Part shown: positions 1 to 64,000 of the stretch, piece after piece
How positions within the stretch are numbered: the first letter of the stretch is position 1
Layout: each line of letters starts with the position of its first letter
Assembly (NCBI GenBank): GCA_030264375.1
Contig: JASCQW010000122.1
Span: 26,151,947-26,215,946, forward strand
DNA length: 64,000 nt
Source: Carcharhinus longimanus
Lineage: Eukaryota
Direction of reading: 5' to 3'
Translations under genes and position numbers: made by a program
The notes under the pieces: model-generated
What the model saw: the letters and a program-made list of their open reading frames with translations, nothing else
Database searches by the model: none
Told to the model about the DNA's origin: nothing

Positions 1-915
1 GTGGGTTTGCAGTATAGTCAAGTGCTGGGGCCATCCCCATACCTCCACTTCTTGCCTTCAGATGACTGCACAACCTCAAACAGACCATTGTCCACAGCAA
101 ACTACTCAGCCTTCAGGAGAACAGTGACCATGACACCACACAACCCTGCTACAGCAACCTCTGCAAGATGTGCCAAATCATCGACGCAGATGCCATCATC
201 TCACGTGAGAATAGCATCCACCAGGTACACAGTACATACTCTTGCAACTCAGCCAACATTGTCTTCCTGATACGCTGCAGGAAAGGATGTCCTGAGGCAT
301 GGTACATTGGAGAGACCATGCAGACGCTACGACAATGGATGAATGAATGCTGCTCGATAACACCAGGCAAGAGAGTGTTCCTTTCCTGTTGGGGAACACT
401 TCAGCGGTCACCGGCATTCGGCCTCTGATCTTCGGGTACGCATTCTCCAGGGTGGCCTTCACGACACACGACAGTGCAGAGTTGCTGAACAGAGACAGAT
501 AGCCAAGTTCAGCATGCATGAAGATGGCCTCAGCCGGGATCTTGGGTTCATGTCACGCTATCTGTAACCTCCATGACTTGCCTGGGCTTGTAAAATCTCA
601 CTAATTGTCCTGTCCGGAGACAATACACATCTCTTTAACCTGTGCCCAACTCTCTCTCCACTCACATTGCTGTACCTTTTAAGACTTGATTATCTGTAAA
701 GTCTCGCATTCCAACCATTATTCTGTAAATTAAGTTTGTGCCTTTATTTGCACTGTTTATGAACAGAACTCCCACTCACCTGATGAAGGAAATTTCTCGT
801 GTGTGCTCTGAAAGCTAGTGGTTTTTGTTACCAAATAAACATGTTGAACTTTAACCTGGTGTTGTGAGACTTCTTACTGTGTTTACCTCAGTCCAACACC
901 ATCATCTCCACATCA
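1..915 (+). mobile_element. Penelope-like element 3' end: decayed GIY-YIG endonuclease plus pseudo-LTR
   Basis: Translation from 168 gives CQII...YSCNSANIVFLIRCRKGCPEAWYIGETMQTLRQWMNE. After a frameshift it continues GEHF...DLRVRILQGGL...AEQRQIAKF...GLSRDLGF, typical of the Penelope GIY-YIG C-terminus. The 3' region 770-915 recurs as short elements at 20593 and 29611. Confidence 0.9.
771..821 (+). ncRNA. Minimal hammerhead ribozyme motif in Penelope pLTR (helix II degenerate)
   Basis: CCACT...CTGATGA(780-786)...GAAA(810-813)GCT AGTGG: both core motifs and stem I (ccact/agtgg) are present. Penelope-like pLTRs are known to carry minimal hammerheads. Confidence 0.65.
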
Positions 916-929
916 TCTTACATCCATCC

Positions 930-1595
930 AATGTGCTGTGACCGGGCAATGGAGGCAATTTGGTCTTGCTTGCTGTCTTGAGAATTGGCAAGAGTCCTGT
1001 GTCATCTCTTTTTGGGATGCCTGTTACATGCCAATCAGATAGCTAACTGAGCAGCAGGGAGGTCTCAATGGTGGAAGTCCAGTTTACCAGTCAGAAGCCT
1101 TCAGTTCTTCATTGGCAGTGCCAGGGACAGTTGGTGTCTGCTGCAAGTAGCAGCCCCTGTACACTAGAGTCTGAAGATTGAGGAGGGATCCAGGCACAAA
1201 TGAGTGATGGCAGGTGGGGACATGGGTGCTAGTGTCATGGTGGAAGGAGAGGAAGTAGACACGTGGCAAGGTAAAGGGGGTGGATCTCTTTGGGATCCTC
1301 CATCCCAGTGCCAGGTCTGTCTTTCAAGCACTTTGAGTGGCCCTTTCCACCCAGAGAGTGCTGTCAGCCCTGAGAGGATTTGCTTCCTAGCGCCTCCACA
1401 TGACGAATTGCCTCCTTGTTGCTGATTGAATACCTGCAGCTGTGGTATGAGGCTCTTAAGTAGACATTAATTGCCCACTTAAGGGTCTCAGTTGGCAGTG
1501 GGTTGGGAGGGCCATCCACGGGCTTTCCTGTCATGGACTTAATCGGGGTAGTGGTGATCCCTACCACTAAACTCACCAATGGGAGGATATTAAAT
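930..1595. mobile_element. Degenerate non-autonomous DNA transposon relic (Harbinger-like)
   Basis: Motif ttaagtagacattaattgcccacttaaggg has related copies near 36840 and 63505. Family assignment is by resemblance only. Confidence 0.35.
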
Positions 1596-1689
1596 ACCAT
1601 TAGGCAATGACAAGAGGAACAAAGAAGCAGAAATTTTAGACAGGAGTTTAATGGGGCATTTTATGATGTTCTAAATTGCTCAGTTAATA

Positions 1690-1905
1690 ATATACTTTTG
1701 AAGAATTGTAGTGCAGCAAGGTTCCACAAATGTAATGAGATAAACAACCAGCCAATTTGTTTCAGTGATGTTGGCTGAGGGATGCCAGACAAACCCCTTT
1801 TGATCTTCCCCATTTGAGGGTGTCATGGGACCTGCTACATCCACCTGAGAACAGGCAGCGTTCTCTCCATTTCGCACCCTATCTGAAAGAGATTCCATCT
1901 AACCG
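1690..1905 (-). mobile_element. Deu-domain SINE (SacSINE1/AmnSINE1-like) fragment
   Basis: Reverse complement resembles the Deu core (ctttcagatagg...tctcaggtggatgtagcaggtcccatgacac...cctcagccaacatcactgaaac...cttgctg). Similar to 43040-43400. Confidence 0.6.
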
Positions 1906-2822
1906 CGTCAAACATCTTCGCAGAGGCTGCTGAGAATATGGAAATCACTGCTGCAAATTTCTGCCAAAGCACAATCCATTTCCCTTAAGAAGGGGAATTA
2001 GAGGTTGCATATGAAAAGCATTTGGGAGAAAGTGGGTTGAAATGTGGCCCGTGTGGAGAAATAGTGATGCTGTTTGGGTGGATTGAATTATATGTCTCTG
2101 TGCTGAAATAATCCATGATTTTATCTCCCTCTTGTACACCTCTTGGAAAATAGATATACTTCCAAAATTAAAAAAATGATGTATGTTTATGGCTACAGCA
2201 CACACGAGAAATTTCTAGCATAGATGGGGCCTTGAGGCCCATTATATATGCTCTGCGTCAATGCTACAACAATCCAAAACAAACCACATGGTCTGCCTAT
2301 TCCAGGTTCAAAGGGCAGTATTATACTTTGAGTAATAGTAACAGAATATAATGAGCAGTCAGCCGACCCCAGATTTCCTACAAGCTGAACATTGTACTAA
2401 GTCACGTGTAGCTCCTTGGAGATCATTTAATATTAATATTTAATATGAGAGAATGGATAAGAGAAATAACCCTTCTGATGCTAAACCACGTCCGTATGCT
2501 TTGAAAAGTTACATATTAAATCATTTTATGTCAATACCAACCAATTTTTAACCTCAGTTTAATCTGGAAACACCTATGGGTCAAAGTCTTGTGTTCAATA
2601 ATTTATTAATGTAGCATTATCTTTGGATTGACAACTCTGGTTAGTGTCAGTTGATGGTTGGTTAGTCACTGCAATATCCAAATGTTTAGACATTTAATTA
2701 ATGTCTGTATCTGTGCTTGATATGACTGTCCACCATTGATAGCTTTCATTTTAAACATTTCCCCATGATTGCAATCAAGGTTCACAGGCACAAATCACAT
2801 TTACAAACTATTTTCCTCCCAG

Positions 2823-2891
2823 TTTGCCAACAGCGGAATTCAGGAATGAAACAGCACTTCCAGAAGATTGCCAAATGAGCTGGGACCCTTG
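2823..2891 (+). CDS. Candidate internal coding exon 0 (69 nt, phase 2-2): (S)LPTAEFRNETALPEDCQMSWDP
   Basis: Acceptor ctattttcctcccAG, donor TG|GTAACA. Length is a multiple of 3 and it is open in the same phase as the downstream exons. It lies in non-repeat sequence but is not paralogous to the array. Confidence 0.45.
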
Positions 2892-4389
2892 GTAACATTA
2901 CATTATCTGCTGTAGGCATAAATCCACACATCCCCCAGGGATATATAGTACAGAAGGAATATTTTTACTCAGAACACAGGATTTAATTTTAACCATGCGA
3001 TGGAAACCAACAAGCACTTTTTGTTTTGCGAGTTATCCACTCCTTGATGCAGGAATAATTGGATACCTTGGGTAAAATCTTCCATACTCCAGACTGTCGG
3101 AGACCAGACGGACAACATAGATGTATGTCAGGACACTGTAGACCTACGTGGGAATTGCCCGGGTAGTTCCAATTTCCAGTGGGTAATTCCCATGCTTCCC
3201 GGGACCCCCTGTGAATGTCTGTGACTCTGAATTAGAGTTAGAGACTTCGGACAATTTCAATGAATTTACCTGGATACTTCTCAGGGAATATTAGACAGAT
3301 TAAAACCGAGTCAAAGACCTGGGGAGCTACAGAACTGACACCCTAATCACTACCCGGCCAGAGTTGACTGCTCCCTGACTTGACTACCCTCCTCACTTAA
3401 CTCCCCACTCAGCCACCGGCCCCTACCTACTTACCCACCTCACCCATTTACCCCTACCCATTTACACGCTTAGCTATCTCACTGTCCTACCCACTTACTC
3501 ACCTAGTTTTGCAAAAAACTATCTTACCCTGATTATACTGTGATCTTAGGGACATTGTATTGCTCACTTCTGTCAAAGCCAGGCTGGGAAGACCTGACGA
3601 GATGCATGCAGCAGGAGAATTTACCTGGGCAGTGGTATTCGGATGATCATCGCTGCTTATCCGAGCATGAAAAGTCGTATTTTGGGTACAGTTACTTTGT
3701 GAACTGCAGATATGTAGTTAAGTTCAACAAGGAAAAGAGAAGATGACGAATGAATTAAAATTTGCAGCTGGAGGGGAAAAATGTGAACTCATTTGGCAAG
3801 AAAGAGTTAAGTGCTGTCAGCCGAAAGGAAGAAATGTTAATTGCACAGCGTAATCTAATGTAACAACTGTTCTAAAATACCTTACATTTTTATGGTTCCA
3901 GCTGTGTTGTCATATCTGCAGTGAGACTGGAACATGGTGGTAGGAATGTCTGAGACTCCTGACTAATAGCAAAATACTGTACACATGGAAATCACCGATA
4001 CAGCTTTACATTGTTACACATTGAAACTCAACTATTCGAACATAATTGAATACAACAACAGCAACCTATATTTCAACCATTATAATGCTTAAATCTACAT
4101 TGATTTCAAACTCTCATCTATACTTGTTCACATTTCTGCTGCACAATGTTGGCCATGGGATTTCAATAAAGGTCAAACACTTCTATTTTTGGAATCTTTC
4201 ACTTATTGAACCTGATTAGTTATTCCCCTGATGCACCACTTAGAGCCTTTGCTAATCATTAGCATGTTATCCGGTGGTTTATGGCCTAATCCATAATGGA
4301 GAACAGCCACAACTGTCATGTGAATATCTTTATTTTTTGAACGTGCCTTGTTTTCTGGTTCGATTTTAAAAAAAAAATTCAATTAAATA

Positions 4390-4545
4390 CCAGGTCAAAG
4401 CAGCCCACTTGATTGCTACCCCTCCCGCAAACATTCACTCCCTCCACCACTGAACAGTAGCAGCAGAGTGTACCATCTATAAGATGGGCTGTGTAACTCA
4501 CCGAGGCTCCTTAGGCTGCACCTTCCAAACCCACGGCCACCATTG
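4390..4545 (+). mobile_element. Non-LTR retrotransposon fragment (same family as 8975-9690)
   Basis: ccaggtcaaagcagcccacttgattg...aaacattcactccctccaccactg is the reverse complement of the 9300-9360 region. Confidence 0.7.
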
Positions 4546-4984
4546 CCCTGCCAATCAGATAAAGACCCGTTAATGCATACTCTCCTTGCTTTCTACCAGT
4601 CAATCTTCTATCCAGGCTTATATATTAGCCCCAACACCATGAGCTTTTAATTTTCACCTGTAATTATTGCCTTTCCTTTGTCACAAGACCCAATCTTTCT
4701 TTCTTGTATACTTTCTTGTATACTTAGGAGGCCTGGAGCCTATTCCCATGAGTGATTTCTTTCCCTATTGTTCCTAATCTCCAGCTAGGTTGATTCTACA
4801 TCTTGATCTCCTGAACCGAGGCCACCTCGAATTATTGCATCAATGTCATCTTTGATTAACAGTGCTGCCCCTCCACTTTTACCGAGCTTCCTAGTCTTCT
4901 CGCGTGTATGTATCCATCAATATGCAGAACCTGTGGTCCTGCAGCCATGTCTCTGTAATTGCTTTCAGATGATATTTAATAAAT

Positions 4985-5530
4985 GGGGAGGTGGTGATGC
5001 AGTGGTATTGCTGCTTGTTCAGTAATTCAGAGTAATGTTCTGGGGTCCCAGGTTCAAATACCACCACGGCAGCTGGTGGAATATAAATGCAAATAAAACA
5101 TCTGGAATCAAAAGTTGAATGATGACCATGAAAATTGTCTTAAAGAATCCATCTGGTTGACAAATATCCTTTGGGAAGGAAACCTGTTGTCCTCACCTGC
5201 CCTGAGCACATGGAAATCACTATAAATCCAGAAGTGCAGCAATGTGGTTGACTCGGAACTAGCTTCGCAAGCCACTCCATTGTATCCAAGCACTGTAAAG
5301 GAAACAGGAAGGAATGAAACCAGGCGAATCATCCAGCCTCAGCCTAGGCATTGGAAGTGACAATGACAAACCCAGCTTTGTTGACCATGCAAAGTCCTTC
5401 TTACATCTGGGAGATTGTATCAAAATTAGGACAGCTGTCTCACTGATTAGTCAAACAATAGTCTGACATAGTCGTACTCACTGAATCATATCCTACAGAT
5501 AACATCCTAGACACCATCATTATCATCCCA
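4985..5530 (+). mobile_element. 5' end of an APE-type LINE carrying a tRNA-like SINE head
   Basis: The head (A-box-like gatgcagtgg, B-box GGTTCAAATAC) matches the SINEs at 24533, 60596 and 17695(-). It continues into decayed VSKLGQLSH*LVKQ*SDIVVLTESY...DTIIIIP, the start of an apurinic endonuclease. Confidence 0.7.
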
Positions 5531-6226
5531 GTAGACAGGTGGAGTTCAGGAAACTGGCTGCTTTTGCCCGCATCCTGCTGCACCATTGGGATTATCACAG
5601 TAACTTTATTGCAGCATTAATGTAAGCCTACTTGTGACTAATAAAAAAAACTTTGGTCTTGCATCACTTTGAGGTTCTGCATCAACTACTATGCTGCATC
5701 ATCAAAGGTTTTTCTTACTTGTCAGGTTCCCACTGTGCAGTTGGCACCTTTCCCTGCTTGCATAATTGACTGCAGCCTGGCAAAATGGCAGTGTCAAGCG
5801 CATGGGTGGAGGAGCTGGCCCGAGCTACATCTGGAACAATCTGACCTTGGAAGTAAATCCAGGCCAATAGTCTCCACATCAGTTGCATCCGTCCTTTCTC
5901 GCTCCTCGATTTTTGCTGTTTAAATCTGAACAGCATTTTGGTTCCATCTCTACATGAAATGAATTCCATTGCAAAACACTCCAGTTCATTTTTCTTAGTT
6001 AGCTGCTTGTGTGCCTCAGATCCGTTTATCCTGGGTGTGGCCTACTGGGGTCGTGCTTATCAAGAGCTTTTTCCTGTGCACACATTTTTTTACACATCGA
6101 TATGACATAGCAGAGCGGCAATGCGAGCTTCCAGTTGCTGAGCGAACATCCCCCCCCAAGCTAATTTTCAGCCACTGAAAACTTAATTTTTAATTAAGTT
6201 ATTCCACTTGTGCTGACCACGAGAGC

Positions 6227-6246
6227 ATGAAGAAAGTCGGAATCGG
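6227..6246 (+). CDS. Possible alternative first coding exon (MKKVGI-G, phase 2)
   Basis: agcATG context, a consensus donor GG|GTAAGT in phase 2, and locally elevated CpG upstream. Very short, so it could be chance. Confidence 0.2.
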
Positions 6247-6434
6247 GTAAGTAAGGGTTCAACCATTTCAAAAGGCACAGAAAAGGTAGGCCTGGAAGAA
6301 AAGAAGTCAAATTAAAATTAAGAGCACAGAAGTGCATAATCAGAAAAGCAAGTAGAAAATAGTGTTAAATGTAGTTTTTACTTAAATATTGTATTTTAAT
6401 TTTATTTGACTCATCACGCTAACCAGAATTTGAA

Positions 6435-6635
6435 CTAAGTTTCAGAAGGACAGACATTCCCTCATCCTTGTCGAAGTTGGAATAGGTTTTTAATCAGTAA
6501 GGGGATCAAACGTTGTAGGGATAAGGCAGGAAGTGCAGTCGAGGATGATCACATCAGATCAGTCATGTTCTTATTGAAAGGTGGAGTAGACTCATTGGGC
6601 TGAATGGCCTATTTTTGCTCCTATGTTTTATGGTC
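6435..6635 (+). mobile_element. CR1/HER1 LINE 3' end
   Basis: Typical tail: taaggggatcaaa...gatcagtcatg...gggctgaatggcctatttttgctcctatg. Confidence 0.75.
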
Positions 6636-7328
6636 AGAGTAAGTGTCGATACCATCAAAGTACCTACCTTGGTGTATTGGGCAGGAACATGGGAGTGGGT
6701 CAATGAATTAGAATAGAACCAGGATTTTCTGTGTCAAGTCCTGTGTTTATTAATGCCCACGGGGGTCATGTTGGGGAAACCCCCAACTCTACCTCAAATA
6801 TTGTTCCTTCCCTGGATTCAATGGTCAAGACTAAAATCTTGAAGACAAGAGGTTCACTTGGGACTGGCCTGAGATCTGATGGACGGTTGTGTGAAAGCTG
6901 GTATATCAATCCCCCAGCCAGTGGAAGATGGGTTTAACTGAGAGTCCAGGCTTCTTGATTTTTGGTTCCCCCAAAAGACTCTTCCAGCAGATTCCAGAAC
7001 TATTGAAACTTTTCTGTGTTAAGAGCTCTTGACATTGCCAATGATACTGTTTTGGTCTATTTCTCCCATGTCTGCTGTTGTAATGACAGCCACATTGACA
7101 CAGGAATATTTCAGATAGGAAACCTCCCTTTTATTGTTGACACTTGTGACTACGCCAGCTCTGGAGGGCCCCAGCTGGTTGATCCCAGCACTTGCACCAG
7201 CATCATACTTCTGTTACATCAAAAACATATTTCAAACACCATCTTGCATAGATGGCATTTCATCCAGCAGCACATTTGTCTGTAATTTCCACTGAGAATT
7301 AAGGACACACATGGCAGATGTTGGACAT

Positions 7329-7697
7329 GGGCAGCACAGTGGTTAGCACTGCTGTCCCACAGCGCCAGGGNNNNNNNNNNNNNNNNNNNNNNNNNNNNNN
7401 NNNNNNNNNNNNNNNNNNNNNNNNNNNNNNNNNNNNNNNNNNNNNNNNNNNNNNNNNNNNNNNNNNNNNNCTGGATTCAGTTCCAGCTTTGGGTCACTGT
7501 CTGTGTGGAGTTTGCACATTCTTCCAGTGTCTGTGTGGGTTTCCTCCAGGTGCTCTGGTTTCCTCCCACAGTATGAAAGACATGCTGGTTAGGTGCATTG
7601 ATCCGAAGGGGTGCTGGAGTGTGGTGACTAAGGGAATTTCACACTAACTTAATTGCAGTATTAATGTAAGCCTTACTTGTGACTGATAAATAAACTT
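7329..7697 (+). mobile_element. HE1-type V-SINE, tail variant B (interrupted by N gap)
   Basis: tRNA head ggcagcacagtggttagcactgctg, V-domain tctgtgtggagtttgcac...ggtttcctcccacag, and tail ...aatgtaagccttacttgtgactgataaataaactt. Confidence 0.85.
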
Positions 7698-8645
7698 ATT
7701 TGTAGGGATGTTGTATTGGGTGCAGCATTCCATAACGTTTTCAGTAAGATGCCAACGATGACTGCAGTAACTTGCGCAGGTTTGCCTCCGGATGGTGCAT
7801 TGTATCACTTTTAATGCAAAATGTTTAACAAAATTGTAGTTGTGGCTCAGTAAAGTTATTGTTATCTCGGTGGATCTGACTAGTAGAATTTATTTTTCTT
7901 TCCTGTTTACAACTGCCCTGTTTCCCTGAACCCAAGAAAACCATCCCTTCATGTTTTAATACACCACAGTTCTTGACATTCAAACCAAATTCTGGTATTT
8001 TGATGCAAAGGCATTTTGAAAGCTAATCTGAACAAACTTTTTCCATTTGAGATTTGTGTTGTGGAATAGAATTATGCTTTGATGGTATTATTGCAACAAA
8101 AGTGGGTCAGGTTGGTTTAATGTAACAAAACGGATTTTAAAATACATTAATCTCTGTCGCTGGCATTTAAAGGATTTTCAGAATTGGGCCAACGATGGGT
8201 TGATCTGTACCTATAGCTGCCTAAGTTGAGCAAAGTCAGCATTTCCTCTGCAATTTTACTGTTACTGTCTGGATAATTCTTCCAGTTGGAAGTCAGGCGA
8301 GGAGTTGAGGTCATTCATTTTGAGCATTTGATAATTACACAAGTTGAACCTTAAAGCTGGAACCCTTCATTCTGAAAGTAACATTTTTGCTGCCAATTTT
8401 CCTTTCTGGTTCAATTGAAACGACAACTTTTGAGATTATTTTAACACAATAATCGACTTATTTCAAATTGTTGCTCTTACACCAAAGACCCAGCCTTTAG
8501 TTCGAGCCACCATTCAGTCCATCTATTGGGGTCTCCCCAGCTGAAATTCTTGGAGGATTCTAAAAGAAGTGATTTAAAGAAATCTTTATTGCAACTCATT
8601 CAACAATGCTCATTTTTTAAAAAAACCATTTCTCTGTTTTACCAG

Positions 8646-8762
8646 TACTTCTGTGCCTTGTGACATCAAAGATACGGGTGGTTCTAATCTGCTGGTGGAT
8701 TTTCCTTCCCTGCTGAAGGATGATGTACTTCTCCAGAATGATGGTGAAGAATTTGCTCTAAG
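8646..8762 (+). CDS. Cassette exon A (117 nt, phase 2-2): (S)TSVPCDIKDTGGSNLLVDFPSLLKDDVLLQNDGEEFAL
   Basis: Acceptor tctctgttttaccAG, donor AG|GTACTG, open frame. The 5' end (ag|tacttctgtgccttgtga) is homologous to exons B and D. Confidence 0.75.
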
Positions 8763-8974
8763 GTACTGAACATTATAAATCGGGATTCAGTCCTATTATT
8801 TCTGAAAAAAATCTTATTTGTCTCTATTTAGTGGTTTCGCCTAACCCGTGTGTGGGTGGCTGCTTGTTGTGAAACACATTGGTGTCACGAGATTAATTAC
8901 TTCCAATCAGTTAAATGGTAGATTGGTTTCCATTCACTTCCATCCGAAGAACTGATATAAAAAAAAATGTTCAA

Positions 8975-9690
8975 CGTATGCTGGCTAGGCATCTCTAATT
9001 GTCCTTCAGAAAGATGGTGGTGAACTGCCTTCTTGAACCGCTGAGTTTGTGTGGTGTAGGTACATCCATAGTGCTGTTAGGGAGGAAGTTCCAGGATTTT
9101 GACCCAGCAACAGTGAAGGCACTATAGATCCAAGTCAGGATGATAAGTAGATTGGAGGGAAACTTGGTCCTATGTATCACCTGCCCTGATGGTGGCAGTC
9201 ATATGTTTGGAAGATGCCATTGAAGGAGCTTTGGTGAGTTCCTGCAGTGCATCTTGTTTATGATGGACACACTTTCTTCTGACACACAAGAGTGTCAGTG
9301 ATGCAGGGAGTGAATGTTTGTGCATGGAGTGCCAACCAAGTGGGCTGCTTTGTCTTGGATGGTTTCAAACTTCTTAAGTGTTATTGGAGCTGCACCCACC
9401 AGGCAAGTGGAGAATATTCCATCAGACTCCTGACTTGTGCCTCACAGTTGGTGGACAGGCTTTGGGGAGTTAGGTGAGCTGTTTACTGCAGGATTCTGAG
9501 CTTCTGACCTGCTCTTGTAATCACAGTATTTCATGGCTAGTCCAGTCCAGCTTTTGGTCAATGTCCCAGGATGTTGATAGTGGGGGATTCAGCATTGGTA
9601 ATGCCATTGAATGTCATGTGGTGGTGGTTAGATTTGCTCTTGTTGGAAATGGTCATTGCCTGACACTTGTGTGGCACGAATATTACTTTT
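8975..9690 (-). mobile_element. 3' end of an APE-type LINE (RT C-terminus and tail), partner of the family-2 SINE
   Basis: Minus-strand translation includes AGSKSWNFLPNSTMDVPTPH. The terminal ctggctag..catc.ctaattg.cctt segment matches the SINE tail at about 17735-17770 and 62160-62200. Confidence 0.75.
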
Positions 9691-10379
9691 CACTGCAAAT
9701 CAGCTTTGAATCTTCTAGCCAAATAGAGACATGACATGCCAATATCTTCAGCTTCCAGCATCAATTTGAAGGAACACTGCCGAGAATTAGACGTGGAGTC
9801 CAGACCAAATTAAAAAGACTATGTCATCAGGGCGAGTAGAAGATTGGGAGAGGTTTAAAAATCAACAAAGATTGACGAAGAAGATGATAAAGAAAGGAAG
9901 GATAGANNNNNNNNNNNNNNNNNNNNNNNNNNNNNNNNNNNNNNNNNNNNNNNNNNNNNNNNNNNNNNNNNNNNNNNNNNNNNNNNNNNNNNNNNNNNNN
10001 NNNNNNCCACAATTAAATTATCTGCAAAAGGGCTGCAATAGGTGTGCACTTAGCATTTTACAATTTTGTTATTGTGAATGTGAAATGGTTCATGATCCAG
10101 ATGTCAGAATAATGACAGCAAAATTATTGGTGTTTGCAGCCATTACTCCTCTGAATCTAATATCACCTTCTGGAGTCTCACAAGTAGAGGTTGCTTTCAG
10201 TGATTCTACACTTCTCCAGATGGTGCACATTGGAAGCCCCCAGAAACTGTAATCAATTAGAAGCCATTGACTGATGAGATCTTCCACATTTATACTCCTA
10301 GCCTCACTGTCAAAACGTATGAAAAGTTACACCTTGTTAAATGAAGTCTATCTATCTAGATTTTTAAATGGCACACTAA

Positions 10380-13300
10380 GGGCAGAATTCTCCCATGTCC
10401 AACAATCAGTTTCACGCTGGCTTAAAATGACAGGTGGATCTTTCACAAGTTTCCACTATGGCAGGTTGTGATTCCCGCTAGAGGCCAGCGTGAATCCGAA
10501 TTGCATCCCACTGATGGGGCCACATTAGGACCAATGTGAAGTGCAAAATCGGGACTTACTTTAAGAAGACCTTGGACAGCTCATAAAGCCCCAAGAAGAA
10601 GGAGAAGGCCTTCAATAGCCGGACTCTAGTACGTCATGTGCAGCACCTGGGCGGGGGGGGTGGGGTGCTTCAACCACTCAGATCTTCTCCACAAAGCAGC
10701 ATCCAGAAAATGGTTGTTCTCAGCACAACAACTTCACCATAGGATTGGACCTTCTCCTAGGGATGTCGTCATAGGATCCGACCTTCTTCCAGGGTGGTCG
10801 CCATGGGATCAGATCATCCAGTTGTAGATGGAAAGCTGCAGGAGGTACTGTTGGGCCGTGAGAGGTGTGTTGTGGGGAGATGCTAAAAGAAGGATAGAAG
10901 AGGAATGAAGAGCTGGTGCAGAGATTCAAGCCTAAAGGGGGTTGTGGGTGGCTCGGGATGTTTGGGACAGGGCATCAGAGGAGTCTTGCAGGGCGCTAGG
11001 TGGAACAGAGCAGGAGGGTGGGAAGGGCTGTGATGTGTTCCAGGGAAGTAGAGGGTGTTATGTGTACATCTGCGGCACATGGGGAGGGGTGTCAAGGTAT
11101 GAACGGGTGTCGTCAAGACGTGAAGGGCTCACAGGGAGGGTTGGCATTGCCAATTGTGCACTTGGGTTGAATGAGGGTAGTATGATATGAGAGAATCCTG
11201 AGGGTTACAAGGGACAGAGGGAACATGTAGAATGGGAGGGTGACAGTATGGGAATGTCAAATTGAAAGATGCTGTGTTGGTGGTGGGGACAGTGAGGTAT
11301 TCATGGAATCAGTAGGTGGGCAGGAGGAGGGCGGACAAGCCAGTGTTAACAGACTGGGATTCTCGGGGCTAAAGGATGCGTGGATGTTGCTCCAAATGTT
11401 GTTGATGGAGAAGGGGGAGAATTGAAGAGTGGATGCTGAAAGTTTTGCTGGGGTGTCAACAGCTATGGGGCTAAAGTGGGAGACTAGGGTAGAAGAAATA
11501 GTGTCAGAAGTAAAGTAAAATGTGAGCATCACCATTACCTACCTGGTCAAAACTATGCAGAGCCTCATGGTGGGGATCTCGAGATACTGCTTGGGAGTTG
11601 GGTCAGTGAATGGATGGAGATGCAACATCGCAACTGGGTAGCTAAAAGGAAACCCCAACGTATAGTATTTATAATGCTAGGATCCTGGTACACTTGAGAC
11701 TTTAAAGGACAAAGGCTCAGCCATGTGGTGATGTCCGCCGATCACTGAAAATGGCAATGCAGATGGATAAAGTAGTCAAGAAAGCATTCAGCGTGGTTGC
11801 CTTCATCGGTTGATGTACTAAGTATAAGAATTGGCAGTCATGCTGCAGTTGTACAGAACTTTAGTTCGGCCTCATTTAGAACATTGTGTGCAATTCTGGT
11901 CACCACAATACCAGAAGGATTTGGATGCTTTGGAGAGAGTACGGAAGAGGTTTACCAGGATGTTGCCTAGTCTGGAGGGTATTAGTTATGAGGAGAGGTT
12001 TGTTCTCACTGGAACCATGAAGGTTGAGGAGTGACAGAGGATGGTGAATGTCAGAACACACTACCTGGGAAGGTGGTGGGAGCATGTACGATAGTGACAT
12101 TCAAGGTGCATTTAGGCAAATACATGAATAGGATGGGAATGGGAGGATACGGACCCCAAAAGTGCATACTGTTTTAGTTTAGGCAGGCACCTTGATTGGC
12201 ACAGGCTTGAAGGGCCGAAGGGCCTGTTCCTGTGCATTTCTTTTCTTTGTTCTTTGTGGGACAGTGCCTGCACATGGCTTGCAAGGCCCTGGCATATACC
12301 CTTGACTCCTTTCAGATGCTTCATTCCAGAGGATCTGGTGTCCACAGACAGATGAAGGGCAGGGGATGCAATCAGTAAGCAGTAAGGACCACACTGAAAG
12401 AAGACAGTAGACGTGAAAGTGATATTTACAAAGGTTTTCTAATCATGACATTCAATTGTTCACCCATGCAACCAGTTGTGATATAACATTTTTTGATTCT
12501 CCTTTTCCTGCTACTTCCTCTAAGCGTTCCCCCAGCGTCTACAGCAGTGTTGGAAGCAGGCTGCTGACTGGTTGACCCTGTTGCCTTGGATGACTCTGGT
12601 GGCTGCCCCCTGGGGACCTGGCTTACTTTGGATGTCCTGCTTTGGGACAATTGTTGCCTTTGTGGTGACAGAGGATGAGATTGAAGGGGTCACAGGCAAA
12701 GGAGATTTGGAATGACCTGACAACCACTGCGATTCCTGAATGGCTAACCCATGGATGTGGAACTGCTGCTCCTTCTCCCGCTAGGTGCCTGAGGGTCCCT
12801 GTCTGCCTCGTTGAAAAGAAAGGGCGCCTAGAGGGATTTTGAGGTGCCTGGTCCTCTCTCGAGCAGCAAGTGCTGCCCTGTGCATATCTGTGCAAGAATC
12901 TGCTGAACTAAGATCTCCATGGACTTGCCATCCTCCATGCCATCCTCCTCATGGAGACGTCAACATGCGCACAGGTCATCACCACTTCATCAGCCAGCTG
13001 GCAAATGGACTTGGCTGCATGCCATCTTGTTGAGGGTTTCCAACACCTCTGCCTGATGTTCCCCTGCCTCTTGCTGACTTCCCGGCATCAGTTGGATGGC
13101 TGATTCCAGAGGCCCATCATCGGGGATTTGGAATGACCTGACAACCCGCAGATGCCCCTTTCCTAGTATTGCTTCAAGTGCCAATGAACTTGGCTGACCC
13201 TGCGATCTCCTGATGTGGACATGTGTCCATGTGGTGACCATTAGCGTGTGAGACTCTTCCTATACTGGAGCTCATACCACAGTGTGTCTCTGGACTAGTG

Positions 13301-13700
13301 GAGAGTGCAGCTGTCTGTTGTAATGCCTCTACAGTTGCACATCTTTCTTTTTATGTTTTCTGCTCACTCCTGTCCAAGTTTGGGCTTGTGCTGAAGCCTG
13401 AAAAGGATTCTTCTGGCTTGGGCTTGGGCCTTGGCCTTTTTCGAGTGGCACCTTTAAATGAGAGAGAAGGCAGTGAATCACAGCATGAGCTGCCTTTGAC
13501 ATGGAAGTATCCATGTCCCTGAAGCTTCTGCTCCATGAAAGGATCCTTACTGGGAGGAGGCCCAAATCCATTCTCCCCATCTCCAATGGCCCAGTCCTGC
13601 TGCACACCTGCCAAGTAGGCTGCCCTCTCCTCAAGCTCTATCTGAACCTTCAGTTTTGGGTGATCCGCTCCCATCTTCTCATGTTCTCACTGGTTGTGGC
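10380..13700. mobile_element. Large degenerate DNA transposon (probably PIF/Harbinger) with a nested CR1
   Basis: Begins taaGGGCAGAATTCTCCC, a TIR motif shared with the MITEs in this window. Contains a purine-rich spacer at 10930-11530 and decayed minus-strand coding remnants at 12430-13670 (PRGQPPESSKATG...RGSSRKRRIKK). Boundaries are approximate. Confidence 0.45.
11740..12245 (+). mobile_element. CR1/HER1 LINE 3' fragment
   Basis: Translates to VMLQLYRTLVRPHLEHCVQFWSPQYQKDLDALERVRKRFTRMLP, the classic CR1 ORF2 C-terminus, followed by the tail gggccgaagggcctgttcctgtgc. Confidence 0.95.
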
Positions 13701-13854
13701 TTAAATTATCTTGCTCAAAGAAAACGAAAAAGATGCTTGAGAGAAACTGTATGTAGCACCATTTGTAGATAGTAATTTCACTTTGCATTTCTCATGCCTC
13801 TAGATGTTAGAGATAACTGAATTGTGTGGCATGGCATCAATGCATTGTTAAAGT

Positions 13855-14128
13855 TTAAAGTTTAGATCAGAGTTGAGGAGGAACTTCTTCACTCAAAGGG
13901 TGGTGAAGCTCTGGAATTCTCTGCCTGTTGAAGTGGTGGAGGCTACCTCGCTAAATATATTTAAGTCACGGGTAGATAAGTTTTTGATAGACAAGGGAAT
14001 TAAGGGTTATGGGGAGAAAGCGGGAAAGTGGAACTGATCCACTTCAGATCAGCCATGATCTTGTTGAATGGTGGGGCAGGCTCGAAGGGTTAGATGGCCT
14101 ACTCCTGCTCCTATTTCTTATGTTCTTA
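13855..14128 (+). mobile_element. CR1/HER1 LINE 3' end
   Basis: gaggaggaacttcttcactcaaagggtggtg...tggaattctctgcc...gatggcctactcctgctcctatttcttatgttctt. Confidence 0.9.
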
Positions 14129-15129
14129 TCAGATTTTGGCCCCTTTGGATTAATTGATGGACAGCCTACATTGACTCATCTTGGTTTTGTTTTGGCTTAT
14201 CACTTTATATCAATGACATTATGCACACACGGGGTCATTTTGCTTTTTTTAGCAATTGAGCCATGATAATCGGTCCCTGGAGAGCTCCAGAAACAAAAGT
14301 TTTTCTTGTTTATGTATATTTAATTTTTCTGTTTGTCATTTAGTGCGTATATGAAGAGCACTGACAGTGAATAATGGTGTTTGATTCCCGAAACATTTGA
14401 AAGATGTATCTGCACTTTTCCTTTAATTTAGTTCAGGGGGATTGGAAGGCTTCTTTCACTGACGTTAATTCCAAAGAAATTGAAACTTTTGGTCCTAATA
14501 AAGATGCCTGGGTGCTGGGAAAGGTCACATCAAGCTCGGTTATGATAATTGCCATGTCGCATGAAGGGCCCAAAATACAAGAGAGATGAGTCATGCCGGG
14601 GCTGTGTGCAGGGTTTATTCTGTTTGCTGTATTTTTAGGACAGAGGGACTGATAACACAAATAAGGCCTTCAGTCCGGATTCCTTTTACTGCAGATGCCA
14701 TCATACTAAGGGAATGCCTTGTGTTCCTAACTGTCATTAATCAGTGCTGTGTTCCAAAATTAACTTTACTGGAACAGCTGCCGTAGGTCGATTGGGACTT
14801 TACACTCTAACTTGAATAACTGCTTCCAGTCTGTCTGACATATTAGCTCTGCTCAAACTCCTTCATCTAGAGACAGGGTGCCATGTGTCCTTACAGATTA
14901 TCAACAGAATCACCTGCTTTACATTCCAATTGACTTTTGGCTACAGCTTACCCATTAATGCTGTGAGCAATCCTGCTCGATAGTGTCCTGCAGGTGCACA
15001 GAATAACTCGAGAGAAGTCAGGAGATGGATGTAATGCATTTTTCAACGAGCTTCCCAAGCTAAGACAGTGCGGGGAACCAGTAAACTCAAAAAAATGCAT
15101 TCTGATATAAAACATAAAGAAAGCCTTGA

Positions 15130-15810
15130 TTTACAGAGTAAGAATTAGATCATATTGTGGATGAAGGACTGTACAGTTCTCGGTCTCAATCAGCTCTTTG
15201 AACCTGCTCTGCCATTCAATAAGATCTTGGCTGACCTGGTTGTGATCTCGTTTCCACTTTGCAATCTGCTCCCCCACCCCGCAACCCTGTCCCCATAACT
15301 TTTGACTCCCTTGTGTATCAAAAATCTGCCTAACTCTGCAGTGAATAAATTTAATAACTCAGCCTCCCCATCTTCTTGGGGGAGAGACAGTTGGCCCTCT
15401 GAGGGGGGAAAAAAATCTTTTTATCTCCGTCTTAGAAGGTAGACCTCTTATTCGTAAACTGTGTCCCTTAGTTCTAGTCCCTATCGCGAGGAGAAGCATC
15501 CTCCCAGTATCCGCTCTATCAATTCCCTCAGGAACTTGTATGTTTCAAGCAGATAAACTTCCATTCTTCTAAACCTCCATGGGATTGGCCCAACCAGTTC
15601 TACCTTTCTTCATAAGATAAACTCCTCATCCCAGAACCTTCCCTGAACTGCTTCTAAGGCAATTATATATATTTCTTCAAATAAAGAGACCAAAGCTGTA
15701 TGGGATGTTTGAATTGTGGTCTCACCAGTGCCCTGTACAGCTGCAGTAAAACCTCCTTACTTTCATATACCATTCCCCTTGCAATGAACGAAACATTCCA
15801 TTTGCCTACC
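15130..15810 (-). mobile_element. CR1/HER1 LINE 3' fragment
   Basis: Minus-strand translation gives FIARGMVYESKEVLLQLYRALVRPQ...QLWSLYLKK. Confidence 0.9.
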
Positions 15811-15914
15811 AAATCACTGACTGTAAATAACTGATGCATGAGGATACTGAGAAGTTGGATGTCAAGAAGCATGTGGTGGAAAAGAAGTAGGCAAGCAAAA
15901 GCTCACATTCAAAC

Positions 15915-16083
15915 TAAAAGTTTATTAAAGTTTATTTATTAGTGTCACAAGTAGGCTTGCCCTAACATTGTAATGCATGTCTTTTGGGCTACGGGAGGAA
16001 ACTGGAGCACTCGGAGGAATTCCACGCAAACTCGGGGAGAACAGGCAGATTCTGTACAGACAATGATTCAAACCAGGATTTGA
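15915..16083 (-). mobile_element. HE1-type V-SINE, tail B, truncated by the adjacent copy
   Basis: aaagtttatttattagtgtcacaagtaggctt followed by the reverse V-domain. Confidence 0.8.
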
Positions 16084-16378
16084 ATCATAGAATAGAATCC
16101 CTAAGTACAGAAGGAGGCCGTTCGGCCCATTGAACCTGCCCTGACAACAATTCCACCCTATCCCCGTAACCCCACATATTTGCTCTGCTAATCCCCCTGA
16201 AACTAGGATCAATTTATCATGGCCAATCATCCTCACCCACGCACCTTTAGCCTGTGGGAGGAAACCAGAGCACCCGGAGGCAATGCACACGGACATGTGG
16301 GGAGACAGTGACCCAAGCTAGGAATTGAACCTGGGTTCCTGGTGCTGTGAGGCAACAATGCTAGCCATCGTGCTGCCG
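16084..16378 (-). mobile_element. HE1 V-SINE, CR1-type tail A
   Basis: Reverse head (gctgtgaggcaacaatgctagcca) and tail (catagaatagaatccc...gaaggaggccgttcggccc). Confidence 0.85.
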
Positions 16379-17454
16379 CTAATCTGCAAAAAGATACTTG
16401 CTAAAGTCATGTTGTCTAAATTATTTCCTAACATATACTAGGAGGGAGCAGGAAGCTTTGATGTGAGGGGGGTAAGACCGAATCAGTTAAGTGGCTATCT
16501 GCAATGTACAAAGTACTGAGAGAATGAGTTTCAAAAACATTTGTTTCTGAATAATGTATGAATAATTCATGTGATGTGCATGTTGGAAGTAAGCAGCGTC
16601 TCAATTTTCTATTCTGAATAAGTCTGTAAGTATTGTGAATTCTGTTGGCAAAGACCAGTATGCCGATTAGGCACTCCAATGGTATATTTTCATTGAGATT
16701 GCTCTGAAGGTCCATTGGCACTACCCCCAGGCAACATGAATAAATGGATCAGCCCTCAAACATCAGCATCGACATCAGCTCAAACACACTCCAGAAAGCG
16801 AACAACGGGTCACTGTCACAAGTGTTGCTTCCCATGTCAAATTGAAAATGGAAATGAGGCTGCCCTTAGAACAGAGAAGACCAAGGACGGAAGTCTGTAA
16901 CTTAATTTTGAATTGAATATTCCAGACATAAAAATTTCAGTGCAACAAAACATGGAAGGGCTGGACTTCCAGCTTCTAGAATTATCCACTGAGGTATTGC
17001 AGCGAATACTGCAATGTATGTTCGATGGTTAACATCATGATGTTGGTGTTGTCATATGTTGGCTTAACGTTCTTTGGTGTGCCAGCGGGATTCTGGTGTC
17101 CTCCATTGAGATGACAAACAGCTTTGGTATCCCTGAGTTAGAGGGGGCTGCTAGTGGCACTGTCCCGTTTGGATTTTGTTCTATCCTTGCAGAGTTGGAC
17201 ATGTCTATTGTCCCCCATTGAACATCTCCACTGGCAATATGTACAAGTTGCAAAGACAATCAGATGAGAATGCATGGCGGAAAGAGAGTGCACAGGCTGG
17301 ATTAGCTAGATGTAAAAATAAATAAAATAAAATTCAGGAGATCCCTTCATTTTTTATGAAATAAACAGAGTCGAGTATGTTTGTGATTTATAATTGATTT
17401 ATATCAAGCATAGTTAATGACACAACATAGAATAGCTTCATTTGTGGCTTGCAA

Positions 17455-17552
17455 TTCTGAAGAAGAGTCATCTTAGTGTCAGAATGTTAAGTGTTTCTCT
17501 CTCCACAGATGTAGCCAGATCTGCTGAGTTTTCCTAACACTGCTTTTATTTA
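17455..17552 (+). mobile_element. Short Penelope-pLTR-like element of a second family (CTGAAGA hammerhead-like remnant)
   Basis: CTGAAGAagagtca...tttctctctccacagatgtagccagatctgctgagtttt. A reverse copy lies at about 35960-36060. Confidence 0.45.
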
Positions 17553-17694
17553 ATTTGTGGTTATGAAGCAATAAAATCTTCAATGGCCTTCTGGTTTGTT
17601 CTAAAATAACTTTACTAGTGAGGACCTACAAGTCAGTCACATCTTCTGTAATGATAATTATTATAATGACTACTGCTGATATGCCACATCTCTT

Positions 17695-18085
17695 CACTTT
17701 TCTTTATTCTTTCATGCGATGTGGGTGTCACTGGCTGGCCAGCATTTGTTGCCCATCCCGAATTGCCCTTGAACTGGGTGGCTTATTAGACCATTTCAGA
17801 GAGCGTTTAAGAAACAACCACATTGTTGCGGCTCTGGAGTCACATGTAGGCCAGACCATGTAAGGTTGGCAGATTTCCCTCCCTAAAGGGAACTTTAGTG
17901 AACCAGATGGGTTTTTCCAACAATCGACAATGGTTTCATAGTTGTCAGTAGATTCTTAATTCCAGATATTTTTTATTGAATTCAAATTCCACCATCTGCT
18001 GTGGTGGGATTCGAACCCTGGTCCCCAGAGCTGAGTTTCTGGATTAATAGTCTAGTGATAATACTACAAGGCTGTTGCCTCTGCC
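17695..18085 (-). mobile_element. Family-2 tRNA-headed SINE (LINE-derived head and tail)
   Basis: Reverse complement of the 24533-24880 and 60596-60960 elements. B-box appears as ggattcgaacc. Confidence 0.85.
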
Positions 18086-18659
18086 AAACTGCTGTTGTGT
18101 GTGCTTGAAAAAATTTACACTGCATAGTTTGGGATTTTTTTTGGTATGTTTTTTAAATGGCATTTCCTGTATGAAACCTGTGCAGATTTCTAACCTAGCA
18201 TCACTGATGGTTCATTGGTAAACCACCAATGTAGTCAGTAACATACAAACAGATGGTTCCAGGTTGATTCCAATACTGGATCCTAATAGATCGAAATTGG
18301 GAGAACAATTGTTTAACCACAGGGCCTCTGAATAACTAAAGAAAAATTCTTGGCATAGTTTTTGCTTGTATTTCTTCCTGGAAATGCTGATGTCCCATTT
18401 TGACTTTCATTCCATCAGAATGCAGATGGAGGTTATGAAATCCAGTCCAGGAAAGAGAAGGGAAAGTGGAATTCTGCCCCTGTATGAGGGCGGGTGTCAG
18501 ATGAGAACTAAATCTAGCAGAATGGAGTTGGCCTTCGGAGCTGAATCAGCTGCTGAAATTCACTGTCTTCATTCCTAGATGAAGAAGGGATGTTTGGTTG
18601 AGACATCAGTTGCTGCCAGTGACTGAGGAATCAAATGTGTCAAAGATTCACCTCTCGGA

Positions 18660-18890
18660 GTAGAGTCATAGAGAAATAGGCCATTTGGCCGAGCTCATCT
18701 ATGCTAACGAGGTTCCCTCAACTGAACTCGTCCCATTTGCCTGCATTTGGCCCATATCCCTCTAAACCTTTTCCATCCATGTATCTGTCCAAATATGTTT
18801 TAATTGTTGCAATTAACCTGCTCTGGCAGCTCATTCCATACAGGCTGTGAAAAAGTTGTCCCTCTCACCTTAAACCTATGCCCGCTAGTT
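18660..18890 (-). mobile_element. CR1/HER1 LINE 3' end
   Basis: catagagaaataggccatttggccga...cccatatccctctaaacc...ctctggcagctcattccata. Confidence 0.8.
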
Positions 18891-19304
18891 TAAGAGTTAA
18901 AGGGAGTTGGATAAGGAAACTTGTTAATGCAAATTGACATGTTAATTAATTCTCAATAACAATTTTAAACAAAACAGATTATAACATGGGCCCACCTGCA
19001 ATTTAATATTTAAATAACAAGTTGACTCACCTGCACAGGTATGCTAAATCTGCTTAGGGCTGCAGGTAGCTTTCCGCATCCGTAAGGGTTGTAAAGGCAT
19101 CATCTTACCATTGGATCACTCTTGTTTGCAAATTTTTGTCAAGTCATTTGTCAGTCATTTTAATGGCACTTTTTAAGATTTTAACTGCTTTTGATTATGG
19201 TGTTGAATAATGTATGGTGCCATTGTAAATTATTACCGGCAGGGTTTTAGGAAGTTAAAGCATGTTTTGAGATGTGTTATTGATGATTCTATTTAATTTT
19301 TCAG

Positions 19305-19436
19305 TGTTCCTGTGCCTTGTGATTGTGGAAAGGAGGTTGACCCTATTCTTCCATCTGCAACCTTATCTTTGCCCCTGCAGTCAAATGGAATAGATGAGCC
19401 GTTGTTTGATACTGCACATCTCCTAAAAGAGCTATA
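19305..19436 (+). CDS. Cassette exon B (132 nt, phase 2-2): (S)VPVPCDCGKEVDPILPSATLSLPLQSNGIDEPLFDTAHLLKEL
   Basis: Acceptor atttaatttttcAG, donor TA|GTATGT. Same length as exon D and alignable to it (LQS..D.P..D.A...KEL). Confidence 0.75.
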
Positions 19437-20392
19437 GTATGTGGTGAAAACTTCTCATCAACTGCTTTATTATTCTGAGTGAGAATTAGTGTATTTTAAA
19501 CAGATAAAAAGTAAGAGCTGCTCGTAGATAGGGAATCATTTGCCCATATGTGACACATGATTCTGTGACACAGGGTAATCTTTTCATTTTCAATAAAAAG
19601 ACCTGGCCGGAAAATGATCACATTTGGATATGTATTCACCATTCACTGCACAGGGAACAGCAAGACTTGATCTGTAATGATTCGAGATACTGTTCTTTTT
19701 AGCCTTCAACATTGAAGCTTTCATTGTGATGATATCAGATGGGAAGCAGATGTTATCAGGTGCCTGAAGACGAGGGATTTACAGAGAACATTTGTTCTGA
19801 TCTCTTCTTTCTGCGAGTGCTAACAGTCTGATCAGGTGGAGCGTCACTCTTTGCCTATCTGATACCAGGTCCCCTCAGGCAATGTAGTCAGAGTCATGCT
19901 GCAGCACCTTAGGGGGAAGCTAAAGATTCACCTCAACTGCAGCTTAACGTACAGCCTACTCAAAGCTGTGTAACACTGCTATTCTCTAAGCTCTCCATCC
20001 CCACAGTTTAATAAGTGGTCTTGGAAATTGAACTCTTGATGATGAAACTCGTTTCATTGACGACACTTAGCAGATGAAAGATGCATGGGTTCCATCTATC
20101 TAGCTGGAGAAAAATGAAAGCTCAACAGCTTCTTCTACTCAGCTTAGTGCACCAGTGGGACAACTTTATAAATCTTCTCGTCTGGCCGCGCGCACTAGAC
20201 GATTGACACGCTGCGCAAGACTTTCATCTATTATAGGTTTTATAACGTAAAACAATTCACATCATTGGAAGGACATTGTTCTGCTTTTGTTTATTGATGA
20301 CACTATGAACTAGCTCAAATCGATGAGCAAAGTATTGGATCTGTGTACGTGCCTGTGCCATACTTGACTCATGTTTGATCATTTTTTTCCAG

Positions 20393-20503
20393 CAATACTG
20401 TGTACGGTGACACTGCAGAGCCAATTCCTTCTCCATTTTCTCCTCCTCCTCTTCCTCCGTGCAGTGGGACAGACGCTGTTGATGTGGAACATGTTTCAAT
20501 AAG
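20393..20503 (+). CDS. Cassette exon C (111 nt, phase 2-2): NTVYGDTAEPIPSPFSPPPLPPCSGTDAVDVEHVSI
   Basis: Acceptor atttttttccAG, donor AG|GTATTG. The core agagccaatt...ccattt...cctcttc is shared with exon E. Confidence 0.8.
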
Positions 20504-20592
20504 GTATTGCAAATTTATACAAAGATTTATTCTGCAGCATTCAGCCTTTTATGAAGCTGATACTTCACTTACTTCTCTGTTTCTTGCAGCTA

Positions 20593-20800
20593 TGATGTGG
20601 AGATGCTGGTGTTGGACTAGGGTGGGCACAGTAAGAAGTCTCACGACACCAGGTTAAAGTCCAAGAGGTTTATTTGGTATCACAAGCTTTTGGAGTGCTG
20701 CCCCTTCATCAGCTGAGTCACTTGATGAAGGAGCAGCGCTCTGAAAGCTTGTGATTCCAAATAACCTGTTGGACTTTAACCTGGTGTTGTGAGACTTTTT
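20593..20800. mobile_element. Palindromic Penelope-pLTR element with two opposed hammerhead motifs
   Basis: Arms 20636-20712 and 20722-20797 are inverted copies of 775-875. Flanked by a TSD-like tctgtt(t)cttgca. Confidence 0.85.
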
Positions 20801-21066
20801 TCTGTTCTTGCATTTTTACCATATTTCAGTATATTTTATTCAGTCATAAATGTATTTTTCTTTTGACGAGCAGTCGCACTGTCTTGTGATGCCTCTGATC
20901 TCACCCTCCTATTTTAAACAGTGCACATTCTGCTGAGGTTGATTCTCAAGTGGATTTGATGAAAAAAAATTGCAATGACTTCTTGGAATTCTATAGAATC
21001 CTTAACTTTGTTCTTGATTTCTCAGCGTGGCAATATATTTTTTAGCTCTGTTAATGTCATTCACTA

Positions 21067-21362
21067 GGAGTGGCACAGTGGTTAGCACTGCTGCCTCACA
21101 GCACCAGGCACCCGGGTTCGAATCCCGGCTTGGGTCCCTGTCTGTGTGGAGTCTGCATGTTCTCCCTGTGTCTGCGTGGCTTTCCTCTGGGTGCTCCGGT
21201 TTTCTCCCACAGTCTGAAAAACGTGCTGGTTAGGTGTATTGACCACCTAAATTCTCCCACAGTGTACAGGCACCAGAATGTGGTGACTAACGAATTTTCA
21301 CAGTAACTTCATTGCCATGTTAATATAAGCCTACTTATGACACTAATAAATAAACTTTAACT
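21067..21362 (+). mobile_element. HE1-type V-SINE, tail B
   Basis: A/B boxes tggcacagtgg and gggttcgaatccc, V-domain, and tail cacagtaacttcattg...cactaataaataaacttt. Confidence 0.9.
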
Positions 21363-21647
21363 AAGTGTCATTCTGATTTAGTTGAATTTTGTTTTGTTGG
21401 TATGTATTCAGAGGTATCACAAAACTTGTATAGGAAGTTATTTGTTTCTATGTCCAATGATGGCAAGATTATACTTTTCTTATTAAATCAATATTTCCAC
21501 TTATTCTGTTCAGTTAAGTAGGGACTGCAACATCCGTATTGCAGCAGTGGTGCAGAACAACTGGGGCCATTGTTTCTTAGCCAATAATCTGACATTGCTC
21601 AATGTTGTGAGGACAGTATATTAACACATCTGGCATATGATAGACAT

Positions 21648-21790
21648 TGGGGCAGGTGAATTTTCCAATCCTGCTGGCTGTGGGAATCGTTGCGGGTGGG
21701 ACGCAAAAATTGACGGACCATTTGAAGGTCCATTGACCTTGGGTGGGAATTTCTGGCCTCAGGGCAGGTGTGACTGGAAAATTCTGGCTT
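21648..21790. mobile_element. MITE (Harbinger-like TIRs)
   Basis: Ends gaattttcca and tggaaaattc are inverted. Internal similarity to 32017-32133 and 33745-33848. Confidence 0.55.
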
Positions 21791-21989
21791 GGCAATGTGT
21801 CAGAAATCAGAATGTCATGTGTCAGCAGCCAGTTAAGGACTTCTATCATCTGAAAAGATGCTTAATTTTGATCCAGCTGTGGGCCAATTTGATCCTTTGA
21901 AATATCAGCGGAGGGCGGTGCAATTGGCACAGTGGTTTGTTTGTTTCCTCCCACAGCCCAAAGATATACAGGTTAACTTGATTGACCAT

Positions 21990-22590
21990 TTAGCCCTTCA
22001 ATTCTGCACCAACAACACCCAGTCCCTAACCCCACCTATTTTCCTTGCTAATCTCTCTGATGCTCATGGTCAATTTAGTATGGCCAATCAACCTAACCTG
22101 CGCATCTTTGGACTGCGGAGGAAATTGGAGCTCCAAGAGGAAACCCATGCAAGCAAGGGAAGAATGTGCAAACTCCACACAGACAGTTGTCCGAGTCTCT
22201 GGCACTGTGAGGCAGCAATGATAACCATGGGACGGCATAGTGGCACAGTGGTTAGCACTGCTGCCTCACAGAGCCAGGGACTCAGGTTAAGTTCTGGCTT
22301 TGTGTCACTGTCTGTGTGGAGTTTGCATGTTCTCCCCGTATCTGTGGATTTCCTCTGGGTGCTCTGGCTTCCTCCCATAGTCGAAAGAAGTGCGGGTTAG
22401 GTTGATTGGTCATGCTAAATTACCCCTTAGTGTCCCAAGATGTGTAGGTTAAGGGGATTAACAGGGTAAATACCTGGGGTATGGGGATAAGGTCTGGGTG
22501 GGATTGTTGTTGGTGCAGGCTCAATTGGCTGAATGGTTTCCTTCTGCACTGTAGGGATTCTATGATAACCACTGTGCCACCTTGCTGCCC
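21990..22590 (-). mobile_element. HE1 V-SINE interrupted by an opposite-orientation HE1
   Basis: Reverse body at 21990-22227. The head resumes at 22562-22590 (taaccactgtgccaccttgctgccc). Confidence 0.85.
22229..22561 (+). mobile_element. Full-length HE1 V-SINE, tail A, TSD atgataacca
   Basis: Head, V-domain and CR1-like tail are present. A 10-bp direct repeat sits at 22218-22227 and 22562-22571. Confidence 0.9.
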
Positions 22591-24025
22591 TAACTTGAGA
22601 TGAATAGGTTTAAGGATTTACAAATGGATTTGAATTGGTTAAATTGTAGATTAAGGAGTAGAATCACCAACGTAATTTTCTTTGGATAACACTGAATGCA
22701 ATGCATTGGGTCAGTAAGTGCAAGATTAGGAAAGTCAACAAGTGTGGATGGATGGTGTCGATGGGGATCGTCAGATTTTTGGGCACTGCAATCACTTTTG
22801 AGGTGAGACAAGCTTGTATAGATGGGTTAGTCTGCACTGAACCAGAGAGGCAACGTGGCTTTGCAGAAGCAGGAAAGAGACTGATGGCAAAAAACTGAAA
22901 CTATTAGGGTGTGGTAAACCAAAAAGACCAGCCAAACACATAGCGGGAAAGGGGGGGAGATAGTTACCCAAATAAGAATACCGTACATGAAGATAAGAAA
23001 TAAGTGAGTCAGGAGCACAAATTCAGATTAAGGAATTTAATGTCACAGCCATCACCAAGATCTGGTTACAAGTTGGGCAGGGTTAGAAGCTATACATTTC
23101 AGCTGTGGGATCTTCAGAAAAGATTATACAATGGAGCAGCAATATTGATCTAAGAAAACACAATTACAGCAGTAAGGGATGATACAAGCAGTGGATGCAC
23201 AATGGGTAGAATTAAGGATGAGCAAAGACTTTAACACATTACCTACGGAACTCTTAATAGGAACAATGTAGTGGGGTGCTGAAAAATCTGGAGATCTGGA
23301 AAAAATGTAGGGTCTTAATTTATGAATTATGAAGATTTGGTTCCCATTATGAATATTAATTGGGTGTTTCATTTTATTTAAGTGGTGGGCTTTAATTGGG
23401 GACCTGCATGTGGTCAGATATAGAAGACTAGGCTGAAGCTATGCTTGCTGGATTAGTTCAGCAGATTATTTAATGTGTGTCTTTATTGATAAAAGCTTGT
23501 ACATGTATGTTACCGATGAAGGATGGGGAAAATTGGAGATTATGCCAGCGAGATTTGTGATTTCCGGTTTTCACCAGATTTTGACCTCATACATCAAGAG
23601 TGCAAGCTCAAAATCCTGCCCATGGTCTTGTTGTGGTTGTATCCTGCAAGAAATAAGATACTTTCTGAGATGGATTCCAGTCAGTTGATGAAAGTTTCTA
23701 GATTTCATCCAAGAATTCTATTACGAAGGTTACCTGTTAAATGTGTAGAAAGTCTGGTCAGAATTGGCTAGGTTTTGGAAAAGGCCATTCAGTTTCTCGC
23801 AGAATTCAGCAAATTGGATAAAAGATCAACCAAGTTCAGTTTGGGCACCTCTGTATAGATGCTAGTGTTTAATGGATTATGTTGAGGTATCTCATCCGGT
23901 CAGTCAATTAATTCTAACTGATACTCAGTTCTTGAAGAAGGAGACTCAGTTGAATCAGGTACTTGATGCCTTAAAAATTCTTGGGAAATGATCATTCCCT
24001 TCAGCCTTTGTGGAAAATTTGACGA

Positions 24026-24186
24026 ATGGCCAATCCATCTAACCTGTACATCTTTAGACTGTAGGAGGAAACCACAGCATCTGGAGAAAACCCATGCAGA
24101 CATGGAGAGAACGTGCAAACTCCACACAAACAGTGTAGAGAATTGAACCTGGGTCCCTGGTGCTGTGAGGCAGCAGGTTCCACCAT
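24026..24186 (-). mobile_element. HE1 V-SINE, partial
   Basis: Reverse V-domain and head. Confidence 0.85.
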
Positions 24187-24532
24187 TTGAGGTCACTTGA
24201 GTGTGGTAATTCCATGGAAAGCAGCTAGAACAAGTGATTTTATAAGTACTGAAGTAATATCCAGTGGGATGCCTCTATGAAAAAGACACAAAACAAACCT
24301 GACATGGAGAACCGTAAGACAGTTTTTGGGAAATCATTAGCTCTGCAGCTTACCCAGTCAGGACATTCCCTTAACATGAAACCTGAAGTTTTACGTTAAT
24401 GTTCAACCAATATTGATGTTATTAGTTGCTAAGGATAAAATTCTGAAACCACCTGATGAGGTAGCAGATACAGAAGGTAAATTGTGGAAATTGAGCAAAA
24501 ATATCACGATTGAAATGATTCTTCCAGGATAA

Positions 24533-24880
24533 AGGGAGAGGCAGTGGCACAGTGGTGTTGTCACTGGACTAATAATCCAGAGACCCAAAGCAAGATCTGG
24601 AGGTCCAGGTTCAAATGTCACGAAAGGAGATAAGTGCAATTTGAGTTCAAAAAAAATCTGGAATTAAAATTCTGATGATAACCATGACACGTCATTAAAA
24701 ACCCATCTGGTTCACTAATGTCCTTTAAGGAAGGAAAATTTCTGCCCTTAGCTAGTCTGGCCTACATGTGACTCCAGACTCCCAGTAATGTAGTTGACTC
24801 TTAAATGTCTTCTGAAATGGAGGGCAGTTCAGGATGCCCCAGCCAATGACGTCCAAATCCGGTAAAATGAATAAAAAAAT
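24533..24880 (+). mobile_element. Family-2 tRNA-headed SINE
   Basis: gggagaggcagtggcacagtgg...ggttcaaat...aacccatctggttcactaatgtccttt...aatgaataaaaaaa. Confidence 0.85.
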
Positions 24881-26892
24881 AGAATTTCTTGGTGAATGAG
24901 CAGACCCAGAGGGAGCTAGATTTATTTTGGCATTTAATTTGGTCTGTTGGTATTATGAAGGAAAAATTTCACACGCTCTCATGATGCACGTTGGTGATTT
25001 CTTACGTGCTGGTAACTGTGGAATTTGAGAAAATTACTTTAAGGTTAGAGCAGAATTTTAGATTGCGAGTCAGGCTTGTGTGGATTTAAAATAAATTGTT
25101 TTAGATATTAAGCAAAGTGGGTCTGGAATAATTTTTATCAACAATCATAACTAAAGAGTGTTACTCCCAGTTAATTTGACTCGGTTATCACAGAATGATT
25201 GTTATATTTAAAGAAGAATCAAAGCTCTTGTCAAGCCTGTTTCGTTAGTTGAACTGGTTGTGCAGTCACACTGGGCCAGATGCTTGTTTTGTTTTGTTAG
25301 AGTTAAATACTTTGATGAAATATCCCTAAGAAGAAGATATTTTAAGGACAAATAAAATGTTACAAACATAAAATCTAGAAAAATCTGTCCTCGAGTTTCT
25401 TTCCTCAGCTTTGTCCCTTAAATAGTACTCCTTGAAATTCTTTATTTCCCTATAATTTGCATCAATTACACTTGTGAAACATTTGTATATTATTTTAATG
25501 AGTATTGCAGAATTTTTTGATTTATGATGCTGATCTGTATACAGATATTAATGGACAGTAGTTGAGGGATAAATTCATATTAGTGGTTAATTTGGTCTTA
25601 CCACTTGTGTGTTAAATGAGATTGCATTCTTGTCAAACGTAGTCCCCTTAATCACTTTTCCTCACTGAGGTGCAGGCAGGCGCCACATGGATTGTATGGA
25701 GCCCTGTGACTCTGCAGCCAGTTGTAGAATGCTTACTACAAATTATGATTGCTCCAGCTCCTATCGTATATATGTTGGGTGTATCGATGCTAACTCGATT
25801 TGCTCACCGTACATTTTGATGATTGATAGGAAGGACATTATTTTCAATATCTTTGTTTGCTCAACCAATTAAATGTAATGAGATTCCTGTAAATATAATG
25901 GAACTTGACCATTTCATATCTGAAACCAAACTTTGGTGCTTCCGTAAATCCTGTTTCGTTTCAAGGGGATCAGATATACCAAGTAATTGCACTTTAACAA
26001 AGTGCAAACCACTCACCCAACATGCTTCCTAAAGTGCGAGCTGTAACCTGATTCCTTTAGGTGAAATTTAAGTATAATAAAGTAATTGTGTTTGAATGAT
26101 GTGGGAAGTCCTCGCTGCGGACTTGTTTCTGCCTGAATACACTATGATCTATGACTCTATAACTGACAGTAATGGTAATGGAAAATGGCTTGTGTTCTTT
26201 GTCCAACCTTAAATGTGGGTGGTTTCTGGAATAGGGTCCGTACTTCCTTTTCCACTAAAGAATGATCAACAGTTTAAGCATTAGACTGACACCGAAGAAC
26301 CATGTAAATTTAGTCTGCCGGGGTCATTTGTTTGTTGTTGGTTAGTTACTGACAACAGCCACAGCCTCAGAGATAGGTTCTACTCCTGGGAAAAAGATAG
26401 ATTGTTTGGCTTGCTTGCTGGCTGAGATTGTAAGTGTAGCCCTTAAGGTGAGAATTCTTGGGGGAAGAGGTTTGAATCACGGCCCGTGAACTTAATGTGG
26501 AACTTGGAGGAGCACTCTTGTTTCTCTCGGCTTCACAAGAAGATGCCAGAATAAAAATGGTCATTTTGGTAGTTGGCTTCCATATATGTGAGAATACTGG
26601 TTGTAGAATGCACCATCAGTATGCATCAAAGCAACATCATCATCCTGTTTAAAGCTTTGAATTTTACAAAAATGATAACAACCAAATTTGATTTAAGTTA
26701 TGTGAATTTAAAAAAAGTGGGAGGTATTGGTGCAAAGTGATGATTTAAATTTCCAAATGTGCACTGATATTTTAGCTGTTAGTCATTGATGTTTTGTTAA
26801 GCGGAAACACCTCTTTAAATTATACCTACAACATAGTATTGGTTCAGAATGAGTTTTGGGAATGTCACTGATTATGTTCCTTTATTTTGCAG

Positions 26893-27024
26893 TGTTTCTG
26901 TGCCTTCCAGTTGCGAAGAGCCAGTTCTAGCTTTCCCTCTACCTCTTCCACTTCTAACTCTGCAATCTGACGATACAGATAAGCCAACCATTGATGTAGC
27001 AGAGCAACAGAAAGAGCTTGTGAG
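26893..27024 (+). CDS. Cassette exon D (132 nt, phase 2-2): (S)VSVPSSCEEPVLAFPLPLPLLTLQSDDTDKPTIDVAEQQKELV
   Basis: Acceptor tttattttgcAG, donor AG|GTATGT, open frame. Paralogous to exons B and E. Confidence 0.85.
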
Positions 27025-27619
27025 GTATGTTTGGAAGAAGAAGAAAGATTGGCATTTGCACAGAGCTTCGCAAGACAACTGAACATCTTAAAGTGTTTCA
27101 CAGCCAAGGATGTATTTGTGAAGAGTTTAGTCACTGTCCTAATGTGACGTGGTGCAGATGTGTTTTATTTTAACAAGACCATGGGGCTAAATCATAGCCT
27201 TTTTTGTCTGTGTGTTATGCATCAAGAGGTTGAAGGGAGGATTGCATGTCTATGTGATCGTTTCTTTGCACCCTGTCAGGAAATGCTTTGTGCCCAAAAT
27301 TTCACGCTGGAAATCTATCCCCATATTTGTACATATTGTTACTAAAACACAAAATGTTCAGTAGAATTTAAGAACTTTTCCTGGTACAATAAACTAGGAA
27401 CAGTGGCACTATGGGATCCATGATGGTCAGGTAACTGGTTGAAGAGGCAGATTATTTGGCATTTCAAGATTTAGCAGAAATTTTGATGGAGTGAATTTGA
27501 TAATCGACTAGGTATCTACAAGTGCAATAAGAATGCCAAACCAAAAGGTTTCCTCTTCACATGTCGACAACGTTCATTTAAGTTCACCTTAGTTGACACC
27601 ATCTGAATGCATTAAATTA

Positions 27620-28992
27620 TTGGCCATGGACTTCTGATCAGCAGCAGAACAAGACCACACGTGACGGGTCCTGTTTCAAACTGCATCTTGACCTCTGCTT
27701 GGAAGCCCTGGGTTCTGCCTGTCCTGGCTGCAGGCTGATACAGCAATGAGGTTGGTCAGGAAGCCCAGTGATGCAGTGCCACTGTAGTGAAGTGACGTCC
27801 CCTTGTTATCTTGAACTGAATGCAGGCCCTTTGAGATATGTTTTCAGTTCATTCAATCTCACTGTTTTGGACCCATCTTTATTAACAAGGCCCCACACGC
27901 AAACCTGCACTGCCAACACTACTCGACCTCACTCCACACATTTGTCAAAACCCACAACACTGCTCATCCATCCCATGCACCCCGATGGCTATTTTTAAAT
28001 TGACCTGTCTGCTTTCAGGTTTCCCCCAGCCAAGCCCACATCTCCAATACATTCCAGTCTCCTGCTGCTCACAATATCCAGCATTGCTCATAACCGCCCG
28101 CCCTCCTCTCCCCCTGCACCTTGACTCTGCCTTGCTTCCTCCCTGGCGCTTCTCACCTCCCCTCCTTTCCCCACCCCCAATGACCACTGCCAGACTTCTC
28201 AACACTGTTCCCGTCACCCTGCAACCATGAAAATATTCACTCCCCACCCCACCCTGCCCTTGTATTCCCAGCCATGCTCGACCTTCTCCTGACGCCAAGC
28301 CCCATCCCCGATTTGCTTTCAAATGGATCCTCTCCCTGTTTAAGCTTTCCCCTACAAACCAACACTTCTGACTCTACTCCGAATCTCCCCCAGTGCTCAA
28401 CCCCCTCATCACCATTCCACACTTTCCAGCAGCGCTTAGTCTCCTCAATGAGAATGCTTACCCCACCTCCCCTCATCCCCCCAACACTGCTCACTGTCCC
28501 CACAGCACTGAAAATACTCACCCCCTCCTGCACCCCCTGACAATGCTGAGCCTCCTCCCTCACACTGCTAATTCCCTATCCAATCCCGGTCTCCCGGCTC
28601 TGCTCTGACATTGGTCCGACCAAGGAGCCAAGAATTCCGGATGTTGAGCCGGGGTGGGGAGTAGGGTGAACTGTTCTGAGGTGGACATAGCAGGAGGGGG
28701 TTGGGGGTGGTGCATGGTAAGCAGTGTCAGGGGTGCCCTGGGTCCACCTGATTTACTTGGAGCTGCACTGATCAGCAGTGATCAGTCTGCTAGGACCAGC
28801 TCCAAAATTATCTGTGTAGAAATCAGTGTAAGTTTTGGCCAAACAGTTCAAGTTAATGCACTTAGCTGTGCCATGGAGTCATTTCTGGTGTTCTAAGTGT
28901 TCTGGGTTCAGAAGCTGGCTCCCAGGAACTCCCAATACCACTTCCATCCTGATCTCGACGCGAACTGCTATTTAATTGGAAGATCCAGGCCA
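27620..28992. mobile_element. Non-autonomous DNA transposon relic with a C-rich spacer
   Basis: Imperfect inverted ends (tggccatggacttc and gaagatccaggcca). The interior 27890-28610 has strong C/G strand asymmetry. Confidence 0.4.
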
Positions 28993-29305
28993 GTATTTCT
29001 GTTTTGCTATCCTTGTGTCTTGTGAGGGCACAGTGAAAACAACATCAGTTTTCCTCGAAAATCAGAAACCAGCTTGGTTTTGTTCGCTTGCTATCGAGTG
29101 GCCGCTCACTGATTCCATGACCTATGATGGGGTCTTTGCTCAAGGGTTACACAGATTGTATCCGCTGAGTTCCAGCCCTACATTCTTTACAAATAGTCAC
29201 TTCTCAACTTAATTTCTTGCAGGTAATTTTTATGTTTTGGGTCTTTTAACAAATCTAACATTCAATAGAAAGTTGCCTAATGACTATATTTCAGAAAGGC
29301 ACCTA

Positions 29306-29342
29306 TACTAATTTTAAGGGTTATATTTTAAGATCCAGTTCA
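29306..29342 (+). repeat. 37-bp perfect direct repeat, copy 1
   Basis: tactaattttaagggttatattttaagatccagttca, identical to 30108-30144. Confidence 0.95.
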
Positions 29343-29610
29343 TTTTTACCAGTTTCCGGCATTCAAACAATCCATTTAGATTAGAATAAAATGAAAAGTG
29401 AAGCAAACTGCTTTGAGATTGACATGTAGGTGGGGCTATCCCAGTGTGCATTGGGTAAGGGAATGAATCAATACATTTCTTCATTTTTGCATAATGCAAA
29501 TAGTTTGACATGTGAAAACATGTAAAAAGCCATGTCAAAGTGGAAGTTATTTGATCTTACCGAGGTGATTGTGCCTATTGTATCTAAATTGTGATGTTAC
29601 TGTGTAGTTC

Positions 29611-29774
29611 TGATGTGGAGATGCCAGTGTTGGACTGGGGTGAACGCAGTAAGAAGTCTCACAACACCGGGTTAAAGTCCAACAGGTTTGTTTGATAGTA
29701 AAAGCCACTAGATTTTGAAACGCTGCTCCTTCGTCAGGTAAGTGTTGTTCAGGTATTGTGAGACTTCTTACTGT
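29611..29774 (-). mobile_element. Short Penelope-pLTR element with a hammerhead remnant and a short inverted arm
   Basis: Reverse copy of 775-915 (minus strand CTGACGA aggagcagcgtttc AAAA). TSD-like ttactgt(g/a)tagttc on both sides. Confidence 0.85.
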
Positions 29775-29867
29775 ATAGTTCAGCAGCTATTGGTAATAAA
29801 ACCTGCTCTGTCATTTTATTTTACCTTATGGAACACTTCAAATCTTGTCACGTTTTGCGTTTTCCAG

Positions 29868-29993
29868 TGTTTCGTTATCAAGTGACTCGGAAGAGCCAAT
29901 TGTTCCTCCTCTTCCATTTGTACCACCCCCTCTTTCACCTGAAGGAAGTAACGAACCAGAGGTTGATACGACAGACCTGCAGAAACTTCGAAG
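29868..29993 (+). CDS. Cassette exon E (126 nt, phase 2-2): (S)VSLSSDSEEPIVPPLPFVPPPLSPEGSNEPEVDTTDLQKLR
   Basis: Acceptor ttttgcgttttccAG, donor AG|GTATGT, open frame. Paralogous to exons B, C and D. Confidence 0.85.
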
Positions 29994-30107
29994 GTATGTG
30001 GTGTAAAAGTCTGACTTCTAAGCTTGTTATTCTGTCACTGTGTTTTCTAGTTTATAACTAATCAACAGATTGAAGATGAAAATCAGTTCGCAATTGTCTG
30101 ACTTTCG

Positions 30108-30144
30108 TACTAATTTTAAGGGTTATATTTTAAGATCCAGTTCA
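30108..30144 (+). repeat. 37-bp perfect direct repeat, copy 2
   Basis: Identical to 29306-29342. Confidence 0.95.
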
Positions 30145-30675
30145 CTGTGAGAGTGTGTTTTGATCAAGTTTGATGGTGAGTTGAGGAGACTCTTGTCCTT
30201 TCTTGAGTTGGAAGCTCACCCTAGTGGACAAAATCTATCAATGCAGGAACTTGTCCAGACCTGAGGACAGTGATATTTCTTGTCTGGTTCTGGCTGTTTC
30301 AGCTGCTTGTGTTGAAGGAATGAAGACTAAGAACTTGCATCTCTTTGTCATCTTTAGCATTTAAACCATTACTATGATTTAAAAAAAAAAATGTTTAATG
30401 GACTCTTGCACTTGGTTAAGGTGCTAGGTGCAATGTTTCTCATGCTTTTTATGTCTTTGATTTGCCTGTGTAAGCCCGACAGTGCTTATTTGCAAGGATC
30501 GTCACATTCCTGTGGTATCGTGGCCAGAGATTTCCTGCTCCTAGGTTACTACAGTGCCCTGAAAATTTTATGTCTACGAAACAGCCATAACTGCTCCCCA
30601 GTCACATAGCTCTGCTGGAAATCAGGATTTTGAGAGCTTTGAAATGTACCGAATTTTGCTTTCTGTTTTGTGGCT

Positions 30676-32590
30676 GTTATGATCCCAGTTGATGATGATA
30701 TAACTGGATGGAAGATCCCAGAATGGAACCCTGCCTCAAAAGATCGTACCTTTTTAATAAAAAAGTGGAGGAACAGAGTCACAGGGCTGCTAACTACTTC
30801 TAAGAACAAAAACACATTTATTAAACATAGAAGTTGAGTTTTTATACAATACTCCTTTACTCCCTCTTTGCTTCACAATCACGCACTGATTTTAAGATTG
30901 ACATGAATCACAAAGTACATCTGAAGTTGCAATGGTCTCATTAGTGCACATGTTCCCTTTACAGCAAACTGATTGGCAGCGGTCAAATGCGCGCACTCCG
31001 CTCTCAACACAAGTTACTGTCTGTGGATTTCTCTTTGGAAACTCCCCAGATGATTATCAGATAAGAGTTTCTAAATTCTACTCCCAAAACATGCTAATCT
31101 TGAGTCCGCGCTCTTCATCCACAGGAATGGGAGTGGGAGCTCAAAATCTGTCAAAACCAGCGAGATTATGATCTCTGATTTTTGCTGCCTTTCGCTGGTG
31201 ATGTAATTGGGTTCTTGCCCACAACAGGCACGAACCTGATTTTAATAAAAGTAAATCAAATTAAAGACACCCCCTTGTCACATACTTCTACCCACTCACC
31301 CAGCCAGGTCTATTTTGAAACCTCACTGATGTGATGCCACGTCAGCACGGTTTACAACAGGTCCACCCAGACATTAACATGTTGTGGGGATTCCCCACGG
31401 GGGTGAAAAGGTCAGTATGTCCCCCAGGGGAGAGTGACATGGCCTGACAGTGCCCTGGCAATGTCCCTGGCACAAGTTGGCATTGTCAGGTTTGCACCAT
31501 GCTGGCAGAGATGCCGGCTCCCATTGCAGGGTCTGGGGTAGCCCCTGAGTCCTCCGTGGTATGGAGGTTATTCTTTTTGTTAGGGGTGCCCTGATCTCAG
31601 AGCACCTGGCCTTTACTGGCTTGTTTAGGCCCCACCCTCACCATGTCCTCCTGTTTTATTTAGGGAGTGGTGTAAGATCTGAAGTGAAACACATTAGTTT
31701 GCAGTCAGACCCTGACACCTTGGTAAGATTCCATCTATACTCTCATTATAGTGCCTTTCCTTAGTGGTTTGCAAAATGCAGACCAAGTTTCCCAAATGAT
31801 GCATTTAAACAAAGCTTCAGTGAATCCAGTGTCCAGGATTTACACCTCCTTTTAAGATTTCTTTGTCTTGACAGCTGTTCAAATGGTCGCAATTGCTTTA
31901 ACTCCGAATTCCCAGACACTTATTAAAAAGACATCAAACATTTCATCTACCTCTGAAGTCTGCTTTGTCACTTCAAATCTAGTTACTGCAAGTATTTCTT
32001 TATCCCAGAACACTCTGGGCAGGATTTTCCACCAAAACCGGCAAGCCCCGCCTGAGTTCAACAGTCTTTTCCATGATCCACCCCTCTGTCACTCTGATTT
32101 CTGTGGTGGGCGGGACGGTAAAATTTGCCCCCCTGTTTATCCTTCCTTGAATTCTTCTGAATAACATTTTGCTCTTTGTTCACTTAACTTCAGTCACCTG
32201 AAACATTCTTTCTGCCCTAATTTCATAGATACCTGAACTGTATCTTGTTCCTTAGGAAACCCGAATCTTTGCCAGAAATTGGACAGGACAAGGAAGTGGC
32301 AATGTTGAGAGCTGTTCGCTCCTCAGTGATCTGGTCCCACTGCCAATAAATTCAGCTAAAACTTAATAGCTCTTTTATCCTTACAAGGTCCCAGTTGCTA
32401 AGCAACCATTGCTGGTCTATTTATTCTTTACACCATAGTCCTCTCTAAGCACATTAGAATTGCAGTTGGAATTGAAACCAACCCCCACACACACAAATAA
32501 ATACCTTTGCCCAGCATGAATGTAACTGTTGGTTTTACCCATCCAGGTATAGAAATCTTAAGCACATTCAAAATTATACCTTTGTTTTTC
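30676..32590 (-). mobile_element. Probable solo LTR with nested DNA-transposon/MITE inserts (about 31100-31750 and 32017-32133)
   Basis: Starts TGTTATGA and has a reverse poly(A) signal (tttatt) at about 30817. The MITE at 32017-32133 has inverted ends gggcaggatttt and aaaatttgccc. The right boundary is uncertain. Confidence 0.4.
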
Positions 32591-33744
32591 AATAAAAAGC
32601 AAATTACAGTGGATGTTGGAATATTGATTGGACTCTTTTTCACCTTGAGCCTAGTGCTTGCAAGGCCTTTAAGATATTTGCTTTTTGTTTCTGTTCTTCG
32701 GAGAGATTTAGGTTGGAATACCATTTGTAGCAATCTCTCCCTGGCAATGCTGAAAGCATTGTTACTCATATTGGCTGCAACTTGTTAATCAAATCTCATA
32801 CTTTTGCCTCTGTGTGGAAAAACTACCCCTTTTCATTTTGACATAAGCTTGGAGAAGAAAATTAATAGCCATTTTGACTTATCTTCTTGCCTTCCTTTTA
32901 AATGACTTTCTGTGGCTTTTAGCAGCTTACTGCAGCTCTGAACATCTGTGTTCTCTCTCCAGCCCTAGAACCTCAAACTCAACTCTACTTGTGGCACCAT
33001 GCTATGAATGGTGCTTCTAGTGTAGCGTTTTTATTAGAATTGAGTATAACATGGCTGACAGAGGTCACATGACTATGGCAAGCCAGGTAGTATACGATTG
33101 CATTTCAATCCCAAAGAAGCATCATTGAGCCATGTTGACCAGGCAAGTCCCACATTTGATGTCAACAGCATCCACCACGCCCCCTTCCCCCTTACCTCGT
33201 TACATTCAGGATGCTAAAACTAGTCACTCTTAATGTCCCTAGGCAACACTAAGATTCTTGCCCCTCTAATCTTGTGACTCAGTGCAAGAGACATTTTCTT
33301 CTGGTGCAGGAGGCGGATGGGCAAGAACAACATTGCACTTTGCTGGGATGATTCATGCAATCAATTAACGAGCTTGTTGATAATTTTTCAAGTCTACTCT
33401 TGAAAAAAGGCCACGTGGCCAAGGTACTGAATGATTGCCCCGAAAAGATTGGTACTAAAGAACTGCCTCTGTCTGTTGAATGACAGTTTGCTGAGTTACT
33501 TCCTTCAGAAGTAGTGAAGTAAGAAAGAAAAAGAAAATCTAAGAGGGATGTTGCAATGCTGAATGATCAGTAAATCCATCAATATTTGTCTCATTAGCAT
33601 ATTCAATTTGTAACCCCCAGATTTCCACATATATATGTGTGTATCATCAAATGTACATTATGTACAGTCTCAATCGGAGACGGATGAGAACAACATTGTT
33701 TGCTTTAACACACGCCAACACCAGTCAGCTTTGAAGAAATTAAG

Positions 33745-33848
33745 AGCAGGATTCTCCAGCCCAGCCTGCTGCCAGGTTCACCTGGTCCGACAGAAAGTCA
33801 GTTGATTTTTGGTTGGCAGCCAAAGTGTGTGGCCGGAAAATCCCAGCC
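33745..33848. mobile_element. MITE (Harbinger-like TIRs)
   Basis: Inverted ends gcaggattctcc and ggaaaatcccagc. Confidence 0.5.
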
Positions 33849-34608
33849 TAAGAATTTACCTGATGATCCAACTTACTCTCAGGCCTGAATTTGTTGACTC
33901 TGCTGAGGTTGGGAGTTGAGGCAGATGGACCTGAAATTACAGGTGCTAGCTGGCGTGATGCTTTCCCAAGTCTGGGCAAGGTGGGTTTGTGGCCGCCAAG
34001 TTTATTAACCGCTCCAGGGAGGTGGGCAGACAATTAGGCTCATTACAGCTTGTTTAACAGAGTTAAAGGAGGCTGACAGGCATTTTTCCATCAGCTTTCA
34101 GTTTCCCGATGCAAGTGGGGGCTCGTAAGTTGCCCGGAGGCATGCCTACAGCATGGTGGAGTGGAGTGGGGTGGGTGAGCAGATCAGCACCCCAGAGAAG
34201 CCTTCAGGTCTTCTCTGTATGACTGGGTGTGGGTGCTGTCAAAAGCTGTCCTATGGAGGGATTTCCTCTAACCCTCTCCTACTCCTTGCATGTTCCCACA
34301 CCAGCGCGCACGCACCACAAGAGCACCTGCTACCCAGATTAGTAATTATAATACAATGTCTGTGCAGATCAGTGTAATCAATGGCAATCTGCACAATTAC
34401 AGTAAGCACTGGATAACAGGACAGCTTCATTTTTAACTATGTCCAGAATAGTTTTGCAGCTTCTGGTGTTTTGGCTGTAACAGACCAAGTAAGCTCCTGC
34501 TTAGGTGTGTAAAACAGCTTGCAAAATAGAAGAATAAAATGTAGCCCAAGCTGGCTTTTTAGGTGAACAGGGTGGCAAAAACTGCAGCCCAGAAACCCAG
34601 CTGAAGTC

Positions 34609-34670
34609 ATGAAAGGGTTAAAAATGAATGAGAACGAGACTTCCTTTGTGCATTCTGGCAGACCCCCAAG
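34609..34670 (+). CDS. Candidate alternative first coding exon: MKGLKMNENETSFVHSGRPP(R), phase 2
   Basis: gtcATG with an in-frame upstream TGA (34564) and a strong donor AAG|GTGAGG. It would splice in frame to exon F. The surrounding sequence is non-repeat. Confidence 0.5.
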
Positions 34671-36094
34671 GTGAGGCAGCAGCAACCAAACAGCCTGAGT
34701 GCACAACAGCCTCTACAGCAACACCCCCCCCCCCCCCCCCCCCACCCGGGNNNNNNNNNNNNATTATTTTGCAATCTGTGCTTTATCTGTAAACTGCACT
34801 TCTCTTCTGCATGTGCTTTCTCTGCAAGTGCTTTGATTCCTGTCAAATCCACACACACTGACATTTACAAAGAAAAAAATCAAATTTAAATATTCAACAC
34901 TGATATCAAAAATCTTGTGCGGATCTGAATATGGAATGGATCCAAATGTAGGGTTTTACCCGGGAGGTCCTCTGCTTCACTTTTTTTTTGCATATTGTAC
35001 AGACGGAGAAGGCTTTGTTCCTGAACCTCATCAATAAATGCAACTTAACAGTGAAAACTCAGCAGGATAACCAACAAAATGTTCAAAAATGGAGATAATG
35101 ATGAGCTTACTCACTGGTTTATTGGTAAATCCAGCCTATTTTATGGCTGATCATTGTCACCATAAAAAAGCTGAAACCATCAAATATGCAGGGCTTCATC
35201 TTTTATGCAGGCACTGTGCATAAAAGACCAACAACAAAGGGTCTTATTTCCATAAATTTGTTCCAAAGACTCACTTTTTTTTCATCCCAATCAACCTCCA
35301 TAACATGATCAGGTATTAATAATGAAAACCCATCAGTTTGAGGGAATACCTTTTCTCTTTATAAAATTGCTTTATGGTCTAGCTGTTCATATGACAGACT
35401 GCTTAATTGATAAATGGATGTGATCACAAATGTCGCTTAAAATGTGTTTACTCTTGGCATTATTTTGTCATGAAGCGGAATATCACCTCAATCTAATTAA
35501 AAGCACTTCCATAACCGCCTTTGCTTTCATTCGCACACTGTGTCTGTCTGGTGCCCATGGAAACCGATATTTTTCTCCCTGACTGGATTGCGCTGACTGT
35601 AGGTTAGAAAATATTGTTGCTTGTTGCCTTTTCAGTTCTGCACGAGAACAAAGACCGCATCACACTACAGGGGAAAAGTGCAGTGAGAACCAGGTAGCTA
35701 TGAGTTAATTGGACAAAAACCCAGNNNNNTGGGGGGGTGGGGTGGGTGCAGGGCAATCTTCTGGTGCAATGGTTTAAGTGCTGGGAAGTCGAACTGTGGG
35801 TGCACTGAGTTGAACTCGCCGGATTTCCCAAGGTTGACCTCATTCGTTGAGTGTTATGCATCCAGCTTGAATCGGAAACAGGGATGATCACCTTTACAAG
35901 TTTCCTTCATTCTGTTGGCTGCAAACCTGGAAAGCACTGGATAATAAAAGCCACCGCTGAGGCTGGAAATCTTCCACTTAAGCTGAACATGCTGGAAAAT
36001 CTCAGCAGGTCCAGCAGCACCTGTGAGGAGAGGAACAAAGTCAACGGTTTGAGGCTTCAGCACATTCAGTAAGAAGTCTCACAAAACCGGGTAC

Positions 36095-36272
36095 ACTGAA
36101 GGAGAATTTAGCATGGCCAATGCACCTACCTAGCACGTCATTCAGACTGTGAGAGGAAATCCAGAGGAATCCTACACAGACACGGGAAGAACATGCAGAC
36201 TCCATACAGATAGCGACCCACGTGGGGATTCAAACTCGGGCCCCTGACGCTGAAAGGCAGCTAACCACTGTG
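36095..36272 (-). mobile_element. HE1 V-SINE, partial
   Basis: Reverse V-domain and head. Confidence 0.8.
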
Positions 36273-38112
36273 ACGTTCGAAAATGTTGGTCAGAAAAGTC
36301 AACCACTTTTGCAGTTTGAATAAACAATGCTCCCCACCTTGGGACCCTGAAAACATAACTCTTGTTTTATTGCTGCTCGTGATTATCTGTGTGGGGGGTC
36401 AACAATCGAGGCTAAAGACGATAGCTTAGAAGCCATGTTTGATTTCAGCCTTCTTTATATACCAGAGGCATGAAGGATTGTTTAATGAGAAAAGCTGCAT
36501 TGCCTTATGTGATTCTACGTTGCTTATCACTGATGACCTGCACATTCATGAATCTCCTACTAGGATTCACAAAAGAAACAGGGTTGTGTGCAGGAGTTTG
36601 GCCTCAATGCTTTTATTCAATACTACCCTGGACTTGGAGGAATGCTTCAAAGTGAATAAAATTGTTGGGTTTTCGATAATGCAACATTGGGTAGAATCTT
36701 GTACCCTCCCCCATTGTGAATTTGCTGGTAAAGGGGCATTTAATCAGAATTAAATCCACCCTGGATTAATCTACCCTGATTAAGTCTGTGGCAGGAAGAC
36801 CTATGGACGGCCATCCCCATTGCCACCAAGAGAAGCCCTTGAGTGGCTAATTAATGCCCATCTCACTGCCACTGGTATTAACCCAGCAGTAGACAGGCTT
36901 GACAGACAAGGAGCTTGACAAGTAAACCCTGGTGCGTTTGCTTGTGGGACAATCCATTGTTCAAAGGCCTAATTGAGAAACCTGACATTAGGAAGTAGGG
37001 GCCGACTGAGAGTCACCCTCCTGCCTTCGCTGCCAATCCCATTCTGTGACTGCCCCCCCCAACATTGTAACCCATTTCTCGCCGCCATTCAGCTGTGCCT
37101 GGGTCCTTCCTCAATCCAAGGCATTTTGTGGATATAGTACCTGCAGCAGCCACTGCTTCCCAGAAGCACTACTGAGCACAGAAAAGCTAGTGGTTCCCGA
37201 TTGATGGGCAGCTCCCAGTGGCTGGGACTTCTGCCCCCAGAATCCTTGATGGCCCGCCAGCAGCCTGTCTAGTGCCCTACTGGCACAAGATGGAGCCAGC
37301 CTTCCCAAAAAGAGGTGATGTGGGGGTCTTGTCAGCAGCTGAGACCCCCATTGCCTCCATGAGATTTGGTTCACTCAGTGACTATACTTTAAAGATGCTT
37401 CATTAACTGTAAATCACTGCTTTGTGATTATGAAAAATGCTAAATAAATGCAAATTTATTTTTTCTTCCTTCTGCTCCTTGGTTTTAATGGGAGAAGTTA
37501 TGAAGTGGGTTTATCATCAATAGTGACTTGTTTGATGTATCAGTGTAATATGAGTCGGTGTAGCTANNNNNNNNNNNNNNNNNNNNNNNNNTGGGTCAGA
37601 AGTGTAATGACTTTGATTGCTATGAGTCGAGCAGTCTTTGTGGTGAAACTTGTTTGCACATCACCTCTAAGCAGGTGACAGAAGTTGACCACTGCTTTCC
37701 TGGTGAAAAATATGAAGGCTGCAAAGACAGTTTTCCCAAGGCATTCCCACCGTGGTGTGCTTGGATCAGTAAACACTACCGGATGGCCAAAGGCACACTG
37801 TCCCTATGACAGTCAAACCAATCTCATCAATGTTTTCTTCCAAATAACGCAACAGGAATCTCTTCCAGGATTCCCATATCCAGAATTTTGATAGCAGCAG
37901 TGCTGAGTATTTCTCGGGCAAAATTCTACCAAAATAAACTTAGGGCGGGATTTTATGGCCTCCCTCATCCAAAACCGTAAAATCCCGCTCCAGGTCAACG
38001 GACACTTCCTGATACGCCCCCCCCTGCTCTGATTCCAGCTGACACCATTCACGCAGCAGCTGTGTGGACTGGAGTGCCGACCTGATAACAATCACAGTTG
38101 GCATACCTTTCT

Positions 38113-38427
38113 TAGAATTATAGAGACCACAGTGCAGAAGAAGGCCATTTGGCCCATCGAGCCTGCACCGACCATAATCCCATCCGGATCCTATTCCCAT
38201 AACCCCTCATATTTACCCTGCTGATCCCCTTGGCACTAGGGTTAATTTGCCTTGGCCAATCCACCTAACCCACACATCTTTGGACTCTGGGAGGAAACTG
38301 GAGGAAACCAATGCAGACATGGGGAGAATGTGCAAATTTGACACTAGACAGTGACCCAAGGCCAGAATTGAACCTGAGTCCCTAGTGCTATGAGGCAGCA
38401 GTGCTAACCACTATGCCACCGTGCCGC
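38113..38427 (-). mobile_element. HE1 V-SINE, tail A
   Basis: Full reverse copy ending gtgctaaccactatgccaccgtgccgc. Confidence 0.9.
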
Positions 38428-40792
38428 TTTGCTACGCTGCTTCTGAACCTGGAATTTCCTGACTTTGTGGCATAAATGATTAGTAACTATATTCACACTT
38501 GTGAGGATTAGTGTGTATCCTTAAAGCTAAACATAACTTATTATGTTAAAATTAAAGTTCATTAACTTTTGTGTTGAGATCTCATATTGACCTGAACAGA
38601 GCTATTCCACAATGGCAGGATTGTGTTCTGCATTCTGGACCTCTCCTTCCATCCAGCACCAATTTCCCCCCTCACCTCCTGAAGCTGACTGTGAATGCTG
38701 GCGTCATCTTTGACTAGTAAGAACAGCCGTGTTTCTGAAATGGTCATCCTTCACTGTGAGTACTTCACTTGCCTAGCATACTGTAACCAGCTGCAGTCAC
38801 ATCCGTACTGGTGTCCTGATTGAGATCAGTTAACTCAAGACAGACTGGGGATTAAATCTGGAGCTTTCAAGTTTACGTGGCCCAATGATACTTTGATAAA
38901 AATTCTGCTTGGTGAGACTCACATGCAAATACTTCAGACTAAATGTGTAATGAAGCCTATTGCATCCCCCACACGCTGCTGAGGCAGAAGCAGTAACCTG
39001 AATTAATTAGTGAATTAAGCCAATGCAAAAAAAACTACCACTTTATCATTATCTGTGAGCATTCAGAGGGGCTTCTGCTATCCGAGTATCTTGCTGTTTT
39101 AGTTCTTTTTCTTAATAACGGAAAGTAAAATATGGTTTGTCATTTTGTTGGGTTTCTTCGTGTGTATTAAAAATCAAACTTCTCCACAGTAATAATCCAA
39201 ATTGTGTTTGCTATGTGAATTTGTGTGAAGCCGTTGTAGTGGAATTGCCACACAGTTCCTTTCTCTCCCCATTGAGGAAGGAAACATTTGCCAACTGTAT
39301 TTTCAAACAGTGGCTCTTTAAAAACAATACTCTGGGATCCTTCATGCAGGACTCGTTAATTGTGTTTCCTTGGCAACAGTAGTCAATGAGTTAAATACAG
39401 CAGACAAAATACCTCCAATGCGCTCAGAATAAGTGTTGGCTCCTGTTGAAGGGCTGTCTGCTTCCCTTGTTGGAATATTCCATTTTGAAAAGGGATGCAT
39501 GATTGTGGGAAATATTTCTGCACGCTTCTGTGCTTGTGAGGACAAATATTTAATATCAAAGTTTATAATTCCAGGAAAAAAGGAAGAAATGTTATGCTGG
39601 CACTGAGTTGAATCAGTTAAATATACAAATGGGTGGTCAATGGACAATGTACCTGACCTGCTTTCTGCAGCTCTTCAGGGAACTGGCTGTATGCTTATAG
39701 GGAGGAGTCATCTTATTCTGTGTTTTGTCATCTTATCAATTTTTTTTTATGTGCGGGTTTGTTGCGGTGGTAGCTTTTGTCAATGATTGAGCAGATCATT
39801 GTTGTGTACCCCACCATAGTCAGGGAAACCTCTAGTAAAATTGGTGCCAGGGGCTGGCAGCAGTTCCGAAATCAGAAGCAGCCACTACAGTATTACTGTC
39901 ACTAATGCAAGCAGCTGTTCCCATCTGCAGTGCAGCATCGCAGCCCGACAGTCAGACCTCTCTGGGCTTTTCGCTGGTGGAGCTAACAAGGAGGCTGGCC
40001 CTGCTTGGAGCTTCTGTACAGGGGCAAGCCAAGGATGGGAGGCTCCCAGTCTGTGCAGCAGAGGCAGGCAAGCAGCCTGAATCGGGAAACTTCAGAGGCT
40101 ATGTGAGTCCTGCATCTTTTTTTTTGCTTTGTTTTTTATACCATCATCCCCCACCTCACTGACAAGGCCAGCAGCATCATCAGCCATCCCAGCGTAGATA
40201 GTACTAGCAGCCACCTATGGGCCCTGGCATTTCAGCAAGCCCGTGCTATCCCTAAATGACAGTGCTATCCCTACAGGATAATATTCCGTATCTTCAGTGG
40301 CATTATTGTAATGTCTGAACCAGAACTAAAATAAAAATAAGATTGCTGCAACCTATGAACGATATTGATTATTTGTATGTCAGAAATGCTCAGTGGTCTG
40401 ACTGTGACTTAGCGATGCTTTGGATTTAAAATGTGAAATTTGTTTCGGAGTGATTTGTCCATTTCTTTTGTGGAGCTGCACACACTGATGCCGTAGGTCT
40501 CCTTTGTTGGATTTAAAAGGTGAGAAGGGGACTCTGCCCTTTGATGGTGCTTTTTGAATAGGATTATTTAGAATCACATCCTGGCCTTTAGCAATTGAAG
40601 TGATGACTAAATGTACTAACTGCACTGCATAGTTAGAACATACAGCAAACAGTTGTATACACAGCTGTATAGATCCTCTCAAAAGGCCTTGGAAAAACAT
40701 TGTTAGGCTTTTCTTTTCTCAGTACATTCACATGTTGTGAGTTTCAATTGGTACCAAGTTTAACTGAGAATCCACAAGCTGCCTGTTTCAAG

Positions 40793-40930
40793 ATCCGATG
40801 CTGTTGTACTGTCAGCAGAGGCACAGCAAGAAGCAGCTGCGGGTTCAGTGAAATCTGAAATAAATATGGAAACATCATTGTCTTCTTCTGAGCTTTATGT
40901 TGAGCAGGTGATGACTGACCTCCAATCTTG
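40793..40930 (+). CDS. Internal coding exon F (138 nt, phase 2-2): (R)SDAVVLSAEAQQEAAAGSVKSEINMETSLSSSELYVEQVMTDLQS
   Basis: Acceptor gcctgtttcaAG, consensus donor TG|GTGAGT. Open in phase 2 with an acidic, Ser-rich composition like the array. Confidence 0.7.
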
Positions 40931-41896
40931 GTGAGTATGACTACATGAACGAGTATTTGTGTGGTGATTTTTTTGCCCTTTTGAAGCCAAATGCTTTCTT
41001 TATTGCAGTAGTAAGTGAAGAAACTAGTTCACAGAACCACCCCTTGAGGCTGGGTGGAACTAATGCAAGAATACACTATCTATCAGAGCTGTCTGAGGCA
41101 CAATATGCTGATTCCAGTCCATTAACACTCTTTCAATTGCTGACACTAACCTTCATCATGAACTATATTTCTGTTGTATTGTCTTACCCCAGGCTCTTGT
41201 ACTCTATTTATTAAATGATATAATACAACAACTGATTGCCACCCAGCAGAACTAGGTCTGGAAATATCGAACCTTTCCCTTTGATCATCCTTTCTGTTGG
41301 CATATTTGCCCGAATACGCGCACAAATCCAGTTTGAAAAAAAGAAAGATCATTAATGATCAATTCAAAACAGGGTCATTTAGCTTTTCAAATAAATGACA
41401 TTCTCTGGAAGATGAATGCAATTTTTACTGAATTATTCAGGGTTCTTTGTACTACACCAAGCTACGATAAACCACTTCTAAACACCCTGACCTATGATGT
41501 AATGGCTGCACTTATGTGGACATGGACCAATGATATTCCCTGTTCAATTTAATCTCACACATATGACCTTTGTACTTTCTAAAGTGGCAAGCTGATGAGA
41601 ACGATGAGGAGTATTTAAATATTCCATTGCCTGATGTGAGGATTCAGTGTGAAGACTGTACCCTTGAATAAGTGTTTGGATTTATATTTAGAAGGTAAAT
41701 AGTCATATGTTATGGATTGTTTCCAGGAGGTGTGTGCATTGTGCCTTTGTACCTGAAAATACTCCACGTGTATACCATATGCTTCAGTGATATCATGTGA
41801 AATGAGGGTGACTCTTACCCAATCAGCTAACTGTTNNNNNNNNNNNNNNNNNNNNNNNNNNNNNNNNNNNNNNNNAACATCAAATTGTTTGGAAGC

Positions 41897-42213
41897 GATC
41901 ATAGACTCCCTACAGTGCAGAAAGAGGCCAATCAGCCCATCAAGCCTGCACTGACAACAATCTCGCCTAAGTTTTATCCCCACAACCCCACGTATTTATC
42001 CTGCTAATCCCCCTGACATGAAGGAGCAATTTAGCATGGCCAATCAACCTAACCTGCACATCTTTGGAGTGTGGGAGGAGGCTGGATCACCTGGAGGAAA
42101 CCGATGCAGACACGGGGAGAACATACAAACTCCACACAGACAGTAACCCGAGGCCAGAGTTGAACTAAGGTCCCTGGCACTGTGAAGCAAAAGGGCTAAC
42201 CTCTGTGCCACTG
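41897..42213 (-). mobile_element. HE1 V-SINE, tail A
   Basis: Full reverse copy. Confidence 0.9.
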
Positions 42214-43039
42214 AATGTATAAATGGAAATAAGATCAGCCTATCCGCTCAACCCTATCATTTTAATTATGGTTGGAACTCAAGTAAAGCATGACTTCAAA
42301 CACAAAGATCTGATAACTTGACCTTGTTTATCCACATTGCCATGGAAATGCTGCATTGAGTTTACATTTGGGATGATAATATTCCTTTTCCCCCAACTTC
42401 TCACCTGTGTCTAAATTCAACTCTCAAACCAGGGTATGGATTTGGACGTCACTCTCTATACTTGTATCCCACTCCAAGAGGAAATTGTAAGTTAATTGCT
42501 CCAGGCTCTTGACATGGACATTTAATTAGAATAAAATATATTTTAGAAGTTAGATCAACAAATATGTTGAAATCACTGAGTACTTGCAGTGAATGTAGCA
42601 AAAGGGGTTATTAGTGATTTGGATATAAAAAGCGAATGTTGGTTTGTCAACTTTGATGATCGCACTGATATAGGGAGTGTTGTGTGTTAATAAGTTTCAA
42701 GCCAGTTAGTGAAACAGGAACCAAGAGGCAGAGCTTTTCTTTGAGAGAGTTTATTAAAATGTGAAGTCTCACAGCTCTCTTCCCACTTAACCCAGTGTCC
42801 TAGCTATCCCCTTTTTATATGTGCTCAATTAATACCCACCACCTGTTTCTCTTAACCTTAACAATGTAATTTGACAAGGCATTAACACAGTAGAGCTGCA
42901 AATACAGGTCTGTAAAGGGATTTAGTCACTCAGGGAATGAAATAAATTAGTAATAATTGAAACTTATCATTGTTAAATGCACATTGTTCAAAATCTGTAA
43001 TGAACCTTGGGATTAATAAGTAAAATTTGATTTATCAAA

Positions 43040-43402
43040 TTTCTACCATGGCCTCAGGACAACCAAGGTACTTTTCAGCCATCTTTGTATTGCAGCTGTA
43101 ATCTAATGGGAATGTAGGACAACAAACAGCCAATTTATACACAGCAAGGTCCCGCAACCAATGAAGACTGTTTTTGGGTGATGTTGGTTGAGAAATTAAT
43201 ACGATCCAGGACATTGAGAGACTTCCTTGTGTTCCTTTGAATAGTACAGTAGTATTTATATGTATAGCTGAGGGCAGATGAGGCCCTCCATGCAACATCT
43301 CACCTAAAGAAGGTACCTCCTGTAGTGTCCCTGTCCATTGTATTGAAGTATCAGTCTGGACCATGACTCAATTCTCTGGAGTGGCCTTGAATCATGATCT
43401 TC
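43040..43402 (-). mobile_element. Deu-domain SINE (SacSINE1-like)
   Basis: Reverse complement contains ggaggtaccttctttaggtgagatgttg...caatgtcctgg...ctcaaccaacatcac...cttgctgtgtataaattggctg...tcctgaggccatggtagaa. Confidence 0.7.
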
Positions 43403-43879
43403 CAGGGTAGCATTTAACTCTGGACATGGAATGAGTGAGCTGCAAGTAAAATACTCGCCTGGAGTCACTAAAACCTGGTGTTGTCAGACTTTTTACTGTG
43501 ACCAATTTAACAGGCAGGAAGATAGATTTCAGAGTGGAGGGCTGGGACAGGGAAGGATGGAGCAGTGTTGGTTCAAGAAGTAGAGTCTGGGATAACAGTA
43601 TCTTACATTATCCTGTGGAGCCCAACAGTGATCTCTTGTTCTTCATGTAATTATTGTGTTAAGTGTTTGGAGCCTCTTCCTTTACCCCTCTGATTAATCT
43701 GGTTGGAATGTATACAGTGCACACTTTGCTCAAGTTGTCACTTCAAATAGCACCATGGTCTCATGGATATCATGGGGGTGAATATACACAGTAATAAAGT
43801 CCCTGTCCAATGGATAGCCTCAGTAAATATGGCAAGGAAGAGGAGTGGTAAAGGGTGCACAGTAATTTTTAACTCCACT

Positions 43880-44201
43880 ATGGCACAATGGCACAGCGGT
43901 TAGCATTCTGCCTCACAACAACAGAAATCTGGGTTTGATTCCTGGCTTGGATCACTGTCTGTGTGGAGTCTGCAAATTCTCCCTGTATCTGCCTGGGCTT
44001 CTGGGTGCTCCGGTTTCCTCCCACAGTCCAAAGATGTGTGGCTTAGGTGGATTGGCCATGCCAAATTGTTCCTTAGTATCAGAGAGACTAGCTAGAATAA
44101 ATGCATACGGTTGTTTGGATTGGGGTTGGGTGGGATTGTGGTGGGTGCAGACTTGATGGACTGATTGGCCTCTTTCTGCACTGTAGATTTCTATGATTCT
44201 A
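43880..44201 (+). mobile_element. HE1 V-SINE, tail A
   Basis: Head, V-domain and tail ggcctctttctgcactgtagatttctatgattct. Confidence 0.9.
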
Positions 44202-46599
44202 CCACCTTGTCACCGCAGAGTAGGTCAAGTTAAAATCAGCCCTACTCATTCAGAGGCAAATGTATTACCAGTGAGCCAGAGTGAACATCATAATGCAATT
44301 AGATTGGGGAGAATAATTAAATGGGGGCTATAATAAACTCCTTCCTTTATTGCACTGGAAGTATAACAAAGAAAAGGTTTGTCTGGTCAGAATAGTAGCG
44401 GATAGCTGTGCTAAGGCTTTGCAGATCTCATTGAGAGGTCTTAGTTCTGCTTAGTTCTGGTAATCTCTTCTTAAAAACATATAAATTGGAGAAGGTACAG
44501 AGAAGAACAATGATGCTGGATCCTTGCTGTGAATGAGATGCACTATGATGAAAGTGCAGAGAAACTCGAGCTACAGTCTGGAAAGATGATTCGGAGAAAG
44601 TTTCATTGAAGCACATGAAATATAAAATGGTACTACACTGTCAAACCTTTATATGATCCTACACAGGAGCATCATTTATAAAACCATGTTTTCTATATGG
44701 GTAAAAATTTAGACATGGTCAAATTTTTCACTTGTTCATGATAGTTAAGAGAAGTTTCCAAATTATGGTTGGGTGAAAGATCGTTTATATTAGCTGCAAC
44801 AAGAGGGAGGCTCAAGAATATATTTGAAGAATGAAGGAAGGGGCTAGGATAAACTTTTTGAAGCTCATTAACATGCTATCTAACCTATTAGAGCATCCAA
44901 CTTCATCTGAACACTCCAAATATTTATTTGTTTAAAGCACCCCAGTTAGTGTGTTATCAAAGTCAAAAATTCCTGTATTAGCTGGCTGCTAATTACAGCA
45001 CAAAGGGACACCCTGCTTTTTGTAAAGGAATTTCAACCCAAGCTTGCTGGGCTGAAACACCAGTGATATATATCTGGTATTTTGTCACCATTGGTTACAT
45101 TGATAAACTTCAAACCCTTCCAACTTCCAACATACATGGAAAATCAGTGTATAAAAAGTGCCTTTTGATGCATCTATCATTCAAATCATGGTCAACAGAT
45201 GTTCATGTGGGATTTTCAGCAACTGTATTGTTACAGCTGGCTATTGTTATAGTAAAGGAAATATCATAGATCCACAGAGGTTTTGCCATAGATGAGGGAG
45301 TTGGTTAGCAATGCAGGCAACATACATGTTAAGAAGCATGGAAAATGAGGGTCAACCCCAAACCAGGTTATGATTATTTAATTTATATGGTCCTGCCCCA
45401 GTTACTGTGTGCCCTCACCAAGTCCTTTATTGAGTTTTATTATTGATAGGATTGTGCAATTTCAAGAAAACTTGTCAGGAAAACCCAAAAAATTGTCATA
45501 TTTTTCTGTTGGTTATACTCTTGTCACATTTTTAAACTATTGAGGTGTGTGAGTGGTTATTTAAAGCAATGGACAAAATGACTTTGAATCTAAACTGGGG
45601 GGTTTGATATGGTAATGCGGTTAGCAGGACTTCACACAGGTAACTTAGTAAGGATGGCTACAGAGCAGGGATAGAATTGAATGAGTTGTTGTGATTCAAA
45701 GGAGGAGATATGCATGCATGGTATGAAAGAAAGGTGTCATAGGTAAGGCATGGATTGAGTGAGCCTGTTTCTTTTTGAAATACTAAAAGCTAAGAGATGA
45801 CATTAATCATTTCTGGGAAAGAACAGCTCTAAAGAGACTGGGTGAAACAATGGAGGAATCAAAGGTGAAAAACATATTTAAGGAGAAACTGAAAGCTCTG
45901 AAAAGGACTATTTCAGGTCTCAGCAGGAATAACTAGTCAAACTCTCAGCAAGCAGTGTGAATGAGGCCAGATTTGAAAAAACAACTGCTGTTAACCTCAG
46001 AGGGCATCCCAAGGAAGAAATTTTACTGCTGGAAGGTAAATATTACTGGACTTTTGTAGACTTTAAAATGTATAAGATGTTGCTGGACAGATGGGGAAGG
46101 TTAGCTCTGTAAAAAGTTAAGTTAAGGTTGTTTGGAATGGTTTTAAAATATTAATCCTATATGAAGCCATAGTCTTATTTAAGTGTTATTTTATTTTTTA
46201 TTTTTCCTATTAAGAAACATTTACTGTAAAATCATCAGATGTAGTCAGGGACATTTTTTAATTTCAAAATCTTTCCTCATTCTATACAAATTGTAAGCAA
46301 ACATCAAGGTAGTTGTTTCAAGTTTCCCTTCTAGGATTTGAAAAGTTCGGTATTTACCATCAACAATGCCCTTAAGTAATAAAATAGAATGGTTACTTAG
46401 ACATTTATTAAAGAGAATGTTCTCACAAAGGAAGTTATCCAATTTTATTTTCTGATTTGTTAAAATATAGACTCCTGCAACTTGCATAAACACACGTACA
46501 CGACTTAATTGCGACAAGAATGTTGAACAAAATTCTTTCTAAACAAAGATGTTTCTGGTTAAAACCCAATAAAGATGATTTTCATTTTGTGGTCAAACA

Positions 46600-47470
46600 T
46601 CACCAAAGCAGTATCCTCACTTTCAGATCCACCTACTTCTTTGGCCACTGTTTTTGAATTACTGACCTTTATATAACCTCAGCATTCTCCATCCCTTCAA
46701 TCCAACCCTTCCAGCTTCATAACAACATCTGTCTTCAGCCCTGTTTCAGCTTATCTCCAGCAAAAAAAAAACTCATTCATGGCTGTTAAACTTAAGAACA
46801 TAAGAAACAGCTCCTCAAGCCTGCTCTGCCATTCAATATGATAATGGTTGATGCTCTGCATGAGTTCCACTTTCCTGCCCCAATGTCCATGCCTCTTGAC
46901 TCCCTGAGAAACCAAAGATCTGTCTATTTCAGGCTGAAGTCTATTTGGTGATGGAACATTCTCAAACCTTTTAGAAGAGAATTCCAAAGATTTGCAACCC
47001 TGAATGAAGTGAGAAATTTCTCCTCCTCCTAAATGATCAGCCCCTTTGTCAACAGCAAACTCAAATACTCTAATGCTCTCCTGGTTGTTCCCCATTCTCC
47101 AGTTATGAAGGGTGTGAGCTCATCCATAATTCTGCTGCTCATATTCTATCCCACATTTATTCCCCCTCACCGATCACTCTTGTCCTTGCTGGCTTACATT
47201 GGCTTCAGTCCTCACTTGCCTAAAATTTAATGTTTTCGTCTTTGTATTGAAATCACATCATGTCTTCACTCATGCAAGACGGTGTAGTCTCCTTTAATAG
47301 TCTGAAAACTTTGTATTCCTTCAACTCTATCCTCTTCCGCTTCCCCCAGTTCCTCCATATTACCATTGGTGGCTGTGTATTCAGATGCTTGAGCCTTAGG
47401 AATTCTGTCCCAAAACCACTCCGTCTCCCCATCTCCCTCCCCACATTAAACCCATTTCTGTAACCAAGCC
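46600..47470 (+). mobile_element. L2 LINE 3' relic interrupted by a reverse CR1 end (about 46790-47110)
   Basis: L2-type end ccattggtggctgtgtattcagatgcttgagcc...ccaaaaccactcc. The reverse CR1 tail begins taagaacataagaaa. Confidence 0.6.
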
Positions 47471-48297
47471 TTCAATCATTACCGTGACCGTCACTTTCTT
47501 CGATTTTGTCTTTTTTTTGTCATTAGGATCTTGTGAAACCTTGGGATTCTTAGCATGCTCGCAAAATTCAGCTTGTTTGCCTGATGGTTCGCAAAGTTGT
47601 CTTTGCTTGAGTGTGCTACAACTAGTGCTTATAGCACGATTAATTCTGGATCAACTATTAACATTTCTGTCATAATTTTGAAAACTGAGAAAGGAAGAAG
47701 TAAGAATTTTACTAAAATAGGAAAGAATCATGAATGGCTATGATTCAGTTTTCGACAACCTTGTGGTTTCTTAGAGGTACAACTACATAGAGCAAAGTGC
47801 CGTTGTTGTCATGGCTGCAATTACGGGGACAATTCAGTTGCTTGTTAAGATCTCTGGTCTTCAACACATTCTTGGCTGTGTGGTTTCCAAGGAGATGTTT
47901 GTTGCTTAGCATAAGATTTTGTGCAGTGTGTGGATTGAAGGGACCAGCTGCTTTTGCTTCAGAAATTGAGTTTGTTTTGAGATGCCCATGTGAAGAATCC
48001 AACAGTTCAGTATTACTTTACAGGCCAAATAGCGAACTGCATTCTTACAATTCTTCACAACGTAATCACCTAAAATAATGAAATTAGGTGATAGGTTTGG
48101 CAAATGGCTATCAAAGCCTTTGCTGCCATCTGCTGCTAATGTGTAAATTTGAACCTTAATGATGATTCAGGCAAAATACTGTTTTTTGATAAATGGCTGT
48201 AGTTAATGTGTGGTTTTTGCACTTAGCTCTGATTAGAATGAAAACTGGAATGTTTATGAACCACAAGGTTATGGAAACACATTCTACTATGCCATCA

Positions 48298-48615
48298 GTG
48301 GCATGGTTGCACAGTGGTTAGCTCTGCTGCCTCACAGCGCAAGGGACCTGGGTTCAATTCCAGCCTCGGGTCACTGCCTGTATGGAGTTTACACATTCTT
48401 CCTGTGTCTGCATGGGTTTGCTCCAAGTGGTCCGGATTCCGTCCACAGTCCAAAGATGTGCAGGTTAGGTTGATTGGTCATCCTAAATTGTCCGGCAGTG
48501 TCAGGTAGACTAGTGGGATAAATACATGGGGTTAGAAGGATAGGGCCTGGGTGGGATTGTTGTCAGTGCACGGTCAATGGACCAAATGGCCTCCTGCACT
48601 GTAGGGATTCTATTA
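48298..48615 (+). mobile_element. HE1 V-SINE, tail A
   Basis: Head, V-domain and CR1-like tail. Confidence 0.9.
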
Positions 48616-49557
48616 TACCCAATGATCCTTGCCTTATGTAGAGCATTTATATCCCTATATACACAGGCTTAGATGTATTTATATACTTATATAACATAGA
48701 TGAATGATTTTAAGTAGCATTATTGCATAGGGTATTCTCTCCCAATGCTTTTGGATTAGAAAATGTATTTTAAGTTATTTTGCAGAGAATTTAATATTGC
48801 ACAATAATAATCATGCCCACTATTCCAACATGTAGTATTTTTGTTTTTCTACTCTGTGCCTCCAGCAATGAAGGTACTGTTATTGGTATTCTATCCATGG
48901 GTGTTGTGCTCTGATAGCCTCACCAAGTAACCTTTATTCACAGAGTTGAGCCGCCTTAATGTGTGACAGTATCATGGCTGTTATCATAGGGATAGTTTAA
49001 TTAAATATGGAGGATATCACAAGCTGGGCTGATCCTGTTCTCAACTTGCAACCTCACGCACTCGATTTCAGTAGAGCTCAGTGGGTAGTAATTTGAAAAC
49101 AGGAATCCTGCTTAAATTCCCCCTTCCCTAAAGTGAGAATACTGGTGATTGGTTTAGCACCCCTATCACTGCTCCAATTGAGATCAACTGAACGGCTAAG
49201 ACTAGAGATTGGATCAAGGGGATTCTTATTTTGTAAGATAAACATGGAGCCACTGAAATCTTCAGTAAGGGCATTCTCAGTGGATAACTACCTGAATGTT
49301 AAAATTATTTCTAATCATTTGCTAATTTTCAATCAAAACCTAACCGACCTGCTAGCCTCCAATTTCCAAAAATCGTATTTAAACCTAACCTGGAAAATGT
49401 ATTTATTGATAATGGGCCAAGAAACATATCTAAAGGATGAAGTGGATGGATTTCTGCTGATTCCTTTATAACATTGCATTCCATGCATCCCCAACATTCA
49501 CAAGGATAATGAAAGTTGAAACTAAAATTGAAGAACCTTATTGATGGTTAATTGATA

Positions 49558-49811
49558 GGGCGGCACAGCGGTTAGCACTGCTGCTTCACAGTGCCAGGCA
49601 CCCGGGTTCGATTCCCAGCTTGGGTCACTGTCTGTGGAGTTTGCATGTTCTCCCCTTGTCTGCGGGAGTTTCCTTCCACACTCTGAAAGACGTGCTGGTT
49701 AGGTGCATTGACCAAACAGGCGCCGGACTGTGATGACGAGGGAAATTTCACAGTAACTTCACCGCAGTGTTAATGTAAGCCTCACTTGTGACTAATAAAT
49801 AAACTTTAACT
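49558..49811 (+). mobile_element. HE1-type V-SINE, tail B
   Basis: gggcggcacagcggttagc...gggttcgattccc...cacagtaacttcaccgcagtgttaatgtaagcc...aataaataaacttt. Confidence 0.9.
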
Positions 49812-51462
49812 TCAGCAATTTCATTGAAGAGACACCTGGGTTGTAAGAAGGAGGCTGTAGAATTCCACAATGTGATAAGGTTAATGAATCCCCAAAAAGT
49901 ATTAGAAACACCTGTCCTGAACTTCATGGGCATTTCCAAAATGGGATGGAGGATGGGTGTGGAACTTGAGGTGGGACCTGTGTTTGTGGGGTCAAGCCAA
50001 CATCGGATGGATTGGGTATGGGGACTCGCTGTATTTGATGCTGCGATTTGGGACAGGGGCCAAACACATTGAGCCTCAAAACTTCATGTCCAGTTTGTTT
50101 AGAGAGGGAGAAAGTTGCAAAGAGCAAGGCACATAGGAGAAATTTATCAGCTTCTATCCAAGTTCCAGCAGGTTTTAGCTGTAATCCATTTCAATGACTA
50201 TTTCTGAGTAGTAAGCCCTTCAACATGTTCTTATTTTATATTGCTTTTTAAACATTTGCTGTCTGGGAATTTTCATTGATGACAGGTCAGAGGATTATTT
50301 GTTTCATTGTGATTCTTGCTTTCCATTTCCAGTGCTTTGTGTATATTATGGGTGCTTTACTCATCTCAATTAATGTCATTTAATGCAAGTAGATAGTTAA
50401 AAACACTTGGGTCACTGGCATCTAATCATCTCATTTCGCCTTTAATGCTGCAGATTAGAGACAGCTCGAGAACAGACATGTCCTGTAGTTTACTATCCCC
50501 TGTGGTGATGTGAATGGAGACAGTGGAATTTTCCTATTCATTCTGTCCATTGGGAAAGTGGGGGTTGGGCACAATAACATTTGTTCCCAGGCTACCCCTG
50601 ACCTACTGCTCACCAAGAGATCACTCTAATGGACTAAATAGACATTTAGTCTATTAGGCCGCTAGTGACTGTTATTGGTTGTGGATTTGCAAAATCGAGA
50701 TTCAGCCATCGGGATAATTGAGCTTCTTTTATCAACATAGACACAGAAATCAGCGCACAGACATTGCTCTCTTCTGTGTCCCAAACTACAGAAATACCAA
50801 AAGTGCCTGCAGAGTCCGTGAGAGGACTAAAATGCTGAATTTCAGGGATAAATCAACATGGGCGACACAAGCCTTTTCCTGCTCTCCACCATATAAACAT
50901 TGTTTACTCCCATATGGCAATTTTTAGCTGCTTTAGAACAAAACTGGGTTTTGCTTTGGTCTCTGGCTATTGCTGTAATCAGGCATTGTTAAAATAGCTT
51001 CCGTGACCAAGCCAAAAAGTATTTTTATTTTCCAAACTTGCTTTTGTACTTTATCAAGAGATGCACGAGCGAGCATCCAGCCTTTATCTATTCAACTGGA
51101 TGATTTTCATATTAAAAAATAAGGAAATGCTATCTTCATAATTAGGAGTATTAGAATATTCTTAAGGTTTTCAGTAACTGTTTTCGTAAGTCCTATTTTA
51201 GCCAGTTAACAATTGTTATTAATTAATAACTTATGCTTTGATATTTTATTTCAACGATGATTGATTCATTGGAATTAAATGTTTATGGAGAATAATGACC
51301 TAGGTTTAGCTAGTGATTTTTAAACATCTGGAGATTGGAGCTCAGGTTAAAGGGTTGAAACCTACCCGCACTGTTCTGAAGGATTATGGTTTATCTTGGT
51401 CTGAGCAGCCTCCAATTCAATCAAAGAAGTGTGGTTTAAAGTGACCCAAATGTTATACACAC

Positions 51463-51490
51463 CGGGGGGGGTGTGTGTGTGTGTGTGTGT
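51463..51490. repeat. G-run plus (GT)n microsatellite
   Basis: ggggggg followed by gtgtgtgtgtgtgtgtgtgt. Confidence 0.9.
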
Positions 51491-53149
51491 AATCTTTACT
51501 CCAAAAGCTTTAACATGATGAATGAGGGGCGGATGTAGAGGTCATTCATTTATGTATTAGTAGACACGGAGGAGAGGAGAGGTTAGCAATTTTTTGTATG
51601 GATGGGTGCAGCAACGTAGAAATCAGTGACATGAGTTAGAAATAGTTCTGTGTTCCATCAGATTTCACCTTCATTTGCTCCCAAAAATGAATTATCTGTA
51701 ATCGTAACAATTTGTCCAGCACCGTGTTATGGCTCCATTAAGAGTGCCACAACAGTGTTGGCACACTGGTGACTTCAGTACAAATTAATTGGTAATGTTT
51801 GGCTGTACCTGGAGGAGGAAATTGATTTTATACAAATTCTGAATATTTACTCCTGTGAAAAATGCTCTGTGCCAGTATTATCTCCTCTGAAGCCAGTAGC
51901 AGCTGATGCAGTTAAAAAGAAAGTGCACTCTTTAATATATATGCACTTCAAAGCTCACTGATGACCATAATTTCAATACTTTCAGTTGATTCACTTTTTT
52001 GCCAAGGCAGCTTTTTATTTTGCATCTTGTAGCATTGAGAGATACTTTATTTCAGAATGGCTTTGAGCAGATTTTTATTCCATTTCAAGAGCTTCTGTGT
52101 AAAAGCCTGCTGGCCATTTTTTATGCCTTTGTCTTCCTCACATGAACTTGACAGCTGTTGAAAGTGGCAGGAATCTAAGATCACAGCTTCAAAATGTGTG
52201 ATTTTCAGCTTAATGAGAATTGGAAGTGTTGGGATTTTGGTGTGGCACGTTAAATTATTTAAAAAAAAATTCTGAGATCTTTAGAATCTGCAAAGCTGGT
52301 AGCTGATATTTATTATCCCCAAATCCTGCTGCTGCTGTTAGCGTCCACGAGTTAAAACAATATACTGAGGACAGCATTGGAATTGAGGTTGTGTGGTTGA
52401 TAGTATTGCTGCAGTAAAAAGGTCAGCATTGGACATGTCAGTACAGGCAGCTTGTCAGAATTATAAATTACATGGTAATAAATTCCATCCTATTTAACGT
52501 GTCTCAAAATGTTGCTTTCTGCTTGTATTAGAAATGCATCAACTTCATTTCAATTTTATATGAAAGGGCATTTTCTAAAATATGTTACTAAAGGGAGAGA
52601 AGGCGACCTATTGAATTTTGTCACACAATTACCTTTCCAAATTTAAAAATAATTGATCATGTTATCTCACACAACCCAGCCACTCTCACATCTCTTTGTA
52701 CTGTGTTTGGACAAGGACAGTCAGGAGGGAGGATAGGAGTCTGCAGGATTTGTCCCTGGGCTATTTCCTCCTCCAGGTACAGTCAAACGTTACCAATTAA
52801 CTTGTACTGAAGTCACCATTATGCCAACACCGTTTCCCTAGGAAACAGGGCAGCCTGCAGGTTGGTCGAGCTCCACTACATCCAGTCTGCTTGATTACTC
52901 AGGTCTAAAGATGGAGGAGTTGGCGGAGGTCCAGGGGTAGCTTTAGTAATCTATCTTTTTCAAATGATGCTTGTCACCGTTAAGAGTAGATTTAAATTGT
53001 GAATGATCCTACCAACTGATTTCAAAAAATGAAGCTTTTGAGAAAGGCTGCCCAGAATATTTTGAGTTGGCTGTATTATTCTTGCTGATTGTGGTCAGAC
53101 TGATTGGGTTCAGGAGGAATCACGCCTTTCTTAGCAATTTTCTTCTTTT

Positions 53150-56100
53150 GAGGGGACGTTATATTGATGATACAAAGTACCACCCTGTCTGGCCTCGCGG
53201 CTCGGTGTAAAAGACCCTATAGCTTCAATCAATGAAGAACGGGGATTTCTCTCAATGCCCTGGCCAAAATTGGCTAATGCGTTTCACTCTAACAACACGG
53301 ACTATACTACATAAAGTACTTCATGTCATGTGTGTTATAATGACACATCGCTGCATTGGATAAAGACATTGTGGGTTCATTTATTAAGAATAGGCACGTG
53401 GAAACATTGTATACATGGAAAGCTCGAGGACATCAGGGCTGTGTGTATCTGTATTCTGCTCTACGTGAAGTGAAACAGAGGCTGGATCATGTGACACATT
53501 TCCCTTAAAATGATGGTGAGTTACTCTCCCTTAAAGACATAATGCAACATTCCCCTTTTTTTTTTCAAAATATACTCCCCCACACAATGTGTGGAACTTG
53601 CTTGGTCATTCTACATCTGAGAATTACAGATGTCATGCTTACCTACACATTGTGGACGATCTCTCTAGGGTACACCAAACAATGGCACTTAGAATGTTTG
53701 CAACATTTGTCTTAGACATATTATACAATTGTTGAATAAGGTGTTTGGTAAAGTCGTTGATGAGATGATGAAGTCAGTGCCATGGCCACGAATGAGGTCA
53801 GATGTGACTTTGAAACAAGGATGGGTGTGAACTTCGTGTGGGATCAATGGGGCTTTGTGCTGACTTGGCATATACTCTTGACATGCCTTATCCTTCTTGA
53901 TGATGACTTCAATATCATTGTTCATACTCAGCCAATGGACTGTCTCTCTTATGAATATTCTTGTCTAATCTATGCCCACTTGTGAGTGATATTCTGGTAT
54001 GATGACTTGCCTGCCTTTAAAAATTACTCCTCTGAAGATGCCTAGCTCATCAAGTAAGGCCAAAACACTTAACTGAATTAGGCCATGCTTTGATGTTTTT
54101 CCAAAGGTTCTGTGCAGAATCTTTCACTTTTTCTTCTTGTAACTGCTGGTGTTTGTGTTGCACAAAATGTATCAGATCAATTAACAGACGTGCATTCTCC
54201 TGGAAGCGTAACATTCCACCTCCCATAAAACTACCAATTCTGTTGAAACATTCTCGATATTTTGATACTGTGACATGCACTGAGATGATGGGAGTAGTTT
54301 CTGATGTTGATCTGCTGCATGTCACCAGTGCAATTTCACCGTGTGCCAGAACAACTAAGATTGTTGGGCCTTTAGTCTCCACAATGTAGAACATCTGTGG
54401 CACCCAGGAGGATTAATTGCACTTGGACTCCAGGACTATGGATATTGCACATGGAATTAGTGAACTGTTGTACACTGAAAGTTGTATGGTAGTAGGTTTC
54501 ACTGTGACCTTCCATGTCTGTGAATACATGTCTGACAATTCACAGAGGCAGCATGTTGGCACAACCGCTCCCCCCCACCCCGCCCACGTTATTNNNNNNN
54601 NNNNNNNNNNNNNNNNNNNNNNNNNNNNNNNNNNNNNNNNNNNNNNNNNNNNNNNNNNNNNNNNNNNNNNNNNNNNNNNNNNNNNNNNNNNNNCCCCCCC
54701 ACCCCGCCCACGTTATTCTCCAATAAGAAGAAGTTACCAACTTTCTTCGGACAGATAATGTGAATCTTGGCAAACACTCCAAACGGTGGCAGCATCTGTG
54801 TTTTCCATGACATTGACAATGTGAAATATATTCACTGCTCATTGGTTTTTCGTGCACATTGCCGTCATTTTCTGGTTTGTCAATTCCTCACCTAATGGGA
54901 TAATGGATGTCATTCTTATTGCTTGAAAGTACCTGTTGTGTGTGATTGGTGTGAATGAGTGCACTACTTTTTGTAGCTGCGTAAGCCTTCTCTCTAATAC
55001 ACTGCCAATGGTCCTTTCTGCCACATGCCTTTCAGAATTGCTTGGTGTTTCCTTGGTGAATGCAGAAGGCCACACCGTCAACATTTCTGCTGGGTTTAGC
55101 AGTTCTAGTAAGTGTGCCAACAATTGAGGTTGCATTTAGGACCTGCGGGGATCGCATCGTAGTTTTTGAATAATTCTTCAATGCTTTGGGCTTTTGGAAC
55201 AGATCTTTGTGGAATGCTTCTGTGGGAGTGGATGTTACCATCACTTAACAACTCTGTCATCTATCCCTGCATTTGAAAAATCACTGTACATACGCTTTAT
55301 TGTATATCTGCTGACAAAGTGGTCTATGGATTCTGTAGACTTTTGTTGAAATGACATGAGCTCTAGTCGATGAATACAGAAATGGGTCACTTGATTCTGA
55401 ATCGGTTTTCCAATGTAGTCCATTTCTAATGGCGAATCTTTAATTCTTTTGCTGTTAATCCTGATGTGTTCAGTTTGTGGGGACCTTCCTTTCTAGGTGA
55501 ATTATTATGACTTGCTTTTCTGATTCAGGATACTTTTCAGTGTTTAAACATATTTTGAATTTGGATATTGGGTCACGTTGGGTCCAATTTCAAATTGGGG
55601 AACTTTGTGAACATTTTGACAATGTCTCTCTGACCTACCTTCTCCTGTAGTACCTGGGATGAGTGCATAGCCAATTTCACATGCTCGTTATTTTNNNNNN
55701 NNNNNNNNNNNNNNNNNNNNNNNNNNNNNNNNNNNNNNNNNNNNNNNNNNNNNNNNNNNNNNNNNNNNNNNNNNNNNNNNNNNNNNNNNNNNNNNNNNNN
55801 NNNNNNNNNNNNNNNNNNNNNNNNNNNNNNNNNNNNNNNNNNNNNNNNNNNNNNNNNNNNNNNNNNNNNNNNNNNNNNNNNNNNNNNNNNNNNNNNNNNN
55901 NNNNNNNNNNNNNNNNNNNNNNNNNNNNNNNNNNNNNNNNNNNNNNNNNNNNNNNNNNNNNNNNNNNNNNNNNNNNNNNNNNNNNNNNNNNNNNNNNNNN
56001 NNNNNNNNNNNNNNNNNNNNNNNNNNNNNNNNNNNNNNNNNNNNNNNNNNNNNNNNNNNNNNNNNNNNNNNNNNNNNNNNNNNNNNNNNNNNNNNNNNNN

Positions 56101-56410
56101 NNNNNNNNNNNNNNNNNNNNNNNNNNNNNNNNNNNNNNNNNNNNNNNNNNNNNNNNNNNNNNNNNNNNNNNNNNNNNNNNNNNNNNNNNNNNNNNNNNNN
56201 NNNNNNNNNNNNNNNNNNNNNNNNNNNNNNNCTCCACCTGTGCTGCCACCTTCAGGGATTTGTGGACTTGCACACCTAGGTCCCTCTGTGTTTCTATACT
56301 CTTGATGGTGTGCTGCTAACTCTTAAAGACATATTATATCACTTCAGGAGCTGTAAAGCATTTTGGGATGTCCTGACATTGTGCAGGGTATTATATAAAG
56401 TTGTTTCTTT
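53150..56410 (+). mobile_element. Deu-domain SINE split by an LTR retrotransposon (parts 53150-53323 and 56342-56410)
   Basis: The 5' part ends ...ctacataaagtacttca. The 3' part resumes with gctgtaaagcattttgggatgtcctgac...tatataaag. Confidence 0.7.
53324..56341 (-). mobile_element. Decayed Gypsy-type (Mag-like) LTR retrotransposon with 5-bp TSD CTTCA
   Basis: LTR TG...CA at 53324-53549 next to a PPT (ttcccctttttt on +). A second LTR end (cttaaagacat...ca) is at 56341, and CTTCA lies at 53319-53323 and 56342-56346. Minus-strand remnants include integrase (MNNDIE...ACQEY...PLIPHEV..HP..KVTSDL) and gag (LMSFQQKSTESIDHFVSR). Confidence 0.85.
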
Positions 56411-57524
56411 TGCCCTTTTGTCTTTCTGCCATGTTTTTCCTCCCAGTCTGGAGTGTTTCTTGATGTCCCCTTGAGACCAGGAAGTGGTTCTAATCCATAA
56501 AATAAGTCAGGTGACCTTAGTGGCCTTATTTTCCAGTCTTTTTGTCCAGTTTTCACAAATACATAATTAGAATATTCAGAATGTGAGATGTTAGTACTGG
56601 GTAAGATGATTTGTTTAAAAATTGTTGAGACCAGTTGCTTTATCCAGAGTTGCCAAAATGCAATACATTGGAACAGAGTGACCAAGAACATTGTTAATTG
56701 CCACTGGTATCTGCAAAATTGGACATTATCATTCTATGTGTGGTGATCCTGGTCCAGCCAGCTCTGGCCTAAGAATTGGATAGCACCAAATTAGTGAGTG
56801 AGCCTAGCAAATTGAGCTTTTCTCCTTGTCCTTATTAGGATGAGGGAACTGTGGTAACCAGTTGATGCCCCAGTGACATCTGATGGCCCCAGGTGAGTTT
56901 GAGGCTGGGGTAAGGTGGGGTTTGAGGAGGTGGAAATGGCAGTGATATTGACACGTTGACTCTATTTATATTCTAACATTGCTGCTGAAAATGGCTTGGG
57001 AGGTTCTCGTCAAACAGAGCTGAAAGGTAAAAGGACCACTGGTGTCCATGACCTCCCGGTTCCCTCACTGAACCTGACTTTTTTTAATCAAAGGGAAAAT
57101 GGATAAGCTCTTGTGGATTTTATGCTTGAAAAGGAGATTTGTGGCAAGGCTCCATGTTGGGTATTGTTACTCTAAGTCACAATTAAAATGGAGAGGGGCA
57201 GCCCTCAGAACCTGGGGAAGCTAGGTTGCATTTTCAATGGCTTTGCAGAGACAGCTGGGACATGAATCAGTCCCTGTGTGTGTACAAGGAAACACAAAAG
57301 GTCACCTGACCTCCCTGGAGTCCATCTTGTCAGCATAGATTGTCCATATTCCTTGCTCCCCCCTCTCCATTTTAGTTGAAGTGATTCCAGGGTAACAATA
57401 GCTGACAGACTTGCCAGCCTTATGGAAATGCAAATAAAGACATATGGAGATTATTCATGAATGGAAAGTTGACTTGTGTGGTCATGGAGCACCATTACTT
57501 TCGTTACGCAACAGCTTATCGCAA

Positions 57525-57835
57525 GAATCATGGAATAGAATCCCCACAGTGCAGAAAAAGGCTCGTCAGCCTATTAAGCCTGCACCAACAACAAACCCAC
57601 CCAGGTCCTATCCCTATAATCCAACATATTTACCCTGTCAGTCCCCTTGACACTAAGGGACAATTTAACCCATCCATCTTTGGAGTGTGGGAGGAAACTG
57701 AAGTGCCTAGCGGAAACCCATGCAGACATGGGGAAAAGGTGTAAGCTCCATATAGTCACCCAAGATCAGAATTGAACGCAGGTCCCTGGCACTGTGAGGC
57801 AGCAGTGCTAACCACAGTGTGCCATGGTGCTGCCC
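57525..57835 (-). mobile_element. HE1 V-SINE, tail A
   Basis: Full reverse copy. Confidence 0.9.
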
Positions 57836-58136
57836 AAGAAAACCCATGAACTGAGAACTTGGCAAAATCTTTCAACCTTAATGGTCTTCACTGATTTTAA
57901 AATTTTACATGTCCATTATCGTTTTAGGTTCTTAGGCATATTATATAGATAGACATCTAGCTGGAGAACAGAGGTGAGATGGAGGTAGATTACATGGTGG
58001 ACTGTATCAGACACAGTTGGGAAAACAAGGAAGACGAGGAAAGATAATGTGTTACTATCATAGTCACAGGAAATGTCATTTATGATTTTAGCTATGCTGA
58101 CTTTAGAGTTTTGTGCAGAGTGGAAGCTGGACTGAA

Positions 58137-58426
58137 ACAGCACGGTGGCACTGTGGTTAGCACTGCTGCCTCACAGTGCCAGAGACTTGGGTTCAATTCT
58201 GGCCTTGGCTAACTGTCTGTCTGTGTGGAGTTTTCAGATTCTCCCTAAGTCTGCTTGGGTTTCCTCTGGCTGTTCTGGTTTCCTCCCACAGTCCAAAGAC
58301 TCTGTGGGTTGGGTTGATTGGCCATAAAAACTTGCCCCTTAGTGTAAAGTGGACTCACAGGGTGTGATTGTTGTCGGCGCAGTTTCAATGGGCTGATGGA
58401 CGACTTCTGCATTGTAAGAATTCTAC
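58137..58426 (+). mobile_element. HE1 V-SINE, tail A
   Basis: Head, V-domain and shortened tail. Confidence 0.85.
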
Positions 58427-59039
58427 AAAAGGATAGGGACTTATAGGTTGATGGGAATGGAGTTAGGAACAGACGATCAATATCAGGAACATGAATAGAA
58501 AAGACAGGTTAGAGGTGGGTTAGCTGTTGCAGAAGAGAGGAAGATGATGGCTGTTTGTAAAGGGAAGGAATTGTCTGAAGAGAGGGAGTCATTTGTAATG
58601 CGAGCAAGCACGAAGGTGAGGCATTGTAGTTGAATGAATGCTAATTGAATGAGGATGGGAATCCAGGGAATGAAAAGTGGATGGGTTTTTGGATGGGAAA
58701 AATGGGATGAACAGTTCGAAGTGATAGGATCGGAGTTAGGATGAGTTGATAGAAAAGGAATGTAGTCACAGAAACAACTATAGTCCCAGTCTTAAAAAAG
58801 GAAAAATACATGCAAGCTTTGTACCTAATGTTGGAGGTGAACAGGGAGCAGTTAAGTAAAGGGGTTTAAGGAGATGGTTTATTGTGTAGACAAACAGATT
58901 TTAAATGTTCTAGCCTCCTGGAATAATGGTGAGAAATTGAATGGAGAATGAATCTGCTGATCCTTAATTCCTGAAATCCTACCAGATAATATTCAGTCTT
59001 AAAATTGCCCCATGCCAATATCCATACCACCTGCTACAG

Positions 59040-60060
59040 AATCAGATAATTTTCTCTAATTGGTCTGTGCTGGTGGTGATGCTCCACATCAGCCTCCTCC
59101 CACCTTGCTTCATCTCGCCCTATCAACATAGCTTTCTATTCCTTTCTCCTTCAAGTACTTGCTGTCTTTCCCTGAAATATGCTATTCATCTCAGCCACTC
59201 CATGCACTCGCTGGTTTGACATTCTTGCCACTTACTGAGTGAAGAGTTTTCTTCTGAATTCCTCATTGGATATATAAGTGATTGTCTTCTTTTGAGACCT
59301 GTAGTTCTCAACTGCTCCATAAATGGGAACAATTTATCTGCATCTAGCTTATTCAACCCCTTTACATAATTGTAAGGACCTCTACCAGGTAACTTCCCAG
59401 CCTTCTTTTTTTTAAGAGAATGGTGCCCCAGCCTGTTTAGTAACTTCTGATCAGAGTGCTCTCACAGTCCTGTTATCATCTTTGTAAATCCATTTCTTTA
59501 GCTTTTTCCAGTCCCGCTGTAGCCTTTTTTCATTATGGAGACCAGAACTGTGTGCAGTACTCCAAATGTGGTTTATTCGAAGTCTCTGCAAATTCAACAT
59601 AACTTCAATGCTTTTGAATTCTGTTCCTTGAGGAATGAACCTTAAACTCTGTTTACATAGTTTATAGTTTTGATAACCTACTACATTTAGTATATCCCTT
59701 TGCACCTCTACCCCCACTGACTTAGTTTTCAAGGGATTCCTCCCTCTAAAATGTGCAACCTCACCCATGTATATTGAAATAAATTTTCCATCTTTATACA
59801 CCCACTCTGCAAACTTATTAATATCCTCTTGTCGTTTGCCATTTTCTTGCCCAGTGTTAAGTGTGACGCCCAATTTGGTGCCACTGTAAATTTTGTGTCT
59901 GAGCTTCTGACTCCCCAATTTAAAATCCTTTATTTAAAAGATAAAATATTATGGCTCAGAGCCAATTCCTGTGGAACACTTTTTGTCCCACCTGTGTATT
60001 TACCTTTCATCCCCAGTCTCTCTGTTTGGTAGCCAGTTTGCCAAAAATTCTTCTACTTGT
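59040..60060 (-). mobile_element. Old CR1 LINE 3' fragment
   Basis: Minus-strand remnants TKLG...QEDINKFAEW...EVQRD...FIPQGTEFKSIEVMLNL, followed by LEYC..FWSP-like sequence. Confidence 0.85.
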
Positions 60061-60595
60061 CTGTCCCCTGATNNNNNNNNNNGCATTATATTAGATGACA
60101 TGCTCTTCAAAGTTAGAGCAGCAAAATTTACATCAATTCTCCAGTGCAATGTAATCAAAACATTTCCCTTACTCTGCTTCTGTTCAGTGAATGGTAATTG
60201 ATAATTCAGCATAATTTGTTTATCCGCAATTATTCTGAGCAGAGGTCAAATGATAAAAAGCCAATGGATGCAGGTCCAAGATTGCTGTGAAATTTTATTC
60301 CGCTGGGGGCAGGGACAATATGATTATAATGCTTCCACTTTTGTCAATATGTAAAAAGAAAATCGCAAATTTACAGGGGAAAACTGAATATTATACAAGA
60401 ATGTCTGATTACAAATGTGGGAGCACAAATTCTCTGGTCACTCGGATTTGGTTTGACTCAAGCACTCAAGTGTTAGGACCCCCTAAACTGTGCATGGATG
60501 ATGAAGACAATAAAATTCTTACCTCTACAATTGGCCAAAATGTAATATATACCATAACCACATTCAAGAGCTTGCATTTTAGACAGCTGCTATTA

Positions 60596-60960
60596 AGGGG
60601 AGGTGATGGTGCAATGGTATTGTCACTGGGCTAGTAATCCAGTGTCCTAGGTTAATGGTCTGGGGACCTCAGTTCAAAACCCACCAGATGGTGCCATTGG
60701 AATTCAATGTAAAAAGAAAAATTGTAATTAAAAGTCCACTACTGACCATGAAACCATTGTTGATCATCGTAAAACCCCTTCTGGTTTACTAATGTTCTTT
60801 CCGGGAAGGAATTCTGCCGTCCTTACCGAGTCCGGTCTACGTGTGATTCCTAAATGCCCTCAGAATTGGCTGAGCAAGTCTCTCAGTTCAAGGATAATTA
60901 GAGATGGCCAATGTTGGTCCAGCCAATGACGCCCACATCCCATGAACAAATTTAAAAAAA
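60596..60960 (+). mobile_element. Family-2 tRNA-headed SINE
   Basis: Colinear with 24533-24880. Ends cccacatcccatgaacaaatttaaaaaaa. Confidence 0.85.
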
Positions 60961-61204
60961 TAGTGCGTGGTCTGCTATCCAGGTTGCCAGTTTAACTAAC
61001 ATATTTCTTCCTGTGACATTTTCAACTGCGTGCAATCATTGTAATTTTAACCCAACTCTGATGCCCTGCATATTTGACATTAGCATGCCACAATCTTTTG
61101 CAGCATACCAACTGGTATAGCATTGGTGATTTTGATGTGATAGTTAGCTTAATGGAAACGACTAGTCTTGTACTAGTGGTGTAGTATACCACACATTGTT
61201 TATC

Positions 61205-61535
61205 AGAAAACAGGCAGCTCTCTGTACAGTTAGCTCTCTGGGCTATTCCCAGGGACACATATCAAGACAAGTATCAACTGCAGATGTAGGAACATCTGCA
61301 GTGAAAGGCACTCTTTGGTCTGCTCAAAACCTGCTGGTCTTCCAGTGCAAAGAGTGGTCCCTGATCGAGTGTTGCAGACTGGCACGTTTCAAGATGCAGG
61401 AATACATGTTGAGAGAGGCACTAAAGCTTGGGACAATCAATCTAAGGCTTTTCAGCCATGGCACGCTGAGGCGCCAGGAACTGTGGAGCACTCCTTGGGT
61501 TGTATTCCAGACATTGGATGTGTATAATATTACAT
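61205..61535 (+). mobile_element. Tx1/L1-clade LINE ORF2 C-terminal fragment
   Basis: SAVKGTLWSAQNLLVFQCKEWSLIECCRLARFKMQEYMLREALKLG resembles Tx1 ORF2 ends (LW..RN..VF). Confidence 0.7.
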
Positions 61536-61680
61536 CCTAAGTTGTGCAATTAGGCGGATTGGCAGGGTAAATACATGAGGTTACAGGAAGTACCTGGATG
61601 GAATCCTCTTTTGAAGAGGTGTTGTAGATTCGATGGGCTGAATGGCCTCCTTCTGCACTGTAGTGATTCTTTAATTCTGT
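61536..61680 (+). mobile_element. HE1 3' half / CR1-type tail
   Basis: gggtaaatacatg...gatgggctgaatggcctccttctgcactgtag. Confidence 0.75.
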
Positions 61681-62004
61681 GAATTATATTGGGGCACTTC
61701 AGAGTGCAGTATGCTCTGTGAAGAAAAGTTGAATCTTATTGCCCTTTTCTGCTATGAGCATTTTGAAATGTTTTAGATTGTCCTTTCAGATGTTTTATGT
61801 GTAAAGTATTTTTTTTGGAGGGAAAGGTTGAACACATGAAGGAATGCCTTGTCAATTCTTTTCCCAGTACCTCAGATTTCATCATAGTGAAATGCTGCTG
61901 TCACTGCTTTCCAGTGAATGAAATTAGTGATTGGATGTTTTGAACTTGCCAAATTGATAGTAATGTACAATGACAGTGTGACTGCAGCTACGAATGGAAT
62001 TTCC

Positions 62005-62555
62005 ATTCCACGGAATCACACAATGCAAAAGAGGCGCTTCGGCCCATCAGGTCTCCACCGACACATGAGAAACACCCGACTGCTCACCTAAATCCCGTTT
62101 ACCAGCACTTGTTCAATAGATTAGAATGTTTTTTTTTATTTATGGGACATGGGTGCCACTGGCTGGCTAGCATTTATTGCCCATCCCTAGTTGCCCTTGT
62201 TCAGGGGGCAGTTGAGAGTCAACCACATTGCTGGGTGGATCTGGAATCACATGTAAGCCAGACCAGGTAAGGACAGCAGATTTTCTTCTCTAACGGACAT
62301 TAGTGAACCATGTGGGTTTTCCCGACGATCGACAAAATCATCATGTGTCAAGTGCTCATCCAGGTACATTTTAGAGTATTTGAGGTAACTTCCCTCCACA
62401 ATTTTCCTAGGCAGTGCATTCTAGACCTTCACCACCCTCTGAGTAAACTGAGTTCCTCACAGCCCCCCATAAACCTCCTGCACCTCACCTTGAACATGTG
62501 TCCATTCGTGACTGACCCCTCAATTCAGGAGGACAGCTGCTCCCGATCCACTCTT
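62005..62555 (-). mobile_element. CR1 3' end with a nested partial family-2 SINE (about 62130-62335, -)
   Basis: A reverse CR1 tail at 62010-62128 resumes at about 62340. The insert has ctggctagcatttattgcccatccctagttgccctt. Confidence 0.75.
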
Positions 62556-62929
62556 GGACCGAAGCCTGATGTTGCGATTGTTTCTAGGTTAGGAATGGAT
62601 GTAAATTCATCCATGTGGAAATGCTCAATGTGCTGCTATTGTGGTATGCAAAGAGCTTAACTAGCCGGAAGTCACGTCTAGCAGCAAATTGGATGTGGTG
62701 TATGGGGGAAGGAGGTGGGGCCATGCCAGAAGTGAGCCTGTTTAATGGGTAAGTGGCTGCCATCACTATGGCAACGATTTGTTCATCCACCACATGGAAG
62801 CAGAAACTGGGCAGTGGCAGAGAGTGGTGTCCTTGTGTAACAAATCGGCAGTAGGTCCATAAATATCCACAAAGAGAAAAGGTAGATTAACATCTCTTGT
62901 GTAGATCTTGTCTGTTCTAACAGTAACCA

Positions 62930-63160
62930 AAGCTTACATTTCTGTAACAATTCCCCTAGTTGCCACAGTCCAACTTCTGTCCAGGTCAATCCACCTAGTC
63001 AGCATGTCTTTCAGACCGTGGGAGGAAACCGGAGCAGCTGGAGGAAACCCACGCAGATACTGGGAGAATGTGCAAACTTCACACTGACAGTGACCAAAGC
63101 CAAGAATTGAACCCGGGTCCCTGGCACTGTGGGGCAGCAGTGCTAACCACTGTGCCACCA
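62930..63160 (-). mobile_element. HE1-type V-SINE, tail B (shortened)
   Basis: Reverse head gtgctaaccactgtgccacc, V-domain, and tail remnant agcttacatt...ttcccctagttgccacagtcc. Confidence 0.85.
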
Positions 63161-64000
63161 TGTATCTGCTCATTATTTTTACAGATGCTGATAAAGTTGC
63201 CAGCGTGTTTCCAGAATGTTATGTTTTCATTTTGTACTGAATCTCATCACCCCAGTGCACCTTGGCAACTTGCCACTTAATAATTCTGCCTCATTTCTGC
63301 TGCTAACATGATGAGGTCCATCTCACAGCCTTCCCCTTTATTGATACCTTATGATTCTCTCCTGCTGTTGTGAATTGTTCCTCTTAATGCCCCCCCATCC
63401 TCTTCCATGTTGTGGTTCTGATGATGTGTCAAACCCCACCCATAAAAAAGCTCAAATCCAAATTTCTCTTCTGAATTTCTGAATGCTGAATAAGCTCATC
63501 ATGACTTTAAGTGGCCATTTAAGAAGTCAGGCAGGTTATGTCTTCCAGCTCCCAAAAGCATCTTGCATCTGGAAGCCGACATGCCAACCCCCGGGGTGGG
63601 GGGCTAAGCAAATGCCTTCCCTCAAACCTGCCCTTCAAACAATCCAAAATCCCATCCTGAGCGTTTGCATAAACGTTGTAGTACTTGGTGCAATAGTAAC
63701 CCAAGTTTAGTAATTCAGGGTTCATTTTCAAATGCATAAACCTTACTCAGCTAACATCACTGAATTTGGCTGAGTCTTTTTATTTTAAGAAATGGGGCAC
63801 ATGTACAGAATCTTCTCATTGTTGTAACAGTGGTGATCATTGATAGTTTAGAGCTGGAGTGTTTGTTTCTAATCCCTTTGCTGCAGAAACATGTGTTTGT
63901 ATTTTGCTGAACGGTATGGTAACAGAAGAAATGCATGTTTATTTCCTGTGAATCTTGGATCGCCATTTCTCAAGCCTCTAGTGTTTTCCCACATCCACAG

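Follow-up and report, generated by a model that had tools for sequence, protein, structure and literature searches.

Five short open exons on the forward strand of Carcharhinus longimanus contig JASCQW010000122.1, which we call A to E, raise the question of whether they are related parts of one gene, and how that gene uses them. The window, which is the whole 64,000-nucleotide stretch analysed (positions 1 to 64000, + strand), lies wholly inside TACC2.

Gene identity and the units of the array

The original prediction left the gene unnamed. Judged by sequence homology, the gene holding A–E is shark TACC2, a microtubule-associated protein. Synteny with FGFR2 would be expected of a TACC2 gene. 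One downstream exon on the same strand matches the TACC_C domain (PF05010, E 4.2e-16), 77% identity to Hemiscyllium TACC2 was found over a downstream exon, and further exons were mapped. Among the 120 matches listed, each one named to a paralogue is TACC2, never TACC1 or TACC3; the remainder are unnamed, hypothetical or carry only a TACC-domain name. Exon order also follows human TACC2 (giant exon, short symmetric exons, SSDSE exon, 1.3-kb exon), and internal first exons agree with Table 1 of the human gene (PMC8087818, available in part). The array falls within the N-terminal half of the shark protein, with the giant exon on its 5' side and the ‘SSDSEG’ exon on its 3' side. Its units and landmarks are as follows (A–E in window positions, all others in contig positions).

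Contig 26103110–26110605, + strand: giant exon frame, outside the window
Contig 26110720–26110830, + strand: exon-5 equivalent, outside the window
Contig 26122892–26123032, + strand: unit U1, array member outside the window
Contig 26133220–26133360, + strand: unit U2, array member outside the window
Contig 26138466–26138573, + strand: unit V, array member outside the window
8646–8762, + strand: unit A, 117 nt, phase 2-2; the most divergent member, with orthologues in 12 of 14 species
19305–19436, + strand: unit B, 132 nt, phase 2-2
20393–20503, + strand: unit C, 111 nt, phase 2-2
26893–27024, + strand: unit D, 132 nt, phase 2-2; one DNA match genome-wide
29868–29993, + strand: unit E, 126 nt, phase 2-2; the last unit 5' of the SSDSEG exon
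Contig from 26219840, + strand: SSDSEG exon, outside the window
Contig 26293361–26293521, + strand: TACC_C exon, outside the window

All five predicted exons are where they were placed: each has a CAG acceptor, a GT donor, a length divisible by three and no stop in the phase 2-2 frame, a frame that homologous proteins bear out. The three sequence motifs described for them are likewise present, namely the acceptor motif at A, B, D and E (with three further sites in 464 kb), AGAGCCA(A/G)TT at C, D and E (three further sites) and a donor flank found at B and E alone. The LQS pattern said to join B and D exists in a slightly different form, with three residues rather than two between LQS and D. 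A series of five is real but incomplete, as U1, U2 and V lie 13–29 kb upstream and bring the array in this genome to eight units.

Introns between units span 1–22 kb, and the assembly has gaps between U1 and U2 and immediately 5' of the window. A candidate exon at −33190 and other scan candidates were dropped, as they match no homologue compared. No decayed extra copies were found in 464 kb, with one minus-strand partial match at E 0.001. Pfam gave no match on A–E or F, and the ESM Atlas no usable match for the array.

Paralogy, distribution and ancestry

We compared each exon with its flanks against 300 random AG-anchored unique intronic windows. Eight of the ten A–E pairs exceed all 300 windows (the exceptions are A with D, 7/300, and A with E, 5/300), as do 22 of the 28 pairs among all eight units; a neighbouring non-family exon, used as control, gave Z ≤ 2.4. 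Protein comparison shows clear paralogy among B, D and E (Z 6–12, with B versus D at 9.6–12), a moderate signal for C and a weak one for A; a DNA profile of B–E detects A at E 0.015. In cross-profiles, the other subfamily supplies the next-best matches in 464 kb. Common intron flanks join B/D, B/E, U1/U2 and V/A, mostly scoring above the best of 105 control comparisons. The predicted DNA-level exon duplication is upheld by these exon-plus-flank tests, intron flanks and cross-profiles: on phase, splice flanks and similarity beyond composition, A–E are true paralogues, tandem duplicated exons, with A the weakest case.

One-to-one orthologues of A–E, their order and frame preserved, were identified in sharks and batoids (14 species). 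RefSeq models of those 14 species already contain the exons, contrary to the suggestion that they are unannotated. Many elasmobranch models are titled ‘uncharacterized protein’, and the repeat is not annotated in any of them. Mustelus XP_078079488.1, Hemiscyllium XP_060698026.1 and Amblyraja XP_032889678.1 carry A–E, V and U orthologues in order. The Mustelus model has three U copies, whereas two were found in C. longimanus, with the assembly gap between them. A count of copy number across sharks and rays, as the original prediction proposed, gave 6–14 units per gene in public models, with the U class at 2–8 copies by lineage, near-identical neighbours among them. The four carpet sharks examined have no B in their models, and two of them no A, which appears to be loss and fits dispensability. 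The U class seems to be duplicating independently in catsharks, lamniforms, the horn shark and batoids, with A–E as the old, fixed part.

A profile search of 1.84 billion proteins returned seven matches, five of them elasmobranch TACC2; the other two (P0213, unnamed, and P0214, a snail hypothetical protein) were rejected as tandem-repeat open reading frames whose scores are sums of many weak stretches. This search also missed amniote TACC2, so a lack of matches from chimaera or bony fish does not amount to absence there. The sole candidate outgroup fish protein (P0007) begins downstream of the array. The expansion is seen in elasmobranchs only.

Human TACC2 has three short symmetric variable exons (114, 126 and 135 nt) in the same slot, and its exons 4–7 are symmetric and combinatorially variable, leaving the TACC domain intact; the available part of PMC8087818 does not call the three paralogues, whereas this shark has an exon-5 equivalent and eight paralogous units. 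Amniote models skip exon 7 in 7 of 50 classified. B and D are the units closest to that exon (global Z 3.9–4.1, with 0/300 shuffles as high); a local HMM of B, D and E did not find it, its best domain on amniote TACC2 (3.1 bits) lying elsewhere in the protein. Exon 7 is the best B/D window in five of seven amniote proteins and among the top three in the other two. These alignments point to amniote exon 7 as a likely homologue of B/D and to a unit that is likely ancestral, pre-dating the shark/amniote split. The proposal of lineage specificity thus holds for the expansion but not for the slot, which human TACC2 shares (PMC8087818, available in part), nor, likely, for the unit itself.

Splicing, protein features and competing explanations

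We examined 73 elasmobranch models, and 61 include every unit, 11 lack one and one lacks two. Skipping affects A in three models from three distant species, C in one Heterodontus model, D in one Amblyraja model and E in one Stegostoma model; B and V are retained in every model having them. P0147, a candidate D-less model, was rejected, as it has a longer Leu-Pro run. Ten skate-like Logan contigs (4.9–5.6 kb) encode frames of 1437–1489 amino acids with 10–11 units in series, and since the array is joined within these frames the contigs are spliced; a single unit is missing from one of the ten. Cassette behaviour, with in-frame skipping of single units, is seen in relatives (12/73 models, 1/10 Logan contigs), the counts resting on computed RefSeq/GenBank models of relatives and one Logan contig. 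Contigs of four runs compared with positions 8500–21000 are repeat-dominated and all DNA-like, including a run guessed to be RNA, and 0 of the 15 joints listed (7855 further) fall at the ends of A, B or C, a result that is neutral as to expression in C. longimanus.

The array region has a net charge of −0.09 to −0.15 per residue in 13 of 13 species measured. AlphaFold leaves the sawshark A–E region unfolded (pLDDT 30–40, no secondary structure), with the caveat that low pLDDT from an alignment of 22 rows does not prove disorder; FoldIndex, near zero or positive, and TOP-IDP were uninformative. A–E are predicted to form a disordered, acidic, Pro/Ser-rich spacer, in line with the disordered linker originally proposed. 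The purifying selection proposed for A–E is clear for the frame and only weak for the sequence. Identity of A–E to batoids is 43–48%, against 64–71% for the SDP exon, and dN/dS between paralogues is 0.28–0.55 (32–46 codons, protein-aligned, NG86), a method that biases values low.

We consider it probable that A–E are five of eight paralogous, frame-neutral TACC2 exons produced by repeated tandem duplication, forming an acidic disordered spacer whose full inclusion is the default, single units being skipped occasionally. One ancestral exon would have been duplicated repeatedly to give the eight units; A–E would already have been fixed when sharks and batoids diverged, and U would have gone on duplicating. 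The reading frame, the length and the net negative charge would be the main targets of selection, with residues only weakly constrained. Distance and charge between the N-terminal region and the SSDSEG/SDP region with the C-terminal coiled coil would depend on the spacer, and occasional skipping of a unit would shorten it. The array would be transcribed from the upstream promoter only, and transcripts starting at either of two alternative first exons further downstream would leave it out. A more ambitious version, in which the ancestral exon became, in sharks and rays, a still-expanding, splice-regulated acidic spacer of 6–14 units that works in a microtubule-associated scaffold as a PEVK-like length dial, with human exons 6–7 its unrecognised relics, is possible but doubtful.

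Near-neutral drift is a rather unlikely alternative to the default-included spacer: the units would be effectively constitutive, copy number would drift in a tolerant disordered region and skipped forms would be splicing noise. The 61 complete models are consistent with this, as are the loss of B in four carpet sharks, the variable U copies and an identity only slightly above that of the fast giant exon (38–39% in batoids; in Mustelus 88% for A–E and 86% for the giant exon). A–E identity in lamniforms and Heterodontus, however, stands 13–19 points above the giant exon. Order and frame of A–E are kept across sharks and batoids, A is skipped in three distant species, and usage in the human slot is non-random, with 12/16 combinations (PMC8087818, available in part); all of these argue against drift. 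We regard as improbable a multivalent array of short linear motifs, either proline-directed phosphosites or Pro-rich SH3/WW/EVH1 ligands, with splicing setting valency. PxxP occurs in 52 of 69 A–E units, P-x-[ST]-P in 12 of 15 E (as P-x-S-P) and 9 of 15 C units, and a loose EVH1-like pattern in 18 of 69. Yet none of the 69 contains a class I/II SH3, PPxY or [FL]PPPP motif (definitions from general knowledge), basic residues make up 0–5%, the length of the Pro run is variable, with erosion in batoids, and the eight-unit alignment has no invariant column. The originally suggested tuning of such ligands is not supported, on the same motif count.

Mutually exclusive use of the units, one per transcript, was put forward alongside combinatorial splicing and is very improbable. 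Mutually exclusive clusters do usually consist of paralogous exons of similar length lying in tandem (PMC9013439, available in part), but each of the 73 models has more than one unit and none lacks more than two, the ten assembled contigs carry units in series and the introns reach 22 kb. As 61 of 73 models hold all units, splicing is cassette-like, and for relatives mutual exclusion is refuted; frame-neutral skipping of single units is the part of the splicing proposal that stands. Least credible of all is that A–E are non-coding or dispersed repeat remnants mimicking exons. The introns are indeed repeat-rich (22% of 464 kb self-similar), but A–E lie outside the self-similar mask, significant genome matches occur at the TACC2 locus alone (with counts as lower bounds), as expected if the unit is not a genome-wide repeat, and the translations match named TACC2 proteins, which refutes this reading.

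Comparison with other exon arrays and implications

CD44 has a block of frame-neutral optional exons that lengthens a flexible region, extracellular and skipped by default. The TACC2 array resembles it as a frame-neutral optional block but is intracellular, paralogous and, in models, included by default. The titin/connectin PEVK segment is similarly a Pro/Glu-rich disordered segment of duplicated exons spliced to length, cartilaginous fish included (PMC12241362, available in part). That segment is about 70% P, E, V and K according to the same partial source, compared with 29–36% in the TACC2 array region; the TACC2 array is not known to have a mechanical role or a tissue pattern, and we found no sequence relation between the two. 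Origin by tandem exon duplication is common to the TACC2 units and mutually exclusive exons (PMC9741552, PMC9013439; both available in part), but the TACC2 units are co-included rather than substituted. ‘TACC’ is absent from the main text of these two papers, as far as that text was available. Our literature search, which did not extend to older TACC gene-structure papers, found no description of an elasmobranch paralogous exon array at the TACC2 slot, of its division into an old, fixed part and a duplicating one, or of the likely descent of human exon 7 from its unit.

A cassette region already known in TACC2 is expanded in elasmobranchs; the expansion is real, seems not to have been described before, and gives a spacer that is likely length-variable and acidic. 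This is neither a new gene nor a new mechanism, as the exons are present in public models and the human slot is variably spliced. The array illustrates cleanly how tandem exons that are included together can multiply within a disordered region, and it allows comparative study of a part of TACC2 for which the literature compared shows no function. If the length-dial reading is true, differences between species in copy number, together with differences between tissues in inclusion, would form a natural series for testing the N-terminal variable region.

Gene identity and membership of the array

Taking in 200 kb on either side of the window, G000:C122:26151947-26215946 (464 kb in all with the flanks), we identified a Pfam TACC_C match on a downstream exon (E 4.2e-16) and a 438-codon downstream exon with 77% identity to epaulette-shark TACC2, whose paralogue-named hits are all TACC2 among the matches listed. 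The giant, 111-nt and SSDSEG exons follow the order of human TACC2 exons 4, 5 and 8 (Table 1 of PMC8087818, which gives the human giant exon 1771 codons versus ~2500 here). The giant exon is the fastest-changing of the regions measured and is absent from Hemiscyllium models and from ten Logan contigs (assembled public sequence). Among the homologues compared, the Mustelus protein is closest (86-100% identity, depending on region), which makes a carcharhiniform genome likely.

The original prediction of five exons (A-E) was borne out in coordinates, splice sites and open phase 2-2 frames. Its three shared motifs are present, and the B/E donor flank is unique to those units in the 464 kb. The count of five proved incomplete, with three more units (U1, U2 and V) upstream, and the exons, supposed possibly unannotated, are already present in public gene models.

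Features of the TACC2 region (window coordinates unless stated; A-E each have a CAG acceptor, a GT donor, a length that is a multiple of 3 and an open phase 2-2 frame)
L006 (upstream stretch):1164-8659 = G000:C122:26103110-26110605, +, giant exon, stop-free frame of 2506 codons, upstream of the array
114 nt after the giant exon, +, 111-nt exon, phase 2-2, equivalent of human exon 5
Upstream of window, +, U1 and U2, 141 nt each, phase 2-2, revealed by homologous proteins
Upstream of window, +, V, 108 nt, phase 2-2, revealed by homologous proteins
8646-8762, +, unit A
19305-19436, +, unit B
20393-20503, +, unit C
26893-27024, +, unit D
29868-29993, +, unit E
40035-40102, +, alternative first exon of a short TACC2 isoform, starts ATG, GTGAGT donor in phase 2
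67667-67786 (L022, downstream stretch, ~3667-3786; 3.7 kb beyond window end), second alternative first exon, ~100 nt before the SSDSEG exon
3.9 kb beyond window end (start), +, SSDSEG exon

An in-frame alternative acceptor lies 15 nt into E (29883), and E is cut at the same point in both Scyliorhinus species. The length of the Leu-Pro run of D (26930-26960) varies, in frame, across species; two models from a single Chiloscyllium species also differ in it. Window introns (for example 8917-9750, 11836-12252, 13504-14337, 15172-16422, 17257-18090 and 20593-21000) contain high-copy interspersed repeats with summed contig depths of 1e4-1e6 in DNA-like runs, which by eye read as LINE and SINE fragments.

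Origin and distribution of the units

The units appear to have arisen by DNA-level duplication, as originally proposed, and this origin is well supported by profile cross-matches, a random-window test and intron flanks common to units. Against the 464 kb, a B-E DNA profile found U2 (E 1e-4), U1 (1e-3) and A (0.015) as next-best matches, and a U1/U2/V/A profile recovered E (2e-4), B (3e-3) and C (0.12). At the DNA level, 22 of 28 unit pairs outscore all 300 random AG-anchored unique windows; the exon-5 equivalent, as control, reaches Z of at most 2.4. Flank scores exceed the control maxima on the acceptor side (B/D 40.5, U1/U2 32.5; control 31) and the donor side (U1/U2 45.5, B/E 39, V/A 28; control 25). 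In protein comparisons the kinship of B, D and E is clear (Z 6-12); it is less evident for C, V and U and weak for A. Because no long duplicated blocks are left, duplication of A-E is likely to be old. Self-similar sequence makes up 22% of the region, with A-E all outside it, and whole-genome searches at the DNA level for D and at the protein level for E and U1, whose counts are lower bounds, gave no significant match outside the TACC2 locus.

Amniote TACC2 exon 7 is quite probably homologous to B and D, judging from sequence. Aligned end to end it scores Z 3.9 and 4.1 (drawn from 24 shark-amniote comparisons), and none of 300 column shuffles was as good. Exon 7 ranked top in five of seven whole amniote proteins scanned with an exon-7-sized window; in the other two, one and two windows equal or exceed it. 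A local HMM did not recover amniote exon 7.

Named models from 14 shark and batoid species contain the array: every species has C, D and E, 12 have A and 10 have B, which the models of all four carpet sharks lack. U copies number two in Carcharodon, Chiloscyllium and Stegostoma; three in Mustelus, Cetorhinus, Heterodontus, Hemiscyllium and Rhincodon; five in two skates; six in two catsharks; and eight in Hemitrygon (sawshark models start at A and fall outside this count). A tree built from 53 U units over only 50 columns pairs adjacent copies within each of Cetorhinus, Heterodontus and S. canicula (starred support) and, with weaker support, S. torazame. Four skate copies cluster with copies from stingray, and support is starred for three of them. 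This pattern suggests that copies have duplicated repeatedly and independently or have been homogenised, though single near-identical pairs could be assembly artefacts. The assembly has gaps within the array at window coordinates -25829..-25730 and -1380..0, which could hold another U copy, Mustelus having three.

When 1.84 billion proteins were searched with a profile of the array, seven matched, five of them elasmobranch TACC2; the other two were rejected as repeat ORFs unrelated to the array. The literature searched, mostly main texts of open-access papers, does not describe the elasmobranch array; the exons are annotated, and variable splicing of the human slot is published (PMC8087818).

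Splicing and alternative first exons

All of a species' units are present in 61 of 73 computed elasmobranch models; one is missing in 11 and two in one (U seven times, A three times, C, D and E once each), and B or V is never skipped among the 73. The ten Logan contigs (4.9-5.6 kb), which are independent of these models, carry frames of 1437-1489 aa with the array units joined, at 97-99% identity to Leucoraja across the array; given the genomic span of the gene, they are thus spliced. One of the ten lacks a U unit. The relatives' models and contigs fit co-inclusion by default with single-unit skips. Of the two modes originally envisaged, combinatorial splicing survives as these skips, whereas co-inclusion speaks against mutual exclusion.

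In the human gene, exons 4-7 are all symmetric and vary in inclusion, with 12 of 16 combinations dominating (PMC8087818). TACC2 splicing changes, not necessarily in this slot, are reported with CELF1 (PMC4791255) and in myotonic dystrophy (PMC4161394), and those reported in heart development concern exons 15 and 16 (bioRxiv 2025.03.21.642423).

The first exon at 40035-40102 shares 83% identity with a turtle N-terminus over 23 residues, and the second 65% with a turtle TACC2 N-terminus. Since both conserved first exons lie downstream of E, short isoforms would lack the whole array. Some 700 nt past the former lies a 138-nt stop-free stretch (40793-40930, +) with an internal ATG. Its AAG acceptor is weak and its GTGAGT donor, in phase 2, is strong; no Pfam family and none of the homologous proteins compared matched it. 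It may be a further first exon or a cassette that is rarely used.

Composition, constraint and role

Units A-E are acidic, their net charge lying between -0.09 and -0.15 per residue in each of the 13 species measured. In the AlphaFold model of sawshark TACC2 they have pLDDT 30-40 and no secondary structure, the coiled coil mostly 82-97. By the usual motif definitions, PxxP occurs in 52 of 69 A-E units and P-x-S-P in E is the most persistent short motif (12 of 15). The proposed tuning of SH3/WW/EVH1-like ligand content is not supported, as no unit of the 69 has a class I/II SH3, PPxY or [FL]PPPP motif. The suggested titin PEVK analogy may extend to length change by duplication and skipping but not to composition: P/E/V/K content is 29-36%, far from the ~70% given for titin in PMC12241362.

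Identity of A-E to C. longimanus falls from 88% (Mustelus) to 43-48% (batoids). Over the same range the giant exon is lower, at 86% down to 38%, and the SDP exon higher, at 93% down to 64%. Paralogue dN/dS is 0.28-0.55 in short, protein-guided alignments. The main rival reading, near-neutral drift with skipping as noise, we consider unlikely. We favour, as reasonably likely, an acidic spacer under weak constraint that retains its frame, order and charge. Duplication would alter the length of this spacer between species, and unit skipping may alter it within a species.
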